Below, in pieces: positions 1 to 64,000 of a stretch of 64,000 bases of DNA (the stretch's first letter is position 1; each line of letters starts with the position of its first letter). Below the pieces are notes generated by a model, which worked only from the letters and a program-made list of their open reading frames with translations, ran no database searches and was not told the DNA's origin. A program made the position numbers and the translations under genes. Source of the DNA: Gammaproteobacteria bacterium (lineage in GTDB: Bacteria; Pseudomonadota; Gammaproteobacteria; SZUA-140); assembly GCA_026982565.1 (NCBI GenBank), contig JALSGV010000024.1, positions 13,341 to 77,340 of the forward strand, given 5' to 3'.

Positions 1-2240
1 TGCAGCCCATGGGATGGGATGCCTTCGGCCTCCCGGCGGAGAATGCCGCCATGCGGCACAAGGTGCCGCCGGAGGAATGGACCTACAGAAACATCGACTA
101 TATGCGCACCCAGCTCAAGCGTCTGGGATTTGCCTATGACTGGTCTCGCGAGTTGGCGACCTGCGATCCTGCTTACTACCGCTGGGAGCAATGGATGTTT
201 ACCCGCCTGTTCGAGAAAGGTCTGGTGTACAAGAAGACAGCGCCCGTCAACTGGTGTCCCCACGACAAGACCGTGCTGGCCAACGAACAGGTCATCAACG
301 ACCGTTGTTGGCGTTGCGACAGCCTGGTGGAACGCAGGGAAATCCCCCAGTGGTTCATGAAGATCACCGCCTACGCCGAGGAGCTGCTGGCGGATTTGGA
401 CAAGATGGATGGCTGGCCTGAACAAGTACGCACCATGCAGCGCAACTGGATCGGCCGTTCCTCAGGTGTGGAGCTGACTTTCACCATTCCCGGTGAGGAT
501 GAAGGTCTGACGGTCTTCACCACGCGCCCCGACACCCTCATGGGGGTTACCTACGTGGCCGTGGCCGCGGAACATCCTCTTGCCCTGCAGGCTGCGCGGA
601 ACGACCCCGCTCTGGCCGCCTTCATCGAAGAGTGCCGTCATGTCACGACCTCGGAGGCCGAACTGGAGTCCATGGAGAAAAAGGGCATGGCGACAGGCTT
701 GACGGTGCATCATCCCGTGTCCGGCGAAGAGATTCCCGTATGGGTGGCGAATTTCGTCCTCATGGGCTATGGCACCGGCGCGGTAATGGCCGTGCCCGCA
801 CACGATCAGCGCGATCACGATTTCGCCTGCCGTTATCGGCTGCCCATCCGTCAGGTGGTATTTCCCGCCGATGGCGGCAAGGTGGATATCGCCAGTGAGG
901 CATATACGGAACAAGGGGTGCTGAGAAACTCCGGTGATTTCGATGGCCTCACCTCGGCCCGGGCTTGCGAGGCCATCGCGGATTTTCTGGAAGACAAGGG
1001 CAGAGGACGCCGCCGCATCAATTACCGCCTGCGCGATTGGGGCGTCTCGCGGCAACGCTACTGGGGGGCGCCCATTCCCATCATTAACTGCCAGGCTTGT
1101 GGCGCCGTTCCCGTGCCCGACGAGGACCTGCCGGTGGTGCTTCCCGAAGCAGTGCACATCGATGGCGGTGGTTCACCCCTGAAGTCACTGGACGAATTTT
1201 TCTGCGCCACCTGCCCGCGTTGCGGGGCGGCTGCCGAACGCGAAACCGATACCTTCGATACCTTCATGGAGTCTTCATGGTATTACGCCCGTTATACCTG
1301 CGCCGACAACGACGAGATGATGGTGGATGGGCGCGCCAGATACTGGCTGCCGGTGGATTATTACATTGGTGGTATCGAACACGCCATTCTCCATCTGCTC
1401 TATGCCCGCTTCTATCACAAGCTGATGCGCGATGCCGGCCTGGTGGACAGCGATGAGCCTTTTACCCGTCTCCTTACCCAGGGCATGGTGCTCAAGGACG
1501 GCGCCAAGATGTCCAAATCCAAGGGTAATACAGTGGATCCCCAGGCCCTCATCGACCGCTATGGCGCCGATACGGTGCGACTCTTTACCATGTTTGCAGC
1601 GCCTCCAGAGCAGTCCCTGGAGTGGTCTGACAGTGGAGTGGAAGGCGCTCATCGCTTCATCCGCCGTATATGGTCCTTCACCCGCGAGCATGAGGCCGCA
1701 TTGCGGCAGCACCATGCCGCCGGTGACGGCGTGGCGCATGGGCGGCTTCCGGACCGACACAAGGCCTGGCGTCGTGACATCCATGCCACCCTGAAGCAGG
1801 CCAACCACGATTATGAAAAACTACAGTTCAATACCGTGGTCTCGGCCGGCATGAAGATTCTCAATGTGCTGGAGAAGATTCCCGCGAGAGAGGCCATGCC
1901 AGTGATTTCCGAGGGTCTCGGCATATTGTTGCGTCTGCTGGCGCCCGTGGCGCCTCATGTCACCCATGTCCTGTGGCGGGAACTTGATTATGGAGAGGAC
2001 ATCATAAGCGCTGGCTGGCCCATGCCAGACGAGCAGGCGCTGATGCGGGACAGCGTGGAACTGGTGGTGCAGGTCAATGGCAAGCTGCGGGGCAGAATTG
2101 AGATTCCTGCCGACGCCCCACGCGAAGCAATCGAGAAGATGGCGCTGGCAGATGCCAATGTGCAACGCCATGTAATGGACAAGGCGGTCAGAAAAGTGAT
2201 CGTCGTGCCCGGGCGCCTGGTCAACATCGTCGCAGGATAA
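1..2240 (+). CDS. leuS: Leucyl-tRNA synthetase, 5'-truncated at the window edge (C-terminal ~743 aa present)
   Basis: The translation shows class-I aaRS LeuS hallmarks, including a KMSKS motif (KMSKSKGN). A long conserved C-terminal domain is present. The ORF runs off the 5' end of the window. Confidence 0.93.
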
Positions 2241-2244
2241 CCGT

Positions 2245-2778
2245 ATGGCCACGAGACGATATGCGTATGTACTGAGACTGATACTGTGGGCGCTCATTCT
2301 GGGCGTGATGCTGCAGGCCTGTGGTTATCGCCTGAAGGGTTCGGCGGGGCCGCTGTCTTCTCTGCCGCCAACCCTGGTGAGAGGCGATGAGAGCAGCGCC
2401 CTGAATAACCAGGTGCGCCAGATACTGCGGGATATGAAGACGCCGGTGGTGGATGATGTCTCCCAGGCCGTTCTGGTGATCAACTTGTCTCCTGAGAAAA
2501 AGGAGCGCCGGGTGTTGTCCGTCAATGCGTCGGGCAGGGCGGAGGAGTATGAGCTCATCTACTCTTTCATTTATGGCGTCACGGACCCAAAAGGCAAGGT
2601 CTTGGTGAACGAGCAGGTCATCAGGCAGGTTCTGGCCATTCAGTTCGATGAGACCCAGGTCAATTCCATCGTGTCGGAATCCGAGCAGCTCTTTAATGAC
2701 ATGCGCCGCTCGGCTGTGCGCGACCTCGCGCGGCGCCTGCAGAAATTCAGTGACATGCGTGGAGAAGCCGGCCAGTGA
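2245..2778 (+). CDS. lptE: LPS-assembly lipoprotein LptE (RlpB)
   Basis: It is a 177-aa protein with a signal peptide and lipobox (LQACGY). It sits immediately downstream of leuS, as in the conserved leuS-lptE-holA arrangement. Confidence 0.8.
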   Translation: MATRRYAYVLRLILWALILGVMLQACGYRLKGSAGPLSSLPPTLVRGDESSALNNQVRQILRDMKTPVVDDVSQAVLVINLSPEKKERRVLSVNASGRAEEYELIYSFIYGVTDPKGKVLVNEQVIRQVLAIQFDETQVNSIVSESEQLFNDMRRSAVRDLARRLQKFSDMRGEAGQ

Positions 2779-3797
2779 AGCTGGGGGCCCTCCAGCTGGA
2801 CAGGCATCTCCAGCAGGGGTTGGCGCCTGTGTATTGTATTTCTGGAGATGAGCCCCTGCTGGTGCAGGAAGCCTGTGACCTGGTGCGCAGGCATGCGCGG
2901 GCGGCGGGCTGCGAGGAACGGCTGGTGATGCATGCCGATGGCGGTTTCGATTGGAACAGCCTGCTGCGGGAGGCCTGTGGCCTGTCCCTGTTTTCGCAGC
3001 GGCGGTTGCTGGAATTGCGTTTACCTACGGGAAAGCCCGGTGACGCGGGTGGCAAGGCCTTGCAGGCCTATGCAGCCGATGGCGGTGGTGACAATATCCT
3101 TTTGGTGATCTGCGGCAAACTCGATGCCGCCAGCCAGCGTACCCGTTGGTTCAAGGCCCTGGAGGGGGTCGGCGTCATCGTGCAGGTGTGGCCCCTGTCC
3201 TTGCGGCAACTGCCGGACTGGATCACGGGGCGCATGCGTCAGGCCGGCCTGCAGCCGAGTCGCGAGGCCGCCATGGTTCTGGCCGAGCGCGTGGAGGGGA
3301 ATCTCCTGGCCGCGGCCCAGGAGATCGAGAAGCTGCGAATGCTCCGGGGCGAAGGCGCCGTATCCGTGGACGAGGTGCTGGCCGCGGTGACGGACAGCGC
3401 GCGGTACGATATCTTCGGGCTGGTCGATTGCGCCCTGGCGGGCGAGGAAGGCCGTGTCGTGCGTATGCTGGATGGTCTGCGCGCCGAAGGCGTGGAGCCC
3501 ACTCTGGTGCTGTGGGCCATGGCGCGGGAAATCCGCCAGTTGGCAAGCATGTGTGGCGAGGTGGAACAGGGGGCCGCCCTGGGACAGGTGCTGGCCCGTT
3601 ACCGGGTGTGGGAAAAGCGTAAACCCCTTTTTACCCGCGCCTTGCAGCGCAGCCAGCGCCGGGACTGGCTGGCCATGATCCGCGCTTCGGCAAAGATCGA
3701 CCGCTGCATCAAGGGCCTGGAGGCAGGCAGCTGCTGGGACGAACTGTTGCAATTGGCCCTGAGCATGGCAGGGCGAAAAATGACGGAAACTGTCTGA
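2775..3797 (+). CDS. holA: DNA polymerase III delta subunit
   Basis: It is a 340-aa protein with HolA-like N-terminal and C-terminal regions. Its start overlaps the lptE stop (ATGA). Confidence 0.82.
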   Translation: MKLGALQLDRHLQQGLAPVYCISGDEPLLVQEACDLVRRHARAAGCEERLVMHADGGFDWNSLLREACGLSLFSQRRLLELRLPTGKPGDAGGKALQAYAADGGGDNILLVICGKLDAASQRTRWFKALEGVGVIVQVWPLSLRQLPDWITGRMRQAGLQPSREAAMVLAERVEGNLLAAAQEIEKLRMLRGEGAVSVDEVLAAVTDSARYDIFGLVDCALAGEEGRVVRMLDGLRAEGVEPTLVLWAMAREIRQLASMCGEVEQGAALGQVLARYRVWEKRKPLFTRALQRSQRRDWLAMIRASAKIDRCIKGLEAGSCWDELLQLALSMAGRKMTETV

Positions 3798-4007
3798 TCA
3801 CATCAATTCATCACGAAGCGGGCGAAGCCCGGGAAGTGAATGCCCCAATTTCCCTGTAAAATAGTCCATTCAATGTATAATTGGGTGTCTATTTTTCCGA
3901 TCTTGCCTCCAGTCGAGGCGGAGATAGGGTTTTTATTTAATGAAATCAATTAACTATGTGGGTGTGTGGGGCGGCGAGCCCTTGCGGCGCCCGATGCGGT
4001 AATCAGG

Positions 4008-5270
4008 ATGGCAGAGGATATCAAGGCATACATGACAGAAATGGGGCGCCAGGCGCGGGCCGCGGCGGTGGAAATGGCGCGTGCGCCGACTGCGGCCAAG
4101 AACAACGTCCTGGCCGCCATGGCCGATTCCCTGGAGCGGACCCGGGCCGATTTGCGCAAGGCCAACGCGCGGGACCTGGAAGCGGGGCAGGCGCGCGGTC
4201 TTGATGAAGCCTTGCTGGACCGCCTGGCCCTGACGGATGCGCGCATCATTGCCATGGCCGAGGGCTTGCGTGAAATCGCCAAGCTGCCGGACCCCGTGGG
4301 AGAGATCAGTGACATGGCCTACCGGCCTTCGGGCATACAGGTGGGACGTATGCGCGTGCCCCTGGGCGTTGTCGGCATCATCTATGAGTCGCGCCCCAAT
4401 GTGACGGCCGATGCGGCGGGATTGTGTCTGAAATCGGGCAATGCCGCCATCCTGCGCGGCGGTTCCGAGGCCATCTATTCCAATCAGGCCATCGCGACCT
4501 GCATCCGCGAGGCCCTGGCCGAGAACGATCTTCCCGCCAATGCCGTGCAGGTGGTGGCGACCACCGACCGCGCCGCGGTGGGAGAACTGCTGCGCATGAA
4601 GGAATACGTGGACATCATCGTTCCCCGTGGCGGGCAGGGGCTGATCGAACGTGTTTCCCGCGAGTCCCTCGTGCCGGTCATCAAGCATCTCCATGGCGTC
4701 TGCCATGTCTTCATCGACGGCGAGGCCGACCATGACAAGGCGCTGGCGGTGGCCTTCAACGCCAAGACCCAGCGTTACGGCACGTGCAATACCATGGAGA
4801 CACTGCTGGTCGCGCGGGATATCGCCGATGAAATCCTCCCGGCCCTGGGCGCCAAGTACCAGGAGGCCGGCGTCGAGTTGAGAGGCTGCCAGGAAACCCG
4901 GGACATCCTGCCGGGCATTACGGTCGCCAGCGAGGAAGACTGGCAGACGGAGTACCTGGCGCCCATCCTGTCCATCCGCGTGGTGGGTGGCCTTGATGAG
5001 GCCATTGCGCACATCCGCGCCTACGGCTCGTCCCATACGGATGCCATCGTTACTGAGTCCTTCACCAGGGCTCAGCGTTTTCTCCACGAGGTGGATTCAA
5101 GTTCCGTCATGGTCAATGCCTCCACACGCTTCGCCGATGGCTTCGAATATGGCCTGGGCGCCGAAATCGGTATCAGCACGGACAAGCTCCATGCCCGGGG
5201 GCCTGTGGGGCTGGAGGGGCTGACCTCGCAGAAATACATCGTCGTCGGTGACGGGCATATCAGAATATAA
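4008..5270 (+). CDS. proA: Gamma-glutamyl phosphate reductase
   Basis: It belongs to the aldehyde dehydrogenase family and begins with a typical ProA N-terminus (MAEDIKAYM...). The start was chosen at an internal ATG 42 nt downstream of the ORF-track start. Confidence 0.9.
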
Positions 5271-5282
5271 TGCAGGGCAAGG

Positions 5283-5418
5283 ATAAAAGGGCAAAGATAA
5301 AAGTTAAAACACCCTACGGCAAGTTGAGTGGGTATTTGAACATAAGCCCGAATAGCGCTCTCAACTACTGCTGTCAAAGATATTATTATCTCGTAACTTT
5401 TATCTTTGCCCTTTTATC
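5283..5418. repeat. 136-bp intergenic element bounded by 24-bp perfect inverted repeats (GATAAAAGGGCAAAGATAAAAGTT / AACTTTTATCTTTGCCCTTTTATC)
   Basis: The arms at 5283-5306 and 5395-5418 are exact reverse complements. An internal smaller inverted repeat is present (AGTTGAG/CTCAACT). It lies between the proA stop and the nadD start. Confidence 0.55.
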
Positions 5419-5436
5419 TTTACTCTGTTTTCTCTC

Positions 5437-6063
5437 ATGATTGGTATTCTCGGCGGCACGTTCGATCCTGTTCACAATGGACACCTGCGTATTGCACTGG
5501 AACTCCTGCAGGAGCTGCCCCTGCGGGAGGTGCGCTTTATTCCCTGTCATGTTCCACCCCACCGTGGCGGGCCGGTGGCGTCCGCGCGGGAACGGCTGGC
5601 CATGCTGGAGCTTGCCATCGGCGGACAGCCGGGTTTCGTCGTCGACAAGAGGGAACTCGAGCGCCCCGGGCTGTCTTATATGGTAGATACCTTGAGTTCT
5701 CTCAGGGAGGCTTATGGCGATCTTCCGCTGTGTCTGATCTTGGGTGAGGATGCCTTCAACAAGCTGGATACCTGGCATCGCTGGCGCCAATTGACCGATC
5801 TTGCCCATATCGTCGTGGCATGCCGGCCGGATGTGGATGGGCCGCCTTCACCCGATGTTGCCGGCTTGTTGGAGGCCCGCCGTGAAACCGATCCCCTGGT
5901 TTTGCAACAGCGCCCCGCAGGTGGGATATTGATGTGGCCGGTGACCCAGTTGGCGATTTCCGCCACCCGCATACGCACCTTGGCGGCCAAGGGCGAGAGC
6001 CCCCGCTATCTCATGCCGGACAGCGTGTGGTCCTATATGCGGAAAAAATCATTGTATCTCTAA
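5437..6063 (+). CDS. nadD: Nicotinate-nucleotide adenylyltransferase
   Basis: The N-terminus carries the (H/T)xGH motif ([11 protein letters not shown]). It is 208 aa long. Confidence 0.92.
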
Positions 6064-6079
6064 ATCCGGACAGGAACAT

Positions 6080-6439
6080 ATGGAAGCCGAAGAATTGAAA
6101 AACGTTGCCGTCGATGCCCTGGAGGATCTCAAGGCCGTCGATATCACCGTGCTGGATGTCAGGAGCATGACCAGCATTACCGATTATATGATCGTGGCCA
6201 GTGGGAACTCCAGCCGTCACGTCAAGTCTCTTCTCAACAACGTTGTCGAAAAGGTCAAGGATCATGGTGTCAGGCCCCTGGGTATCGAGGGTGAGAAGGA
6301 TGCCCAATGGTGCCTGGTCGATGTGGGTGACGTGGTGGTGCATGTCATGTTGCCCGAGGTGCGTGAATTCTATCAGCTGGAAAAATTCTGGCGTGTGGAT
6401 GCGGCGCCGGGCAGCGAACAGGCCTCGCCGCCTGCCTGA
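6080..6439 (+). CDS. rsfS: Ribosome silencing factor RsfS (Iojap)
   Basis: It is a 119-aa Iojap-family protein located immediately after nadD. Confidence 0.88.
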
Positions 6440-6444
6440 TCCCC

Positions 6445-6915
6445 ATGCGCATACATCTCATTGCGGTGGGGCAAAAGCCGCCGTCCTGGGTCGCTGAAGC
6501 CTGGCGGGAGTATGCGCGGCGCATGCCCCGGGAGTGCGCCATACATCTGACGGAGATTCCGGCCGGGCGGCGTCACAAGAACGCCAGTGTCACGCCTGTC
6601 GTGGCAGCGGAAGGAGAGCGCATGCTGGGCGCGGTGCCACGCGGCGCGTGGATCATTGCCCTGGATGAGAGGGGCCGGGAGTGGGATACCCGCCAGCTTG
6701 CATCCGAGATGACAGGCTGGATGCGCGAAGGGCAGGATGTTGCGCTGCTGATCGGCGGGCCGGATGGCCTGGCGCCGGCCTGCCGGGAAGGGGCCCATCA
6801 CATCTGGTCTCTTTCCCGTCTGACATTGCCCCATGCCTTGGTGCGTATCGTGGTGATTGAACAGCTCTATCGCGCCTGGAGCCTCAATGCCAATCACCCC
6901 TATCACCGTGACTAG
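6445..6915 (+). CDS. rlmH: 23S rRNA (pseudouridine1915-N3)-methyltransferase
   Basis: It is a 156-aa SPOUT-family protein (MRIHLIAVG...) in the conserved nadD-rsfS-rlmH order. Confidence 0.9.
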   Translation: MRIHLIAVGQKPPSWVAEAWREYARRMPRECAIHLTEIPAGRRHKNASVTPVVAAEGERMLGAVPRGAWIIALDERGREWDTRQLASEMTGWMREGQDVALLIGGPDGLAPACREGAHHIWSLSRLTLPHALVRIVVIEQLYRAWSLNANHPYHRD

Positions 6916-7507
6916 CCCTAAAATCATCCTTGCCTCGGCGTCGCCCAGGCGTCGTGCGCTGCTGGAGCAGATCGGCGTTTCATACCGCGCTATACACGCA
7001 GATATCGATGAGACAGCCGAAGATGGCGAGACGGCACAGGCGTATGCCCGGCGGCTCGCTCTGGTCAAGGCGAAAACAGTGCAAGGCATGTTACCAGCCG
7101 ACGTCAGATTGCCCGTGCTGGGCGCGGATACGGTTGTGGAGATCAGCGGTGAGATACTCACCAAGCCTTTGAGCGAAGATGAGGGGATGGGCATGCTGGG
7201 GAAGCTTTCCGGCAAACGCCATCGCGTCTATACTGCAGTGGCGCTGGTCGCAGACAAGGAACTGATACGGCTGAGCGCCACTTCAGTGGTGTTTCGCAAC
7301 ATTTCCGTAAAAGAACGTCGGGCCTATTGGCTCAGCGGCGAGCCCCGCGGCAAGGCCGGGGGGTATGCCATTCAGGGGGTGGGCGCGATCTTCGTGCGCC
7401 ACATCGAGGGAAGCTATTCGGGCGTCATGGGGTTGCCGCTGTTCGAGACGGCGGAGTTGCTGGAGACATGTGGTGTCAAGGTCATGGAAGGGCTGTCTTA
7501 TACCTGA
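6887..7507 (+). CDS. maf: Maf-like nucleoside triphosphate pyrophosphatase (septum formation protein Maf)
   Basis: The Maf N-terminus is present (IILASASPRRRALLEQIG). The start is uncertain: the ORF-track start at 6857 overlaps rlmH. An internal ATG at 6887 was chosen. The gene lies immediately upstream of rng. Confidence 0.8.
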   Translation: MPITPITVTSPKIILASASPRRRALLEQIGVSYRAIHADIDETAEDGETAQAYARRLALVKAKTVQGMLPADVRLPVLGADTVVEISGEILTKPLSEDEGMGMLGKLSGKRHRVYTAVALVADKELIRLSATSVVFRNISVKERRAYWLSGEPRGKAGGYAIQGVGAIFVRHIEGSYSGVMGLPLFETAELLETCGVKVMEGLSYT

Positions 7508-7560
7508 GCCCAGGGGGCGCCGATAAAAAACGGGCGTAGAAACAAGAGCGGAAAAGATCT

Positions 7561-9033
7561 GTGAGTGATGAGATTTTAGTCAATGTAACGCCCCGCGAAA
7601 CGCGGGTTGCCATCGTTGAAAACGGCTTGCTGCAGGAGGTCCACATCGAGCGGGCCAAGAAGCGCGGCCTCGTCGGCAATATCTACAAGGGAACCGTATG
7701 CCGCGTCTTGCCAGGCATGCAGGCGGCTTTCATCGACGTTGGTTTGGAAAGGACCGCTTTCCTGCACGTGGCCGATATCCTGGTGCCGGAGAGCGAGGCC
7801 GACAGCGTCAATGAGGGGAAGAGCGAAATAACCATCTCGGATTTGCTTCAGGAAGGGCAGGAGTTGCTCGTCCAGGTGATCAAGGATCCTCTGGGCAGCA
7901 AGGGGGCGCGTCTGACGACACATGTCACCATACCGTCCCGTTATCTGGTGTTGATGCCGGGCGTGGGGAACATCGGCGTATCCCAGAAAATAGAGGACCC
8001 GGATGAGCGGGAGCGCCTGCGCGGTCTTATCGAGGAAGGGCGCGGTTGCGACGACGGCGATGGCTTCATCATACGTACTGCCGCCGAAGGTGTGGGAAGC
8101 GGTGAAATCCTGGATGATATGGATTTCCTGCGCAAACTATGGGCTTCGACGCAGGAAACCATTGAAGATGGCGGGTCCGGCCGGCTGGTCTATTCCGCCC
8201 TGCCCCTGGCGCAGCGTATTCTCCGTGACCTCCCTTGCGAGGACATTGACAAGGTGCGCATCGATTCGCGGGAGACCTATCAGTCCGTAGTGGATTTTGC
8301 CGCCAAGTTCATACCTGATCTCGTCTGCCGCATCGAGCATTATCCTGGCGAACGCCCAATCTTTGATTTGAACGCCGTGGAGGATGAGATTCAGAAGGCC
8401 CTGGAGCACAAGGTGCAGTTGAAATCCGGTGGTTATCTATACATCGATCAGACCGAGGCCATGACGACGATCGATGTCAATACGGGGGCCTTTGTCGGGC
8501 ATCGCAATCTTGAAGAGACTATTTTCAAGACCAATCTCGAAGCGGCCCAGGCTATCGCCCGGCAATTGCGCCTGCGTAACCTCGGCGGCATTATTATTCT
8601 CGATTTCATCGACATGATGGATGAAGAACACAAGCGCCAGGTATTGCGCGCCCTGGAAAAGAGCCTGGAGGCCGATCGCGCCAAGCACTATATCTGTGAG
8701 GTCTCCCCTTTGGGACTGGTGGAGATGACGCGGGAGCGCACCCGCGAGAGTCTTGAGCATATTTTATGCGAGCCCTGCCCGACTTGCGCTGGGAGGGGGT
8801 CCATCAAGACCAGGGAGACTGCTTGTTACGAGATCTTCCGTGAAATCATGCGCGAGGCGCGCCAGTTCGAGGCTCAACAGTTCCTGGTGCTGGCCTCCCA
8901 GGAGGTCGTCGATATGTTGCTCGACGAGGAATCCACCAGTGTTGCAGAATTGGAGGAGTTTATTGGGAAGCCGGTGAAATTGCAGGTAGAGACGCACTAC
9001 ACCCAGGAACAGTTCGATGTCGTTATGATGTGA
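7561..9033 (+). CDS. rng: Ribonuclease G (CafA)
   Basis: It is 490 aa with an S1 domain and an RNase E/G catalytic core. It uses a GTG start and follows maf. Confidence 0.9.
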   Translation: MSDEILVNVTPRETRVAIVENGLLQEVHIERAKKRGLVGNIYKGTVCRVLPGMQAAFIDVGLERTAFLHVADILVPESEADSVNEGKSEITISDLLQEGQELLVQVIKDPLGSKGARLTTHVTIPSRYLVLMPGVGNIGVSQKIEDPDERERLRGLIEEGRGCDDGDGFIIRTAAEGVGSGEILDDMDFLRKLWASTQETIEDGGSGRLVYSALPLAQRILRDLPCEDIDKVRIDSRETYQSVVDFAAKFIPDLVCRIEHYPGERPIFDLNAVEDEIQKALEHKVQLKSGGYLYIDQTEAMTTIDVNTGAFVGHRNLEETIFKTNLEAAQAIARQLRLRNLGGIIILDFIDMMDEEHKRQVLRALEKSLEADRAKHYICEVSPLGLVEMTRERTRESLEHILCEPCPTCAGRGSIKTRETACYEIFREIMREARQFEAQQFLVLASQEVVDMLLDEESTSVAELEEFIGKPVKLQVETHYTQEQFDVVMM

Positions 9034-9146
9034 CGGCTGCTTGACGCCGGCCTTGTTCACTTGCGAGCTGTATTCTGAGAATGTCTGAAATCAAGACTGG
9101 GCGGATAGAGCCTCCCTGAAATCCCTTAATAGTATATTTTCACTCC

Positions 9147-12100
9147 ATGATAAGAAAGATCGGCTACAGGCTCTGGATGTTTATTGCTGTACTGACCATC
9201 GTACTGGCAATAGCTATTTCTTTTGCCCGCTTCTCACTTCCATTCATGGATGAGTATCGTGATGAGCTCATCACGTTTTTTTCAGAACAGTTGGACCAAC
9301 CGCTTGATGTGACGGCTATTGTCGCGGAATGGCATGGTATGGGGCCGCGCATCAGGCTGGTCGGATTGGCCTTGCTGGACAAGGAAGGCGGGGCGCCGCT
9401 GCTCGTGCTGAACAGCATCGTGGTCGGCATCGACATCCTGGAAACCATATTGACAGGATCTTTGCAGATCAACAGTGTGATACTGGATGGCGTCGGCTTG
9501 ACAGTCACGCGCGATGAGAGTGGCAATATTTTAGTCCAGGGGCTGGGAGCAACGCCTCAGGGGGCATCGGGTCGTGGGGGGCAGCTGTTCGCTGCCTGGT
9601 TGTTGAGCCGCGATCACATCGCCATTACCGCCAATCAGATCAAGTGGCAGGACAAGATGCGCGGTGGTGTCGCCCGTACCATCCGTGAACTCAGCATCGA
9701 ACTGCGCAATGATCGCAATCGCCATCAGTTGGAAGGTAGCGCCCTGTTACCGGATTTCGAGGATCAACGCATCACTTTCGCCATTGATATGCGGGGGGAT
9801 ATCCTGGGGTCCCAGGCCTGGGGCGGCAAGGCCTATATCGAGGCAAAAGCTATTAGAGTCGGGCAGTTGCCTGTAGGGTTGCTGATCCCAGGTTTGCGCG
9901 CCGAGCGTGGTATTGTAACGGCAAAGGTATGGGCAACATGGCGAGATGGTGTTCTACATTCCGTTTCCGGGCGCGCGGAAATTGAGAATCCCCTGCTCAC
10001 AAAGGTGATGGATGACATTTCCGGTTCCAGGAAGCAGGCGCGTCAGTTTGATTTCACGTTGGCCAGAGGGGACTTTCTCTGGCAGCGGCAGCGTCAGGGA
10101 TGGGGGCTGGCGCTGAAGGATTTTGTTCTCGAGCGTGGCGGCCGGCACTGGCCATCTTCAGAGATACAATTCTTCCTGTCCGGGGGGGATCAAGGCGCGC
10201 CGGAAGTGGCCGCGCGTTTATCATATCTGGATGCCAAGGATGCAACGGATTTTTTCAATTTTCTCGGAATCATACCGGGTTCTGCATCCGTCCTGATAGA
10301 CAGGTTGAGGCCTGCCGGGCGCTTGTATAGCGTTTCCGGCAATTTTTCGGGGAAGAGCCGGTTCGATATTTCAGCCTCGTTCCAGGACCTGGAAATAGAA
10401 GGTGATAGCAGGGTTCCCATGATTTCCGGTGTCGATGGGAGATTCATGGCCAATGAACGTACCGGATTTCTTCAGCTCAGCTCGGCAGCTATACGCGTGG
10501 CATACAAGGATGTTCTCCGTGCACCTCTGATTCTGGGACATGTCGATGGAGGCATTGAATGGGAAAAAAGTGGGGGGCAGGGCTGGTTCATCAGTACAAA
10601 GGATTTTCGCATCCAGAATAAGGATATCCAGCTGCGCGCCTCGGGGAGGGGCGAGTGGTCCATGGATGAGGCGCAGTCACCATGGATGGACCTCCTGATT
10701 GGTTTTACGGTGCCCGACATCAGCGTGGTATCACGCTACCTGCCAGCCGGCGTCATGAGGCCGGGATTGGTGGCATGGCTTGATCGTGCTTTCCCGGCCG
10801 GCCATGTCCCCTATGGTGAAGTCATGCTCTATGGGCCGCTCCGCGCTTTCCCCTTCGCGGGCGATGAAGGGGTGTTCGAGGTGCGTTTCAATGTGGAAGA
10901 CGGCATTCTCGACTATGCACCAGGATGGCCGCGCATCGAGGAGGTCGAGGCCGAAGTCGTATTCAATAACAAGAGCATGGCGATCAATATTACAGAGGGC
11001 AAGAGTCTGTCGTCGAGCCTGAAAGGCGCCAGGGCCTCCATCGATGATCTGGCTGCCAACCCGGCCTTACTGGTTGTCGAGGGCGAGGCTGAGGGGCCGG
11101 CGTCCGATATCTTGCGCTATATTCTCGACAGCCCCCTCAATAAGAAATTTGGTCCTTATTTCAACGAGTCCATTGCTACGGGCCAAGCCAATATAAGTAT
11201 GCTGCTGAAGAAGAAACTGGCGCCAGGGACCTTTCCTGAAATCGATGGCCACCTGAAACTGATGGAAAACAAACTCACCCTAAGCCGTGATGGACTATCA
11301 TTCGAGAATCTCGCAGGAGAGCTTGGGTTCACTCATGAGGGGCTCTATGCCCATGATATCGAAGCCACGGTGTTGGGGATGAAAGCGGATATCAATATCC
11401 AGACAGCGCAGGAAGCAGGGCAGCTCGTCACTCATATCTATTCAGTGGGTACGGCAGGGGCGGAAAAAATTGCGGAGTTGCTGGCGGCCCCTCTATTTGC
11501 CAACCTCGAAGGCGAGGCCTTATGGAATGCCGCCATTACCATTCCGCCCGTGGATCCCACAGGGATGATAAATGCCAGTCTTCAGATCCGGTCTGACCTC
11601 AAGGGGGTCGCCATCAATTTGCCCTTTCCTTTGGAAAAAGCCTCTGACGATACGCTTGACCTCAGTCTGAATATCCCTCTGCCGCGCTCCCGTGATGCCC
11701 CTTTGACTTTTCGTCTGGGAGAAGTGCTGCATGGCATTCTTGACGTAGACGAGAAGATGAGCTTGGAACGAGGTGAGATCGTTTTCGGTGATGAGATGGC
11801 GCGCCTGCCCGATCATTACGGCTTGCGCCTGTCAGGCAGCATGCCTTTCTTTTCTTTCAGTAAATGGTTGCCTTACATGGAAGATAGTGAACAGGACTTG
11901 CTGGATAATCGGCAGTCCTTGATCAGAAGTATTTCTGTTGAAGTGGGGCAGCTCGAGATTTTTGGGCATGTTTTTCATGACACAGAGGTGCGCGCCTTGT
12001 GGCGGCCTGATTACTGGGATATTAGCGCCATCAGTGAAGAATTAAAGGGGGATATTGAATATCCCCGCAAGGAAGGCAGGGCGCTGGCCATGGATCTGGA

Positions 12101-12959
12101 ATATCTGCATATCCGGGAGTCCGAAGGCGGTGGAGGGGATGATATGGATCCGCGCGATTTGCCTGAATTGCAAGTCAATAGCAGGCTCCTTACCCTACAT
12201 GATATCCAGTTGGGTGCCTTGGAACTGCGTACGCAGCGGCGTTCCAAAGGCGTACATATTGGAAAGCTCAGCTTGGCGTCCGAGGCAATGGAGATTGCAG
12301 CAACCGGCGATTGGTTGTCAAACGGGCGTGGCGGGCAATGGTCGGACTTCAACGTTGTCCTCGACAGTGACAATCTGGGCAAGGCGCTGGCCCAACTGGG
12401 CTTTGTCGAGAGCATCAATGAGGGCGTGGGTCATATTGAGATTTCTGCGCGCTGGGAAGGGTCTCCCATGTCATTTTCCAGGGAAAAGGCTGCGGGCACA
12501 ATGTCGCTGCGTATCGAGAATGGCCGCCTGGTGGATATCGAGCCTGGTGCGGGACGGGTCTTTGGCCTGGTCAATCTCCGTGCATTACCGCGGCGCCTGT
12601 CCCTGGATTTCAGCGATATATTCAATAAAGGATTCGCGTTCGACCATATTAAGGGAGATTTTGTTTTTTCCAAGGGTATTGCAAGCACCCGCGACCTGAA
12701 AATAAAGGGGCCTGCCGCCAAAATCGAGATCGAAGGAAAAATCAACCTGGTGGAACGCAGCTATGATCAGGTTGTGACGGTAATGCCAGAGGTCTCATCC
12801 GGGCTGCCCGTTGCCGGCGCCGTGGTTGGCGGGGTTGGCGTGGGGGCGGCAATTCTGCTTGCTGAACAGTTGTTCAAGCCTGAAATCGAGAAAGCGACGC
12901 GCGTCAAATATTCCGTGACCGGCTCATGGGACGATCCAGTGATTACCCCGCTTCAATAA
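9147..12959 (+). CDS. yhdP: YhdP/AsmA-like family large inner-membrane-anchored protein (TIGR02099/DUF3971-like)
   Basis: It is 1270 aa with an N-terminal TM anchor. It occupies the conserved position after rng. Its length and architecture are typical of YhdP-type phospholipid transport proteins. Confidence 0.8.
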   Translation: MIRKIGYRLWMFIAVLTIVLAIAISFARFSLPFMDEYRDELITFFSEQLDQPLDVTAIVAEWHGMGPRIRLVGLALLDKEGGAPLLVLNSIVVGIDILETILTGSLQINSVILDGVGLTVTRDESGNILVQGLGATPQGASGRGGQLFAAWLLSRDHIAITANQIKWQDKMRGGVARTIRELSIELRNDRNRHQLEGSALLPDFEDQRITFAIDMRGDILGSQAWGGKAYIEAKAIRVGQLPVGLLIPGLRAERGIVTAKVWATWRDGVLHSVSGRAEIENPLLTKVMDDISGSRKQARQFDFTLARGDFLWQRQRQGWGLALKDFVLERGGRHWPSSEIQFFLSGGDQGAPEVAARLSYLDAKDATDFFNFLGIIPGSASVLIDRLRPAGRLYSVSGNFSGKSRFDISASFQDLEIEGDSRVPMISGVDGRFMANERTGFLQLSSAAIRVAYKDVLRAPLILGHVDGGIEWEKSGGQGWFISTKDFRIQNKDIQLRASGRGEWSMDEAQSPWMDLLIGFTVPDISVVSRYLPAGVMRPGLVAWLDRAFPAGHVPYGEVMLYGPLRAFPFAGDEGVFEVRFNVEDGILDYAPGWPRIEEVEAEVVFNNKSMAINITEGKSLSSSLKGARASIDDLAANPALLVVEGEAEGPASDILRYILDSPLNKKFGPYFNESIATGQANISMLLKKKLAPGTFPEIDGHLKLMENKLTLSRDGLSFENLAGELGFTHEGLYAHDIEATVLGMKADINIQTAQEAGQLVTHIYSVGTAGAEKIAELLAAPLFANLEGEALWNAAITIPPVDPTGMINASLQIRSDLKGVAINLPFPLEKASDDTLDLSLNIPLPRSRDAPLTFRLGEVLHGILDVDEKMSLERGEIVFGDEMARLPDHYGLRLSGSMPFFSFSKWLPYMEDSEQDLLDNRQSLIRSISVEVGQLEIFGHVFHDTEVRALWRPDYWDISAISEELKGDIEYPRKEGRALAMDLEYLHIRESEGGGGDDMDPRDLPELQVNSRLLTLHDIQLGALELRTQRRSKGVHIGKLSLASEAMEIAATGDWLSNGRGGQWSDFNVVLDSDNLGKALAQLGFVESINEGVGHIEISARWEGSPMSFSREKAAGTMSLRIENGRLVDIEPGAGRVFGLVNLRALPRRLSLDFSDIFNKGFAFDHIKGDFVFSKGIASTRDLKIKGPAAKIEIEGKINLVERSYDQVVTVMPEVSSGLPVAGAVVGGVGVGAAILLAEQLFKPEIEKATRVKYSVTGSWDDPVITPLQ

Positions 12960-13077
12960 GCACATCATCATTTTTTCTCGAGCGATGGGATGCTGTTTAC
13001 AGGATGTCCAAGAAATAATAGAAGACAGGGATCTTTAACTCGAAACCGCGAATATGCTATGGTCTGCATGAGTTTTA

Positions 13078-13097
13078 TCTGAATCCACGGATTCAGG
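13078..13097. repeat. REP-like 20-bp palindrome (TCTGAATCCACGGATTCAGG)
   Basis: It belongs to the dispersed CCTGAAYCCRYGGRTTCAGG family. It is intergenic between yhdP and the CN hydrolase. Confidence 0.6.
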
Positions 13098-13133
13098 TTT
13101 TACCAGGGCTTGAAGTGAAATGAGAGGTATGCA

Positions 13134-13958
13134 ATGAGTCGCGTTGCAGCAATACAAATGGCATCTGGTCCCAATATTGGCGCCAACCTGATTGAAGCCG
13201 AGAGGCTGATCGGCCTCGCTGTGGAGAAAGGTGCTGATCTGGTCGTGATGCCGGAAAATTTCGCCATTATGGGATTGGACGAAGAAGACAAGGTTAGGTC
13301 ATGCGAGCAGAGTGGTGTGGGACCCATCCAGGAATTTATTGCGCGACAAGCCGCGCTCCATGGTGTGTGGATTGTGGCTGGCACCATACCCCTGAGGTCT
13401 GGCGATCCAGGCAAAGTATTTGCGGCTTGTATGTTGTACGACGACAGCGGTGAGTGCGTGGCGCGTTACGACAAGATGCACCTGTTCGATGTATATATCG
13501 AAGCCAATATGGAGAGCTACACGGAGTCACTGACCATATTGCCGGGTAAGGATGTGGTGGTGGTCGATACCCCCTTTGGTAAGATCGGCCTGGCTGTATG
13601 CTATGACTTGCGTTTTCCAGAGTTGTTTCGCTGTATGCTGGACAAGGGCGCAGAGATATTTGCAATTCCTTCCGCTTTTACCGCGTATACGGGAAAGGCG
13701 CACTGGGAGTCGCTGGTGCGTGTGCGGGCCATCGAGAATCTCTGTTACGTAATAGCGCCGGCACAGGGCGGGTATCATATCAATGGCAGGGAAACTTTCG
13801 GCGACAGTATGATTGTCGATCCCTGGGGTGTGGTTCTGGACAGAATGCCCACTGGCGCGGGCGTTGTCTGTGCTGACATCGACCTGGAGCATTTGAGTGG
13901 TGTCCGGCGCGGATTTCCTTCCATCAGCCACCGCAAGTTGCGTATCCCCGGAAGCTGA
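13134..13958 (+). CDS. Carbon-nitrogen hydrolase (nitrilase superfamily amidohydrolase)
   Basis: It is a 274-aa protein with the CN_hydrolase E-K-C triad context (MPENF...; AVCYD). Confidence 0.82.
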   Translation: MSRVAAIQMASGPNIGANLIEAERLIGLAVEKGADLVVMPENFAIMGLDEEDKVRSCEQSGVGPIQEFIARQAALHGVWIVAGTIPLRSGDPGKVFAACMLYDDSGECVARYDKMHLFDVYIEANMESYTESLTILPGKDVVVVDTPFGKIGLAVCYDLRFPELFRCMLDKGAEIFAIPSAFTAYTGKAHWESLVRVRAIENLCYVIAPAQGGYHINGRETFGDSMIVDPWGVVLDRMPTGAGVVCADIDLEHLSGVRRGFPSISHRKLRIPGS

Positions 13959-14007
13959 GAGATCTGTTGGTCTGGCGTATGCCTGAAGCCCTGAATACAA
14001 GGAAGCT

Positions 14008-14062
14008 CTGATTAATCCGTCATCCCGGCGCAAGCTGGAATGACAATTTTTGAATTAATCAG
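14008..14062. terminator. Extended hairpin followed by a T-run, after the CN-hydrolase gene (CTGATTAAT...GTCATCCCGGcgcaagCTGGAATGAC-AATTTTT...ATTAATCAG)
   Basis: It has a nested inverted repeat whose inner stem is followed by AATTTTT. It lies 50 nt after the stop at 13958. Confidence 0.45.
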
Positions 14063-14070
14063 GCCTTCCA

Positions 14071-14097
14071 CAATATATATTGTTGCCGGGTTGATAA
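14071..14097. repeat. Solo TIR-like fragment (CAATATATATTGTTGCCGGGTTGATAA) of the same element family
   Basis: It matches one arm of the 29-bp TIR with 2-3 mismatches. It is located in the CN-hydrolase-bolA intergenic region. Confidence 0.45.
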
Positions 14098-14161
14098 TGG
14101 TTTCTTGTTACAATGAGCGCTCCAGATTTTTTAGAACACAAATTAATCGTGTGGACTTACT

Positions 14162-14413
14162 ATGCAATGTGAAGATATTGAGAGGCTGATAGAGTCAGGT
14201 TTGAGCGGCAGTGAAGTGACCGTTACAGGCGATGGTACGCATTTTGAGGCGACAGTCATAAGTCCTTTGTTTGAGGGCAAGAGCATGCTGGAGCAGCATC
14301 GCATGGTCTATGCCACATTGGGTGATCGCATGCAATCTGACATACACGCCCTGTCGATACGCGCCTATACCCCTCAGCAATGGGAACGGGCGCGCCGCTT
14401 GCGCGTTACGTGA
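14162..14413 (+). CDS. ibaG: BolA-family protein (IbaG/YrbA-like)
   Basis: It is an 83-aa BolA-fold protein located directly upstream of murA, as in ibaG-murA. Confidence 0.8.
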   Translation: MQCEDIERLIESGLSGSEVTVTGDGTHFEATVISPLFEGKSMLEQHRMVYATLGDRMQSDIHALSIRAYTPQQWERARRLRVT

Positions 14414-14419
14414 ACATGA

Positions 14420-15679
<1,260 letters not shown>

Positions 15680-15718
15680 TCCGGCAGTTACCCGGCAATG
15701 CGTTGCTGATAATCATAT

Positions 15719-15740
15719 TCCTGAACCCGCGGATTCAGGA
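15719..15740. repeat. REP-like palindrome (TCCTGAACCCGCGGATTCAGGA)
   Basis: It is the same family and lies immediately upstream of the MITE-like element, after murA. Confidence 0.6.
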
Positions 15741-15752
15741 TGTTGTCTGATA

Positions 15753-16032
15753 TTAACCCGGCAACCATATATATCGTATTCAGGACTTCAGGCCTGTGCT
15801 GGAACAAGGCGCGGCGCGCAGGCAATGGTCATTCCATTGGCAAGCGCCGCAACGCCGTGCCAGGGCAGACCTGAAGTCCCTAACAGATTGAAATGAAAGG
15901 ACAGGCCATTGCGTGCCGGCCCGCTGACTGCGTTGGCGAAATTTGCTGTAGAATGACTACAGCGGCCTTTCGCCGCCTTGCAGCGAACCGGCACGCAATG
16001 GCTGAATACGATATATATGGTTGCCGGGTTAA
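15753..16032. mobile_element. MITE-like element (~280 bp) bounded by 29-bp perfect terminal inverted repeats TTAACCCGGCAACCATATATATCGTATTC / GAATACGATATATATGGTTGCCGGGTTAA. It has nested internal inverted repeats.
   Basis: Terminal inverted repeats (TIRs) at 15753-15781 and 16004-16032 are exact reverse complements. Internal 15-bp (GCCATTGCGTGCCGG/CCGGCACGCAATGGC) and longer imperfect palindromes are present. Related collapsed and solo copies occur elsewhere at 24477-24519 and 14071-14097. The element lies in the murA-hisG intergenic region, 40 bp upstream of the hisG start. Confidence 0.6.
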
Positions 16033-16072
16033 TAAAACGACTCAATCTACGACAAGTACCCTATCGATCGAC

Positions 16073-16720
16073 ATGAACACTCCCATAACGGTGGCCCTTT
16101 CCAAGGGGCGCATACTCAAGGATACCTTGCCATTGCTGGCCCATGCGGGCATCACCCTCAAGGATGATCCTTTCACGAGCCGCAAGCTGATTTTCGAAAC
16201 CAGCCGCGAGGACGTCAATGTCATTGTCATTCGGGCGGCGGATGTGCCAACATTCGTGGAAAACGGCGCGGCCGATCTCGGTGTGGCAGGCAAGGATGTT
16301 CTCATGGAATATGGTGGGAACGGCCTGTATGAGCCCCTGGATCTGAACATCGCCCGCTGCCGCCTGATGACTGCCGGGCGAAAAGGATGGGTCGATCAGG
16401 GGACCCGCCTGCGGATCGCCACGAAATATGTGGAGACGGCGCGGCGCTACTATGCCGCCCGTGGCGTCCAGGTTGAGATCGTCAAGCTTTACGGGTCCAT
16501 GGAGTTGGCGCCCCTGGTGGGATTGGCCGATTGTATCGTGGACCTGGTGGATACCGGCAATACGCTGAAGGCCAATGGTCTGGTGCCCATGGAAACCATC
16601 GCCGAGATCAGTTCACGTCTCATCATCAACAAGGCGTCGATGAAAATGAAACATAATAAAGTCAAGCGGCTCGTCGAGCTGTTGTCGGATGCCGTCGAAA
16701 ATCAAAGAGCGGGAGGGTAA
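16073..16720 (+). CDS. hisG: ATP phosphoribosyltransferase (short form)
   Basis: The protein ([15 protein letters not shown]...) is about 215 aa. The ORF-track start at 15893 is an N-terminal extension running through the upstream repeat element. A start at the internal ATG at 16073 is preferred. Confidence 0.9.
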
Positions 16721-16724
16721 GAAA

Positions 16725-18032
16725 ATGCTGGATATCAGGCATATCAAGACCACGGATGATGATTTCGAGGCGCAACTGGAGGAACTGCTGGCCTGGGAAA
16801 GCGTTTCCGACGAGCAGATCAACCAGACGGTGCGGGGCATTCTCGATGACGTCAGAAAACGTGGCGATGCCGCGCTCATCGAATATACCAACCGGTTCGA
16901 TCGCCTCGATGTTGCGGATGCCGGTGAGCTGGAATTGCCGCCTGAGAGATTGCAGGCTGCTCTGTCCGATATTCCAGGGGATCAGCGGCAGGCCCTGGAG
17001 CTGGCGGCCGAGCGTGTCAGGCGTTACCACGAACACCAGAAGGCTTCCTCCTGGTCCTATACGGAGCCGGATGGCACCATGCTTGGACAGCAGGTGACTC
17101 CCCTGGACCGGGTAGGCCTGTATGTGCCGGGAGGCAAGGCGACCTATCCCTCGTCGGTTATTATGAATGCCATACCCGCCAAGGTGGCGGGTGTGCCCGA
17201 ATTGATCATGGTGGTGCCGACACCCGACAAGATGGTCAATCAGCTGGTGCTGGCCGCTGCCGCTGTCGCCGGCGTGGACAGGGTATTCTCCATCGGCGGG
17301 GCGCAGGCCGTGGCGGCTTTGGCTTACGGCACTGAAACGGTCCCCGCGGTCGACAAGGTCGTAGGGCCTGGTAATATCTATGTGGCGACGGCGAAGGGCA
17401 TGGTCTTTGGCGCGGTGGGTATCGACATGATTGCGGGGCCTTCCGAGATACTGGTGGTCTGTGATGGCGATACCCCGCCGGACTGGATCGCCATGGACCT
17501 GTTCTCCCAGGCCGAGCATGATGAGGACGCCCAATCCATTCTGGTATGTCCGGATGCCGAATATATCACTGAGGTGAAAAACAGCATCGATCGCCTTCTG
17601 CCGGAGATGGAGCGGTCCGGGATCATCAGCACCTCCATGTCGCGACGTGCGGCCTTCATTGAGGTCAAGGACCTGGAGGAGGCGGCAGAGGTGGCCAATG
17701 CCGTTGCGCCTGAACACCTGGAGCTGTCCGTTGCCGAGCCCATGTCGTTGGCGAAAAAGATCCGCCATGCAGGCGCTATTTTCCTTGGGCGCTACACCGC
17801 GGAGGCCGTGGGCGACTATGTGGCGGGCCCCAATCATGTGTTGCCCACGTCACGCACCGCGCGTTTTTCCTCTCCACTGGGGGTCTATGACTTTCAGAAA
17901 CGAAGCAGTCTGATCAAGTGCTCGCGCGAAGGCGCCAGGGTATTGGGTGATACCGCTGCCCTGCTGGCGCGCAGTGAGGGGCTCACGGCGCACGCCCGCT
18001 CCGCCGAGTATCGCCGTGACGCGAAAATGTAG
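16725..18032 (+). CDS. hisD: Histidinol dehydrogenase
   Basis: The HisD family starts at MLDIRH. The internal ATG is preferred over the ORF-track start, which overlaps hisG. Confidence 0.93.
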
Positions 18033-18078
18033 ACGACGGGGTTTTCATACAGCTTCCTGATTTCGACAGCAGCATATC

Positions 18079-19239
18079 ATGTCAAAATTGAAACATCCCG
18101 CCGACGGTGGTGGAAACAACGCATCTGATCCGCGGAATGACGAGATACGACGCCGTATCCGGCAATGGGTGCGGCCCGAGATCCTCGACCTGACAGCCTA
18201 TCACGTTCCTGACTCATCCGGCCTCGTGAAGCTGGATGCCATGGAAAACCCGTATACCTGGCCCGATGCAGTCGTGGAGGAGTGGCTGGCGGTGCTGCGC
18301 GACGCCAGTCTCAACCGCTATCCCGACCCCTCTTCACGGGAACTGCGCGCGCGGCTGCACCAGTTGTTTGCCGTGCCTCAGGACAAGGGCGTGATGCTGG
18401 GCAACGGCTCTGACGAACTGATCCAGCTCCTGACCATGGCCGTGACCCAGCCCGGCAGGACCGTACTGGCGCCGGACCCCGCCTTCAGCATGTACCGCAT
18501 GATTACCATTTTCAGTGGCATGGAATACGTTTCCGTCCCTCTGCGACAGGATTTCAGTCTCGACAGGGAGGCCATGCTGGCGGCCATGGCCCGTCATGAG
18601 CCGGCCATTGTATTCATCGATTACCCCAATAATCCCAGCGGCCGGCTGTTTGATGAACGGGACCTGGTGGCCATCATCGAGGCGGCGCCGGGTATCGTCG
18701 TGATCGACGAGGCCTATCATACCTTTGCCCAGGCCACTTTCATGCCCTGCCTGGAACAATATGAGCACCTGTTCATTCTCCGCACCCTGTCGAAAATGGG
18801 GCTGGCCGGCCTGCGCCTGGGTATTCTTGCCGGCGATGCCCTGTGGCTGGAAGAGATCAACAAGATCCGTCTGCCCTACAATATCAATATCCTTGCCCAG
18901 CTCAGCGCGGATTTTGCCCTCAGCCATCAGGCCATGCTGGACGAGCAGGCCGAAGCCATCCGCCGTGACCGCGCATGGCTCGGCGGCGCCATGGCGGCCC
19001 TGCCGGGCGTCACGGTGTTTCCCAGCGATGCCAATTTCATACTCTTTCGTGTGCAAGGTGGAAATGCCGTTGAGGTGTTCGAGCGTATTCGCGCGCAGGG
19101 CGTGTTGATCAAAAATCTGCATCGTGACGATGGATTGTTGCGCGATTGCCTGCGCGTGACAGTCGGAACGGGAGAGGAAAATCGCGCCTTCCTGGCGGCC
19201 CTTGACAAGGCCCTGCAGGACTTGGAGATGGGATCATGA
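18079..19239 (+). CDS. hisC: Histidinol-phosphate aminotransferase
   Basis: It is a 386-aa class-II aminotransferase in the his operon. Confidence 0.9.
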   Translation: MSKLKHPADGGGNNASDPRNDEIRRRIRQWVRPEILDLTAYHVPDSSGLVKLDAMENPYTWPDAVVEEWLAVLRDASLNRYPDPSSRELRARLHQLFAVPQDKGVMLGNGSDELIQLLTMAVTQPGRTVLAPDPAFSMYRMITIFSGMEYVSVPLRQDFSLDREAMLAAMARHEPAIVFIDYPNNPSGRLFDERDLVAIIEAAPGIVVIDEAYHTFAQATFMPCLEQYEHLFILRTLSKMGLAGLRLGILAGDALWLEEINKIRLPYNINILAQLSADFALSHQAMLDEQAEAIRRDRAWLGGAMAALPGVTVFPSDANFILFRVQGGNAVEVFERIRAQGVLIKNLHRDDGLLRDCLRVTVGTGEENRAFLAALDKALQDLEMGS

Positions 19240-19248
19240 TAATCTTTG

Positions 19249-19270
19249 ACCTGAACCCGCGGATTCAGGT
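19249..19270. repeat. REP-like palindrome (ACCTGAACCCGCGGATTCAGGT)
   Basis: Its core is identical to the 15719 copy. It is intergenic between hisC and hisB. Confidence 0.6.
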
Positions 19271-19296
19271 TTGAGCTAAATGGCTGCGCTGCGGCC

Positions 19297-19908
19297 ATGA
19301 ATAAAGGAGCATTGAAATTGGAACGAGTGGCCTCAGTGCAACGCAAAACGGCCGAGACGGACATCGAAGTACGGTTGAGCCTGGATGGGACGGGTAAGGC
19401 GGATTTCAATACGGGAGTGCCTTTCCTGGATCACATGCTCGACCAGGTGGCGCGTCACGGCATGATGGATATTACCATACGGGCACAGGGTGACCTGCAT
19501 ATCGATGCCCACCACACCGTGGAGGATATCGGCATCACCCTGGGCCAGGCCTTCGCCCAGGCGCTTGGCGACAAGCAGGGCATAAGTCGCTATGGTCATG
19601 CCTATGTGCCCCTCGACGAGGCCCTGTCCCGGGTCGTCCTGGACCTGTCGGGCCGTCCCGGCCTGGAATACCACGTGGAGTTTCCCCGTGCGCGCATTGG
19701 CGAGATGGATGTGGATCTGTTTCGGGAATTCTTCCAGGGTTTCGTCAATCATGCAGCGGTGACTCTTCACATCGACGGCCTGCGGGGCGCCAATGCCCAT
19801 CATGTGGCCGAAACGGTCTTCAAGGCCTTCGGGAGGGCATTGCGGGCGGCCTTGGAGAGGGATGCGCGCATGTCGGGTGTCATACCCTCGACCAAAGGGG
19901 CTCTTTGA
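19297..19908 (+). CDS. hisB: Imidazoleglycerol-phosphate dehydratase
   Basis: It is 203 aa and matches the IGPD family ([10 protein letters not shown]...). Confidence 0.92.
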
Positions 19909-19956
19909 TCTCTACCATTTTGGCGCGAGTCTGCGTTTTGGGAAAATAGCAAGTCA

Positions 19957-20592
19957 ATGAATACAGTAGCAGTCATCGATTACGGCATGGGTAATATCCG
20001 TTCCGTATCCAGGGCGCTCGAATGCGCAGGGGAGCGCTGCAAGGTTATTGTGAGTAATGATCCTGGCCGTATCCTGGCGGCCGACCGTGTCGTTTTTCCT
20101 GGCGTTGGGGCCTTGCGTGACTGTATTCAGGAGCTCCAGCGCCTGGAGCTTGTAGGCGTCATCAGGGAGTGTGTTCGCAGCCGGCCATTCCTGGGTATCT
20201 GCCTGGGCATGCAGGCCTTGCTGGACAGCAGTGAGGAAAACGATGGTACGCCTGCCTTGTCGATTATTCCTGGTACGGTAAGACATTTCAGCACCGGCCA
20301 GGGTGAGGCTCGATTGAAGATTCCGCATATGGGATGGAATCACGTGCGCCAGACGCAGCCTCATCCCTTGTGGCGGGGTATTCCACAGGATAGTCGTTTC
20401 TACTTCGTGCACAGTTATTTCGTCTGTCCCGACGCGCCGGCTGTGACAGTTGGAACCACCGATTACGGCGTGCCGTTCACGTCGGCGCTGGCGCACGAGA
20501 ACATATTTGCCGTTCAGTTTCATCCAGAAAAGAGCCAGCACACGGGGCTTGCCCTGCTGAACAATTTTCTCCAATGGGATGGCTCGGCTTGA
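19957..20592 (+). CDS. hisH: Imidazole glycerol phosphate synthase, glutamine amidotransferase subunit
   Basis: It is a 211-aa class-I GATase whose catalytic Cys lies in the GICLGMQ motif. Confidence 0.93.
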   Translation: MNTVAVIDYGMGNIRSVSRALECAGERCKVIVSNDPGRILAADRVVFPGVGALRDCIQELQRLELVGVIRECVRSRPFLGICLGMQALLDSSEENDGTPALSIIPGTVRHFSTGQGEARLKIPHMGWNHVRQTQPHPLWRGIPQDSRFYFVHSYFVCPDAPAVTVGTTDYGVPFTSALAHENIFAVQFHPEKSQHTGLALLNNFLQWDGSA

Positions 20593-20651
20593 GGGTTTTT
20601 TCGATGTATTCATGTATTGGCGTTTCCTTAATGAAGAATTATAAAGAGAGG

Positions 20652-20671
20652 CCTGAGCCCGTGGGTTCAGG
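20652..20671. repeat. REP-like palindrome (CCTGAGCCCGTGGGTTCAGG)
   Basis: It is the same family and is intergenic between hisH and hisA. Confidence 0.55.
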
Positions 20672-20709
20672 TAGAGATACAAATACAATCTGAATTGGGG
20701 TGCTGAAAA

Positions 20710-21447
20710 ATGTTATTGATACCGGCCATAGATCTGAAGGGTGGGCAGTGTGTGCGACTGCGTCAGGGCAGGATGGACGACGATACGGTTTTTTCCGATG
20801 ACCCCGTTGCCATGGCGCAGCGTTGGGTGGAAGAGGGTGCGCGGCGCCTGCATCTTGTGGATCTGGACGGCGCCGTATCCGGGCGGCCGGTCAATATCGG
20901 GGTCATCAGGGAAATCGCGCGTTCTTTCCCCGAGCTGCCGATCCAGGTTGGGGGCGGGATACGAGACGAAGAGACTATCGAAACCTATCTGGATGCGGGT
21001 GTTCGTTATGTCATCATCGGCACTGCCGCCGTGAACCAGCCCCACTTCGTGGCCGATGTGGCCATTGCCTATCCCGGCCATATCATCGTTGGGCTGGATG
21101 CCAGAGATGGCAAGGTTGCCATCGATGGCTGGTCAAAGCTTTCTCACCATGATGTCATCGATATGGCCCAGCACTTTGAGCGTGACGGGGTGGAGGCCAT
21201 CATCTATACCGATATCAACCGTGACGGTATGCTCAGTGGGGTCAATATCGACTCCACGGTCAAGTTGGCCCGTTCCATCACCATTCCTGTCATTGCATCC
21301 GGGGGGATATCCAGTATCGATGACATCCATGCCCTGGGCGCTGTCGCGGAGGAGGGTATCATGGGCGCCATATTGGGGCGCTCACTCTATGAAGGCACCG
21401 TCGATTTTGCCGAGTGCCAGCGCCTGGCGGACGGCTTCGATTCATGA
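20710..21447 (+). CDS. hisA: 1-(5-phosphoribosyl)-5-[(5-phosphoribosylamino)methylideneamino]imidazole-4-carboxamide isomerase
   Basis: It is 245 aa and begins [17 protein letters not shown]. Confidence 0.93.
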
Positions 21448-22217
21448 CCGGATTGGCCAAGCGCATCATTCCCTGCCTGGACGTGGACAAGGGCCGGGTG
21501 GTCAAAGGTGTCCGGTTCGTGGACATCGTGGATGCCGGTGACCCCGTGGTGATCGCGCGGGCCTATGACGAACAGGGGGCCGACGAGCTGGTGTTTCTGG
21601 ATATCACCGCCAGTCATGAGCGGCGTGATACCATGGTGCATGTAGTGGAGGAGGTGGCCAGCCAGGTATTCATCCCCCTGACAGTGGGGGGCGGTATACG
21701 GGAGCAGGAAGATATTCGCCGCATGCTGAACGCGGGAGCCGACAAGGTGGCTATCAACACGGCGGCCATCCACAATCCCGAATTTGTCCACCAGGCAGCC
21801 GAGCGCTTCGGCAGCCAGTGCATCGTCGTTGCCATCGATGCCAAACAGGTGGAGAATGGTGAGACATCCGGGTGGGAGATCTACACCCACGGCGGGCGCA
21901 ATCCCACGGGCATCGATGTGCTGGAATGGGCATGCAGGATGGCCCGCCTCGGCGCCGGCGAGATCCTGCTTACCAGCATGGACAGGGACGGCACGAAGGA
22001 TGGCTATGATCTGTCCCTGACCCGTGCGGTCAGCGAGGCCGTTACCATACCAGTGATCGCGTCGGGTGGCGTGGGCTGCCTGGAGCATTTGGCGGAAGGC
22101 ATTATTGAAGGCAAGGCGGACGCGGTGTTGGCGGCGAGTATATTTCACTATGGCGAATATACCGTGGGCGAGGCCAAGCGCTACTTGGCGGATCGTGGGA
22201 TCGAAGTCAGGTTATAG
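21444..22217 (+). CDS. hisF: Imidazole glycerol phosphate synthase, cyclase subunit
   Basis: The sequence begins [14 protein letters not shown]. The start overlaps the hisA stop (ATGA). Confidence 0.93.
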
Positions 22218-22222
22218 ATGAC

Positions 22223-22624
22223 ATGAACAGAGGCAAAGACTGGCTGGACGAGGTGCGGTGGACTGCCGAGGGTCTGGCGCCCGTCATCGCCCAGGAGCAG
22301 TCCAGCGGCCGGGTACTCATGCTGGCATGGATGAATCATGAAGCCCTGGCGCTCACGGTGGAGACGGGTTACGCCGTGTACTGGTCGCGATCCCGGCAGC
22401 GGCTGTGGCGCAAAGGGGAGCAGTCAGGGCATGGTCAGCAGGTGAAGGAAATCCGCCTGGACTGTGACCGGGATGCTATCCTGCTGCTGGTGGAGCAGGA
22501 GGGCGGGATCGCCTGTCACACGGGGCGCCACCATTGTTTTTTCAGGCGGCTGCGGGATCGCACATGGGAAACCGTGGAGCCGGTAATACGTGTCCCCGAT
22601 GAAATTTATCAAGAGAAACAGTAA
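22223..22624 (+). CDS. hisI: Phosphoribosyl-AMP cyclohydrolase
   Basis: It is a 133-aa HisI-domain protein. Confidence 0.9.
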
Positions 22625-22657
22625 CGAAGCCGTGGGTAGGGCCGATATACGAAACAA

Positions 22658-22972
22658 ATGAGTGATATACTGCAACAATTGACCCGAGTGCTGGAGGCGA
22701 GGCGCTCGGCTGCGCCGGACAGCTCCTATGTGGCGTCACTCTATGATCGGGGGCTGGATACCATCCTCAAGAAAGTGGGGGAAGAAGCCGCCGAGACCAT
22801 CATCGCCGCCAAGAATGGCGACAGAGAGCAGATCATTTACGAAACCGCCGATCTCTGGTTCCATACCCTGGTTATGTTGAGCTACCAGGGGTTGGGGCCT
22901 GCGGATGTCCTGACCGAGCTGGAGCGGCGTTTTGGCACATCGGGCATCGAGGAGAAGGCTGCGCGGGAATAG
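22658..22972 (+). CDS. hisE: Phosphoribosyl-ATP pyrophosphatase
   Basis: It is a 104-aa HisE protein of the MazG-like fold. Confidence 0.9.
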
Positions 22973-23036
22973 TTGCCTGATTCTGGGCAATATATCACAA
23001 TGCGCCTTCATTCAATGAGTTACAGAGGATTTGAGT

Positions 23037-23300
23037 ATGGGTATTAGTATTTGGCAATTATTGATCATCCTGTTGATTATCGTGCTGCTGTTCGGCACCA
23101 AGAAGCTGCGCAGCATTGGCAAGGATATGGGGGGCGCCGTCAAGGGGTTCCGCGACGCCATGGACGATCGTGACGACAAACAGGAAAAGACGCCTCAGGA
23201 ACTGGAACACAGCGAGGCCAGCCGCGTCATCGAGGGTGAGGTGACGAAGGAAGAGACCACGGCCGCTGCCAGCAAGGATAAAGAGAAGGACCAGGCTTGA
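23037..23300 (+). CDS. tatA: Sec-independent protein translocase TatA
   Basis: It begins [24 protein letters not shown]. The ATG start lies 6 nt downstream of the ORF-track TTG, with a GAGGA RBS upstream. Confidence 0.92.
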
Positions 23301-23324
23301 TAGGCGCGGCGCGGTGATGGGCGC

Positions 23325-23717
23325 ATGTTCGATATAGGGTTCTGGGAAATTGCCGTAATTGCAGTGGTGGCGTTGCTGGTCGTGGGACCGGAGGAGTTCC
23401 CCTCGCTGGTTCGCACCATCGGTTCCTGGCTGGGAAAGATTCGTGGATTTATGAACGATGCCAAGAGCGAGTTGGAGAAAGAGGCCGGCAAAGCGGAGGA
23501 GCTGAAGCGGCTTATAGAACAGGAGGCGCGGATCGCGGAACTCCACAAGATCGCCGAACAGGCCAACGTCCGGATCCCCATTGATGGTGAGACCCGTAAG
23601 AAACTCGATGAAATCAGCGCCGCCCAGTCACCGGAAAAACAGGACGGTCAGTTGACCGAGCCCTCACCAACAGCCGCAAAACCAACCCATGGCGCGTCCA
23701 AAGAAGTATCCTCCTGA
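23325..23717 (+). CDS. tatB: Sec-independent protein translocase TatB
   Basis: It begins MFDIGFWEIAVIAVVALLVVGPE and is 130 aa. Confidence 0.9.
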   Translation: MFDIGFWEIAVIAVVALLVVGPEEFPSLVRTIGSWLGKIRGFMNDAKSELEKEAGKAEELKRLIEQEARIAELHKIAEQANVRIPIDGETRKKLDEISAAQSPEKQDGQLTEPSPTAAKPTHGASKEVSS

Positions 23718-24468
23718 GCCGGAACAGCCGCTGATCACTCATCTGATCGAGCTGCGGAATCGCCTGATACGCATGTTGATCGGTATCGGCACGGTGTTTC
23801 TGCTGTTGCTGCCTTTCGCCAACGATCTGTACGAAGCGCTGGCAAAACCCCTGCTGAACGAACTGCCGGAGGGCAGTTCCATGATTGCGACGGAAGTGGC
23901 ATCCCCCTTCCTGGCGCCTTTCAAGTTCACCCTGGTCTTCGCCTTTTTCGTGGCCATCCCCTATGTGTTGCATCAGTTGTGGGCCTTCATCGCGCCGGGT
24001 CTTTATCAGACTGAGAAGCGCATCGTCATGCCCCTGCTGTTCTCAAGCTCGCTGTTGTTCTATTTGGGTATGGCCTTCGCTTATTTCGTGGTGTTTCCCC
24101 TGGTGTTCAGTTTTCTCATTGGCACAGCGCCGGAGGGCGTCGCGGTGATGACGGATATCAGCAAGTACCTCGATTTCGTGCTGAAGCTCTTTTTTGCCTT
24201 CGGAGCGGCATTCGAAGTTCCTGTCGCCACTATTCTGCTGGTGTGGGCGGGCGTGACCACGCCCGACAGGCTGGTTGCCAAACGGCCCTATATCATCGTC
24301 GGCGCCTTCATCATCGGCATGCTGCTCACGCCGCCCGATATGATCTCCCAGACGCTGCTGGCCCTGCCTATCTGGCTGTTGTTTGAACTGGGCGTCATTG
24401 CCGCCCGCATGATGGTGTCGCCACGGGGTGATGAGGATGAGGCAGAGCAGGCGGACCACAAACCCTGA
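23689..24468 (+). CDS. tatC: Sec-independent protein translocase TatC
   Basis: It is a 259-aa polytopic TatC-family protein that overlaps the tatB end. Confidence 0.92.
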   Translation: MARPKKYPPEPEQPLITHLIELRNRLIRMLIGIGTVFLLLLPFANDLYEALAKPLLNELPEGSSMIATEVASPFLAPFKFTLVFAFFVAIPYVLHQLWAFIAPGLYQTEKRIVMPLLFSSSLLFYLGMAFAYFVVFPLVFSFLIGTAPEGVAVMTDISKYLDFVLKLFFAFGAAFEVPVATILLVWAGVTTPDRLVAKRPYIIVGAFIIGMLLTPPDMISQTLLALPIWLLFELGVIAARMMVSPRGDEDEAEQADHKP

Positions 24469-24476
24469 TTGAGTTA

Positions 24477-24519
24477 TTAACCCGGCAACAATATATATCG
24501 TATATTGTTGCCGGGTTAA
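24477..24519. repeat. Collapsed copy of the MITE TIR pair (43-bp palindrome TTAACCCGGCAACAATATATATCGTATATTGTTGCCGGGTTAA)
   Basis: It has 19-bp perfect arms that are near-identical to the TIRs of the 15753-16032 element. It lies between the convergent tatC and degS-like genes and probably also acts as a bidirectional terminator. Confidence 0.6.
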
Positions 24520-24523
24520 TAAA

Positions 24524-24543
24524 CCTGAATCCGTGGGTTCAGG
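24524..24543. repeat. REP-like palindrome (CCTGAATCCGTGGGTTCAGG)
   Basis: It is the same family and is adjacent to the collapsed TIR palindrome after tatC. Confidence 0.6.
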
Positions 24544-24557
24544 TTGTAGCGTTGTCG

Positions 24558-25745
24558 TCAGCGGCCGCGGCTGGCGGGGCGGCGGCCGATGGTGACGTCG
24601 ATGCTGAATTCACCGCCGTTGCGCATGCCATGCAAAGACAGTGTTTCTCCTGGTGTTGCCTGGGCAATCTGGTTCAAGGCGCTGTTGGCATCGAAGACCG
24701 GCTTGCCGCCGATGTCGGTGATGATGTCACCCGCTTGCAGCCCGGCGTGATCTGCAGGGCCGTTGCGCAAGATGCCCGCAATGATGATCCCCTTGATGTT
24801 CTTCAGCCCAAAGGATTCTGCCAATGCGGGAGTCAGCGTCTGGATCTCGATGCCCAGCCAGCCTCTCACTGCCTCGCCATGCTCGATGATCTGTTTCATG
24901 ATGGACTTGACCAGCGTGACGGGGATGGCGAAGCCGATACCCTGCGAGCCGCCCGAGCGGGAAAAAATGGCGGTATTGATGCCCACCAGCGCGCCATAGG
25001 CATTGATGAGGGCGCCACCGGAATTGCCGGGATTGATGGCGGCGTCTGTCTGGATGAAATTCTCGAAGGTTGAGATACCCAACTGGCTGCGTCCCTTGGC
25101 GCTCACGATACCCTGGGTGACGGTCTGGCCGACGCCAAAGGGGTTGCCAATGGCCAGCACCACATCCCCCACACGCAGCTGATCGGAGTCACCCATGACG
25201 ATGCTGGGCAGATCGTCCAGGGATACCTTGAGAACGGCAAGGTCCGTCTCTGGGTCCGTGCCGACGACGGAGGCCTCCACGGTTCGCTCGTCATGAAGGG
25301 CTACCAGAATTTCATCGGAACCATCGATGACGTGGTTGTTGGTAAGAATATAGCCTTCCTCGTTGAGTATCACGCCGGATCCCAGGCTGGTCTGGCGTTG
25401 CCGCCTTGGTTGTGGCGGCGTACCGAAGAATCTGCGGAAAAAAGGATCATCGAAAAAAGGGGTGGCGCGACGGGTGATGACCTTTGTGGTATATATGTTG
25501 ACCACGGCGGGCGCAGCGGCATCCACTGCCATGGCATAGGAAACCACGCCTTCGGGGGGCGCGCCGCTAATAGTGACGGGCTGACTGGTTTCCTTGATTT
25601 CAACCACGTGAGTGGGCTTGAACAGGTCAGTGGCAACCACGAGATAGACAGTGAAACCGATGGCAAAACCGGCGATGGCGCCTTTGAGGAAAGAGGGGTA
25701 GATTTTTATTGGGCTCATGTGGCGATACTCTATCATGAAATCCAT
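24558..25745 (-). CDS. DegS/AlgW-like periplasmic serine endoprotease (HtrA family, one PDZ domain, N-terminal membrane anchor)
   Basis: It has the trypsin-like His/Asp/Ser triad (TNNHV; D; GNSGG) and a single C-terminal PDZ domain. An N-terminal TM helix is present. The start may be an internal Met. Confidence 0.85.
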   Translation of the reverse strand: MDFMIEYRHMSPIKIYPSFLKGAIAGFAIGFTVYLVVATDLFKPTHVVEIKETSQPVTISGAPPEGVVSYAMAVDAAAPAVVNIYTTKVITRRATPFFDDPFFRRFFGTPPQPRRQRQTSLGSGVILNEEGYILTNNHVIDGSDEILVALHDERTVEASVVGTDPETDLAVLKVSLDDLPSIVMGDSDQLRVGDVVLAIGNPFGVGQTVTQGIVSAKGRSQLGISTFENFIQTDAAINPGNSGGALINAYGALVGINTAIFSRSGGSQGIGFAIPVTLVKSIMKQIIEHGEAVRGWLGIEIQTLTPALAESFGLKNIKGIIIAGILRNGPADHAGLQAGDIITDIGGKPVFDANSALNQIAQATPGETLSLHGMRNGGEFSIDVTIGRRPASRGR

Positions 25746-25771
25746 GCAAATGGAGGAGGGGGGCTGGCGTT

Positions 25772-26530
25772 ATGATTGAACTGGATGTGATGTGCCATTA
25801 CCTCGATGATTTGCTCGACGTGTCCGCCTATGCGGACTATGCCCCCAATGGTTTGCAGGTTGAAGGGGCTTCCGAGGTGAAATCCATTGCTGTTGGGGTG
25901 ACCGCCAGTCTGGCCCTGATCGAAGCCGCTGTCGCCATGAAGGCTGATGCCATCTTGGTTCATCATGGATATTTTTGGAAGAATGAAAATCCGTGCGTCA
26001 CTGGCATCAAGAAGCGCCGGCTGGAATTGTTGCTGAAAAACAATATCAGCCTCTTGTCTTATCATCTCCCTCTCGATGCACACCCCCGCTACGGTAATAA
26101 TGTGGTGCTGGGCAAGCGGCTGGATATCGACATAGAGGGGGCGCTGGCCCCACGGCTGGGCGATGGGCTGGTGCTGCATGGCCGGCTTGCAGCGCCTTTG
26201 AGCCCTGCTGAATTTGTGAGTCTGCTTGAAAAGCATCTTGCTCGCCGGCCTTTACATCTGCCGGGTGGTCCTTCCCGTATTCAACACGTGGCGTGGTGCA
26301 GTGGAGCGGCGCAGGGTTATTTCGAGCAGGTTGCCGCAATGGGTGTGGATGCTTATCTTACAGGCGAGGTCTCTGAGCAAAGCACCCATATCGCCCTTGA
26401 AACAGGCACGCATTTTTTTTCCGCGGGTCACCATGCGACGGAACGCTATGGGGTGCAGGCCCTGGCGGAGCACCTGCAGGCACGTTTTTCCATCGATTGT
26501 CATTTTCTGGATATTGCCAACCCAGTATGA
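25772..26530 (+). CDS. Nif3-family dinuclear metal centre protein (YbgI/GTP cyclohydrolase 1 type 2 homolog)
   Basis: It is a 252-aa NIF3-family protein (YAPNGLQVEG ... ILVHHG). Confidence 0.85.
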   Translation: MIELDVMCHYLDDLLDVSAYADYAPNGLQVEGASEVKSIAVGVTASLALIEAAVAMKADAILVHHGYFWKNENPCVTGIKKRRLELLLKNNISLLSYHLPLDAHPRYGNNVVLGKRLDIDIEGALAPRLGDGLVLHGRLAAPLSPAEFVSLLEKHLARRPLHLPGGPSRIQHVAWCSGAAQGYFEQVAAMGVDAYLTGEVSEQSTHIALETGTHFFSAGHHATERYGVQALAEHLQARFSIDCHFLDIANPV

Positions 26531-26802
26531 TGTCAAGGTGTATAAACCCGCCTGTTTCTCCGGGTTTTGTTACTCAAAGAACGAAATGTTGATAGGCATA
26601 CGAGGATATTGACAGGGCGGTTTGAATTAGACTAGCATTGTTCTTTCATGGCCTGAGTAAGGGTGATCATTGTTTGGGGTGGTCTGCCGGACTGTCGGAA
26701 GATACTTAATAACGAATGATTATTAAAAACAGGGCCGGTGGCAGTATCCAAAATGACGTTGGAGTTGTACACTCTCTGGGTATGAAGATATGTAATGCTG
26801 GC

Positions 26803-26816
26803 TTGATAAGCATCAA
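26803..26816. promoter_or_regulatory. FNR/CRP-family binding site (TTGATaagcATCAA), perfect match to the FNR consensus TTGAT-N4-ATCAA
   Basis: It is a perfect 5+5 palindrome located about 150-160 nt upstream of the actA start codon, in the 430-bp nif3-actA intergenic region. Confidence 0.55.
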
Positions 26817-26963
26817 GCCAGAAGGGACGCTGATTGCCAGCGGCACCCAGCAGAGTGGACAACAATAATAATAAGCAGTTGCCACCAACTGTATAAGAAT
26901 GGGTTGGCTGACCAGTATGGAAATACTGGCGGCTTCTGCTAAATATCAAATTCAAAATAGGTA

Positions 26964-27617
26964 TTGAGGGGGGAGATGTTTAATACTCTGCAATTGCCGT
27001 CAGGGCATATCACTCACTGCGGTGCACGTTTCGTTAATCGTTTCCTGACACCATCCTTGTTTCTGCTGGTATTCTCTGCGCTGCTGGTTCTCTCGGCCGG
27101 TGCGGCCCATGCGGAAAGCGTGGTGCCTAACGCCGTGCCTCCAGTGGGCACACACGATGGTGATGACGTGCCACAACCGATCGAATTTCCTCACAATACC
27201 CATGTGGATGTCAATAAGATCAACTGCATGTATTGTCACACCTACGCAAGGCGCAGCCCGGTGGCGGGTATCCCTCCCACGAGCAAATGCATGGGCTGCC
27301 ACAGCGTCATCGCCACAGACAAGCCACGCATCAAAAAACTCACCGAGTACTGGGAAAACAAGGAACCGCCTCCCTGGAGGAAGGTTCATGATGTGCCCGA
27401 CTACGTCCACTTCACCCATGAGAAGCACCTGAAGCGGTTTGTGTTCGACAACGAGGGGATGGAGGTAGAAAACGTCTCCGAGGTCTGCGCATTCTGTCAT
27501 GGTGACGTCAAGAATATGACCGTTGCCCACAAGGTCAAGCCGCTGAATATGGGGTTCTGCAGAAGGTGCCACGAAGCCAATGAAGGGCCTTTCGACTGCT
27601 GGAAGTGTCATAAGTAA
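26964..27617 (+). CDS. actA: Alternative complex III subunit ActA, pentahaem cytochrome c
   Basis: It has five CxxCH motifs (CMYCH, CMGCH, CAFCH, CRRCH, CWKCH) and an N-terminal signal anchor. It is the first gene of the act operon. The start is possibly at MFNTLQ, 12 nt downstream. Confidence 0.82.
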   Translation: MRGEMFNTLQLPSGHITHCGARFVNRFLTPSLFLLVFSALLVLSAGAAHAESVVPNAVPPVGTHDGDDVPQPIEFPHNTHVDVNKINCMYCHTYARRSPVAGIPPTSKCMGCHSVIATDKPRIKKLTEYWENKEPPPWRKVHDVPDYVHFTHEKHLKRFVFDNEGMEVENVSEVCAFCHGDVKNMTVAHKVKPLNMGFCRRCHEANEGPFDCWKCHK

Positions 27618-27666
27618 TTCACGTTGTACACACGCAATGTGTGTGACGAAAACGGGGTGATACACA

Positions 27667-29868
27667 ATGAGTAATAAAGTAAACCGCAGGGATTTTCTGA
27701 AGATCATGGGCTGGGGTGGCGTCGGCGCCACACTGGCCGGCTGCGACATGCCAACGACTGTGACACTGGAGGAAGGGAAGGAGCAGGTCACTTCCTATCT
27801 GGTGCCGGAAGAATACGTCATTCCAGGCGTGGGCGTTTATTATGCGTCCACATGCTTGCAGTGTCCGGCGGGGTGCGGGCTGCACGGCCGCGTCAGGGAA
27901 GGGCGCATTTTGAAGCTGGAGGGCAATCCCGAATCACCTGTCAACCAAGGCAAGCTGTGCCAGATGGGGCAGGCCGGGGTTCAGACCCATTACAATCCTG
28001 ATCGCTTGACCCGCCCCATGGCCCGCAAGGGCAGCGGTTTGACCCCGGTTTCCTGGGATGAAGCACTGAGCATGATTCAAAGCAAGACTTCCGGGCTGGC
28101 GGGTGAGCGCTTTGCTTGGTTTACCGATACGGTCAGCGGGCATCAGGCTGTGTTGATGGATGCCTATCGGGAGAGCATCGGATCCAGCAGGCACTATGTG
28201 CATGAAATCATCAATAACAGCGTTGCGCGGCAGGTGAACCAGGACATGCTGGGTGATCCGCAACCCCATCTGCGCTTCGACAAGGCGCGTGTCGTGTTGT
28301 CTTTCGGCGCGGACTTCCTCGGCACCTGGCAGTCGCCGGTGCATAACGCTGTCGAATACGCAACATTCCGCGAAGCACCCCGTGGGGTGCTGGTCCAGGT
28401 AGAACCGAAGATGACCCTGACGGGCGCCAATGCCGACCTGTGGGTGGCGGTGCGTCCGGGTACCGAGGGGGTCTTTGCGCTGGCAGTCGCCAATGCCCTG
28501 TCGGCCAAGGATCCTGCCAGGCTGGACGGCCTGCCTGACAAGGCAAGGCAGTTGATCAGGCGTTATGACATCAAGAAGGCCAGCCGCATCACTGGCGCCT
28601 CGGGCGATCACATCGTCAAGGTCTCCGGCTGGCTGGCCGAGCGCTCGCCCAGTCTGGTGATAGCTGGCGCTTCTGCAGAAGGGCATGAGCATGGCTACGA
28701 TACCGTGGCGGCCACCATGCTGTTGAATATTATTCTCGGCAACATTGGCAAGACCATAGAGTCATCCGGGACCTTTCCCTTTCCCCAGTTGGCTGCCAGG
28801 ACGGGCGGAACCAAGGATTTAATTGATTTTGCAAAGGCCGTAGACGACAAAGAACTGGATGTTGTTTTCTTCCGGGGCGCGAACCCTGTCTTCACGGCGC
28901 CCGAGACGCTGGGACTCAAGGAGAAACTCAATAAGGTTGGTTTCAAGGTGGCCTTTTCCATGTTCGAGGATGAGACCACGCGCATGGCCGACCTCGTGCT
29001 GCCCATGTATTCGCCCCTGGAGGATTGGGGTACGCATGTTGCGGCCTACCAACCAGGGCCTTCAGTCATTGCCATTCAACAGCCGCTCATGCAACCGCTC
29101 TATGATCAGACCCGCGGATTTGGTGATGTCATGTTGAGCCTGCTCAAGATGCAGAAGGCCGCGGGATATTCAGATTATCCAGATTACTATGCCTATTTGC
29201 GTGACGCATTCAGCGCCATGCCTGGCAGCCTGAAAAATGGCGCCAGCGACGATGAATTCTGGGCAAGTGTCATGCAGAAGGGCGTATTGGCTGTTGATAC
29301 AGGTGAGGGCAGACTATCCGCCAACGTGATCGATTTCGATTTGCCTGAAAATCCCGCTAAGGAGGGCGCCTACCATCTCGTACCCTCCGCGCGCCTCGGT
29401 ATGTGGGATGGCCGCCATGCCAATATTCCATGGTTACAGGAAGCGCCTGACCAGATCAGTAAGGTGGTGTGGGATTCATGGGCCGAGATTCATCCCAACA
29501 CGGCCCGCAAGCTGGGGGTCAAGACCGGCGACGCCATCAAGATTACGTCCGCCAGCGGCACTATCGAGGCTAATGTCTATGTCTACAAGGGGATTCACCC
29601 TGATGCCATCGCGGTGCCTATGGGGCAGGGACACGAAGCCTATGGCCGGTATGCCAAAGGGCGTGGTGTCAACCCTTTGAAGATTCTGGCCCTGAATACG
29701 GAAGGCAAGACCGGCGAGTTGGCGCACCATGGCACTGAAGTGCAGGTGAGCAGGACCAGTGTCAGAGACGCCATGGTTCAGTTCGGTGGCAGCGAGACAC
29801 AGATGGGCCGTAAGATTATCGCAACAGTGACTGCAGACGTCTATGAGCGTACTGAAGGAGAGGCATAA
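27667..29868 (+). CDS. actB1: ACIII subunit ActB1, molybdopterin-oxidoreductase-like domain (cofactor-less), Tat-exported
   Basis: It has a twin-arginine signal (RRDFLK) followed by an LAGC lipobox-like motif. A Cys cluster follows (CLQCPAGCGLHGR). The protein is 733 aa, typical of a complex-iron-sulfur-molybdoenzyme large subunit. Confidence 0.82.
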   Translation: MSNKVNRRDFLKIMGWGGVGATLAGCDMPTTVTLEEGKEQVTSYLVPEEYVIPGVGVYYASTCLQCPAGCGLHGRVREGRILKLEGNPESPVNQGKLCQMGQAGVQTHYNPDRLTRPMARKGSGLTPVSWDEALSMIQSKTSGLAGERFAWFTDTVSGHQAVLMDAYRESIGSSRHYVHEIINNSVARQVNQDMLGDPQPHLRFDKARVVLSFGADFLGTWQSPVHNAVEYATFREAPRGVLVQVEPKMTLTGANADLWVAVRPGTEGVFALAVANALSAKDPARLDGLPDKARQLIRRYDIKKASRITGASGDHIVKVSGWLAERSPSLVIAGASAEGHEHGYDTVAATMLLNIILGNIGKTIESSGTFPFPQLAARTGGTKDLIDFAKAVDDKELDVVFFRGANPVFTAPETLGLKEKLNKVGFKVAFSMFEDETTRMADLVLPMYSPLEDWGTHVAAYQPGPSVIAIQQPLMQPLYDQTRGFGDVMLSLLKMQKAAGYSDYPDYYAYLRDAFSAMPGSLKNGASDDEFWASVMQKGVLAVDTGEGRLSANVIDFDLPENPAKEGAYHLVPSARLGMWDGRHANIPWLQEAPDQISKVVWDSWAEIHPNTARKLGVKTGDAIKITSASGTIEANVYVYKGIHPDAIAVPMGQGHEAYGRYAKGRGVNPLKILALNTEGKTGELAHHGTEVQVSRTSVRDAMVQFGGSETQMGRKIIATVTADVYERTEGEA

Positions 29869-30740
29869 TGTCGCTTAGTAATATTCTTGAAGACTGGAGT
29901 AGATACCGCAAGGACCGTGAAGATGGCGGTTTCCATGACTATGAGCATATGTGGGGTATGGCTATCGACCTCAACAAGTGCATTGGTTGCAATGCCTGCT
30001 CTGTCGCCTGTTATGCTGAAAACAATCTGCCCGTCGTCGGGCGGGAAAAGTTTTCCAAGGGACAGGCCATGCACTGGATGCGTATCGAGCGTTACTGGGA
30101 CGAGCCTGATTTGGGGGACGACAGGATCAGTGAATTCAATCAGCACGGCGCCAACTTCATTCCCATGAATTGTCAGCAGTGTAACGCCGCAACCTGTGAG
30201 CCGGTGTGCCCGGTTGCCGCCACCTACCATACCCCGGATGGCCTCAATGCCCAGGTCTACAACCGCTGTATCGGCTCGCGTTATTGTTCCAACAACTGCC
30301 CCTACCGCCTGAGATTCTTCAATTTCTATTCATATTACGAAGACGCATGGCCTGCACCCCTGGAAATGCAACTCAATCCCGATCTCAGTGTGCGTGACAA
30401 GGGCGTCATGGAGAAATGTACCTTCTGTGTACAGAGAATCAGGTCAGTCAAGGACAAGGCGAAGATGGATAACCGTCCCGTCGCTGATGGTGAGGCCATG
30501 CCGGCCTGTGCGCAGACCTGTCCAACTTCGGCCATCGTTTTTGGCGACCTGCTCAAGCACTACGATCCGGATACGAACGCACCTGAAACCAAGGTCACCA
30601 AAATGTGGCGCGCCCACCAGGTCGAACTGGGCAAGCCACGTCAAAACAAGCAGAATCCGGAATTGCGTGGTTACCGTGTGTTCGAAGGCTTGAACACGGA
30701 TCCCTGTGTGATGTTCCTGGAGCGCGTACGCGAAGTCTGA
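29868..30740 (+). CDS. actB2: ACIII subunit ActB2, 4Fe-4S ferredoxin-type iron-sulfur subunit
   Basis: It has multiple CxxCxxCxxxCP ferredoxin motifs, like PsrB/NrfC. Its start overlaps the actB1 stop (TAATG). Confidence 0.82.
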   Translation: MSLSNILEDWSRYRKDREDGGFHDYEHMWGMAIDLNKCIGCNACSVACYAENNLPVVGREKFSKGQAMHWMRIERYWDEPDLGDDRISEFNQHGANFIPMNCQQCNAATCEPVCPVAATYHTPDGLNAQVYNRCIGSRYCSNNCPYRLRFFNFYSYYEDAWPAPLEMQLNPDLSVRDKGVMEKCTFCVQRIRSVKDKAKMDNRPVADGEAMPACAQTCPTSAIVFGDLLKHYDPDTNAPETKVTKMWRAHQVELGKPRQNKQNPELRGYRVFEGLNTDPCVMFLERVREV

Positions 30741-30799
30741 ATGTAGTGAAAACCGCAACGGGTATGTGATAACAATATATAAATGGAATCGCGATAGTC

Positions 30800-32209
30800 A
30801 TGAGCAAAGATATCAACGAAGACATTAAATGGGCGAAGATCAATGAGGATGTGCTCCGCTCCATGGAGAACCCGCGCAAGGGATACTGGCTGGCCATTGC
30901 GGGATGCCTGTTCCTGCTTGCTTTTGCCGTAGTGGCGGAGATTTACCAGTACAACGTGGGCATGGGGCCGGCCAACCTCAACTGGCCTCACATGTGGGAT
31001 TTGTATATCGCCACCTTCATCTTCTGGATCGGCATGAGTCACTCCGGAACGTTGCTGTCAGCCATTTTGCATATCATCCATGCTGACTGGCGCAAGCCCA
31101 TCTACCGCTTTGCCGAGGCCATGACAACTTTTACGCTCATGACTGCTGGTCTGTTCCCCATCATCCATATCGGGCGTTTGTGGAACATGTACTGGGTGCT
31201 TCCGTACTTCAGCGATCGCGGCATCTGGCCCAACTTCCGTTCCCCACTGGTATGGGACGCTTTTGCCATATCCACCTATCTGACTTCATCGGCTCTTTTC
31301 CTCTACATGGGGTCTATTCCCGATCTGGCCATCTGCCGCGACTCGGCAAAGGGATGGCGTAAGAAGCTCTATACCGTCCTGTCCTTGGGTTGGCGCGGTG
31401 ACGATCGTCAGTGGCGTCACTTCCGCAAGGCTTACCTGCTCATGGCGTGTTTTCTGATACCCTTGGCGGTGTCGGTGCATTCGATCGTATCCTCCGACTT
31501 TGCTGTCTCAATCATGCCGGGGTGGCACGTGACCACGTTCCCGCCATACTTCGTGGCTGGCGCGCTGTATTCAGGCTGTGCGGCTATCATCACGCTGTTC
31601 ATCATGCTGCGCTATTTCTTCCGCTTTGAGGATTACATGACGATCCCCATCTTGGAGAAGACCTGCAAACTGACCTTCGCCATCGCCATGGTTTGGACCT
31701 ACCTGAACATCATCGAGTTCAGCTCTGTATGGTACGGCCATGACCCCATTGCCAAGGAGCTGTTGTTGGCCAAATTCACCGGCCCCTATGCACCCTATTT
31801 CTGGGCAATGATATTCCTGGGCTCGGTGCTGCCATTTACCCTAGCGTTCGAGAAACTCAGGCGGAACATACCTGCGATGATGGTTGTATCGTTGTTACTT
31901 AATCTCGGTATGTGGCTGGAGCGCTGGATGATCGTAACGCCCACATTGTCGCTGGCCTACTCACCTGCCGCGCATGATGTCATGTGGCCCAGTTGGGTGC
32001 AGTGGTTCATCGTCCTGGGCAGCTTTGGATGGTTTGGCCTGCTATTCCTGATTTTTGTGAAGATCATACCTTCTGTGTCCATGTATGAAGTGAAGGAAAT
32101 GATCTTCCACCGCCGTCACATGGCCAAAAAGGATATAGCAGAGGTCATGCACCGCCGCGCAACAGATAAAAAACCAGCCTCAGAAACACCTGGATTGGAG
32201 GGAGCGTAG
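30800..32209 (+). CDS. actC: ACIII subunit ActC, NrfD/PsrC-like quinol-interacting membrane subunit
   Basis: It is a 469-aa polytopic membrane protein of the NrfD family, located after the Fe-S subunit. Confidence 0.8.
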   Translation: MSKDINEDIKWAKINEDVLRSMENPRKGYWLAIAGCLFLLAFAVVAEIYQYNVGMGPANLNWPHMWDLYIATFIFWIGMSHSGTLLSAILHIIHADWRKPIYRFAEAMTTFTLMTAGLFPIIHIGRLWNMYWVLPYFSDRGIWPNFRSPLVWDAFAISTYLTSSALFLYMGSIPDLAICRDSAKGWRKKLYTVLSLGWRGDDRQWRHFRKAYLLMACFLIPLAVSVHSIVSSDFAVSIMPGWHVTTFPPYFVAGALYSGCAAIITLFIMLRYFFRFEDYMTIPILEKTCKLTFAIAMVWTYLNIIEFSSVWYGHDPIAKELLLAKFTGPYAPYFWAMIFLGSVLPFTLAFEKLRRNIPAMMVVSLLLNLGMWLERWMIVTPTLSLAYSPAAHDVMWPSWVQWFIVLGSFGWFGLLFLIFVKIIPSVSMYEVKEMIFHRRHMAKKDIAEVMHRRATDKKPASETPGLEGA

Positions 32210-32211
32210 TC

Positions 32212-32739
32212 ATGCAAAAAGCCCGTATATTGGCGCTGTTCAGTAATTTCGATGAGGCTTTTGCAGCCATATCGGATATCCGCCACTACAAGATACCGGG
32301 GGTATCAGTGGATGATGTCACCGTGATATCGCCCATAGAACACCCGGAAATCGAGGAAATTCTGGGTGAACGCCCGGCTCACGTGCCAAAGTTCACGCTG
32401 GTTGGGGGTATTTTTGGAATTGTGTTCGGTTTTACTTTCCTGGCAGCGGCACAGGCGAACTTCACTGTACAACCGCAAGGTGGAAAGCCTGTAATACCGA
32501 TACCTTCCAATATTGTGCTGACCTATGAAATGATGATTCTCTTCAGTGTGCTGTTTACACTGGTGGGAATGATGCTGGGGGCGCGCCTGTTGCGCCGGCG
32601 TAAGAGCCTGTACAGCGAGAAGGTGACACTGGATCAGGTCGGTATTGAGCTTGAAGTCGACGAGAAATATCTGGAACCACTGAAAAGCCTGTTCAATGAG
32701 CACGAGGCGCTGGAAATAAGACATGAGGTTATTAGATGA
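32212..32739 (+). CDS. actD: ACIII subunit ActD (DUF3341-like membrane subunit)
   Basis: It is a 175-aa protein with two TM segments at the conserved position in the operon. Confidence 0.7.
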   Translation: MQKARILALFSNFDEAFAAISDIRHYKIPGVSVDDVTVISPIEHPEIEEILGERPAHVPKFTLVGGIFGIVFGFTFLAAAQANFTVQPQGGKPVIPIPSNIVLTYEMMILFSVLFTLVGMMLGARLLRRRKSLYSEKVTLDQVGIELEVDEKYLEPLKSLFNEHEALEIRHEVIR

Positions 32740-33287
32740 AAACTAAGCTTTTACTGGGTCTGATTCTTTTTCCAACGCTGGCCTTTGCCTGGCCATGGTC
32801 CATGGACATGGTCAACCAGCCGAGTATCAAGCCACAGGAAGGCGTGATGACGCCTTTTCCCAATCGCTCTGTGCCCGTTGCTGGTGTCCCCACGACGGTA
32901 AGCAACCGCGACGAGGCAAAGCCACTCACCAGCCCCATACCTGTGAGTGATGCCTCGCTGAGCGAAGGCCGAACCTTGTTCAAGATCTATTGTGCCGCCT
33001 GCCATGGCCTAACGGGTAAAGCGGACACCCCGATTGCGGGCAAGATCGGCGCCATCAGCTTGGTAGACAGCTATGTTCAGGAAACTCTTACTGAAGGCTG
33101 GATTTTTGGCACCATCACTTTTGGCAGTTTTGTCATGCCCGCTTATGGCAAGCCGCGCGGCCGTGACGATCTGCGTGGATCGAATGATCTTTCCGTCGAG
33201 GAGCGCTGGCATGTGGTCAACTACGTCAGGCATGGTCTGCTGAAAGATTCTCAGGCATCGAGCGCGCGAACGGCATCAGCCAACTAA
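32736..33287 (+). CDS. actE: ACIII subunit ActE, monohaem cytochrome c
   Basis: It has a signal peptide and a single CAACH haem-binding motif. It is 183 aa. Confidence 0.78.
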   Translation: MKTKLLLGLILFPTLAFAWPWSMDMVNQPSIKPQEGVMTPFPNRSVPVAGVPTTVSNRDEAKPLTSPIPVSDASLSEGRTLFKIYCAACHGLTGKADTPIAGKIGAISLVDSYVQETLTEGWIFGTITFGSFVMPAYGKPRGRDDLRGSNDLSVEERWHVVNYVRHGLLKDSQASSARTASAN

Positions 33288-33335
33288 CACAATACATAAT
33301 CAAGGCAAGTTATAAATAAAGAGGCGAGGGATAAA

Positions 33336-34376
33336 ATGGAAGATTTCGGCAGTTGGTCAGTCTTGACGACAAACTTTTTAGTTATCCTGTACATTGCGCT
33401 GGGTGGCGTGACCCTGTCTTCCGTCCTTCATCTGTGTAATGGACAGTGGCGTTTTCAGATTCGCAATCTGGCCTGCTCCTTCGCAGCCCTGTTTCCCATT
33501 GCAGGTGTACTGTTGCTCATCCTGTTGGCCAACGGTGATGCCACCTTTCAATGGTTGGAAGGCGCCCATGATGAGGGGGTACACCTCAATGGTTGGCACA
33601 ACTATACGTTTCTTGTGGTACGTGAAATACTGGGCTTCATAGCAGTTGCCGTATTGTACGGACTGTTCATCAAATACCAACATCAAAGCGAAATTGACAA
33701 GTCATACGCTGCCCAGCGCCGATTCCGGAATATCGCCTTGTTGATACCCTTTGCTTACTTTGCTTACGGCTCCATGGTGGCTTGGGATTTCGAAATGACC
33801 ATGGTGCCTAACTGGCACAGCGCCAGTTATGGAGCGTATCATTTCCAGAGCGGCTTCCATATGTTCTTGGCGGCCTTTACCGTTTTCCTCTATTTCATCT
33901 ACCGTTCTGGCAAACTGACGAAACCTTTCCAGCCGTATATCTTCAACTATATGGCTCAATTCATGCTGGCCATGACCATATTGTGGACCTATCTGTACTT
34001 TACCCAGTACCTGATCATGTGGTACGGCCGACTCCCTGAGGAAATGCACCGCTTCAACAGCATGATGCTGGAAGGTTTCGGACCGCTCTGGTGGACATTC
34101 CTGTTCCTCAAGTTCGTCTTTCCCTTTGTGACACTGATATTCACAGGCAATAGGCATAACCCGACGATCATCGCCATGGTTGCATTCTCCATTGTATTGG
34201 GATACTGGATAGAAAGGTATACCTGGATTGCAGGTTCGGTAGACAGTCAGTACTATCACTATCCCATGACGTCGATGTTCGATCTCATTGTCACCCTGGC
34301 GGTGTTCGGTGCGGCGTGGTGGGCCATGCAGAAGGCGCTGGTGCGTTACGGCTTGATCCGCAGCAGTGGTACATGA
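33336..34376 (+). CDS. actF: ACIII subunit ActF-like NrfD-type membrane protein
   Basis: It is a 346-aa polytopic membrane protein and the last gene of the act cluster. A strong terminator follows it. Confidence 0.7.
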   Translation: MEDFGSWSVLTTNFLVILYIALGGVTLSSVLHLCNGQWRFQIRNLACSFAALFPIAGVLLLILLANGDATFQWLEGAHDEGVHLNGWHNYTFLVVREILGFIAVAVLYGLFIKYQHQSEIDKSYAAQRRFRNIALLIPFAYFAYGSMVAWDFEMTMVPNWHSASYGAYHFQSGFHMFLAAFTVFLYFIYRSGKLTKPFQPYIFNYMAQFMLAMTILWTYLYFTQYLIMWYGRLPEEMHRFNSMMLEGFGPLWWTFLFLKFVFPFVTLIFTGNRHNPTIIAMVAFSIVLGYWIERYTWIAGSVDSQYYHYPMTSMFDLIVTLAVFGAAWWAMQKALVRYGLIRSSGT

Positions 34377-34403
34377 GGGTTCATTGCTTCGAAAGGCTGG
34401 AGA

Positions 34404-34436
34404 GAAAAAGGGGCCGCCAAGGCCCCTTTTCTTTTT
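34404..34436. terminator. Rho-independent terminator after actF (GGGGCC-gccaa-GGCCCC followed by TTTTCTTTTT)
   Basis: It is a GC-rich 6-bp stem with a 5-nt loop followed by a T-run. An A-run precedes it, so it may be bidirectional. Confidence 0.75.
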
Positions 34437-34516
34437 AGGTAGTATGCACGGCAGTTACATGCCAGTGCAATTGATGTGAAATGTTTGCCTTGATCGGGTA
34501 AAGTTAACGGGCGTTT

Positions 34517-34591
34517 AATAACAAAGCTTCTTCAAAGGAAAGCTGGCGCGTATTCTTGCAGCAGCTTTGTTATTGATCGAGTTGGTTTTTT
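34517..34591. promoter_or_regulatory. Structured leader/terminator-like inverted repeat upstream of rpe (AATAACAAAGC ... GCTTTGTTATT followed by a T-run)
   Basis: The 11-bp perfect arms at 34517-34527 and 34564-34574 enclose about 36 nt. A T7 run follows at 34585-34591. Confidence 0.35.
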
Positions 34592-34616
34592 TAGCAATTT
34601 ATCGAAGAGGGTTGTC

Positions 34617-35291
34617 ATGAAAGATTTTTTGATCGCACCATCCATTCTGTCTGCTGATTTTGCCCGTCTGGGCGAAGAAGTGGATCGAGTATTGACCTCT
34701 GGCGCCGATATCGTCCATTTCGACGTGATGGACAATCACTATGTTCCCAATCTGACCATTGGCCCCCTGGTCTGTGAGGCGCTGCGCAAGCATGGTGTTA
34801 CGGCCGATATCGATGTGCATCTCATGGTCAAGCCTGTGGACAGGATTATTCCCGATTTTGCCAAGGCTGGCGCCAGCTATATTACTTTTCATCCCGAGGC
34901 CAGTGAGCATATCGATCGTAGCCTGCAGCTGATCCGCGATCATGGCTGCAAAGCAGGCCTGGTATTCAATCCAGCCACGCCGCTGGATCATCTGAAGTAT
35001 GTTCTGGACAAGGTGGACATGGTCTTGCTGATGTCTGTAAACCCGGGATTCGGCGGCCAGAGCTTCATCCCCGCCACGTTGGACAAGCTGCGCGAAGCGC
35101 GCCAACTGATTGATGCCAGTGGGCTGGATATCCGTCTTGAGAGTGATGGTGGTGTCAAGGTGGACAATATCCGTGAAATCGCGGAGGCAGGCGCCGATAC
35201 ATTTGTTGCCGGTTCCGCCATTTTCAATACCGATGACTATAAGGCGACTATCGACGCCATGAGGCGGGAATTGGCCAAGGTGGCGCAATGA
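34617..35291 (+). CDS. rpe: Ribulose-phosphate 3-epimerase
   Basis: It is a 224-aa RPE-family protein ([13 protein letters not shown] ... [12 protein letters not shown]). Confidence 0.95.
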
Positions 35292-35319
35292 AACAATCCG
35301 GCAATATGGTTGTTATACC

Positions 35320-36009
35320 ATGAGCGAAACTTTGCAGTCTCTGCCAGTTCGCCCGGAGATGATACTCGTCGATCTCGATGGCACCATGGTGGACAGTGTG
35401 CCCGACCTGGCGCTTTGTGTGGACATCATGATGCGAAAGTTGGGAATGCCAGAACATGGAGAGGCGCGTGTACGCGAATGGATCGGCAACGGGGTGGACC
35501 GTTTGGTAAAGCGCGCGCTGGTGGGCGCCTATGAAGGCGAGCCCGATGAGGCATTGTTCAGGAAGGCGCTTCCCATTTTCCTCGAGGCCTATGAAGAAAA
35601 TGTCTGCGTTGACAGCCGCCCCTATCCGGGTGTGGAGGCCGGGTTGGAATATTTGCACGATGCCGGATATTTTCTGGGTTGTGTCACCAACAAGGCTGCC
35701 CGTTTTACCGAGCCGTTACTCGAAAAACTGGGCTTGGCGAAATATTTCAAGATCATCGTGAGTGGTGACACCTTGCCGGTCAAAAAGCCGGATCCTGGGC
35801 CCTTGTTGCATGCGGCGTCTTTTTTTCAGGTGGCGCCTGAGGAGAGCCTTCTGATTGGCGACTCCATCAGCGATGTGAAGGCGGCGAGGGCGGCGGGTTT
35901 CCAGATCATCTGTGTAAGCTATGGCTACAATCATGGTATGGATATACGTGATGCAGGTCCTGATAGGGTCATCGACAGTATGGAGCAGCTCCGTACGGTA
36001 CTCGGATAG
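35320..36009 (+). CDS. gph: Phosphoglycolate phosphatase (HAD superfamily)
   Basis: It has the DxDGT HAD motif I (LVDLDGTMVDS). It sits in the rpe-gph-trpE arrangement. Confidence 0.85.
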   Translation: MSETLQSLPVRPEMILVDLDGTMVDSVPDLALCVDIMMRKLGMPEHGEARVREWIGNGVDRLVKRALVGAYEGEPDEALFRKALPIFLEAYEENVCVDSRPYPGVEAGLEYLHDAGYFLGCVTNKAARFTEPLLEKLGLAKYFKIIVSGDTLPVKKPDPGPLLHAASFFQVAPEESLLIGDSISDVKAARAAGFQIICVSYGYNHGMDIRDAGPDRVIDSMEQLRTVLG

Positions 36010-36012
36010 CCC

Positions 36013-37503
36013 ATGACTGTCACACCGGAACAGTTCGAGTCATTCAGGGGGGCGGGCTATACGCGAATCCCTGTTATGCGGGAGGTATTGGCCGATTTCG
36101 ATACGCCCTTGAGTACATTTCTGAAGCTTACTGGCGACCGGCCGTTCTCCTACCTCCTCGAATCGGTTCAGGGTGGTGAAAAATGGGGACGTTACTCAAT
36201 TATCGGCCTGCCCTGTACGCGCCTGGTGCGCGTGACGGGCAATGAAATTGTTGTCGAGCAGGATGGCGCAGTCATCGAGCAGTACAGCAGTCACGACCCC
36301 TTGGGCTGGATCGATGACTATATTCATGGTTTCAAGATCCCCGAAATAGCGGGGATGCCGCGTTTTTGCGGTGGCCTGGTCGGCTATTTCGCCTATGATA
36401 TCATTCGCTATATAGAGCCCAGACTGGCGGCGGGATCAGCACCGGACCCCCTGGGAACGCCTGATATCATGTTGCTGGTTTCCGAGGCCGTGGTGGTTTT
36501 CGACAACCTTTCTGGAAAACTCCATTTGATCGTGCATGCCGATACATCCTCGGCAGATGCATGGGATGCAGCGCAGCAACGTCTTGACGAGCTTGTTTCA
36601 AGATTGCGCGAGCCTCTCAACCATCCCCCTCGTACCGCTTGTTCAGAGGAGGCCGTCGATGAAAAGGCCTTCATTTCAGGTTTCACGCGCGAGGGCTTCG
36701 AGCATGCCGTGCTGCAAATCAAGGACTACATCGTCGCAGGGGATGTAATGCAGACGGTGCTGTCGCAGCGCATGTCGATTCCTTACACAGCATCCTCACT
36801 GGATCTCTATCGTGCCCTGCGTACGCTGAACCCTTCGCCTTATATGTACTATATGAACATGGGTGACTTTCATATCGTGGGCTCCTCACCCGAGATTCTG
36901 ACGCGTCTGGAAGATGGTCTGGTGACCGTGAGGCCCATCGCCGGCACACGCCCACGTGGTGCTGACGAGGAGGAAGACCACAAGCTGGAGGAAGACCTGC
37001 TGTCTGATCCCAAGGAACTGGCCGAGCATCTCATGCTGATCGACCTGGGGCGCAATGATACCGGGCGTGTGGCGCGAACGGGCAGTGTAAAATTGACCGA
37101 GAAGATGGTGGTGGAGCGCTATTCCCATGTCATGCATATCGTTTCCAATGTAACAGGGGAACTCAAGCCGGAGATGACGGCCATGGATGTACTGCGCGCC
37201 ACCTTTCCCGCAGGAACCGTGTCTGGCGCGCCCAAGATACGTGCAATGGAAATCATCGATGAGCTTGAACCCGTCAAGCGTGGCATCTACGCCGGCGCTG
37301 TCGGCTACATCGGCTGGCAGGGAAATATGGATACGGCCATCGCAATCCGCACCGCGGTTATCAAGGACGGGATGCTTCATATCCAGGCGGGGGCGGGTAT
37401 CGTGGCCGATTCAGTACCGGCAAATGAGTGGGAGGAGACCCTGAACAAAGGGCGTGCCATGTTCAGAGCGGTATCCATGGCGGGGGGTGGCGGGCTGGTT
37501 TGA
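36013..37503 (+). CDS. trpE: Anthranilate synthase component I
   Basis: It is 496 aa with a chorismate-binding domain (the C-terminal motif GAGIVADS). Confidence 0.93.
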
Positions 37504-37506
37504 TTT

Positions 37507-38511
37507 TTACGGGCGCCTCAGTGTTACCTCATGCAGCCTGAGTGACACTTCTCCCATGAAGCCCAGGCTGCCACGCAATTCCAGTGGAATTCCCAGTTCC
37601 CTGTCCACGAATAGTTTAACAGGAGGTTCCAGTCCGGCTATTTGTAGTGTACTTTTTTCCCTGGGATGCCCTAATGGATGGGCGTGTATGATGAGCTGCG
37701 ATGCATCACGATAGCTCATAATGTGTTGTGGCGGGGCGCCGCCACCTTTCTGTGCCGTAAAATCCGCCCGGATGCTTTCCAGGCCTGCGTATTCGATGGT
37801 GATGACATGGAAATCGTCATCAAAATAGGCAATAAATCTTTTTTTGTCATTGGGTTTGTCGAATGCCGCCGTGGAGCCAATATAGAGCAGTGCGGAAGTA
37901 TCGGAAATGATCTGGTATTGATCCAGTCGCCCGGGGTAGGGTTCGAAATATGTCTTGATGTCAGACCAGTGACCGTATGGGTGATTGTTTTCACGTGGTC
38001 TGGGTTTGCGGCGCAAAATGAAAATGCCCTCATCCGTGAAGCGGTAAGCCTTGTAGCGCTCATCCCCCTTGGTAAGTTCGAGGCGTGTGCGTTGCAGTAC
38101 TGATGCATCGTCCGGGTTGAGAAACAATCGGGTATGAATATCCTTGTCACTGATAAATGATGAAGTAATATCCAGCATGAGCACAAAATGGCCCGGTGGG
38201 ACGCCTTGACCCTGTTCCGGGTCAATCAGCCGTGATTTTATTTCATTGTTATCCAGGATGCTTAATCCTATTTTTGCATGGAGTGGCAAGCCCATGATGG
38301 ACATCTTGAAATGAAGTTGGCTCCAGGCCAGCCTGTCCAGGCGGTGAGCAGTGGCATGACCTGCTTTGCTGGCGAGAGTGGGGGCGGAAATGGCCGAGAA
38401 AGAGAGACCTGTCATGATAAGGGATAGCAGCGGGAGCATAACCTGCCATTCCATCAGCCTGCGCTTCTTGGGCTTGGTTGGCTTATCCTGGAAATAGTGT
38501 CGTCGAGTCAC
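37507..38511 (-). CDS. Hypothetical exported protein (signal peptide; unknown function)
   Basis: It is a 334-aa ORF with an N-terminal hydrophobic signal (MLPLLSLIMTGLSFSAISA). It is convergent with trpE. No family was recognised with confidence. Confidence 0.5.
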   Translation of the reverse strand: MTRRHYFQDKPTKPKKRRLMEWQVMLPLLSLIMTGLSFSAISAPTLASKAGHATAHRLDRLAWSQLHFKMSIMGLPLHAKIGLSILDNNEIKSRLIDPEQGQGVPPGHFVLMLDITSSFISDKDIHTRLFLNPDDASVLQRTRLELTKGDERYKAYRFTDEGIFILRRKPRPRENNHPYGHWSDIKTYFEPYPGRLDQYQIISDTSALLYIGSTAAFDKPNDKKRFIAYFDDDFHVITIEYAGLESIRADFTAQKGGGAPPQHIMSYRDASQLIIHAHPLGHPREKSTLQIAGLEPPVKLFVDRELGIPLELRGSLGFMGEVSLRLHEVTLRRP

Positions 38512-38558
38512 GTTGTCGTATCTGCAGCGTTTGCTCAGGGCATGTCAGCATGCCCTAG

Positions 38559-39371
38559 CTAGTTCTTGTCGGCCTGGCGGTTGCCCCCTGCTATCTTGTC
38601 GGCCAATTTCCAGTCTGCAACAGTATCAATGTCGATGGCGGCTTGCGCTTGGGGAAGAATCACCACGCCGATACGCAGGTTCAGGCGTTTGGAAATGCGC
38701 TGCAGACCCTCTTCCAGCGTCAGCTGTCCCAGCGCATAACGCAGTACAGCCATCCACCCGGCAGCGCTGACAACGCGGAATGGATTTTTCCGCTGTTGCT
38801 CGATTTGGCGCCAGAAATTGGTGATACGGCGACCTGCAGGGGTAGTGAAGGCAAAAAGGTTGCAGCCACTGTAACGGCCGTCGCGGAATTTCAGGGCGGT
38901 TCTGCGGGTATCTGGATAGGCCCGGATGATGTCATCATAGCAGGCGAGGCCGGCTACGACGTCATAATCACCGCGCACCGCCTGGGCACAGAAGTTGTCG
39001 AGGATATCCGGGCTCAAGAGGGCATGGTCAGCGGTGGTGAGCAGAACAGGCTGGGTATCCGCAACGGACTGCATGGCATGCGTGGCGCTGAGGCTGGGCG
39101 AAGCCTGGTTTTCCAGCCAATCCACTTTGCCTGTCCTGATGATCTCTTTTAGCTGCGGTGCGCCTTGAACAGCGCTTGCGGGTGGCCCGCAGAGTATGCG
39201 TTCGCCAATATGGCAACTGTTGCCCAGCGCATCCAGTACCCGCAGGACCATCGGTGTGCCCGCAACAGGAATCAGAGCCTTACATTGCGTGCCCGCCTCC
39301 CGCACCAGGGGATCATCAGGTGTACGGTCGCCGGCCAGAATGATGGCGGTGAAGCGGGGCTTGACGGGCAT
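38559..39371 (-). CDS. MobA-like/NTP_transf_3-family nucleotidyltransferase
   Basis: Its N-terminus (AIILAGDRTPDDP ... ALIPVAG) resembles nucleotide-diphospho-sugar or cytidylyl/guanylyl-transferases. It is 270 aa. Confidence 0.55.
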   Translation of the reverse strand: MPVKPRFTAIILAGDRTPDDPLVREAGTQCKALIPVAGTPMVLRVLDALGNSCHIGERILCGPPASAVQGAPQLKEIIRTGKVDWLENQASPSLSATHAMQSVADTQPVLLTTADHALLSPDILDNFCAQAVRGDYDVVAGLACYDDIIRAYPDTRRTALKFRDGRYSGCNLFAFTTPAGRRITNFWRQIEQQRKNPFRVVSAAGWMAVLRYALGQLTLEEGLQRISKRLNLRIGVVILPQAQAAIDIDTVADWKLADKIAGGNRQADKN

Positions 39372-39413
39372 GACTCTGAATCGGCAGTGTATGGAATGGC
39401 CAGAGTGGGAGTA

Positions 39414-40556
39414 CTACTGGCGCAATGGTTTCTGATAGATATTGTAGCGCTTATAAACGGCGCCGCCCGTTGTTTCGATGATGTTGCGCATGCCGGCATT
39501 GTTTTCCAGTATCCAGGACATTTCCACTTCCTCGATGCCACGCTTCCTGACAGCGTCCTGTACGGCGGCTATAACCAGGTACGCCAACCCCGGACCCAGG
39601 GTGGTGTGGTGATAACGCTTGCGTACGCCCATGAGAGGAATGCGCCCACTGCTTGGGTATTTCGCCTTGAGGCGCCACAGCAACTTTAGCCAGCCCAAGG
39701 GGAACAGCCTGCCATTGAGATCCTTGATGGCTTCGTTGACATTGGGCAGGGCCACGATCATGGCCACGGGTTCGCCGTCGATTTCCGCTATCTGCACGAA
39801 GTCATCGCCCACCAGCATTAACAGGTTGCGGCCGATTTCCTTGAATTCCGCCGCGGTGAAGGGGACATAGCCCCAATTATTGGACCAGGCATCGTTGAAG
39901 ATATCCTGCATGATTTCCAATTCTTCATCGATCTGCTTGCGGCGCAGTGGGCGCACCGTCGCCGTCCGGCTGGCCTTGTGGACCAGTTTGCGCATCAATG
40001 CGGGTGGTTCGAAATCCGAACTAATGCGGTAGGCGAGCAGCTGCTTTGCCAGAGAAAAAGACAGGTTTTCGATATGGGCCGCATAGTAGGGACGTGCATG
40101 CCCCATCATTAGAGAAGGCGGGGTTTCAAAGCCCTCTACCAGCAATCCACATTCCTCATTGATTGAAAGGTTGAAGGGGCCGCGTATGAGCGCCATGCCC
40201 TGTTCGCGTAGCCATTGCCCCGCTGTTTCCAACAGCAAGGCAAAAACGCCTGGATCATCTATGGCCTCCAGCATGCCGAAATAACCACATTTGTCATCGT
40301 AGCGATCCTGGTACAGTTCGTCGACCTGGGCAGTGATGCGGCCTACAGGCCGCTCACCTTCCATGGCCAGCCACGCCTGCCAGCGGGCGTGTTCGAAAAA
40401 CGGGTTTTTTTCTGACAGGTGTTGTCTGCGTTCGAGTATCAGGGGGGGGATCCAGGCGGGATCCTCCTGGTAGATCGACCACGGCAGGCGGATGAAAGTT
40501 TCCAGAGCCTTTTTACCCTCGACAGGGACGATGTGATATGCGGATTGAACAGTCAT
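39414..40556 (-). CDS. GNAT-fold acyltransferase, candidate bacterial ceramide synthase (bCerS-like)
   Basis: It is a 380-aa protein with a C-terminal GNAT-like region. It is transcribed divergently from the spt/acp/cerR/acyl-ACP-synthetase cluster. Its size and context match bacterial ceramide synthases. Confidence 0.5.
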   Translation of the reverse strand: MTVQSAYHIVPVEGKKALETFIRLPWSIYQEDPAWIPPLILERRQHLSEKNPFFEHARWQAWLAMEGERPVGRITAQVDELYQDRYDDKCGYFGMLEAIDDPGVFALLLETAGQWLREQGMALIRGPFNLSINEECGLLVEGFETPPSLMMGHARPYYAAHIENLSFSLAKQLLAYRISSDFEPPALMRKLVHKASRTATVRPLRRKQIDEELEIMQDIFNDAWSNNWGYVPFTAAEFKEIGRNLLMLVGDDFVQIAEIDGEPVAMIVALPNVNEAIKDLNGRLFPLGWLKLLWRLKAKYPSSGRIPLMGVRKRYHHTTLGPGLAYLVIAAVQDAVRKRGIEEVEMSWILENNAGMRNIIETTGGAVYKRYNIYQKPLRQ

Positions 40557-40947
40557 GGGAATTCTACCCTAGGTCATTCAGAAAAAATGTGGGAAACGAA
40601 GGGCTAAAAGTGGATTGTGAGGCAATGCGGTTTTTTTCATGATGGCGGTAGTGTAACGGCAAATGCCGACCAATGGCAGCTTCAATTGCTCTGTTCTGGT
40701 TCAGCATATTCAAGTTGGAGCGCCTCCAGGCCGATAAGTCTTTTCTTATATTAGGGCGGGTTAATTTCCGTTTGCGTGGAACATTCACTATAAAGTCAGC
40801 GTTATAGATAAAGTGTTTGTTGTTCCGGCTGAATGCGGAGCCCATGCGATGCCTGAAACTCCCTGGAACAAACCTGGGATCTTATAAATCATAGGGTCCG
40901 TCATGGAGTGAGCAAATATCACCCAAGTCCCGGCCAAATTATTAAAT

Positions 40948-40972
40948 TTGCGTTTTTAATGGAAAAACGCAA
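40948..40972. promoter_or_regulatory. Candidate operator palindrome TTGCGTTTTT-aatgg-AAAAACGCAA in the divergent promoter region of the sphingolipid cluster
   Basis: It is a perfect 10-bp inverted repeat with a 5-nt spacer. It lies in an AT-rich 640-bp region between the GNAT gene (- strand) and the acyl-ACP synthetase gene (+ strand). A second palindrome, TGTTGTaaaaaaaACAACA, occurs at 41046-41063. Confidence 0.4.
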
Positions 40973-41198
40973 GAATGTGCCTCCAAATACGAGGGGTGAA
41001 CGGAACGGAGTGTGTCAATCCTCCGGCAAACGAGCGCGCATTATATGTTGTAAAAAAACAACATTCGGGGTGCTAAATTCGCACACCAAAATAATTTTAT
41101 TAACCGCTTGATATGGCTAAGTATTACATGTATATTTGCCAAAATTTGATGTTTGCTGGGGACAGAAACCAACAGGAAAAGTATTAAAGGAGGTTAAT

Positions 41199-42959
41199 TT
41201 GGATCCGGAGACTACACCTACCCATAATACTTTGCCCTTTCGAGCGGCCGACTTTTCCAATCTGGCAGAAGCCCTGGATTATGCGGCGCAAGGTGAGACC
41301 GGATGTAATTTCTATACCGGGAGGGGCGAGGTCTATGCTGTACTCTCCTATGCCAAGTTGCGCCGGGAAGCTCAAGCCCTGGCGCGCCGCTTCCTGGGCC
41401 TGGGGCTGGAGCGCGGCGCCCGGGTTGCCTTGATTGCCGACACCCACCCTGATTTCCTGCGGTTTTTCTTTGCGTGCCAGTATGCGGGCCTGGTTCCTGT
41501 GCCTCTCCCCATACCCATCAGTCTGGGTGGTCATGGGGCCTATGTCGCCCATCTGCATTCCATGCTGCGCAGTTGCAATGCCGCTGTCGGTATTTCCACC
41601 GCGGGTTTTCTGCCCTATCTGGAGGAGGCGGCCGAGGGTTTGGCTATGAGCTTTGTTGGTGATCCCGTCGATTTTGAGAATTTCCCCGAGGCTCAGGAAT
41701 CCTTCGCCCCCCTGCAGGCCGCGGAACTGGCTTACATACAATATACCTCTGGCAGTACGCGATTCCCTCGTGGCGTCATGATCACTCAGGAAACGGTGCT
41801 GAGCAATTTGGCGGGCATTATCAGGCATGGCCTCAAAATGGGGCCGGGTGACCGCTTTGTTTCCTGGTTGCCGTTCTATCACGATATGGGATTCGTTGGC
41901 TTGGTGCTGGTGCCGGTGACCTCGCAGGTGTCTGTCGATTACCTTGGTACACGCGAATTTGCCATGCGTCCGCGCCAGTGGTTATCCCTCATGAGCAAGA
42001 CCAAGGCGACGATTTCATTCGGGCCGCCCTTTGGTTACGAGTTGGTGGAGCGCTGCATACGCGCCGGAGAGGCAAGCAAGCTGGACCTGAGCACCTGGCG
42101 TATTGCCGGGGTGGGAGCGGAAATGATCCGTTCGGAGCCGCTGTTGCGCTTTGCCAAGGCGCTGGAGCCCAGTGGTTTCGACCCCAAGGCCTTTCTTGCC
42201 TGCTATGGCATGGCGGAATGTTCCCTGGCCGTCAGTTTTGCCCCTCTCGACAAAGGGCTGGAAGTGGATCGCATCGATGCCGATCATCTGGCCAAGTGCC
42301 ATGAGGCGCGGCAGGTGCCTGGCGGCAACAATGAGGATCTTTCGCCACGCACCCGATCTTTCGTGGTTTGTGGCAGACCGATTCCGGGGTTCGAGGTGGA
42401 AATCCGGGACGAGCAGGGTAATGCACTTCCCGAGCGCCATAGCGGCACCATCTTCCTGCGCGGTCCCAGCGTGATGTCCGGCTATTTCAATGAAACAGAG
42501 ATTACCAGCCGCACCCTGTGCGGTGATGGTTGGTTGAATACAGGCGATATCGGCTACCTTCTCGATGGCCAGTTGGTGATCACCGGCCGGGAGAAAGACC
42601 TCATCATCATCAATGGGCGCAATATCTGGCCCCAGGACCTGGAATACCTGGCCGAACAGCAACCCGAAGTCCGCACCGGTGATGCCCTGGCATTTTCCGC
42701 GCCTGGTCCGTCAGGAGAAGAAACAACGGTCATGGTGGTACAGTGCCGCAAGAAGGATCCCGCCGTGCAGGCCTGCCTCGTCAACCGCCTGAAGCAGCGC
42801 GTGCGTTCCGAACTGGGTATCGACTGCTATGTCGAACTGGTGCCCTTGCATACGCTGCCACGCACCTCGTCCGGAAAGCTGTCGCGCTCCAAGGCCCGCC
42901 AGAACTTCATTGAGGCCCACGTCTGGGACGCCCAGCCCGCAGTCGCTGGCGACCAGTAA
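41199..42959 (+). CDS. Fatty acyl-AMP ligase / acyl-ACP synthetase (AMP-binding family)
   Basis: It has adenylation motifs (YTSGSTRFPRGVMITQ; GDRFVSWLPFYHDMG). A probable TTG start at 41199 lies 5 nt after an [11 protein letters not shown]. It is about 586 aa and sits upstream of cerR-acp-spt. Confidence 0.82.
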   Translation: MDPETTPTHNTLPFRAADFSNLAEALDYAAQGETGCNFYTGRGEVYAVLSYAKLRREAQALARRFLGLGLERGARVALIADTHPDFLRFFFACQYAGLVPVPLPIPISLGGHGAYVAHLHSMLRSCNAAVGISTAGFLPYLEEAAEGLAMSFVGDPVDFENFPEAQESFAPLQAAELAYIQYTSGSTRFPRGVMITQETVLSNLAGIIRHGLKMGPGDRFVSWLPFYHDMGFVGLVLVPVTSQVSVDYLGTREFAMRPRQWLSLMSKTKATISFGPPFGYELVERCIRAGEASKLDLSTWRIAGVGAEMIRSEPLLRFAKALEPSGFDPKAFLACYGMAECSLAVSFAPLDKGLEVDRIDADHLAKCHEARQVPGGNNEDLSPRTRSFVVCGRPIPGFEVEIRDEQGNALPERHSGTIFLRGPSVMSGYFNETEITSRTLCGDGWLNTGDIGYLLDGQLVITGREKDLIIINGRNIWPQDLEYLAEQQPEVRTGDALAFSAPGPSGEETTVMVVQCRKKDPAVQACLVNRLKQRVRSELGIDCYVELVPLHTLPRTSSGKLSRSKARQNFIEAHVWDAQPAVAGDQ

Positions 42960-42993
42960 ACCGGCCTTCTCCCTTATTTCCGGTTTTCAGCCC

Positions 42994-43926
42994 ATGTCCC
43001 GCATAGTAGCGGTAACCGGGGCGACAGGATTCATCGGTGGCGCGCTCCTCAAGGCCTTGTTGGCGCAGGGCTGGGAGGTGCGGGCCCTGACGCGCGGCGC
43101 CCGGACTTCTGCCCCGGCGAAGAATCCACGTCTCCACTGGGTAACGGGCGATCTGGACGATCAGGACAGTCTTGAACGCCTTGTTCACGATGCCCATGCG
43201 GTGGTCCATTGCGCCGGTGCGGTGCGCGGAATAACCCAGGCCCAGTTCGACCACGTCAATGAGACAGGCGTAAGGCGCATTGCCAATGCCATCCTGGCGC
43301 AAGCTCATCCTCCCCGCCTGGTTGCGCTTTCATCCCTGGCGGCACGCAAGCCATCTCTGTCACCCTATGCGGCCAGCAAGCGCAAGGGTGAGAAAGTGCT
43401 GCTGGAACTGGGGGACAAGGTGGATTGGCTGGCCTTTCGTCCTCCTGCGGTCTACGGGCCGGGTGACCGTGAACTATTGCCCTTGTTCCAGTGGATGGCG
43501 CGGGGGCTGGCCATTCTTCCCGGCCCCGGCGAGGCGCGTTTTTCCCTTATTTATGTTGACGATCTCGTCCAGGCTATTCTGCAGGGGCTGGAGATTGCGC
43601 CCGGCCATTCGGGAATCTACGAACTGGACGACGGGCGCAGCGGGGGTTACAGCTGGGACGATGTTGTTGCCATTTTCTCCCGCCTGCGTGGCAAGAGGGT
43701 GGTGAAATGCGCCATCCCGGCATGGTTGCTGCGCGGCCTCGGAGAAGCCAACCTTCTCATGGCTCGTATGGGAGGATATGCGCCCATGTTGACGCCTGGC
43801 AAGGTGCGTGAACTGCGCTACCTGGACTGGGTCTGTCACCATACCGGCTCATGGCGTGATATCAGTGGCTGGTCGCCACAGGTTTCACTGCCTGAAGGGC
43901 TGAAAAATACGCTCCACAGCCTTTAA
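42994..43926 (+). CDS. cerR: NAD(P)-dependent epimerase/dehydratase-family reductase, CerR-like (putative 3-keto-sphingoid/oxidised-ceramide reductase)
   Basis: It has a Rossmann GxxGxxG motif (VTGATGFIGG) and the NDUFA9/NmrA-like SDR architecture. It lies between the acyl-ACP synthetase and ACP/spt. The start is at an internal ATG (MSRIVAV). Confidence 0.65.
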   Translation: MSRIVAVTGATGFIGGALLKALLAQGWEVRALTRGARTSAPAKNPRLHWVTGDLDDQDSLERLVHDAHAVVHCAGAVRGITQAQFDHVNETGVRRIANAILAQAHPPRLVALSSLAARKPSLSPYAASKRKGEKVLLELGDKVDWLAFRPPAVYGPGDRELLPLFQWMARGLAILPGPGEARFSLIYVDDLVQAILQGLEIAPGHSGIYELDDGRSGGYSWDDVVAIFSRLRGKRVVKCAIPAWLLRGLGEANLLMARMGGYAPMLTPGKVRELRYLDWVCHHTGSWRDISGWSPQVSLPEGLKNTLHSL

Positions 43927-44145
43927 TGCGCATTTCTCACCAAGTGGTGAGAAATACGGCTTAAGCCATCTCTTGACCAGTCTTGCACGAGACAGTCTCG
44001 TATATTTTCCGATGTTGTCCGAAGGGTTAGAATTGATGGGCGATTCGCGCTAAAATGCCGCCTTTCCCAGGCTGGCTATGATCAGTGCTTGTTTTTAAAA
44101 TCAGAATCGGACAAGCTGAACCTTATAATTGGATACAAGACAGAT

Positions 44146-44391
44146 ATGAAACGATACCAGGAAATATTGGATGCGCTTTATGAGGTTTTGACGCCTTTTG
44201 CCAACGAGGCCAACAAACAGCTTTCCGAAGAGACCGAGCTTGTCGCCGATCTGGATATCGATTCCGTCAGGTTGCTGGAGTTGCTGATGGAAATCGAGGA
44301 TCACATGGATATTTCCATTCCACTCAATGTCTTGCCTGATATCAATACGGTCAGGGACCTGGCGGTCAGTCTCCAGGAACTGAGTGAATGA
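44146..44391 (+). CDS. acp: Dedicated acyl carrier protein
   Basis: It is 81 aa with a DLDIDSVRLLEL phosphopantetheine-attachment motif. It lies immediately upstream of spt, which it overlaps. Confidence 0.85.
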   Translation: MKRYQEILDALYEVLTPFANEANKQLSEETELVADLDIDSVRLLELLMEIEDHMDISIPLNVLPDINTVRDLAVSLQELSE

Positions 44392-45590
44392 CGCAGTCGA
44401 TTTTCGACAAGTTCCAGTATTATGCCAATCTGCGTGAAGACGTTGCGAGACTGGATACCAATCCTTTCAACGTTGTCGTGGAACAGGTGCTTTCCGAGAC
44501 GGAGGCCATCGTCAATGGCCGCCGCACCATACTGGCCGGCACCAACAACTATCTGGGCCTGACCTTCGATCCGCGCTGCATCGCCGCGGGGCGCAAGGCC
44601 CTGGAGGAGGAGGGGACGGGCACCACAGGATCCCGCATGGCCAATGGCACCTATGCCGGTCATCTGGCCCTGGAAAGGGAATTGGCCGATTTCTTTGGCC
44701 TGCCATCTTCCATCGTTTTCTCGACCGGGTATATTGCCAATCTTGGCATTCTGTCCACCATCCCGGGTCCATCGGATGTCGTCCTGCTGGATGCGGACAG
44801 CCATGCCAGCATCTATGATGGCTGCCGCCTCGGCAGCGCCGAGGTCATCCGCTTCCGTCACAACGACCCCGGTGACCTGGACAAGCGTCTGAAGCGCCTG
44901 GGGACCAAGGCGGAATCGGCCCTCATCGTCGTTGAAGGTATTTACAGTATGATCGGTGACCAGGCGCCACTCCAAGAGATCGTCGAGGTCAAGCGGCGCC
45001 ATGGCGCCTATCTGCTGGTTGACGAGGCACATTCCCTGGGCGTGCTGGGCGAGCATGGCCGGGGGCTGGTGGAGCAGGCAGGCGTACAGGAGGACGTGGA
45101 CTTTATCGTTGGCACTTTCAGCAAGAGCCTGGGCGCCATCGGCGGCTTCTGTGTCAGCAAATGGAAGGAACTGGAAAATGTACGCTATGCCATGCGTCCC
45201 TACATATTTACCGCATCCTCCTCGCCTTCCATCATCGCATCCACCCGGGTGGCCTTGCATATCCTGCGGGAGCAGGGGGCGGAACTGCGCAAGCGGCTAT
45301 GGGACAATGCCCACCGCCTCTATCTGGGCTTGCGGGAGCTTGATTTCAAGCTGGGCCCGGAGTCCAGCCCTGTGGTTGCCATCACCCTGGGTGAATCCAA
45401 GGAACAGGCCCTGGAAATCTGGCACGACCTTCTGGACAAGGGGGTCTATGTGAACCTGGTCATGCCGCCTGCCTCGCCAGGCGCGGGGTGCCTGCTGCGC
45501 TGCAGCCTGAGTTCCGCCCACAGCGCCGTTCAGATCGATGCCATCATCGATGCGTTCAGATCGTTACGCAATAATATCCTGGAAAGTTGA
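44388..45590 (+). CDS. spt: Serine palmitoyltransferase (alpha-oxoamine synthase family, PLP-dependent)
   Basis: It is a 400-aa alpha-oxoamine-synthase-family protein with a PLP lysine in GTFSKSLG. It is co-located with the ACP, acyl-ACP synthetase and reductase, which is typical of bacterial Spt loci rather than bioF or kbl. Confidence 0.8.
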   Translation: MTQSIFDKFQYYANLREDVARLDTNPFNVVVEQVLSETEAIVNGRRTILAGTNNYLGLTFDPRCIAAGRKALEEEGTGTTGSRMANGTYAGHLALERELADFFGLPSSIVFSTGYIANLGILSTIPGPSDVVLLDADSHASIYDGCRLGSAEVIRFRHNDPGDLDKRLKRLGTKAESALIVVEGIYSMIGDQAPLQEIVEVKRRHGAYLLVDEAHSLGVLGEHGRGLVEQAGVQEDVDFIVGTFSKSLGAIGGFCVSKWKELENVRYAMRPYIFTASSSPSIIASTRVALHILREQGAELRKRLWDNAHRLYLGLRELDFKLGPESSPVVAITLGESKEQALEIWHDLLDKGVYVNLVMPPASPGAGCLLRCSLSSAHSAVQIDAIIDAFRSLRNNILES

Positions 45591-45638
45591 CCCGCTTGTT
45601 TACGACAGGTTGAGGCCGGCCTGCCGCCCCTGATATCC

Positions 45639-47393
45639 ATGCACATACTTCTAAGATTCTTCCGCGTATATCCCTGGCAGTCCGCTTTGATGCTGCTGGC
45701 CCTGCTACTGGCTGGTGTTGCCGAGGGGGTCAGTTTGTCCGCCCTGCTGCCACTTCTCAGTCTGGCCCTTGAACAGGGGAGCCGCAAGGAGGCAACGGAT
45801 GCAGAGGCCAGTGCACAGGGAGACGGGGGGCTGGAAGAGATGGTGCGCAATGCCCTGGAAACCATCGGTTTGACGCCTGGCATTGGCGTACTGCTGGTCA
45901 TCGTGATGCTGGGGATCGTGGTCAAGAATCTGCTCCTGCTGGCGGCGCGCAAGCAGATCGGTTATACCGCGGCGCAGGTGACCACGGACCTGCGTTTGTC
46001 TCTATTGCGCGCCGTCCTGGCTTCGCGCTGGGAATATTTCATCAGACAGCCTGCCGGGCGCATGGCCAATGCCATGACGACGGAGGCCATGCGCGCCTCG
46101 GAAGCCTATATTTACGGCACCACCATGATTGCACGCTGCATCGAGGCCGTCGTCTATATCATCGTGGCGCTCTTGATTTCTTGGCAGGCCACTCTGGCGG
46201 CGCTGGGCGCCGGCCTGCTGGTGCTGGTCGTTACCTATGCCTTGGTAAGAATGTCGCGGCGTGCCGGCAAGCGGCAGACCAAGCTGCTGAAATCCCTGCT
46301 GGGACGCCTGACGGATACCCTGCAATCCGTCAAGCCCCTCAAGGCCATGGGCAGGGAGGATCTGGCCGATGAGGTGATGGCCGCTGAAACAACGAAGCTG
46401 AACCGCGCCCTGCAGAAGGAGGTGTTCAGCAAGGCCGTACTGCAGGCAATCCAGGAACCCATGTTCGTCGGTTTGATCGCCATCGGCATCTATGTGGCGC
46501 TGGTGCTGTGGGAAGTGCCCGCTTCCACCATGCTCATGCTGGCCCTGCTGTTGGGCCGCATCATGGCGCAGATGGGCAAGATCCAGCGCTGGTACCAGAA
46601 GATGGTGACGGCGGAAAGCGCCTTCTGGTCCATTGACGAGACCACACGGGAGGCCCAGGAGACGCGCGAAATTTCTTCCGGCACCCTGCCGCCCAGATTC
46701 GAACGCGCCATCGAATTGCGGGATGTCGATTTTTCCTATGGGGAAAAGGCAGTTTTGCGCCAGGCCTGCCTGCTCATTCCCAAGGGCTCTTTGATTGCGC
46801 TGACCGGCCCTTCCGGCGCCGGCAAGACCACCATTGTCGACCTCATTACCGGGTTGCTGCAGCCGCAGCGTGGGGCTATTTTGATCGATGGCGTGGATCT
46901 GAAGGAGATCGATCTGCGGCAGTGGCGCCGCAAAATCGGCTATGTGCCACAGGAGAACCTGCTTCTTCACGACGATATTTTTCACAATGTCACCCTGGGT
47001 GACCCCAAGCTGGATGAGTCGGATGCCGAATATGCGCTGCGCGCGGCCGGCGCATGGGATTTCGTTTCCGAATTACGGGAAGGGATGCACAGTGTCGTTG
47101 GTGAACGTGGCGCGGGGCTGTCCGGTGGACAGCGCCAGCGTATCATGATCGCCCGCGCCTTGGTGCACAGGCCCGATTTGTTGATCCTCGATGAGGCGAC
47201 CAGTGCCCTGGATCCCAAGAGCGAGGCGGCGATTTGTGACACCTTGAAACAACTGGCCGGGCAATTGACGGTTTTGACCATCTCTCATCAAACTGCCCTG
47301 GTGGATATCGCCGACCGGATCTTTCGCCTCCAGGATGGGCAGCTCGTTCCAGTGGGGCACGGTATCGATAGGCGGTCAGCGTCCGAGCAATGA
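45639..47393 (+). CDS. ABC exporter, fused permease/ATPase (MsbA-like lipid exporter)
   Basis: It has a 6-TM domain followed by a Walker A motif (GPSGAGKTT) and the ABC signature LSGGQRQR. A Walker B motif (LILDEATSALD) follows. It is 584 aa. Confidence 0.88.
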   Translation: MHILLRFFRVYPWQSALMLLALLLAGVAEGVSLSALLPLLSLALEQGSRKEATDAEASAQGDGGLEEMVRNALETIGLTPGIGVLLVIVMLGIVVKNLLLLAARKQIGYTAAQVTTDLRLSLLRAVLASRWEYFIRQPAGRMANAMTTEAMRASEAYIYGTTMIARCIEAVVYIIVALLISWQATLAALGAGLLVLVVTYALVRMSRRAGKRQTKLLKSLLGRLTDTLQSVKPLKAMGREDLADEVMAAETTKLNRALQKEVFSKAVLQAIQEPMFVGLIAIGIYVALVLWEVPASTMLMLALLLGRIMAQMGKIQRWYQKMVTAESAFWSIDETTREAQETREISSGTLPPRFERAIELRDVDFSYGEKAVLRQACLLIPKGSLIALTGPSGAGKTTIVDLITGLLQPQRGAILIDGVDLKEIDLRQWRRKIGYVPQENLLLHDDIFHNVTLGDPKLDESDAEYALRAAGAWDFVSELREGMHSVVGERGAGLSGGQRQRIMIARALVHRPDLLILDEATSALDPKSEAAICDTLKQLAGQLTVLTISHQTALVDIADRIFRLQDGQLVPVGHGIDRRSASEQ

Positions 47394-48521
47394 TCTGACC
47401 CGTTCAACGGTGCATCTGATACTGTCGGGCACGGTCTGCTGAGGGGAAGGAGACTTCTCGTCACCCAGCCATACCGCCTGCCCGGAAGCGATCAGTTGTC
47501 GATGTACCAGGCGAATATCCCGGGTCAGCCGCTGGTGGCCGAATCGCATGAGCATTTTGTATAAAAATGCCCCGAGACGGAAATCGGTTTCTTCCTCGCT
47601 TGCGGCTCTTGCCGGCAGGGTGGCCGACGGCCAGCGCATGGCGTCTTGGCCCGTGCCGAGGTCGAAGATATAGACAGGTTTGCCCGTGGCGCAGGCTTCC
47701 GAGAGCATGGCGATACTGTCCCCGGTGACGATAATGGCCCTGGCCAGGCCCAGATAGGCATAATAGGGGTTGGCCGGGTCATCGGGTTTCCAGCGATAGA
47801 GCTGCATGGGGCAATCGACAGCCGATGCAAAGGCCTCGATGGCGGAGGGGGGGGTGCGTGCGCTGGTGGTGACGAGAAGAGAGCCGCCTTGTGATTGCGC
47901 CAGTTCGCAGGATTGGCGGGCAAGTCGTCGCGCAGCGTGGCGTCCCAGGGTATAGGGGCCGCTGTTACCGCCCATGACGACGGCGATGTATGGCTGGGGC
48001 AGGGATCGCAGATTCTGTGCATGGCCAGCCGCCGCTTCCTGTAAAAGTGCGTCAGTGACCCGGTGCAAGGTGGTGGTATTGTGCAGGATTCGGGGGGCAT
48101 GGGGCAGGCGGTATTGCGGCGTGGTGACGACGAGGTCGAAGTGCCTGAGCTGCGCCCAGTGCCTGCCGAGCAGGACAATGCGGCTCTTTCCTCCCGATTG
48201 TGCCTTGATCCAGCGGCATACGGGCTCGTTGCGCATGCCCGCCGAGATGATCAGGTCGGGCCAGGGGGGGGTGAGGGGGCTCGACCGTTCACGATCGATG
48301 CCCATCAGTGAACTGAGGCGCAGGAGCCCCGGGACAAAATCGTGGTGGCGGTACACGAGGCGCTTGACGGTAAAGGGCCAGCCGAGTGCCTCCGCCAAGG
48401 CGAGAATCTGCACGTTCTCGCCGGCGCGATATCCTGTGACGAGCCATACAGAGGGGGGTGGGGTTTCGTCGCTGATGTCTTCCGGTGGCGCTGGCATGTT
48501 GTTTGGTTTCATCGTGGGCAA
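47376..48521 (-). CDS. ELM1/DUF1022-family protein (predicted GT-B-like glycosyl- or phosphotransferase), paralog 1
   Basis: It shares the motifs PPWPDLIISAGMRNEPVCRWIK, GGNSGPYTL and IVTGDSIAML with two other ORFs in this window. Confidence 0.7.
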   Translation of the reverse strand: MPTMKPNNMPAPPEDISDETPPPSVWLVTGYRAGENVQILALAEALGWPFTVKRLVYRHHDFVPGLLRLSSLMGIDRERSSPLTPPWPDLIISAGMRNEPVCRWIKAQSGGKSRIVLLGRHWAQLRHFDLVVTTPQYRLPHAPRILHNTTTLHRVTDALLQEAAAGHAQNLRSLPQPYIAVVMGGNSGPYTLGRHAARRLARQSCELAQSQGGSLLVTTSARTPPSAIEAFASAVDCPMQLYRWKPDDPANPYYAYLGLARAIIVTGDSIAMLSEACATGKPVYIFDLGTGQDAMRWPSATLPARAASEEETDFRLGAFLYKMLMRFGHQRLTRDIRLVHRQLIASGQAVWLGDEKSPSPQQTVPDSIRCTVERVRSLLGR

Positions 48522-48571
48522 AGGATGTTGTAGAGATGCCGGGTTGATATGTCCCGGCGATTTTATTGTAA

Positions 48572-48602
48572 CCTGAATCCATGGGCTCAGGGCGGATTCA
48601 GG
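48572..48602. repeat. REP-like palindrome, 1.5 copies (CCTGAATCCATGGGCTCAGG+GCGGATTCAGG)
   Basis: It is the same family. It lies in the divergent intergenic region between ELM1 paralogs 1 and 2. Confidence 0.55.
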
Positions 48603-48642
48603 TGTAAGCTATTATACGGCCACCGGGCAATTTCAAACGATC

Positions 48643-49758
48643 ATGTCATCGCAAACCAACAATACCTGTACTCCATCTCCCCGCATCTGGCTGGTCCTCA
48701 GTGACAAACTGGGAGACAATGCCCAGGTAGAGATCATCGCCGATGCGCTGGGTCTGCCCTATGTGACGAAGCGGGTGTACCCCCTGGAGCAATACGTGCT
48801 GGGCAAGCCCCCCTTCAAGGCTTCCCTCTATCATATCGACAAGGTCCGGTCCGACAGCCTGGAGCCGCCATGGCCCGATCTCATACTCACCATCGGGCGC
48901 CGCTCGGCCATGGTGGCCATGTGGATACGAGAACAAAGCGGAGGCCGGACCCGGGTGGTCCTGGTGGGGCGCCCCAAGCGGGATCTGGATCAATATGCCC
49001 TGATCATCGCGCCTTCCCAATATCATCTGCCTGACAGGCCTAACGTGCTGCGCCTCGACCTGCCCCTCATGCGGCCCGACGAGGCGGCCATCGGGAAGGC
49101 GGTGACCTTATGGCGTGAACGTTTTTCCACCATGCAACGCCCCATGTTCGCGCTCATGGTGGGAGGGGCCACCAAGCCTTTCGTTTTCGATGAAAAGGTG
49201 GCGCGGGAATTGACGGCCCGGGCCGCCGCCCTTGCCGCATCCGCCGGGGGAACACTCTATGTCACCACCAGCAGACGTACGCCGCCCGCAGTGGTGGAGG
49301 CCATCAAGGCGGCATTGCCTGAGCACTCACAGTTCTATCAGTGGCGCAAGGATGGCAAGGATAATCCCTATCTTGCCCTGCTCGGGCTGGCCGACTATTT
49401 CATCGTGACGGGCGACAGTGTCTCCATGATGGTGGAGGTGGCCCGGCTGGGCAGGCCCCTGGCTATATTCAGTTTGCCGGTCAGGGATGGGTTCGCAAGC
49501 CGCTTCCAACAGTGGATCTCAAGCCCGAAGATCGGAAAATATAACAGAATCCTCAGCAGATTAATTGTCTCGGCGATATCTCGACTGGGAATACTGGGTT
49601 ATACTCGCGATCTGACGGCCTTGCATCGCGTTTTGGTCGATAGGGGGCTGGCAGTACCCTTTGGCAAGCCTTTCCCCATAGCAGGAGAAAGGGCCCTGGA
49701 TGAACTGCCTCTGGTGGCCGCTCGAGTAAGGAAGCTGTTGGATGAAGAAAATGCATGA
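48643..49758 (+). CDS. ELM1/DUF1022-family protein, paralog 2
   Basis: It has PPWPDLILTIGRRSAMVAMWIR, MVGGATKPF and IVTGDSVSMM motifs. It is divergent from paralog 1. Confidence 0.7.
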   Translation: MSSQTNNTCTPSPRIWLVLSDKLGDNAQVEIIADALGLPYVTKRVYPLEQYVLGKPPFKASLYHIDKVRSDSLEPPWPDLILTIGRRSAMVAMWIREQSGGRTRVVLVGRPKRDLDQYALIIAPSQYHLPDRPNVLRLDLPLMRPDEAAIGKAVTLWRERFSTMQRPMFALMVGGATKPFVFDEKVARELTARAAALAASAGGTLYVTTSRRTPPAVVEAIKAALPEHSQFYQWRKDGKDNPYLALLGLADYFIVTGDSVSMMVEVARLGRPLAIFSLPVRDGFASRFQQWISSPKIGKYNRILSRLIVSAISRLGILGYTRDLTALHRVLVDRGLAVPFGKPFPIAGERALDELPLVAARVRKLLDEENA

Positions 49759-50681
49759 CAGGGTCTACATCGGTGTATCATAACAATATGCCTTTTCTGA
49801 ATATAAAAAGACTTAAGTTATGGCGTTCCGGAAAACGGCGCAGGGCCCACATTTCACTACGCTTCTGTTTCAATGATCTGCGTCTTTTCAGGCGTTATCG
49901 CCAGCCTGTGGAGTCTTTGCTCCACGAGCTTCCGGTGGTTGGAGGTGAGTGGCCGCGGCGCAGTGGTCCACTGCTGTTCACAGTCTGTGATCCGGAATAC
50001 TTCTATTTGCATGCCGAGGCTCTGATGGCATCAATCAATGAGAATGCTTCCGGGACGGCATTGCATTTGCATATGTATGATCCAGGCAAGGCTCAGTTCG
50101 ATGAAGTTGAGCGCTTGGCGCGGAAGTTTGATGGGGTCAACTTGAGCTATACCTGGGAGGAGACCGATTTGTCCTCTCTGAGCGAAGACAAGCGCATTGT
50201 TTACTACCAGTCCGCGCGCTTCATTCGTGTCTACTCCGCGCTGAAGTCCACCCGTACTCCCATCATCGTTCTGGATATCGACAGTCTGATTCGCGGCCCT
50301 GTGGATCAACTCGTCCGCGCGGCCCATGGCGCGGATATCGGCTTGATATTTCGTACAGAACTTTGTCATCCTGGCAAGAATATTTTGGCCTCAACGGTTT
50401 ATGCCGCCCCGACGAGCGCCAGCCTGGTTTTTTTTGAAAGCGTCGTAAAGCGTCTGTCTGTCCATCTGCTGGCGCGCGCCCAGACGGAGATGCTGGATCA
50501 ACGTTGCTTGTGGAGGTGTTACCTGTCCAATAAATCGCGGCTGAAGGTTTGGGGGATACCGCAACGTTTCAGCGACTGGAATCTCACCGAGGACAGCATT
50601 ATCTGGCATGGCAAGGGACCTCGCAAAGGGTGTGACAAGTTTATTCAGGAGAAAAACAAGCTTCTGGTGGTGCAAAATTAG
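49755..50681 (+). CDS. Hypothetical protein, possible DxD-type sugar transferase
   Basis: It is a 308-aa protein with no confidently recognised family. It has a VLDIDS motif. Its start overlaps the paralog-2 stop (ATGA), so the two are likely co-transcribed. Confidence 0.35.
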   Translation: MTGSTSVYHNNMPFLNIKRLKLWRSGKRRRAHISLRFCFNDLRLFRRYRQPVESLLHELPVVGGEWPRRSGPLLFTVCDPEYFYLHAEALMASINENASGTALHLHMYDPGKAQFDEVERLARKFDGVNLSYTWEETDLSSLSEDKRIVYYQSARFIRVYSALKSTRTPIIVLDIDSLIRGPVDQLVRAAHGADIGLIFRTELCHPGKNILASTVYAAPTSASLVFFESVVKRLSVHLLARAQTEMLDQRCLWRCYLSNKSRLKVWGIPQRFSDWNLTEDSIIWHGKGPRKGCDKFIQEKNKLLVVQN

Positions 50682-50732
50682 CCTGCATTTACCAGCTGGC
50701 TGAGGAGATATATTCTGGTCTTAGGGATGTAT

Positions 50733-51989
50733 TTATGAGGTGTTATCTTCTTTCTGGAAGTCGGTGGTCATCAAGTGCTCATATTGCTTGATTGCTTTGT
50801 CGAAAGAGAAAATCCTGGCTCTTTCCACGATTTTATCACGGGGTGGGGGCGATTCCAGTGTTTCAATAATGGCCTCCGCCATGAATTTTTCATCTCCAAC
50901 AGGCACCAGCTTTCCGATCGAGCCATTGTCAAGTATTTCCGCCGGGCCACTGGGGCAGTCGGTACTGACGACAGGGCAGCCACACGTCATTGCTTCAATT
51001 AACGCATTTGGCAGTCCTTCCCATGCAGAAGACAACACAAAAAGCGAGGCCCGGCTATAGAAGCTATGAGGGTTTTGTACATAACCGGCAAAATCGACGT
51101 CAGAACTGATCATCAGTTCTTTGGACAGTCCCATCAGTTCAGTGCGGCACCGCCCTTCACCAAGGATTATCAGTCGTACTGGTCGCTCGGATCGTACCAG
51201 GGCGAAGGCACGCAGGAGGGTCTTGAAGTCTTTTTGTGGCTTCAACTTGCCAGCGGCCACGATTACCGGAATCTTGTCCTGATTCAACCAGGGGTGTTCA
51301 ACGGGTTGCTTGGCCTGGGTCAGGATCTCCGGTCTGAAAACAGGATTATGGATGACGGTGATATGATCTAAAGGCAACCCTGTTATTTTGGCGATATCTT
51401 CTGCCACCCCATAGGAGGGCGCAACGATTTTGTCTGCCAGATGGTAGTAGCAGCGCATGATACGTGGTACGCTGCGCATCCACTTTGATTTGGCATTTTT
51501 TGCCGAACTTGAGATATGGTTGCGCACATTCACAAAAAACCTGGTTTTGTTCCCGCATAGCTGCGCGGTCAGGAGCAGAACCAGGTTGGGATAATTCAGG
51601 AATGACATAATGGTGTCCGGCCGGTGTTGGTGGATATAGCCATAAAGTGAATGGATGGGCGGTTTTTCTTTTATGATGGTTCTGATGAGGGGGGCAAGGC
51701 AGGAGTCGCCTCTTTGAATGAGGGTGTATGGCGCCGATGCAAGGTTTCTCAATATGGCGACTGCCAGAAAGCAATAATGGAACATCCCAGAGTAATAGTA
51801 TGGGCGCAAGTTAATTATATTGATATTGCTGTTATATGACCTGAGCGTGTCCAGGAGCCAGCCGCGGTCTTCTTCAACCAGGAGATCGACGGCGTGTCCA
51901 TTCTGAGAAAGACCCTTGACGATGCTGGCCACTACTTGCTCGGCGCCACGTGCAGATTCTATGGTTCTTATGTATATCGCAAATCTCAT
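50733..51989 (-). CDS. Glycosyltransferase family 4 (GT-B, retaining)
   Basis: It has the C-terminal GT4 motif SSAWEGLPNALIEAMTCGCPVVSTD and is 418 aa. Confidence 0.85.
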   Translation of the reverse strand: MRFAIYIRTIESARGAEQVVASIVKGLSQNGHAVDLLVEEDRGWLLDTLRSYNSNINIINLRPYYYSGMFHYCFLAVAILRNLASAPYTLIQRGDSCLAPLIRTIIKEKPPIHSLYGYIHQHRPDTIMSFLNYPNLVLLLTAQLCGNKTRFFVNVRNHISSSAKNAKSKWMRSVPRIMRCYYHLADKIVAPSYGVAEDIAKITGLPLDHITVIHNPVFRPEILTQAKQPVEHPWLNQDKIPVIVAAGKLKPQKDFKTLLRAFALVRSERPVRLIILGEGRCRTELMGLSKELMISSDVDFAGYVQNPHSFYSRASLFVLSSAWEGLPNALIEAMTCGCPVVSTDCPSGPAEILDNGSIGKLVPVGDEKFMAEAIIETLESPPPRDKIVERARIFSFDKAIKQYEHLMTTDFQKEDNTS

Positions 51990-52286
51990 GATAGATTACA
52001 GTTTGCCGCAGGCTGAATTGCCTTTTGACAGGGTCATTCGCTCGGGCTCGTCTCTTCCAATGACCCAAGCCGAAGTATTATTCAATAAAGACGGCGTCAA
52101 GACAACTTCAAGAGAAGTTCTCCTGTTCTCGCAAGTCAAAGTTGCAAACCGGAGGAGCTAGGTATGTCTATAACTAATTGGCGCCGGGGAATATTACCAC
52201 AATTACAACGCACTGTTTCCGTATATCGGTTTTGCAAGGGAATATTCCGGTTTGCAGGAAGTGTCAGAATCAGGTTAAGCGAATAA

Positions 52287-54263
52287 ATGTGCGGGATCGC
52301 TGGTTTTCTGAATTATTACGGGGAAAAGGCGGGGCCGGACGCGAAGGCGGTCATGTTACGGATGACAAATACCCTTGTGCATCGTGGCCCTGATGCCGGT
52401 TCGGTTTGGACGGATGCCGTTCATGGAATAGCTTTGGGTCACCGTCGCCTGTCTATTATAGATTTATCAGAAGCAGGTGTTCAGCCCATGGTATCTGCGA
52501 GCGGACGTTATGTCATTACCTACAATGGCGAGATCTACAATTACCGGGCGTTGCGCCGCGAATTGGAAATTTCCGGTTATCCTTTTCGTGGTCATTCCGA
52601 TACTGAAGTACTGCTCGCCGCCGTAGAGCACTGGGGTTTTGAAAGGGCCTTGCACCGCATCAGCGGCATGTTTGCTCTTGCAGTCTGGGATCGCAAGGGC
52701 CGTGTATTGATCCTTGCCCGTGACCGTGTGGGAAAGAAGCCGCTTTACTACGGTTGGTGCAATAATACACTGCTATTTGCGTCCGAGCTAAAGGCGCTCC
52801 GCTGCCATCCTGATTTTGACAACACCCTGGATCATAGCGCTTTGGCCCAATATATCCAGTACGGGTGGCTGGCTCAGCCCGCTTCTGTTTTCAGGAATGT
52901 AAGGAAATTGCCGCAGGGAAGCTTTATCCGGATTTCCATGGATGACCGGCCCTGGTCACCCAAGCCCAGACGGTATTGGTCGGCCAAGGATGTAATGCAA
53001 AAGAGGCGCAGGGCGTTATTCTCTGGCAGCTACGAAGAGGCCCTGGAGCGCCTGGAGGATATCCTGGTCGCATCAGTACATGACAGAATGGTGGCGGATG
53101 TGGATCTCGGGGCGTTGTTGTCCGGAGGTGTTGATTCATCGCTTGTTGTTGCCCTGATGAGGCAGTCTGGCAGCAGGCCGGGAGCGACATTCTCCATTGG
53201 TTTCTGGGAGCCGAAATACAACGAGGCAGAATATGCCGCCCAGGTTGCCCGACACCTGGGAACACGGCATCATGAGTTGTATGTGACGCCAGAGCAAAGC
53301 CTGGATATTATCGGTAGATTGCCACAGATATATGATGAACCTTTTGCAGATATTTCCCAGATTCCTACCTATTTAGTATCGGAGCTGGCGCGGAGCGAGG
53401 TGAAAGTCGTTCTGTCAGGAGATGGCGGTGATGAGCTTTTCGCCGGATATACACGGTATTTTGAGTGTCTCCGGCGTTGGAGGCGCAGCTCTCGCCTGCC
53501 TTTAAAAGCACGTCATATTCTGGGCGCCGCCATTGACTCATTAGGACGCTATAGCTGGGAATTGTGCAAGCCGCTTGATTATTCCCATGAGCGTAAGCTG
53601 CCAAAATGGCGGCGCTTGGGGAGCAAGTTGCAGCGCCATGCATGTGACTGGCATGTGGAGCATCCACAGCAATTGATTGCCAATACTTTTACCCACGGGC
53701 TCTATGGGTGTCAAATGATTCGTGGCGCTGGACATCAAGACACACTTCTTGGTGATTCATCGCAGTGGGTTGAGGGTGTAGACCCTCTTCATGCCATGAT
53801 GCATTACGATTTTGGTTCTTATCTGGCAGATGATATTTTGGTTAAAGTTGACAGGGCGAGCATGGCGGTTGGCCTGGAGGTGCGCTGCCCGTTACTGGAT
53901 AGCCGGCTGATAGAATTTGCCTGGTCACTGCCGAATCATTACCTGGTTGATGACCGGGGAGGCAAACGAATCCTCAAGGATGTGCTCAGGCGACATGTGC
54001 CGCAAACATTGATCGATCGTCCAAAGCGTGGTTTCAGCGTCCCTGTCGCAGACTGGTTGCGAGGTTCTTTACGCCCTTGGGCGGAGGATCTCTTGGATAT
54101 ATCCACATTGCAACGGCAGGGAATTTTTAATGCCGGGAGCGTGCATCGGCTTTGGAGGCAGCACTTATGTCGCTGGCGAAACCATACCAATCAATTGTGG
54201 GCCATATTGATGTTTCAGGCGTGGTTGCTTGAAACGGAAACAAGCAGGCGGGACGAACTCTGA
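52287..54263 (+). CDS. asnB: Asparagine synthetase (glutamine-hydrolysing)-family amidotransferase
   Basis: It has the N-terminal MCGIAG nucleophile and an Ntn-GATase domain. An adenylating synthetase domain with the SGGVDSS PP-loop follows. It is 658 aa. Confidence 0.85.
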   Translation: MCGIAGFLNYYGEKAGPDAKAVMLRMTNTLVHRGPDAGSVWTDAVHGIALGHRRLSIIDLSEAGVQPMVSASGRYVITYNGEIYNYRALRRELEISGYPFRGHSDTEVLLAAVEHWGFERALHRISGMFALAVWDRKGRVLILARDRVGKKPLYYGWCNNTLLFASELKALRCHPDFDNTLDHSALAQYIQYGWLAQPASVFRNVRKLPQGSFIRISMDDRPWSPKPRRYWSAKDVMQKRRRALFSGSYEEALERLEDILVASVHDRMVADVDLGALLSGGVDSSLVVALMRQSGSRPGATFSIGFWEPKYNEAEYAAQVARHLGTRHHELYVTPEQSLDIIGRLPQIYDEPFADISQIPTYLVSELARSEVKVVLSGDGGDELFAGYTRYFECLRRWRRSSRLPLKARHILGAAIDSLGRYSWELCKPLDYSHERKLPKWRRLGSKLQRHACDWHVEHPQQLIANTFTHGLYGCQMIRGAGHQDTLLGDSSQWVEGVDPLHAMMHYDFGSYLADDILVKVDRASMAVGLEVRCPLLDSRLIEFAWSLPNHYLVDDRGGKRILKDVLRRHVPQTLIDRPKRGFSVPVADWLRGSLRPWAEDLLDISTLQRQGIFNAGSVHRLWRQHLCRWRNHTNQLWAILMFQAWLLETETSRRDEL

Positions 54264-54418
54264 AACCCGGTTTCACTGAGAGTGGCTTTAGCGGAGAGCG
54301 TGACGCGGGATGCCGGATTCCGATATAATCAGCCATCCTCAAGCGCCGTGATCTAACGCCTGTCCCCTAATAACATACTGTATGTGCGAGAGAATATATT
54401 GAGAATGCAGGAGAGCTG

Positions 54419-55354
54419 ATGCAAGTTTTTTTGAAAAAAATCACCCGGGAACTGGTCCTGCTACTGATGTTTTTCTTCCCGGAGGAAAAGAAGATCGCCG
54501 TCGAGCGCTGGCTGCGCGGGCGCGAGGAATTCCGCAAGCTCAAGCAGGCCGATTGCGTGGTGGTTTCCTTTGGCAAGAGCGGACGTACATGGCTGCGGGT
54601 CATGTTGTCGCGCTTCTACCAGGTGCGTCATGGGCTCTCGGAGAAACACCTGATGGGTTTCGATAATCTGCACCGCAAGGTCCCGGAGATACCGGTGATT
54701 TTCTTTACTCATGACAACTACCTCAAGGATTACACGAAACATTTTGATTCAAAAGAAGATTATTTGAGCAAGAAAGTGGTTCTGCTGGTGCGCGATCCGC
54801 GCGATGTAGCGGTTTCGCAATTTTTTCAGTGGAAATACCGCATGCGCGCCAAGAAAAAGAATCTCAACCAGTATCCTGAACATGGCAAGGACGTCCCCAT
54901 CTATGATTTCGTGATGGACCCTCAGGCCGGACTACCCAAGATCATAGATTTCATGAATCTGTGGGCAAAGGAAATGCCGCGTATAGAGAATATACTGGTG
55001 GTGCGTTACGAGGACCTGCGTGCCAGGACTGCCGAAGTCCTGAGGCAAATCGTTGAATTCGTTGGTACTCCCGGTACAGAAGAACAGATCCAGCAGGCTG
55101 TGGAGTTTTCATCCGTGGAAAACATGAAGAAGCTGGAAGAAAAGCGGACTTTCTGGCTCAGCGGCAGCCGCATGGTGCCCAAGGACCGCAAGAATCCCAA
55201 TTCCTACAAGGTGCGGCGCGCCAAGGTGGGCGGCTACAGCGACTACTTCGATGAGCAACAGATTGCCGCCATCGAACAGGTGGTTAACGAAACCCTGTCC
55301 CCCGTCTACGGTTATGGTGCGACGCAGAGGGACGACCGCGTTGCCAGTGCTTGA
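54419..55354 (+). CDS. PAPS-dependent sulfotransferase (NodH/Sulfotransfer_3-like)
   Basis: It has a 5'-PSB motif (SFGKSGRTWL) and a 3'-PB motif (LLVRDPRDVAVS). It is 311 aa. Confidence 0.75.
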   Translation: MQVFLKKITRELVLLLMFFFPEEKKIAVERWLRGREEFRKLKQADCVVVSFGKSGRTWLRVMLSRFYQVRHGLSEKHLMGFDNLHRKVPEIPVIFFTHDNYLKDYTKHFDSKEDYLSKKVVLLVRDPRDVAVSQFFQWKYRMRAKKKNLNQYPEHGKDVPIYDFVMDPQAGLPKIIDFMNLWAKEMPRIENILVVRYEDLRARTAEVLRQIVEFVGTPGTEEQIQQAVEFSSVENMKKLEEKRTFWLSGSRMVPKDRKNPNSYKVRRAKVGGYSDYFDEQQIAAIEQVVNETLSPVYGYGATQRDDRVASA

Positions 55355-55452
55355 AACCCGCCCCAGAACGGGGAATGTGTGGAACAAGTATATTAAACCA
55401 CACATTCAGTGTGATATATTTTGCTGTATTTATATTCTAAGGGAGTCTGACA

Positions 55453-56361
55453 ATGGACTATTGTGTATTCATTCAAACCAATCATAAGCAATATATTGGC
55501 GCGTTGGTTGCAGAATACGCGCTGAAAAGGAACTCCAGGCACGCGGACAAATTCGACGTTCGCATCATGCACATGAAAGATTATCCTTTCTTTGAAGCGA
55601 AGGAAGGCCAGCTTTATCTGCGCGACGGCGCCAAGCGTACCTGGCTCAATGACGACCTGCAATCCTTCACGCTCACCCGTTTCATGCCTCCCGAACTGAT
55701 GGGTTACCAAGGACGTGCCGTGGTGATCGATCCCGATGTCTTTGCCGTGGGTGATGTATGGGAGCTGTTGTCCAGGGACATGGAGGGCAAGGCCATTATG
55801 TGTCGTCCCCGCTCAGGAAGAAAGGGAAAGGTCTATGGCTGTCTCGCCAGCAGTGTCATGTTGCTGGACTGCGCCAAGCTGACGCATTGGCGTGTTGAAG
55901 AGCAATTCAACGAAATGTTCGAGTTCAAGCGGGATTACATGGACTGGATCTGTGTCAAGCTCGAGCCCCGCGAGACCATCGGTTTGCTGGAGAACGAGTG
56001 GAACGACTTTGACAAGTTGACCGAAAAGACCAAGATGCTCCACACCACCAAGCGCAAGACCCAGCCATGGAAAACAGGGCTGCCGGTGGATTTCAGGCCT
56101 CCTGAGCGGGTGAGGGGATTTTCACCCCAGGGTTGGCTGCAATCCTTGCGGCGGCAGTTGTTTGGGGAGTATGGGCTGATGGGGCACTACAAACCTCATC
56201 CCGATCCCAATCAGGAAAAATTCTTCTTCGGGCTGCTGAAGGAGTGCGTTGAGAAGGGCATCGTTACGGAAGAAATGATCCGGGAGCAGATGCGCCTCAA
56301 CCATGTACGCCATGACGCCCTGGAGGTGCTGGAGCGTACGCCGCCGCTGGCTGCCGCCTGA
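55453..56361 (+). CDS. GT8-like (GT-A fold) putative glycosyltransferase, tandem paralog A
   Basis: It has a DxD-like VVIDPD motif and a C-terminal H..K..QPWK motif resembling the GT8 HxxGxxKPW motif. It is 302 aa. Confidence 0.45.
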   Translation: MDYCVFIQTNHKQYIGALVAEYALKRNSRHADKFDVRIMHMKDYPFFEAKEGQLYLRDGAKRTWLNDDLQSFTLTRFMPPELMGYQGRAVVIDPDVFAVGDVWELLSRDMEGKAIMCRPRSGRKGKVYGCLASSVMLLDCAKLTHWRVEEQFNEMFEFKRDYMDWICVKLEPRETIGLLENEWNDFDKLTEKTKMLHTTKRKTQPWKTGLPVDFRPPERVRGFSPQGWLQSLRRQLFGEYGLMGHYKPHPDPNQEKFFFGLLKECVEKGIVTEEMIREQMRLNHVRHDALEVLERTPPLAAA

Positions 56362-56376
56362 TACCGCTGGCCAATC

Positions 56377-57297
56377 GTGGAGACTGATACCGTGGAACAT
56401 TGTGTTTTTATCCACACCAATCACAAACAGATCGTCGGCGCCCTGGTGGCCCAGCATGCCTTGCGGCGCTATTCTCGCCACAACGACAAGTTCGATGTGC
56501 AGATCATCCATACCAAGGATTATCCTTTCCTGCGCGAGCGCGAGGGGCAGGAATATCTGCGGGATGGCGTGAAAAGAACCTGGCTCTATGATGACCTGCA
56601 GTCCTTTACGCCGTTGCGCTTCATGCCGCCTGAATTGATGGGCTACAGCGGGCGCGCCGTGGTCATCGACCCGGATATCTTTGCCGTCAGTGACGTTTGG
56701 GACCTGCTGTCCCGCGACATGGATGGCAAGGCCATCATGTGCCGCATGCGCGCCGGCCCCAAGGGATTTATCGACCGCTGCTGGGCCAGCAGCGTCATGC
56801 TGCTGGATTGCGCCAGGCTGACACACTGGCGGGTGGAAGAGCAGTTCAACGCCATGTTCGAGTTCAAGCGCGATTATTCCAAATGGGTCTGCCTCAAGCT
56901 CGAGCCTCGTGAGACCATCGGCGTCCTCGAGGATGAATGGAATGACTTCGATAAATTGAGCAGCGAAACCAGGATGCTGCACAATACGCGGCGACTGACC
57001 CAGCCGTGGAAGGCCGGGCTGCCCATTGATTGGCGGCCGGCGGAGAAATTCCGCCTGTTTCCTCCTCTGGGCTGGCTGATGCGCGCCAGGCGCAAGTTGT
57101 TTGGGGAATACGCCCTGCTGGGAAGCTACAGGCGCCATCCTGATATCAAACAGGAACAGCTTTTCTTTGGGTTGCTGAGGGAGTGCCTGGAAGAGGGAGT
57201 GGTAACGGAAGAGATGCTGCGCACAGAGATGCGGCAGAATCATGTAAGGCATGATGCCTTTGAGGTTCTGGAGCAGACACCACCTCTGTCTGCCTGA
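56377..57297 (+). CDS. GT8-like (GT-A fold) putative glycosyltransferase, tandem paralog B
   Basis: It is a 306-aa protein about 65% identical by eye to the upstream ORF. The VVIDPD and HNTRRLTQPWK motifs are both conserved. Confidence 0.45.
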   Translation: METDTVEHCVFIHTNHKQIVGALVAQHALRRYSRHNDKFDVQIIHTKDYPFLREREGQEYLRDGVKRTWLYDDLQSFTPLRFMPPELMGYSGRAVVIDPDIFAVSDVWDLLSRDMDGKAIMCRMRAGPKGFIDRCWASSVMLLDCARLTHWRVEEQFNAMFEFKRDYSKWVCLKLEPRETIGVLEDEWNDFDKLSSETRMLHNTRRLTQPWKAGLPIDWRPAEKFRLFPPLGWLMRARRKLFGEYALLGSYRRHPDIKQEQLFFGLLRECLEEGVVTEEMLRTEMRQNHVRHDAFEVLEQTPPLSA

Positions 57298-57336
57298 TGT
57301 GGACTGGCGCCCTCCCGGTTCAGACGCCCGGGATTC

Positions 57337-58233
57337 TCAGCACTTGTAGCGTTTGAAGAACTTCCTGTTGCGTAAAGCATGTTTCCGGGCCTGCATGACA
57401 TGGCGCCTGATTTCCTGCCAGAATGTCAGGTAGGTGAATGATGTTCGTGGGGATCCTGATCCACCATGGTCTGGCGACGCCCTTCCGGTCTGTTTCTTCC
57501 GGTGCTGATCCCAGGTCACGGCATAGTCACTTTGCATGGGGGGTGTCTGGAATAATGGTTTTTGCCCGGTCTTCCTCGCGTGTACCCACAGCATTAAGGG
57601 GCGGGCCGTTATGACGCGCATTCTTTTGCCTGCGATGCGGGGGTCGGCAACACGGTAACAGCGATGCCTCCTGCTGGCCTCTACGGAGGTGAACGGGGAT
57701 TCGATGACGCTGACCGATTCAGTGACGAATCCATTGTCATGGGAAAAAACCCGGTAGAACAGCTCCGGGGAAAACTGATAGAGGCCATGGCCGAGGAGAT
57801 TGTTTGCCGGAACATTGATGAAAATGCTGCCACCCGTTTTGACCATCTCCATGTAGTTCATCAGTACCTGCCGCACATCGAAGATATGTTCCATGGTGCC
57901 GCCATCGATGAGTACATCGAAGGCGCCATGGAACGTCTTTGGAACGGGATGGTTGAAATCATGGGTGATGTCGGCGCCCTGATAGTCGGAATAGTCGAAT
58001 GACGTAACAGTCTCTGCGTCCAGTACCTGGCGGATGAATTCGTCGGCAAATCCGTTACGGAACAGGGAGGCGGGCGGTTCAGGGTTCGTCATGCCCCTGC
58101 ATTTTTGCAGGCGTTCCAGGTCTTCCCGGGGTATACAAAGGGAAAGCCGTCCAATCGTGGCGGTTTTTCTGAAATTGGTTCCCCGATTCCGTGCATCGAC
58201 AAGATGTGTGCCTGTGATTGTGGTGATCCCCAT
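57337..58233 (-). CDS. Putative SAM-dependent methyltransferase-like protein
   Basis: Motif II/III-like segments are present (FDVLIDGGTMEHIFD; MVKTGGSIFINVP). Motif I is not clear. The start is uncertain. Confidence 0.35.
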   Translation of the reverse strand: MGITTITGTHLVDARNRGTNFRKTATIGRLSLCIPREDLERLQKCRGMTNPEPPASLFRNGFADEFIRQVLDAETVTSFDYSDYQGADITHDFNHPVPKTFHGAFDVLIDGGTMEHIFDVRQVLMNYMEMVKTGGSIFINVPANNLLGHGLYQFSPELFYRVFSHDNGFVTESVSVIESPFTSVEASRRHRCYRVADPRIAGKRMRVITARPLMLWVHARKTGQKPLFQTPPMQSDYAVTWDQHRKKQTGRASPDHGGSGSPRTSFTYLTFWQEIRRHVMQARKHALRNRKFFKRYKC

Positions 58234-58251
58234 CTCTAATCCTTGTTTTTC

Positions 58252-59238
58252 TCAGTGATAATGCGAATACCTGTATCCCAGCAGGCTGGTGAACATGCCC
58301 AGTCCTTCCGATACACGGAAGGCCCCCGAATAGAATCTGCCTTTGTTCCGGTTCCAAGGCAGGAATGATCCTACCATGATGAGCGAACCTGACACTATGT
58401 TGGTGATGGAACGGGTAAGGGTCTTGAATAACAGTTTTGCCTTTTTCCAGTTGCTGCCGGCATATCTGGTGAGTTGAAGTTTGGTGATGAGCTTGAGGTT
58501 GCCACGGCGGAATTCCGTTTGCAACAGGTAAGTGAAGCGGGCCCGTTGCGGCGGCACCCTTTCAATGGCCCTGGCCTGCGGCGCCCAAAAGATGCGATAG
58601 CCTTGTTCCCGGACTTGCCTGAAGAACAGTTTGTCCTCGCCGCCACTCAGGGCCAGCCTGTTATCGAAGCGCAGCCCCGATTTCCTGAGCATGGTCTTGA
58701 GCAACAGGCAGTTTCCCGTGGCTGCCGAGTTCAGTTCCTGCCCCTCGTCTAGCTCCTGATGCCAGCGGGGGGTTGCAAAGAAGCCACCTTCCCTCATCCA
58801 CTGCGGGACATGGCCCGTGAAGGAGGGGAGAACCGGGCCGAAGATGACTTCGCCTTGTGTGCGGGTCTGGATTAGCAGCAGCTGTTCCAGCCACGTTGGC
58901 TCGGGAATTTCGTCATCGTCGAGAAAGGCAATGAAGTCGGTCTGAGGTGGCGCCTGATCCAGACAGGCGTTGCGCGCATGGCTGATGCCACGCTCGATCA
59001 CAGGCACGTAGATCATGGGAATGGAGGTGAACTGGTGAAAATCCCGGCAAATCTGCTCATTGACCTCACTGGCCTCGTTGTCAGCGATAAGGACCGTAAT
59101 GGCGGGGGTTGATATGCGTTCGAAAGTCAGAGCAGAGATGCCGTCCAGCAGGTCTTTCAATCCCCGCGGTCGCTGGTAGGTGCATGCGCAGATACAGACA
59201 TGAACATTGCCCGTTGTCGGAGGCGTTTCACTGGACAT
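58252..59238 (-). CDS. Glycosyltransferase family 2 (GT-A)
   Basis: It has CICACTYQRP, an acidic FLDDDE motif and a GGEDKLFF segment. It is 328 aa. Confidence 0.82.
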   Translation of the reverse strand: MSSETPPTTGNVHVCICACTYQRPRGLKDLLDGISALTFERISTPAITVLIADNEASEVNEQICRDFHQFTSIPMIYVPVIERGISHARNACLDQAPPQTDFIAFLDDDEIPEPTWLEQLLLIQTRTQGEVIFGPVLPSFTGHVPQWMREGGFFATPRWHQELDEGQELNSAATGNCLLLKTMLRKSGLRFDNRLALSGGEDKLFFRQVREQGYRIFWAPQARAIERVPPQRARFTYLLQTEFRRGNLKLITKLQLTRYAGSNWKKAKLLFKTLTRSITNIVSGSLIMVGSFLPWNRNKGRFYSGAFRVSEGLGMFTSLLGYRYSHYH

Positions 59239-60475
59239 GAGGTGATACAGGCCTTGCCATATGCCGGGGTTCGGTGCGGAACATTCCCTTTACACGTTGT
59301 ACTGTCCGAGTCAGATCATCCTGAGGTGCGGAATCGTTTTCTCCGAGTGGTTCTCCCAGCCATGCCGCCCGGCCTGCCTGGATCAGCCGCTCATGGAGGC
59401 CGCGCACTTCACGCCGCATGCGCTTTGGTCCCAGCCACATGGCCAGGCGGTGTGAGAGGGGGCGCAGGCGGAAGTTATAGCCATAACGCCACCAGGGAAG
59501 CCTGTCTCCAGGCGCGGGGGGGCGGTGAGCGCCAGGATCGTCGGCAAGATCGAAGATATAGACGGGTTTTCCCGTCTCGCAGGCCTCACAGACCATGGAG
59601 ACGCTGTCTCCCGTAACGATGAATGCATCGGCCAGGGCGAGAAAGGCGAAGTAGGGGTTGTCCTTGTCATTTGCTGACCAGCAGTGGTAGTAAGCAGGTG
59701 ACTGGATCAGGTCCCGCAGTGCCGGCATGGCGTGGAGAGGCGTCCGCGCGCTCGAGGTAACCAGCAGGGAGCCGCCGCACCGTTTTGCCAGTGCGTCGGC
59801 GCTTCGTGCCAGGGTGCGGATCTTGATGTCATTGAGGGTGAAGGGGCCACTGTTGCCTCCGACGAGCAGGGCGATAAAGGGATGGGGCAGGTGCGAAAGC
59901 CTGTCCGTCCATGCGCGGGCTGCCGAGGCAAGCCGCTGCTCAGTAATGCGGTGCAGTGGAAGCATGTTGTGCAGGATATTTGTGGCCTGGGGCAGGCAAT
60001 ATTGAGGGGTTGTGACGATGAGATCGAATTGCGCCAATGGAGCCCAGGGACGGCCAAGATGGACGAGGCGTGTCTGTCCATGGGATTGTTGCCGTATCCA
60101 GCGGGCAACGGGCTCGTTGCGGCGCCCGGCAGTAATCACCAAGTCTGGCCATGGTGGAGCCAGTGGTGTGGATTCGTGCTGTTTTATGCCCGCCAGCGTC
60201 GGCCCCAGCAGCAGGTTGCTCAACAACTCGCTTTTCCGATACACCATGTGCTTGCTCTCGTAGGGCCAGCCGAGCGCTTCGGCCAGGGCAAGGACCTGGT
60301 TGTTGTCTCCCGCCTTGTGTCCCATCAGCAGCCATGTCTGGGGAACTTTTTCCCGATTGGCGTAGATGTTGCCATGGGGAAACGGTGTGGAGCTGGGTGG
60401 GGGTGGAAACGGGGCAGGCATTGTTACATTATAGCAAGCATTCAACGGAACACGCCCTGGCGGTACAGACGCCAC
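59228..60475 (-). CDS. ELM1/DUF1022-family protein, paralog 3
   Basis: It has PPWPDLVITAGRRNEPVARWIR, VGGNSGPFTL and IVTGDSVSMV motifs. It is 415 aa with a longer N-terminus. Confidence 0.7.
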   Translation of the reverse strand: MASVPPGRVPLNACYNVTMPAPFPPPPSSTPFPHGNIYANREKVPQTWLLMGHKAGDNNQVLALAEALGWPYESKHMVYRKSELLSNLLLGPTLAGIKQHESTPLAPPWPDLVITAGRRNEPVARWIRQQSHGQTRLVHLGRPWAPLAQFDLIVTTPQYCLPQATNILHNMLPLHRITEQRLASAARAWTDRLSHLPHPFIALLVGGNSGPFTLNDIKIRTLARSADALAKRCGGSLLVTSSARTPLHAMPALRDLIQSPAYYHCWSANDKDNPYFAFLALADAFIVTGDSVSMVCEACETGKPVYIFDLADDPGAHRPPAPGDRLPWWRYGYNFRLRPLSHRLAMWLGPKRMRREVRGLHERLIQAGRAAWLGEPLGENDSAPQDDLTRTVQRVKGMFRTEPRHMARPVSPHVQ

Positions 60476-61398
60476 ATGAGGCCCCAGATGAATATCAGGG
60501 GATAACGGCGCAGGCGTGGCGTGATTTCAATAGTGGCGCCCGAGTGCCGCTCCAGTTTCCAGATGAGGTAGTCCAGCCCGCCTTCGAAGGTGAAGAAGGC
60601 CTTCAGCAGGCGCGCCACTGACAGCAATTTTCCCTGGACGATGCGCAGGCGCCAAGCGGCCTTGTTGCCAAGGCTTTGATGTCTTGCAACGGGTTCTTGG
60701 CAAAAGGCGGCGCCATTTCCATTTGCCTGATGAATTCCCGGGAACGAGGTCAGGGCAAGGCCCGTGATTTCATCGAAATAGGTTTCAAAATGTTGGTAAA
60801 TCTCCTTGCCGCGTTGTCCCTTCTCCACGCGCAACTCCGCACGATAGGTAAGGCCGAGCCCTTTTTCCCATATGTCGGCAATGGTGAAATTCGGGGGGAG
60901 TGATGGCAAGACGCGCGCCATAAAGGTCATAATCGCTTGTCCCAGACTGGAGTGGATCTGGCTGGTGGCGGCCTGGTCGCGCGCATACAGCAATCCCGTG
61001 GGCTGGGCGAAACGCGCCCAGACATAGGAGTGAAACCAATGTGCGCAGCCTCTGTGCAGGTCCTGCCGGGAGAGCACGGCGTATTTGCTGCGCAAGACTC
61101 CTTGGGGATGTCTGGCTTCCAGGTAGAATACGTTGGGCGGCAGCAGGGTGTTGAGAATGGCCAGCCGCCTTTTTTCAAAGGCTTTGTGGTAGTCATCGAC
61201 AATGACATAGAGATCCACCAGCCCATCGAAGGGGTCGCCTCCTCGCAGGCATGAGCCATAAAACAGGATGGCCAGCAGGGAATCGCCGTAACGTTCCCGC
61301 AGGGCATCCCGCAATGTATCCAGGGCCGGATCATGTGGCAGGCCGGTTTGTTTGGCAATGGTTGCAATGAGGGCGGGTGGCGGGGCAGGGATCTTCAT
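60442..61398 (-). CDS. Nucleotidyltransferase-fold protein, Tam41/Mmp37-like (putative CDP-lipid synthase type)
   Basis: It has the Pol-beta-like NTase signature (LLAILFYGSCLRGGDPFDGLVDLYVIVDD). It is 318 aa and overlaps the paralog-3 start. Confidence 0.45.
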   Translation of the reverse strand: MKIPAPPPALIATIAKQTGLPHDPALDTLRDALRERYGDSLLAILFYGSCLRGGDPFDGLVDLYVIVDDYHKAFEKRRLAILNTLLPPNVFYLEARHPQGVLRSKYAVLSRQDLHRGCAHWFHSYVWARFAQPTGLLYARDQAATSQIHSSLGQAIMTFMARVLPSLPPNFTIADIWEKGLGLTYRAELRVEKGQRGKEIYQHFETYFDEITGLALTSFPGIHQANGNGAAFCQEPVARHQSLGNKAAWRLRIVQGKLLSVARLLKAFFTFEGGLDYLIWKLERHSGATIEITPRLRRYPLIFIWGLMWRLYRQGVFR

Positions 61399-62474
61399 CG
61401 GGCTTTTTCGCTGAAACGCAGGAAATGGAGGGGCTCCCCATGGCCGATGCGCAGGGGGCCGGCGGCCAGGCGCGCCGGATACAGCTCGCCGTCGATGGTG
61501 AAGGTCCCCTCCATGGCCAGTTCCAGTGTATCCACCTTGCGGCTCCAGTAACCGTTGCGGGCCGTCACGTGGCGGTTGGTGCGGCCCCAGAAAAGGCGCG
61601 GCAAGGTGCGCAGGGCATGACGGGCGCCTGAGCGGATGGCGGTGAAGTGCAGGGTGCCTGCATCATCCCCCCAGTAAGGGTGCGTGCCGAGAAACAATCT
61701 GTTCAGGGCGGAGACCATCAGCAGGAAATAGTCTTTTTCCCCTTCCATGCCGGGCATCTGCGGGCGCATCTGTAACGACATGGGTACGGGCGCCACGTAG
61801 CGGTGATCATTGCGCGCCATGGCATAGAGTACACGCAGGGCGCACAGACCGGGGCCCAGGCTGTCGCGCAGGCCGGGGCGCAGGACCTTCCGGTGGCAGT
61901 ATTCGATCCCTTTGATGATGGCGCCGGCGCCGAAGAACATGCCATATAAGGGCGCTTCGTCACCGGCCACTACCCGAATTGGGGCGCGGCGGATTACCTC
62001 CAAGGCGGGCGTGGTGGCATCCGCCCAGCACAGGAGTCGTTCCAGGCTGTGCGCTGCCTTGCCTGTCAACCCTACATCTCCCGCCGTCATGTTGGTCGTG
62101 CCGCCACGCAACAGCGCCAGTAGAGGGGGGTGTCCGAATGGCCGCTTCTCCATCAAGGCAGTGAGCACGGCGGCAATGGTGCCGTCGCCGGCGTTGATGG
62201 CCAGCACATCGGGAGGCGCGGCAGCCATGTTTTCCAGTGCGGTCAGAATCTCGGCCGGGTTCCTGGATAGGTGGTGGGTGACGCCAGGGTGGCGCCCGAG
62301 GATCGCCTCGACCCACGCCATGCCCCGGCAGTTTCTGCCGCTGCCTGGATTGGACAACAGGGCAACGCGCAGGGAGCGGCCAGCGGGAACAGGGATGTTC
62401 TGTGAGGTGTGAATGGGATTTTCCTGGTTAAATATCCTGATTCGACTGCATATCGTATACTGGATGCATGACAC
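61395..62474 (-). CDS. DAGK_cat/sphingosine-kinase-family lipid kinase (candidate ceramide or sphingoid-base kinase)
   Basis: It has the DAGK catalytic-domain motifs (RVALLSNPGSGRN; LAINAGDGTIAAV; LRGGTTNMTA). It is 359 aa. Confidence 0.65.
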   Translation of the reverse strand: MSCIQYTICSRIRIFNQENPIHTSQNIPVPAGRSLRVALLSNPGSGRNCRGMAWVEAILGRHPGVTHHLSRNPAEILTALENMAAAPPDVLAINAGDGTIAAVLTALMEKRPFGHPPLLALLRGGTTNMTAGDVGLTGKAAHSLERLLCWADATTPALEVIRRAPIRVVAGDEAPLYGMFFGAGAIIKGIEYCHRKVLRPGLRDSLGPGLCALRVLYAMARNDHRYVAPVPMSLQMRPQMPGMEGEKDYFLLMVSALNRLFLGTHPYWGDDAGTLHFTAIRSGARHALRTLPRLFWGRTNRHVTARNGYWSRKVDTLELAMEGTFTIDGELYPARLAAGPLRIGHGEPLHFLRFSEKAR

Positions 62475-63427
62475 AGGTAAAACACAATGATGTCGTTCAG
62501 GCTGAGGGCATACCGGTCTACACGCTTGCCCATTTATCTGATCCGCACCTGACCTCCCTCGACGACGTCAAGATGAGAGAGCTGCTCAACAAGCGCCTGC
62601 TGGGTTATCTGTCATGGCGCAGTCACCGCCGCGAGGAGCACCGCGCGGAGGTCTTGCAGGCACTGGTGAACGATCTGCGGGAAATACAGCCAGACCACAC
62701 GGTGATCACCGGCGACATGACCCATGTGGGTCTGCCGCAGGAGTGCCGGGAGGTCAGCGCCTGGCTTTCATCCCTTTCCGATGCCCGGTGTCTGACGGTG
62801 ATTCCTGGAAACCATGATGCCTATGTGGCGGCGCCGTGGGGGAAAACCATGGGATTGTGGACATCATATATGGCGTCGGATACTGCCGCTTCACTGACGC
62901 GGGATGCGCTCTTTCCTGCGCTGAGGGAACGCGGACCCCTTGCCCTTATCGGTCTTTCCAGCGCCTCTCCCACTCCTCCTTTCTTCGCCACGGGGCGGTT
63001 GGGAGTGGCGCAGTTGGCGGCCCTTGAGCGCTTGTTGCAGGAAACCGGGGCCCGGGGTCGGATTCGCGTTCTGCTCATTCACCATCCACCCATGAAGCAT
63101 GCCATTGGCTGGCGCAAGCGATTGACCGATGGCGACGCGCTATGCGGCATCATCGCCAAGCACGGGGTAGAGATGGTGTTGCACGGGCATACTCACCGTT
63201 CCGTGATGGATAAGCTGCAGACGGATTCCGGGGAGGCGCCCGTGATCGGCGTGCCGTCTGCCTCGGGCATCGGTCTCAAGCCCGGCAAGCGGGCGCAATA
63301 TCATCTTTACCACTTCTACGACGGCCCTTGGGGGCGGCGGCTCCGTATCTCCGTGAGGGGTTATGATGTAGAGGAAGAACGCTTTGTCGCCCAGGGGACT
63401 CGGCAGTCCTCCCTTCCCGCGGAATGA
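62468..63427 (+). CDS. Calcineurin-like metallophosphoesterase
   Basis: It has the motifs DPH, GDMTH, GNHD, IHHPP and GHTHR. It is 319 aa and divergent from the lipid kinase. Confidence 0.8.
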   Translation: MTQVKHNDVVQAEGIPVYTLAHLSDPHLTSLDDVKMRELLNKRLLGYLSWRSHRREEHRAEVLQALVNDLREIQPDHTVITGDMTHVGLPQECREVSAWLSSLSDARCLTVIPGNHDAYVAAPWGKTMGLWTSYMASDTAASLTRDALFPALRERGPLALIGLSSASPTPPFFATGRLGVAQLAALERLLQETGARGRIRVLLIHHPPMKHAIGWRKRLTDGDALCGIIAKHGVEMVLHGHTHRSVMDKLQTDSGEAPVIGVPSASGIGLKPGKRAQYHLYHFYDGPWGRRLRISVRGYDVEEERFVAQGTRQSSLPAE

Positions 63428-63439
63428 TGGTGGAACGGT

Positions 63440-64000
63440 CTACCTGAACTTGCGCAATAGATAGAAGCAGGCGAGAGAGACTACCAATACAGGCGCCGCC
63501 GCCACCGCCAGGGCATTGATATTGAACAGCAGGCCCAGGTTCCCCATGAACTGATTGAACAAGGTGTAGACCAGGCCCGTGACGATGCCTAGAACGATTC
63601 TCAGGCCGAAACTGGCGGAGCGCAGGGCGCCAAAGGCAAAGGGCAGGGCCAGCAGCATCAGCGCCACCAGGCTGACGGGGCCCATGATTTTCTGCCACAG
63701 CATGATCTCGTAGCGTTGCGTGTTCTGCCCGGCGTTTTTCAGATATTCGATGTACTTGTGCAGATTGTAGGGTGACAGGCTGTATGCCGGGAGTTCCAGC
63801 CGTCCCAGTTGGGTCAGGGACGAGAAAGGCCGCCAGGACATTTCCTTCAGCCGGGTATTGGCGACCCCCGAGGGGGTAAACGTCTTGCGCACCACTTTCT
63901 GCAGTTTCCATAGGTTCTTGTCGCTGATGTCGGCATGTTCCGCGTGGGTATAGGTGATCAGCTTGCCTGTCTTATCGAAGGTAAAGATGCTGATATCGGA
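63440..64000 (-). CDS. lptG: LptF/LptG-family LPS export permease, C-terminal part (gene continues beyond the window end)
   Basis: The C-terminal TM segments are typical of YjgP/YjgQ permeases (…LALPFAFGALRSASFGLRIVLGIVTGLVYTLFNQF…LLRKFR). The N-terminus lies off the window. Confidence 0.7.
   Translation of the reverse strand, partial: SDISIFTFDKTGKLITYTHAEHADISDKNLWKLQKVVRKTFTPSGVANTRLKEMSWRPFSSLTQLGRLELPAYSLSPYNLHKYIEYLKNAGQNTQRYEIMLWQKIMGPVSLVALMLLALPFAFGALRSASFGLRIVLGIVTGLVYTLFNQFMGNLGLLFNINALAVAAAPVLVVSLACFYLLRKFR

Follow-up and report, generated by a model that had tools for sequence, protein, structure and literature searches.

Three ELM1/GtrOC1/KdoT-family proteins in a predicted bacterial sphingolipid synthesis and export locus

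Why does a single lipid locus encode three proteins of the ELM1 family, and what may be their task there? The original prediction regarded the three genes, here named E1, E2 and E3, as an expansion of uncharacterized GT-B-like proteins within one lipid-tailoring island. We analysed the 64-kb window (the whole stretch of DNA considered here) and scanned 185,579 species genomes for related loci. Table 1 gives an overview of the features of the locus.

Table 1 Features of the locus (positions within the window)
Feature	Position	Strand	Evidence or remark
334-aa protein, N-terminal hydrophobic segment	37507..38511	-	End of bCerS-side operon
MobA-like nucleotidyltransferase (CpgD / CC_1153-like)	38559..39371	-	PF12804, E 6e-13
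Putative bacterial ceramide synthase (bCerS-like)	39414..40556	-	Assigned from position
Fatty acyl-AMP ligase (AasR-like)	41136..42959	+	PF00501; NCBIfam NF006624, 784 bits (cut-off 600)
NAD-dependent reductase (CerR-like)	42982..43926	+	PF01370, E 2e-30
Acyl carrier protein (AcpR-like)	44146..44391	+	DIDS phosphopantetheine motif in translation
Serine palmitoyltransferase (Spt)	44388..45590	+	NCBIfam equivalog NF047599, 618 bits (cut-off 500); PF00155
ABC exporter, MsbA-like but not MsbA	45639..47393	+	PF00664, PF00005
E1, 378-aa ELM1/GtrOC1/KdoT-family GT-B protein (predicted)	47376..48512	-	S-A-R-T subtype; PF06258, E 2e-56
Two hairpin-forming inverted repeats	48538..48603		E1/E2 spacer
E2, 371-aa ELM1/GtrOC1/KdoT-family GT-B protein (predicted)	48643..49758	+	Canonical S-R-R-T subtype; PF06258, E 4e-57
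302-aa protein, variable cassette	49773..50681	+	Operon with E2
GT4 glycosyltransferase, variable cassette	50733..51932	-	PF00534, PF13439
Asparagine-synthase-like amidotransferase, variable cassette	52488..54263	+	PF00733, PF13537
Sulfotransferase	54419..55354	+	PF00685, E 2e-28
Two tandem GT8-like (DxD) paralogs	55453-56361, 56392-57297	+	Weak GT8 match, E 0.038
Putative SAM methyltransferase	57337..58233	-	Weak PF13489 and PF08242 matches, E ~0.005
GT2 glycosyltransferase	58252..59238	-	PF00535; directly downstream of E3
E3, 397-aa ELM1/GtrOC1/KdoT-family GT-B protein (predicted)	59228..60421	-	S-A-R-T subtype; PF06258, E 2e-68
CpgC-like, Tam41-like putative cytidylyltransferase	60442..61398	-	PF09139, E 3e-4 (under cut-off)
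CpgB-like ceramide kinase (DAGK_cat)	61395..62321	-	PF00781; 308 aa as called
Metallophosphoesterase (CC_1158-like)	62468..63427	+	PF00149
LptF/LptG-family gene, 3′ part	63440..64000	-	Full LptF/LptG pair runs past window end

Family membership, fold and divergence of E1, E2 and E3

A Pfam profile search matched E1, E2 and E3 to PF06258 (Mito_fiss_Elm1) with 191.5, 194 and 231 bits, many times the gathering score (27 bits), which confirms the three reading frames as members of the ELM1 family. The matches cover positions 1–260 of the 304 profile positions and are followed by about 100 additional C-terminal residues. In public assemblies E1 and E3 start later than the open reading frames do, while E2 is unchanged. 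The current NCBI name of the family is ‘ELM1/GtrOC1 family putative glycosyltransferase’; some database entries still use the name ‘nucleoside-diphosphate sugar epimerase’. To call the family uncharacterized is outdated, since for KdoT of Acinetobacter baumannii (A1S_2903, ‘ELM1-like’) the activity of a CMP-Kdo:Kdo2-lipid IVA KdoIII transferase was demonstrated in vitro in 2025 (PMC12856342). Of the two Arg residues in its SRRT motif, KdoT needs only the second (PMC12856342).

Among the motifs originally quoted, PPWPDL..RWI and VTGDS(I/V)(A/S)M are present in all three proteins, but GGNSGP(Y/F)TL occurs only in E1 and E3, its counterpart in E2 being GGATKPFVF. An alignment of 356 homologues revealed an invariant S-x-R-T motif (S217, R219 and T220 of E1), which reads SRRT in E2 and SART in E1 and E3, so that the essential Arg of KdoT is kept in all three. 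The AlphaFold2 model of E2 (pLDDT 92.7) consists of two Rossmann-like domains, and a Foldseek search of the PDB returned only GT-B enzymes and epimerases. E1–E3 are thus predicted GT-B-fold proteins, in agreement with the earlier assignment.

The top Foldseek matches were UDP-GlcNAc 2-epimerases. Together with the persisting epimerase name and the role of plant ELM1 as a recruitment factor, this could suggest that E1–E3 are NDP-sugar epimerases, according to the old COG annotation, or non-catalytic ELM1-like adaptors. We consider this very improbable, because the TM-scores of 0.41–0.46 at ≤14% identity are expected from the common GT-B fold, a profile search against PDB chains gave no significant sequence match to any of them, transferase activity was seen with purified KdoT, and the residues on which it depends are invariant in E1–E3. 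The plant and eukaryotic ELM1, a mitochondrial fission factor that recruits a dynamin-related protein, shares the Pfam family name and model with E1–E3, but no sign of such a role was seen for them.

Full-length identity amounts to 48% for E1/E3, 36% for E1/E2 and 38% for E2/E3. Orthologues of each paralog share 53–80% identity across genomes (up to 77% for E1 and up to 76% for E3), compared to only 31–53% with the other two paralogs. In a tree of the homologues the E2 clade is monophyletic (85 of 85 members) and the E1 clade is so for 33 of 38. The three genes of the window each group with clades of sphingolipid-locus genes: members of the E1 clade are ABC-adjacent in such loci, and the closest relatives of E2 directly follow cpgC. 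Judged by sequence, E1, E2 and E3 belong to three subfamilies that separated long ago and are probably not redundant. The original view of diverged, not recent, paralogs therefore holds, while that of an expansion within one locus does not, because the three ancient subfamilies co-occur in many genomes. That the copies arose by recent tandem duplication in this lineage and share one redundant function, as the clustering of all three within 13 kb might suggest, has next to no probability and is refuted by the identities, by the tree and by the different conserved motifs and neighbours of each clade.

E1 and E2 are divergently oriented, as described before, with a spacer of 130 bp that contains a GCCGGG-N9-CCCGGC hairpin (48538–48558) and a perfect 10-bp inverted repeat (48571–48603). 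The name ‘REP-bearing’ given to this region was not confirmed, since neither repeat has further copies in the window and neither is shared by the orthologous spacers of the relatives L006 and L007; within the window the element is a unique palindrome and no repeat. No sigma-70-like site was found in the spacer.

Gene content of the locus

The island had been recognized as lipid-related, but its sphingolipid nature was missed: the genes for Spt, the ceramide kinase and CpgC mark it as a predicted bacterial sphingolipid synthesis and export locus. The ABC exporter gene closes the spt operon and is convergent with E1; its product scores 267 bits with the MsbA model, under the cut-off of 602. Within the operon the CerR-like gene lies between aasR and the ACP gene, as in L007 and Caulobacter, and the L007 orthologue of the AcpR-like protein (81 aa) matches PF00550. 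The bCerS-like gene is divergent from aasR-cerR-acp-spt, which is also the layout of Caulobacter. It has no Pfam or NCBIfam match, and counterparts with 51–78% identity occupy the same position in L007 and in many scanned loci. The adjoining nucleotidyltransferase gene resembles the pair CC_1153/CC_1152 of Caulobacter in this respect, a pairing kept in many loci; the nearest PDB relatives of its product are TTHA0179 and, weakly, the cytidylyltransferase IspD. The 334-aa protein at the end of this operon has no Pfam match, a 56% identical counterpart in L007 and weak matches (23–27%) beside cpgB in Halioglobus-type loci.

E3 is the third gene of a cpgB-cpgC-E3-GT2 operon, in which genes overlap or are separated by ≤20 bp, and the order cpgB-cpgC-E3 was also found in L006 and L008. 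The CpgC-like protein matches the PDB Tam41 entry 6ig2 with an E value of 0.008. Like that of bCerS, its assignment is putative, from position and weak similarity. Most related loci have the metallophosphoesterase gene in divergent orientation to cpgB, and in L001, a public contig with the same sequence, two PF03739 genes lie beside it. The window encodes no CDP-alcohol transferase of the CpgA type, and neither do 87 of 88 related loci. According to this, a different enzyme must carry the pathway on after CpgB and CpgC.

The segment between E2 and E3 varies: GT4 and AsnB genes in the window are replaced by GT11 and GT2 genes in L006 and L007 and by Wzy_C, DUF6492 and GT11 genes in L008. The GT4 gene lies in a GC dip and has no GT4 equivalent at this position in L006, L007 or L008, the amidotransferase gene was found in few related loci only, and the 302-aa protein has no Pfam match and relatives with only 26–30% identity. 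The tandem GT8-like paralogs are 72% identical to one another and are the best-conserved genes of the locus (57–98% identity across genera).

Recurrence of the three gene types in other genomes

Neighbourhoods within 10 kb were scored for the best 80 E2-type loci in named genomes. Ceramide or cpgB/C genes were present in 49 of these loci and sulfotransferase or GT8-like genes in 65, with at least one of these groups in 75; E1, E2 and E3 types occurred all together in 22. The trio co-occurs across Gamma- and Alphaproteobacteria and in some Planctomycetota MAGs. Of the 41 full-length E2-type loci, 14 (about a third) had neither a ceramide gene nor a cpg gene within this distance. An ABC exporter gene adjoins 27 of 38 E1-type genes and a GT8-like gene 22 of 34 E3-type genes. 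The stable partner of E2 is cpgC or a sulfotransferase gene; cpgC adjoins 17 of 85 E2-type genes and directly precedes E2 in 12 of the best 80 loci. Separate clades and separate synteny partners fit the earlier suggestion that the copies differ in step or specificity.

In the tree a related E1/E3-like clade, separate from the three genes of the window, adjoins LpxL-, LpxO- and PAP2-like genes, indicating that members of the ELM1 family act in lipid A settings, or close to them, as well; LpxL-like genes were present in 6 of the best 80 E2-type loci. E1–E3 could accordingly be KdoT-like enzymes of the ordinary LPS inner core that attach Kdo or other sugars to Kdo2-lipid A and lie beside sphingolipid genes by chance, the more so as KdoT acts on Kdo2-lipid IVA and the Acinetobacter PF06258 genes sit in the LOS outer-core locus. 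Nevertheless we regard this as improbable, given the location of E3 within the cpgB-cpgC operon, the recurrence of the E2-cpgC, E1-ABC exporter and E3-GT8-like adjacencies across families and classes, the separate position of the LpxL-adjacent clade and the score of the neighbouring ABC protein under the MsbA cut-off.

Proposed function and comparison with known systems

That the trio lies inside a sphingolipid locus and recurs in dozens of bacteria suggests a so far undescribed sphingolipid with LPS-like decoration. It appears reasonably likely that E1–E3 are non-redundant GT-B transferases which form the conserved inner head-group assembly of a complex anionic sphingolipid. Substrates, order of action and product we infer as follows. 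Spt, ACP, AasR, CerR and a bCerS-like enzyme would supply ceramide, to which the CpgB-like kinase would add a phosphate before the Tam41-like CpgC processes or activates the product. On the cytoplasmic side of the inner membrane E1, E2 and E3 would then each attach one unit, which may amount to the three consecutive transfers to a shared scaffold that were originally suggested. By analogy to KdoT, the donors would most likely be acidic units activated with CMP, for instance Kdo or another ulosonic acid related to it, and E2 (S-R-R-T, GGxTKP) may use another donor or acceptor than E1 and E3 (S-A-R-T, GGNSGP). No gene of the Kdo pathway, however, appeared among the unassigned genes that recur in the related loci. 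The glycan could be extended and decorated by the GT8-like, GT2 and GT4 proteins, sulfotransferase(s), amidotransferase and methyltransferase of a strain-variable outer cassette, before the ABC exporter and LptF/G-like proteins carry the lipid to the outer membrane.

The closest sphingolipid-locus comparison is the ceramide diphosphoglycerate (CPG2) cluster CC_1152–CC_1168 of Caulobacter crescentus. Spt, ACP, CerR, acyl-ACP synthetase, bCerS, CpgB, the Tam41-like CpgC, the metallophosphoesterase (CC_1158), a MobA-like nucleotidyltransferase, a second LptF/LptG pair and a dedicated flippase or exporter are common to both. Only the Caulobacter cluster encodes CpgA (PgsA-like), the TagF-like CC_1167 and a Wzx-type flippase, and it has no ELM1 gene, whereas the ABC exporter, the three ELM1, two GT8-like, GT2 and GT4 proteins, the sulfotransferase, the amidotransferase and the methyltransferase are specific for the window locus, which lacks CpgA. 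The ceramide kinase of Caulobacter is CpgB, its CpgC has been described as Tam41-like, and according to the Caulobacter literature a further enzyme may be needed after CpgC. At least one of E1–E3, likeliest the cpgC-following copy (E3 here, E2 in many genomes), might be no glycosyltransferase but a CMP-releasing phosphotransferase, which would use CDP-glycerate from the CpgD-like nucleotidyltransferase or CDP-ceramide from CpgC and would stand in for the missing CpgA or be the ‘unknown’ CPG-forming enzyme. The ELM1 gene directly after cpgB-cpgC takes the slot of cpgA in Caulobacter, the MobA-like nucleotidyltransferase and CpgC are kept while the CDP-alcohol phosphatidyltransferase motif is missing, likewise in 87 of the 88 related loci, KdoT uses a CMP-linked donor, and CC_1167 is a TagF-like CDP-glycerol-type GT-B gene. 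We still think this possibility unlikely: a CDP-linked (pyrophosphate) donor is known for no ELM1-family member, E1–E3 have no Pfam match to TagF-like PF04464, CpgA may be encoded elsewhere in the genome, and the nucleotidyltransferase could equal CC_1153 instead of CpgD.

For the preferred role of E1–E3 as glycosyl-transferring head-group enzymes, KdoT, the sole characterized family member, provides the comparison, by description and motif. KdoT resembles E1–E3 in being ELM1-like, without a transmembrane helix, of GT-B architecture and with a C-terminal S-R-R-T motif containing the essential second Arg. It differs from them in its size of ~35 kDa and in occurring as a single copy per outer-core (OC) locus, within an LOS core locus, and its acceptor is no sphingolipid (PMC12856342); E1–E3, in contrast, have 371–397 aa, form three subfamilies and belong to a ceramide/cpgBC/Lpt-like locus. 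From its locus position KdoT is very probably GtrOC1 of the OC locus, and GtrOC1 from this Acinetobacter locus belongs to PF06258 as E1–E3 do. The Acinetobacter LOS OC loci are also similar to the window locus in that a conserved ELM1-family gene lies beside a strain-variable glycosyltransferase cassette, anchored by lipid A genes in Acinetobacter and by ceramide genes here.

Family membership and predicted fold of E1, E2 and E3

A Pfam profile search assigned the three proteins to PF06258 (Mito_fiss_Elm1; clan CL0113, GT-B) with scores of 191.5 bits for E1 (E-value 2e-56), 194 bits for E2 (4e-57) and 231 bits for E3 (2e-68), the matches covering profile positions 1–260 of 304. As these scores lie far above the gathering score of 27 bits, the original prediction of three ELM1-family ORFs was borne out. 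Full-length pairwise identities of 48% (E1/E3), 38% (E2/E3) and 36% (E1/E2) agree with its description of them as clearly diverged paralogs. No NCBIfam model matched E1, E2 or E3; the NCBI name for such proteins is 'ELM1/GtrOC1 family putative glycosyltransferase'. The sequence blocks quoted earlier as shared are present, except that in the pairwise alignments E2 deviates in the GG block, with GGATKPF instead of the GGNSGP found elsewhere.

Within an S-x-R-T motif, Ser, the second Arg and Thr are 100% conserved across 356 homologues; E2 carries SRRT, E1 and E3 carry SART. Across the family, conservation reaches 90% or more in 61 alignment columns, including PWP, GG, S-x-R-T, NPY and VTxDSxSMxxE. 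Seventeen columns separate the clades, S-R-R-T with GGxTKP marking the homologues that group with E2 (E2-type) and S-A-R-T with GGNSGP those of the E1 and E3 types. Pseudomonas aeruginosa PA5001–PA5003 are not ELM1 genes; their products are a glycosyltransferase of the RfaB type, a PIG-L deacetylase and a GNAT protein.

The GT-B-like nature suggested for these proteins was followed up by structure prediction and comparison for E2. The AlphaFold2 model (pLDDT 92.7, pTM 0.89) consists of two Rossmann-like domains and a helical C-terminal extension, which is a GT-B architecture. Foldseek comparison with the PDB returned GT-B enzymes only (probability 1.0, TM-score 0.41–0.46, identity ≤14%), among them UDP-GlcNAc 2-epimerases, MGD1, GT1 and GT4 enzymes and a CMP-dependent polysialyltransferase. 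A sequence search of the PDB revealed no chain related to the ELM1 family. Furthermore, hhalign comparison of the family alignment (A1) with Escherichia coli K-12 WaaA (GT30), WaaC (GT9), WaaG (GT4) and WaaZ gave probabilities ≤0.4%, and sequence-level kinship to these four enzymes was rejected. Taken together, the GT-B-only structural matches and the missing sequence links to PDB chains and Waa enzymes indicate that ELM1/GtrOC1/KdoT proteins form a distinct family within GT-B.

Gene content of the predicted sphingolipid locus

The genes surrounding E1–E3, as annotated from their sequences, identify the neighbourhood as a bacterial sphingolipid locus. The table gives an overview of its features together with those of related loci fetched from other genomes (L003–L088; L001 is the same sequence on a public contig).

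Features of the locus, its surroundings and related loci (window positions unless a locus or contig is named)
Feature	Position	Strand	Details
E1	47376-48512		378 aa, public gene calls
E2	48643-49758		371 aa, public gene calls
E3	59228-60421		397 aa, public gene calls
Serine palmitoyltransferase (spt)	44388-45590		NCBIfam equivalog NF047599, 618 bits vs cut-off 500
Fatty acyl-AMP ligase	upstream of spt, same operon		PF00501
NAD-dependent reductase (CerR-like)	upstream of spt, same operon		PF01370
ACP	upstream of spt, same operon		81 aa
ABC exporter	45639-47393, downstream of spt		below MsbA cut-off
bCerS-like gene			assigned by position only
CpgB-like DAGK_cat kinase	first in operon		PF00781 E 2e-9
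CpgC-like, weakly Tam41-like	same operon as cpgB		PF09139 E 3e-4 (below cut-off), PDB 6ig2 E 0.008
Metallophosphoesterase	beyond cpgB operon
LptF/LptG-like pair	63440-64000, beyond cpgB operon; L001 4798-6982	- (window)	two PF03739 genes, runs past window end
Tandem GT8-like paralogs	55453-56361, 56392-57297	+	DxD-like 'VIDPD', marginal GT8 Pfam match
Inverted repeat, E1/E2 spacer	48571-48603		ACCTGAATCC-N13-GGATTCAGGT, perfect 10-bp
Hairpin, E1/E2 spacer	48538-48558		GCCGGG-N9-CCCGGC
Segment from E2 to sulfotransferase	~49773-54263		compared with L006 14299-17244 and L008 14314-20735
Upstream genes	9-37503		leuS, holA, RNase G, murA, hisD, aminotransferase, DegS-like protease, rpe, HAD-family hydrolase, trpE
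YhdP (AsmA-like lipid transporter)	9147-12959		1270 aa
murA	14420-15679
Alternative complex III operon	27667-33287
Wzy_C membrane proteins	L008 16910-17953; L080 19756-20934		O-antigen-ligase-like
PF13640 oxygenases	L083 12311-12988; L085 12392-13018		2OG-Fe(II), ~210-225 aa
MurA-like gene	L080 1999-3249		Halieaceae
ELM1 cluster, L003/L014	JAXMFU010000002.1, ~1.19-1.23 Mb		Competibacteraceae

The operon begun by cpgB-cpgC is completed by E3 and then a GT2 gene. The bCerS-like, CpgB-like, CpgC-like, nucleotidyltransferase and first GT8-like proteins had no NCBIfam match. Position and weak similarity led to the bCerS and CpgC assignments; that of CpgC is weak, yet agrees with the description in the literature. 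Because housekeeping genes lie upstream, the locus is an island in an ordinary chromosome, with trpE as its boundary.

The divergent spacer between E1 and E2 had been described as REP-bearing. It holds the two palindromes listed in the table, each of which is single-copy within the 64 kb of the window, for one of them also when three mismatches are allowed, and both are absent from the orthologous spacers of relatives. A REP element is therefore unsupported. The palindromes may represent an operator or structural element; a promoter scan of the spacer found no sigma-70-like site.

The tandem GT8-like paralogs are 72% identical to each other. Their homologues are 57–98% identical across genera and usually more conserved than the Spt or ELM1 genes of the same loci; this uncharacterised pair probably represents a key conserved step. 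The segment between E2 and E3 varies in content, with GT4 and AsnB in the window, GT11 and GT2 in L006 and L007, and Wzy_C, DUF6492 and GT11 in L008. Within the window sequence, the stretch from E2 to the sulfotransferase gene has a GC content of 50–52% against 58–60% and has the look of an exchangeable cassette for the outer glycan. Wzy_C proteins were seen in or beside the sphingolipid/ELM1 locus of L008 and of six Halioglobus-type loci (e.g. L080), which hints at a polymer ligated onto the lipid.

Age and recurrence of the trio

Searches with E1, E2 and E3 each yielded a separate set of homologues, whose members share 53–80% identity with 'their' window protein but only 31–53% with the remaining two. 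A neighbour-joining tree built from 157 ELM1 genes of genomic loci shows E2 as a monophyletic group (85/85), E1 as a nearly monophyletic one (33/38) and E3 as several groups sister to E1. The cross-genome identities and the tree led us to reject a recent tandem duplication, and the expansion within one locus that was originally proposed did not hold; by these sequence comparisons the three copies are ancient. The three-copy finding itself proved real and more systematic than first assumed; the trio recurs across loci.

L006, L007 and L008, which are closely related to the window, share its frame: LptF-LptG-metallophosphoesterase, divergent cpgB-cpgC-E3 and the middle segment are followed by E2, divergent E1-ABC-spt-ACP-cerR-aasR and divergent bCerS-nucleotidyltransferase. 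One genome per species was scanned (185,579 species). E3 alone as query found nothing, whereas alignment A1 as query gave matches and yielded at least 474 related genes. Among the best 80 E2-type loci, 49 have spt, bCerS, cerR, aasR or cpgB/cpgC within 10 kb, and 75 have either ceramide or cpgB/cpgC genes or sulfotransferase or GT8-like genes. Ceramide or cpgB/cpgC genes lie within 10 kb in 27 of the 41 full-length E2-type loci; one third of the full-length loci have no ceramide gene within this distance. Aquibaculum arenosum CAU 1616 and Fodinicurvata halophila CECT 8472 carry the E2 module, with no ceramide or cpg gene seen inside 10 kb. The E1 type occurs in 37 of the best 80 E2-type loci, the E3 type in 29 and both in 22. 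Preferred neighbours are the ABC exporter for E1 (27/38), GT8-like genes for E3 (22/34) and cpgC (17/85) or a sulfotransferase for E2. Carriers include Halioglobus, Haliea, Porticoccus, Thiogranum, Thiohalobacter, Methylothermaceae and Competibacteraceae, furthermore several alphaproteobacterial orders and Planctomycetota MAGs; a complete carrier genome from a cultured strain is that of Halioglobus sp. Uisw_031 (NZ_CP159826), with the locus at ~309–330 kb. The E1–E3-type trio is a conserved, syntenic module in sphingolipid synthesis and export loci.

Several other genes were observed in these loci. In many of them, LptF/LptG-like pairs (26–40% identity) occur together with the ABC exporter and E1. 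PF13640 oxygenase genes adjoin E2-type genes in 22/83 loci, and LpxO-like hydroxylases and LpxL-like acyltransferases were seen in 3/80 and 6/80 scanned loci, respectively; the window has none of the three. A MurA-like enolpyruvyl transferase gene lies between the metallophosphoesterase gene and spt in 19 loci (Halieaceae). As murA of the window is located elsewhere, this is probably incidental synteny.

LpxL genes next to E3-like genes of ~55% identity had suggested a 'typical LPS context'. This was weakened because ELM1 genes adjoining LpxL-, LpxO- and PAP2-like genes (L003, L005) cluster apart in a group of their own and LpxL-like genes also occur inside some ELM1/sulfotransferase modules. 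E1, E2 and E3 of the window each fall inside clades made up of sphingolipid-locus genes. The Competibacteraceae locus L003/L014 carries at least four ELM1 genes within ~30 kb, accompanied by LpxL-like, LpxO-like, PAP2 and sulfotransferase genes, with no spt detected in the fetched stretch; it may represent the module in a form linked to lipid A.

Putative pathway and relation to KdoT and the Caulobacter cluster

Bacterial ELM1 proteins were regarded as uncharacterised in the original prediction, which is outdated. The 'ELM1-like' protein A1S_2903 of Acinetobacter baumannii is encoded in the outer-core locus, where GtrOC1, GtrOC14, GtrOC19a/b and GtrOC22 are PF06258 members, and its deletion had earlier been found to result in a Kdo2-lipid A chemotype. 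Work of December 2025 renamed the protein KdoT and demonstrated that, when purified, it moves KdoIII from CMP-Kdo onto Kdo2-lipid IVA in vitro; the second Arg (R180) of its SRRT motif is required and the first dispensable, and a Rickettsia homologue complements KdoT loss in part (PMC12856342). Before late 2025 no function had been demonstrated for the bacterial family, and KdoT, which acts on lipid A-core, is its single enzyme with a demonstrated function. Judged by the described KdoT motif, E1, E2 and E3 all keep the required Arg. KdoT belongs to an LPS/LOS core locus, whereas E1–E3 lie in a sphingolipid locus and outside any core locus. Our full-text literature search found no paper connecting the ELM1 family with bacterial sphingolipid genes.

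The trio described here is conserved, belongs to the GT-B transferases of the KdoT family and is part of a pathway for sphingolipid head-group synthesis and export that is widespread and uncharacterised. In the model of this pathway favoured here, the CpgB-like kinase would phosphorylate ceramide and the Tam41-like CpgC would then process or activate ceramide phosphate. E1, E2 and E3 would catalyse one distinct transfer apiece, giving a conserved inner head-group. It would be extended and decorated by the two highly conserved GT8-like enzymes, GT2, GT4, sulfotransferase(s), the AsnB-like amidotransferase and a methyltransferase, and the ABC exporter and LptF/G-like proteins would export the lipid. 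By analogy with KdoT, the donors of E1–E3 are most likely CMP-activated acidic units, with Kdo, a different ulosonic acid and CDP-glycerate-derived phosphoglycerate as candidates.

In the Caulobacter cluster for ceramide diphosphoglycerate (CPG2), CpgB is the ceramide kinase and the Tam41-like CpgC is needed for CPG. That cluster has the PgsA-like CpgA, which the window locus lacks: the CpgA-type motif D..DG..AR...G...D...D is absent in any frame of the window and of 87 of the 88 related loci, and no PF01066 gene is among the called genes of L001 and L006–L008. An attractive alternative is that the cpgC-adjacent ELM1 copy acts as a CMP-releasing phosphotransferase substituting for the missing CpgA. 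Equating CpgA itself with an ELM1 protein was rejected, as Caulobacter CpgA is PgsA-like and the description of CC_1152–1168 includes no ELM1 gene; the TagF-like CC_1167 is found there instead.

Returning to one transfer by each of E1–E3, a further-reaching and rather doubtful extension is that the product is a ceramide-anchored, LPS-like lipo-oligosaccharide. On ceramide phosphate the KdoT paralogs would build an inner core of the Kdo type (or of phosphoglycerate/ulosonic type). An outer region would be added by strain-variable glycosyltransferases and sulfotransferases, joined in some genomes by a WaaL-like ligase (Wzy_C), and the dedicated MsbA-like exporter with LptF2/G2 would bring the molecule to the outer leaflet. 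If true, a second structure equivalent to lipid A-core but based on a sphingolipid would be widespread among marine and environmental Gamma- and Alphaproteobacteria. Such an LPS-like, sulfated glycosphingolipid would be relevant to outer-membrane architecture, to polymyxin susceptibility and to bacteria doing without, or supplementing, lipid A; colistin susceptibility of Caulobacter depends on CPG lipids. E1–E3 are concrete candidates for the enzymes that follow CpgB and CpgC when anionic sphingolipids are made, and they also bear on the role of the large bacterial ELM1 family beyond Acinetobacter.

The Caulobacter cluster furthermore includes a phosphoesterase (CC_1158), two nucleotidyltransferases (CC_1152, CC_1153) and a second LptC/F/G set. 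The window locus has the ceramide synthesis genes, cpgB and cpgC, a second LptF/LptG pair and an exporter in common with it, and its variable E2–E3 segment is reminiscent of the outer-core cassettes that vary between LOS loci.

Follow-up and report, generated by a model that had tools for sequence, protein, structure and literature searches.

Embedded in a cluster of ceramide-lipid genes, within the 64-kb window (the whole stretch of DNA analysed here), is a gene whose product is probably an active PAPS-dependent O-sulfotransferase, peripherally bound to the inner membrane and acting on the head group of a ceramide lipid before export. The evidence consists of family membership, intact cofactor-binding and putative catalytic residues, the composition of the locus and conserved synteny. 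With two GT8-like glycosyltransferase genes amid the same cluster, the sulfotransferase leads to the prediction of a sulfated outer-membrane sphingolipid, which would be a phospho-glyco-sphingolipid rather than sulfatide.

The gene (positions 54419–55354, plus strand) is an open reading frame with an ATG start that encodes 311 residues. Four nucleotides 5′ of the ATG is a GGAGAG ribosome-binding site, and within the 156-nt gap 5′ of the gene sits a sigma-70-like promoter candidate, identified by consensus match alone, which does not imply function. A terminator-like hairpin (55399–55413), in the gap that follows the sulfotransferase gene and precedes the first GT8-like one, was discounted, such sites being no more frequent in the region than in shuffled sequence. 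In existing annotation the window proteins are labelled ‘hypothetical protein’ or ‘sulfotransferase domain-containing protein’. The features of the locus are as follows.

37507–38511, minus strand: unannotated 334-residue protein at the locus edge, of uncertain membership; no family match, weak relatives in loci L036, L040 and L042
38559–39371, minus strand: CpgD-like nucleotidyltransferase (NTP_transf_3, E = 6e-13; PMC12275187)
39414–40556, minus strand: YghO-like 380-residue protein, a candidate in the bacterial ceramide synthase position (50% identity to E. coli YghO over 373 residues)
41136–42959, plus strand: fatty acyl-AMP ligase, AasR-like (NF006624, 784 bits against a cut-off of 600)
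42829–43926, plus strand: NAD-dependent epimerase/dehydratase-family reductase, CerR-like (gene order as in the E. coli spt locus)
44089–44391, plus strand: specialised acyl carrier protein, AcpR-like (order as in the annotated E. coli spt locus)
44388–45590, plus strand: serine palmitoyltransferase, Spt (NCBI equivalog NF047599, 618 bits against a cut-off of 500)
45639–47393, plus strand: MsbA/HepA-like ABC exporter, candidate flippase in the CC_1166 position (family match; PMC11324152)
47376–48521, minus strand: ELM1-like paralogue a (PF06258)
48643–49758, plus strand: ELM1-like paralogue b (PF06258, family match)
49755–50681, plus strand: unannotated 308-residue protein with a ‘VLDIDS’ DxD-like motif, possibly a GT-A-type transferase
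50733–51989, minus strand: GT4 glycosyltransferase (family match)
52287–54263, plus strand: AsnB-type glutamine amidotransferase, 658 residues (family match)
54300–54329, plus strand: sigma-70-like promoter candidate, GTGACG-18-TATAAT (10 of 12 consensus positions)
54419–55354, plus strand: PAPS-type sulfotransferase, 311 residues (Pfam, PDB sequence matches, orthologue alignment, AlphaFold/Foldseek)
55453–56361, plus strand: GT8-like (GT-A fold) glycosyltransferase A, 302 residues, no Pfam family (invariant D93-P-D95 and H197...Q204-P205-W206)
56377–57297, plus strand: second GT8-like glycosyltransferase (B), a paralogue in tandem with A and 72% identical to it in sequence
57337–58233, minus strand: class-I methyltransferase-like protein, weak (E ~5e-3, below cut-off)
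58252–59238, minus strand: GT2 glycosyltransferase (family match)
59228–60475, minus strand: ELM1-like paralogue c, in the CpgA position beside CpgC and CpgB (E = 2e-68; synteny with CC_1159–1161, PMC11324152)
60442–61398, minus strand: CpgC-like protein with weak Tam41/nucleotidyltransferase similarity, assigned by synteny
61395–62474, minus strand: DAGK_cat lipid kinase, CpgB-like ceramide kinase (E = 2.2e-9; synteny; PMC10331486)
62468–63427, plus strand: metallophosphoesterase, CC_1158-like (Metallophos, E = 3e-13; PMC11324152)

The protein matches Pfam PF00685 (Sulfotransfer_1) over profile positions 3–251 of 255, with an E-value of 1.8e-28 and 100.1 bits against a cut-off of 22; PF00685 and PF13469 are its only Pfam matches at E ≤ 0.01. 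The PSB loop, SFGKSGRTWL (residues 50–59, nucleotides 54566–54595), aligns to the PKSGTNW loop of SULT2A1. Further along is the 3′-PB motif VLLVRDPRDVAVS (residues 121–133, nucleotides 54779–54817), in which LLVRDPRDVAVS pairs with YLMRNPRDVLVS of SULT2A1, and near the C terminus the RKGxxGxWK-type segment is present as the variant VRRAKVGGYSDYF, aligning to LRKGVSGDWKNHF. Judged from sequence, the motifs and the family match are far beyond chance. Matches to sequences in the PDB, AtSOT18 and SULT2A1 (E-values of 1e-10 to 4e-13), place the PSB, 3′-PB and C-terminal motifs in register. Database homologues number 6270 at E ≤ 1e-5, the best 120 of these 6270 being 65–100% identical. In an alignment of 30 orthologues, 66–100% identical, the invariant residues comprise G52, K53, S54, G55, R56, T57 and W58 of the PSB loop, H98, the 3′-PB residues R125 and S133, and R266, K269, G271 and G272 of the C-terminal segment.

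The AlphaFold model (pLDDT 83.9) has the fold expected of the family: all 50 of the 50 PDB matches listed by Foldseek are PAPS-sulfotransferase folds, including retinol dehydratase, with a best E-value of 2.5e-8 and a TM-score of ~0.55. Nearest in fold are the small-molecule and steroid sulfotransferases SULT2A1, SULT2B1b (cholesterol) and AtSOT18, and the sequence and fold matches further include retinol dehydratase (1fmj, 1x8j) and sorghum LGS1 (22ga). The call of a PAPS-type sulfotransferase with both motifs intact, made in the initial annotation, is thus borne out by family, invariant motif residues and fold.

The putative catalytic histidine, assigned from conservation and predicted secondary structure, is H98 (FFTHDNY), which directly follows a predicted strand (residues 94–97). 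A pairwise HMMER alignment places H108 opposite the catalytic histidine of the plant enzyme, but this position is H, N or Q among the orthologues and was therefore rejected. The N-terminal helix (residues 1–20) is conserved and amphipathic, with a hydrophobic moment of ~0.4 and a mean Kyte–Doolittle value of 1.3–1.4, below the transmembrane range; a transmembrane segment was ruled out here, the mean being at most 1.42 over 19 residues and charged residues being present.

Through this helix the enzyme would be held peripherally at the inner membrane, on its cytoplasmic side. There, by the chemistry standard for the family, His98 as the putative base would take the proton from the acceptor hydroxyl, with Lys53 and Ser54 of the PSB loop holding the 5′-phosphosulfate and stabilising the leaving group, and Arg125, Ser133 and the R266/K269/G271–G272 segment holding the 3′-phosphate. 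The acceptor is most likely a head-group hydroxyl of a ceramide-anchored lipid made by the surrounding locus. Assembly of that lipid would run from ceramide to ceramide-1-phosphate, by the CpgB-like kinase, and on to a phosphoglycerate-type head group, by CpgC, CpgD and an ELM1/CpgA-like protein; the ELM1-like and GT8-like transferases conserved alongside the sulfotransferase would supply the residue that is sulfated. Sulfation would be cytoplasmic and precede export, in the order of steps that we infer, after which the MsbA-like ABC exporter would flip the finished sulfated, glycosylated anionic lipid, and the adjacent LptF/G paralogues would take it on to the outer membrane.

Bracketing the sulfotransferase on either side, in the window and in close relatives, are sphingolipid genes. 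The CpgB-like kinase, the CpgC-like protein and the ELM1-like CpgA are contiguous and, with the CpgD-like protein and the phosphoesterase, make up the expected CPG-type arrangement; directly after the phosphoesterase, just past the window end on the identical contig, are two LptF_LptG genes. No family model matched the YghO-like protein (39414–40556); E. coli YghO holds the corresponding position in the E. coli spt locus, and the Thiogranum longum protein in this position has a faint GNAT match. The 308-residue protein (49755–50681) recurs in sister loci, and the AsnB-type amidotransferase (52287–54263) possibly amidates a head-group carboxylate. The remaining genes of the window are housekeeping genes: leuS, holA, rng, yhdP, murA, the his operon, tatC and degP, as well as alternative complex III, rpe and trpE.

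By gene content and order, the location of the sulfotransferase gene inside a Caulobacter-type ceramide-phosphoglycerate (CPG) sphingolipid locus is confirmed. The sphingolipid-tailoring cluster of the initial annotation is substantiated by the Spt equivalog and the AasR, CerR, acyl carrier protein, Cpg-like and exporter genes, and its flanking glycosyltransferases are not only present but extended, with a GT4 gene upstream and two GT8-like genes and a GT2 gene downstream. Enzyme and sphingolipid context thus agree with the initial annotation, whereas its sulfated glycolipid product stays a prediction and is not well named: because the cluster is of the ceramide-kinase/CpgA–C–D type (PMC11324152, PMC12275187), and not of a simple glycosyl-ceramide type, ‘sulfatide-like’ holds by analogy only.

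The two unannotated open reading frames downstream of the sulfotransferase are, as judged from a structural model, tandem GT8-like glycosyltransferases that were previously unrecognised. By sequence, the GT8 family PF01501 falls short of its gathering score (E = 0.038, 14 bits against 24.3, in the DxD region only), and a family profile of the pair found no relative in the PDB. The model of protein A (pLDDT 73.9) gave 50 PDB matches among the 50 listed by Foldseek that are GT8 or GT8-like GT-A enzymes (best E-value 2.8e-8, TM-scores of 0.34–0.46), including XXYLT1, GlyE, LgtC, glycogenin, LARGE1 and UGGT. The start of protein B is placed at 56377 here and at 56392 by the gene caller on the identical contig. 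A provisional function is thereby offered for the family of the pair, ~6300 ‘hypothetical’ proteins.

Gene neighbourhoods were counted in 34 loci from species-representative genomes, each flanked by 8 kb or more on both sides, markers being scored within 10 kb. An ELM1-like gene is present in 31 of these 34 and a GT8-like gene in 30, the latter immediately 3′ of the sulfotransferase in 26, so that synteny of the sulfotransferase with the two families extends to ~90% of well-flanked loci. On this sequence comparison, the ELM1-like protein, the sulfotransferase and the GT8-like protein form a conserved triad in Gamma- and Alphaproteobacteria. Sphingolipid markers lie within 10 kb in 16 of the 34 loci, in two proteobacterial classes, which is far above chance for a locus of ~25 kb; about half of the well-flanked loci have none within this distance, and some triads stand alone amid housekeeping genes. 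Among the 123 neighbouring open reading frames of 15 marker-less loci, a Pfam census found families that for the most part are unrelated, and neither LPS nor sphingolipid genes gave a decisive signal.

The arrangement in the window is shared by relatives that are 72–90% identical and by the cultured Thiogranum longum, which carries the full locus. The module is not a one-off: a scan of species-representative genomes found at least 569 related stretches, among them those of the cultured Fodinicurvata fenggangensis DSM 21160, F. halophila, Algihabitans albus and Benzoatithermus flavus. One locus, L001 (CP070738.1), was excluded as context because its called genes are short, separated by ~100-nt gaps and functionally scrambled; the sequence looks gapped or chimeric.

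None of CysD, CysN–CysC, CysH or a sulfate-permease-like protein was found by tblastn in the 64-kb window. In two Fodinicurvata species the orthologue is immediately preceded, and abutted, by cysD and a cysN–cysC fusion, with a role in PAPS synthesis, and this gene order indirectly supports the use of PAPS predicted for the family. The dedicated cysDNC genes suggest a bulk demand for PAPS, as for structural sulfate.

The main rival to a sulfated sphingolipid is that the triad decorates the inner core of LPS, lipid A or another envelope glycan, its position in the locus reflecting clustering of genes for Lpt-exported lipids. We consider this unlikely, and weigh it because the ELM1-like protein of Acinetobacter is a Kdo transferase: in A. 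baumannii this protein, KdoT, adds Kdo to Kdo2-lipid A, and its loss can be made good by homologues from Rickettsia (PMC10936431, PMC12856342). The ELM1-like family, the tightest-linked neighbour of the sulfotransferase, is accordingly not specific to sphingolipids (KdoT, PMC12856342). One orthologue adjoins PagL, DegT, TylF and AsnB genes and has neither ELM1 nor sphingolipid genes within 10 kb, 3 of the 15 marker-less loci have a lipid A acyltransferase-family gene, and the region has the look of an LPS core or O-antigen cluster, given the O-antigen ligase-like Wzy_C genes and the variable genes of the GT4, GT2 and GT11 families. A precedent for LPS sulfation exists in Sinorhizobium LpsS. 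Set against this are the sphingolipid genes on both sides of the gene in the window and its close relatives, and the frequency of sphingolipid markers among the well-flanked loci; WaaA, heptosyltransferase and lpx genes are absent among the called genes of four related loci (L004, L005, L007 and L088). The loci that lack markers are compatible with split sphingolipid loci, as found in a Methylohalobius genome and described for several lineages (PMC11324152).

Sulfation of the ceramide moiety, whether on a long-chain-base hydroxyl (C1 or C3) or on a hydroxy-acyl chain, would give ceramide sulfate, an anionic counterpart of ceramide-1-phosphate that lacks the phosphate. The nearness in fold to sulfotransferases of lipophilic alcohols (SULT2A1, SULT2B1b, AtSOT18) and an N-terminal amphipathic helix suited to a membrane-embedded acceptor speak for it, as does a 2OG-Fe(II) oxygenase gene, present in ~16 of 80 species loci and directly upstream of the orthologue in 5 Pfam-checked loci, whose product could create the acceptor hydroxyl. 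Yet this oxygenase gene is absent from the window, a ceramide kinase that uses the C1 hydroxyl is retained, and the near-obligate pairing with GT8-like and ELM1-like genes points to a more elaborate head group, all of which makes ceramide sulfate improbable. Still less probable is a transient activation, in which sulfate serves as a leaving group for elimination, substitution or cyclisation and is absent from the mature lipid. Its same-fold precedents are the retinol dehydratase and LGS1 matches named above, and in CurM-type ST domains, too, sulfate is a leaving group; but the conserved neighbours of the gene are transferases, a thioesterase or lyase partner is not conserved beside it, and the bulk PAPS demand suggested by the Fodinicurvata genes argues for sulfate that is kept. 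It is very improbable indeed that the location is coincidental and the protein a stand-alone cytosolic sulfotransferase of soluble metabolites or xenobiotics, or an inactive relic: the nearest solved structures are soluble small-molecule sulfotransferases, but all cofactor-binding and putative catalytic residues are invariant in the 30 orthologues, identity between Alpha- and Gammaproteobacteria is 59–83%, and the two-family synteny is retained in ~90% of well-flanked loci.

Sulfation of a ceramide-anchored head group hence remains the preferred reading. A bolder version, which we advance tentatively and regard as possible rather than probable, is that the locus makes an undescribed LPS-like glycoconjugate on a ceramide anchor, the triad forming a sulfated ‘inner core’ that the variable genes extend and LptF/G export. 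If so, the core would be built on phosphoglycerate-type ceramide by the ELM1-like, sulfotransferase and GT8-like proteins, and the extending, lineage-variable enzymes would be the GT4, GT2 and GT11 proteins, the AsnB-type amidotransferase, extra sulfotransferases and, in sister loci, the Wzy_C ligase-like protein. Such a glycoconjugate would be widespread in sulfur- and methane-oxidising Gammaproteobacteria and in Rhodospirillales-type Alphaproteobacteria, with sulfate giving negative charge that replaces part of the phosphate.

Bacterial sphingolipids are recently recognised outer-membrane lipids, able to partly replace LPS, and their known head groups comprise sugars, phosphoglycerol, phosphoethanolamine and phosphoglycerate (PMC12275187). 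If true, a head group that bears sulfate would be a new chemical class among them, would revise expectations for the charge of the cell surface, for the binding of cations and for how sensitive the cells are to polymyxin and phages, and would bear on phosphate economy in bacteria of vents, sediments and wastewater. A full-text search of the literature found no link between bacterial sphingolipids or spt and a sulfotransferase. Owing to the existence of cultured carriers, such as Thiogranum longum, the prediction of a sulfated lipid is directly testable by lipidomics.

Among known systems, the locus most resembles that of Caulobacter (CC_1152–CC_1168, ccna_01210–01226), which encodes the ceramide (di)phosphoglycerate pathway (PMC11324152, PMC12275187, PMC10331486, bioRxiv 10.64898/2026.04.12.717747). 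The same families occur in similar order, and orthology is assigned from family and synteny; common to both are AasR–CerR–AcpR–Spt, the candidate ceramide synthase, the CpgD-type protein, the ELM1-like CpgA, CpgC, CpgB, the phosphoesterase, the ABC exporter and LptF2/G2. ELM1-like genes number three in the window and one in Caulobacter, and the GT4, GT2, AsnB-type and methyltransferase-like genes are additions of the window. These papers on the Caulobacter locus make no mention of a sulfotransferase or a GT8-like gene, and relative to the CPG locus type as described the sulfotransferase is an extra component. With A. baumannii KdoT, which acts in an LOS core locus, the three ELM1-like neighbours have Pfam PF06258 in common; for the bacterial ELM1-like transferases, which are poorly understood, the window supplies a third genomic setting.

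The protein itself shares its fold with SULT2A1 and Arabidopsis SOT18 (PF00685), to which it is ~20% identical. Their PSB loop, PKSGTxW, corresponds to GKSGRTW in the window protein, their 3′-PB segment YLMRNPRDVLVS to LLVRDPRDVAVS, and both have a similar RKGxxGDW-like C terminus, here in the variant RRAKVGGY; the conserved H98 is the candidate counterpart of their histidine after the central strand. The window protein differs in being bacterial, in its membrane-lipid locus and in an extra N-terminal pair of amphipathic helices (residues 1–43). The animal cerebroside sulfotransferase GAL3ST1, a Golgi-lumen enzyme of a separate Pfam family that acts on galactosylceramide and makes sulfatide, is a functional analogue only: like it, the window enzyme would sulfate a sphingolipid head group with PAPS as the donor, but the head group in the window is probably of phosphoglycerate type, and the window protein has no profile match to the GAL3ST family at E ≤ 0.01. 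Envelope glycoconjugates are the substrates of other cytoplasmic, PAPS-dependent sulfotransferases, namely NodH and LpsS of Sinorhizobium and Stf0 of Mycobacterium; the acceptors of these three are a lipo-chitooligosaccharide, LPS and trehalose, and to our knowledge none is ceramide-linked. NodH is partnered by the dedicated PAPS synthesis genes NodPQ (cysDN/C-like), a pairing that the cysD–cysNC genes beside the Fodinicurvata orthologue resemble.

Located at window positions 54419-55354 on the forward strand is an ORF of 311 codons with an ATG start, whose product matches two Pfam families only, PF00685 and PF13469. The Sulfotransfer_1 match covers nearly the full profile (E 1.8e-28; 100 bits, cut-off 22), and none of the NCBIfam models gives the protein a name. 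Both motif peptides quoted in the initial annotation are present, SFGKSGRTWL at residues 50-59 and VLLVRDPRDVAVS at residues 121-133. The closest solved structures by sequence are Arabidopsis SOT18 and SOT16 and human SULT2A1 (E about 1e-10 with a single sequence, 4e-13 with a profile); in the alignments GKSGRTW lies opposite PKSGTNW, LLVRDPRDVAVS opposite YLMRNPRDVLVS, and VRRAKVGGYSDYF opposite LRKGVSGDWKNHF. An AlphaFold model built with 30 orthologues as input has a pLDDT of 83.9, and all 50 PDB matches listed by Foldseek have the PAPS-sulfotransferase fold, retinol dehydratase among them.

Invariant in an alignment of 30 orthologues (66-100% identical) are K53, S54, G55, T57, H98, R125, S133, R266, K269, G271 and G272. 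Family membership and these residues define the cofactor chemistry, and the protein is very probably an active PAPS sulfotransferase. Directly after predicted strand 94-97 is H98 (FFTHDNY), the candidate catalytic base; H108, put in that role by one pairwise alignment, varies among orthologues and was rejected. The conserved amphipathic helix at residues 1-20 is not long or hydrophobic enough to cross a membrane and may instead anchor the protein in the membrane plane.

The first 37 kb of the window contains housekeeping genes, and from 37.5 kb to its end the window is occupied by a sphingolipid locus, with the following features in locus order:

unannotated 334-aa gene, at the locus edge and perhaps part of it
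CpgD-type nucleotidyltransferase, second in the locus
380-aa protein sharing 50% identity with E. coli YghO, in the ceramide-synthase position
fatty acyl-AMP ligase (784 bits, cut-off 600)
epimerase-family reductase
ACP
serine palmitoyltransferase (NCBIfam equivalog, 618 bits, cut-off 500)
MsbA/HepA-like ABC exporter, 3' neighbour of the serine palmitoyltransferase
47376-48521 (-) and 48643-49758 (+), ELM1-like (PF06258) paralogues
unannotated gene with a DxD-like motif
GT4
52287-54263 (+), AsnB-type glutamine amidotransferase, directly 5' of the sulfotransferase
54300-54329, promoter-like site GTGACG-18-TATAAT (consensus match 10/12), inside the 156-nt gap behind the preceding gene
ribosome-binding site GGAGAG, 4 nt before the ATG
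54419-55354 (+), sulfotransferase
55453-56361 and 56377-57297, two unannotated ORFs 3' of the sulfotransferase, tandem paralogues 72% identical
methyltransferase-like gene (weak match)
GT2
59228-60475 (-), third ELM1-like (PF06258) paralogue
60442-61398 (-), CpgC-like gene (weak Pfam Tam41 match, E 3e-4, below the cut-off)
DAGK-type kinase
metallophosphoesterase, last in the locus within the window

Two LptF/LptG genes lie immediately past the window end, as seen in an identical metagenomic contig. The window has the ceramide phosphoglycerate (CPG) gene set of Caulobacter, and its four-gene spt operon is also annotated in E. coli. The ceramide core proposed initially is therefore real; the pathway, however, is one of the phospho-sphingolipid type. 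The three ELM1-like paralogues are 36-48% identical to one another. The AsnB-type enzyme could amidate a head-group carboxylate, for example of glycerate or a uronic acid; no fewer than 11 of the best 80 species loci have this gene too, as do the homologous loci L002 and L003 (58% identical in both) and L005 (54%). The G+C content of positions 50000-56000, spanning GT4, AsnB, the sulfotransferase and the first GT8-like gene, is 0.50-0.53, against about 0.60 for the flanking core sphingolipid genes and a window mean of 0.564. Part of this low-G+C segment is where sister loci differ in gene content, as in O-antigen-type variable regions. Encoded about 25 kb upstream of the locus is a full-length, 1270-aa homologue of YhdP (9147-12959, +; Pfam E 8e-269), a family linked to outer-membrane lipid transport; this proximity is probably coincidence.

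The tandem ORFs 3' of the sulfotransferase gave no match in Pfam, NCBIfam or PDB sequence searches, apart from a sub-threshold match to Pfam GT8 confined to the DxD region. They have about 6300 database relatives, the best 120 of which carry no Pfam domain, and those with a name are called 'hypothetical'. All 50 Foldseek matches listed for the model (pLDDT 73.9) are GT8 or GT8-like GT-A glycosyltransferases, including XXYLT1, GlyE, LgtC, glycogenin and LARGE1 (best E 2.8e-8), and D93-P-D95 and H197...Q204-P205-W206 are invariant. The two ORFs are best described as a divergent GT8-like transferase family. Between the window and the sister loci L004 and L009, the first copy is conserved at 98% identity, the sulfotransferase at only 78% and other locus genes at 65-88%, which suggests a recent segment exchange or unusually strong constraint.

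Close relatives (72-90% identical), for the most part known from metagenomes of hydrothermal vents and the like, share the architecture Spt-ABC...sulfotransferase-GT8-GT8...GT2-ELM1-CpgC-CpgB-phosphoesterase-LptFG, and differ 5' of the sulfotransferase, where a GT11, additional sulfotransferases, methyltransferases, Wzy_C or AsnB may be found. At least 569 related stretches were returned when a single genome per species was scanned. The best 80 (59-83% identical) include Gammaproteobacteria (Thiogranum, Thiohalobacter, Competibacteraceae, Methylococcales, Pseudomonadales and Sedimenticola) and Alphaproteobacteria (Fodinicurvata, Defluviicoccus, Algihabitans, Pelagibius, Kiloniellales and Benzoatithermus). 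When 22 window proteins were compared by tblastn with the 34 loci that are flanked on either side by 8 kb or more, an ELM1-like gene was found within 10 kb in 31 loci and a GT8-like gene in 30, in 26 of them immediately 3' on the same strand; 16 loci had one or more sphingolipid markers (Spt, ACP, CerR, AasR, CpgB, CpgC, CpgD, YghO-like or phosphoesterase) within this radius. The cultured Thiogranum longum has the whole locus and two sulfotransferases. In Methylococcales the ELM1-like, sulfotransferase and GT8-like triad stands alone amid housekeeping genes, and in a complete Methylohalobius genome a ceramide core locus is present but the triad is not close to it; as evidence at genus level only, this fits the split sphingolipid loci reported in other lineages (PMC11324152). 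Inside the sphingolipid loci of L005 (4403-5683, 13144-14340) and T. longum (L088, 13362-14543) are Wzy_C genes, O-antigen ligase or polymerase-like, a hint that ligation in the periplasm could add a polymer to a ceramide-anchored core. Locus L001 (CP070738.1, a 2.45-Mb MAG 'chromosome') was discarded as a synteny source: the genes called around the orthologue are incomplete, lie about 100 nt apart and have no functional connection, and it looks like an assembly pieced together from fragments.

PAPS synthesis genes are absent from the 64-kb window. Directly 5' of the orthologue in two Fodinicurvata species are cysD and a cysN-cysC (APS kinase) fusion (L015 7058-9744; L022 7056-9742), and 3' of it is a CitMHS/Na-sulfate symporter-like gene, together a dedicated PAPS supply module. 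This NodPQ-like placement supports PAPS use.

We propose that the sulfotransferase is a peripheral inner-membrane, PAPS-dependent O-sulfotransferase acting on a hydroxyl of a ceramide-anchored head group on the cytoplasmic side, most likely on the residue added by the co-conserved ELM1-like and GT8-like transferases, and that the lipid would be sulfated before the ABC exporter flips it and Lpt-type transport follows. Acceptor, step order and export route are read from synteny, and we regard the scheme as a whole as reasonably probable.

The strongest rival places the sulfate on LPS core or another envelope glycan. To our knowledge, the only biochemically characterised bacterial ELM1-like protein is A. 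baumannii KdoT, a Kdo transferase. Its transfer of Kdo onto Kdo2-lipid A (PMC10936431, PMC12856342) would suit such an acceptor, as would the one orthologue that adjoins PagL, DegT, TylF and AsnB with no ELM1 nearby and the lipid A acyltransferase-family gene in three of 15 marker-less loci; we judge this rival rather unlikely. Direct sulfation of ceramide is suggested by the steroid-SULT-like fold and by homologues of a roughly 210-aa 2OG-Fe(II) oxygenase, present in about 16 of the 80 species loci and directly 5' of the orthologue in all five loci checked (L014 8993-9616; L049 9230-9886; L051 9261-9899; L063 9275-9904; L064 9260-9898), which may be a hydroxylase making the sulfation site. 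This oxygenase gene is absent from the window. We judge direct ceramide sulfation unlikely. That sulfate is a transient leaving group, as with retinol dehydratase and LGS1, seems highly improbable, and a coincidental or inactive gene hardly credible.

Sulfation of a ceramide-anchored head group would yield a sulfated outer-membrane sphingolipid, a specific and widespread prediction that is testable in cultured strains. Full-text literature searches found no sulfotransferase or GT8-like pair described in bacterial sphingolipid biosynthesis. The window protein matches PF00685 and PF13469 only, and the cerebroside sulfotransferases of animals (GAL3ST) belong to another family; the description 'sulfatide-like' therefore holds as an analogy and not as family membership.

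The window shares its gene set with the Caulobacter ceramide phosphoglycerate/diphosphoglycerate locus, CC_1152-CC_1168; orthology to the Caulobacter proteins, as to KdoT, is judged from family and synteny. In that locus, ceramide is phosphorylated by the kinase CpgB (PMC10331486), CDP-glycerate is formed by CpgD (PMC12275187), CpgA, CpgC, CC_1153 and CC_1158 are needed genetically (PMC11324152), and evidence implicates LptF2/G2 in export (bioRxiv 10.64898/2026.04.12.717747). A single ELM1-like protein, CpgA, is described for Caulobacter, whereas the window encodes three. CpgC has been suggested to synthesize a nucleotide-activated ceramide phosphate; the weak match of the CpgC-like protein to Tam41, a mitochondrial phosphatidate cytidylyltransferase, fits this role. 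Of 5426 complete E. coli genomes, 1412 have an annotation for the same four-gene spt operon, accompanied by lptGF paralogues and a divergently oriented yghO. The example from ATCC 11775 (L089, NZ_CP033092.2 753196-781902) contains yghO, a fatty acyl-AMP ligase pseudogene, an epimerase-family gene, ACP, spt and lptG and lptF paralogues; an ELM1-like gene and a sulfotransferase, both present in the window, are missing from this E. coli locus. The window's sulfotransferase belongs to a known superfamily, and the locus around it is a variation on a type already known.
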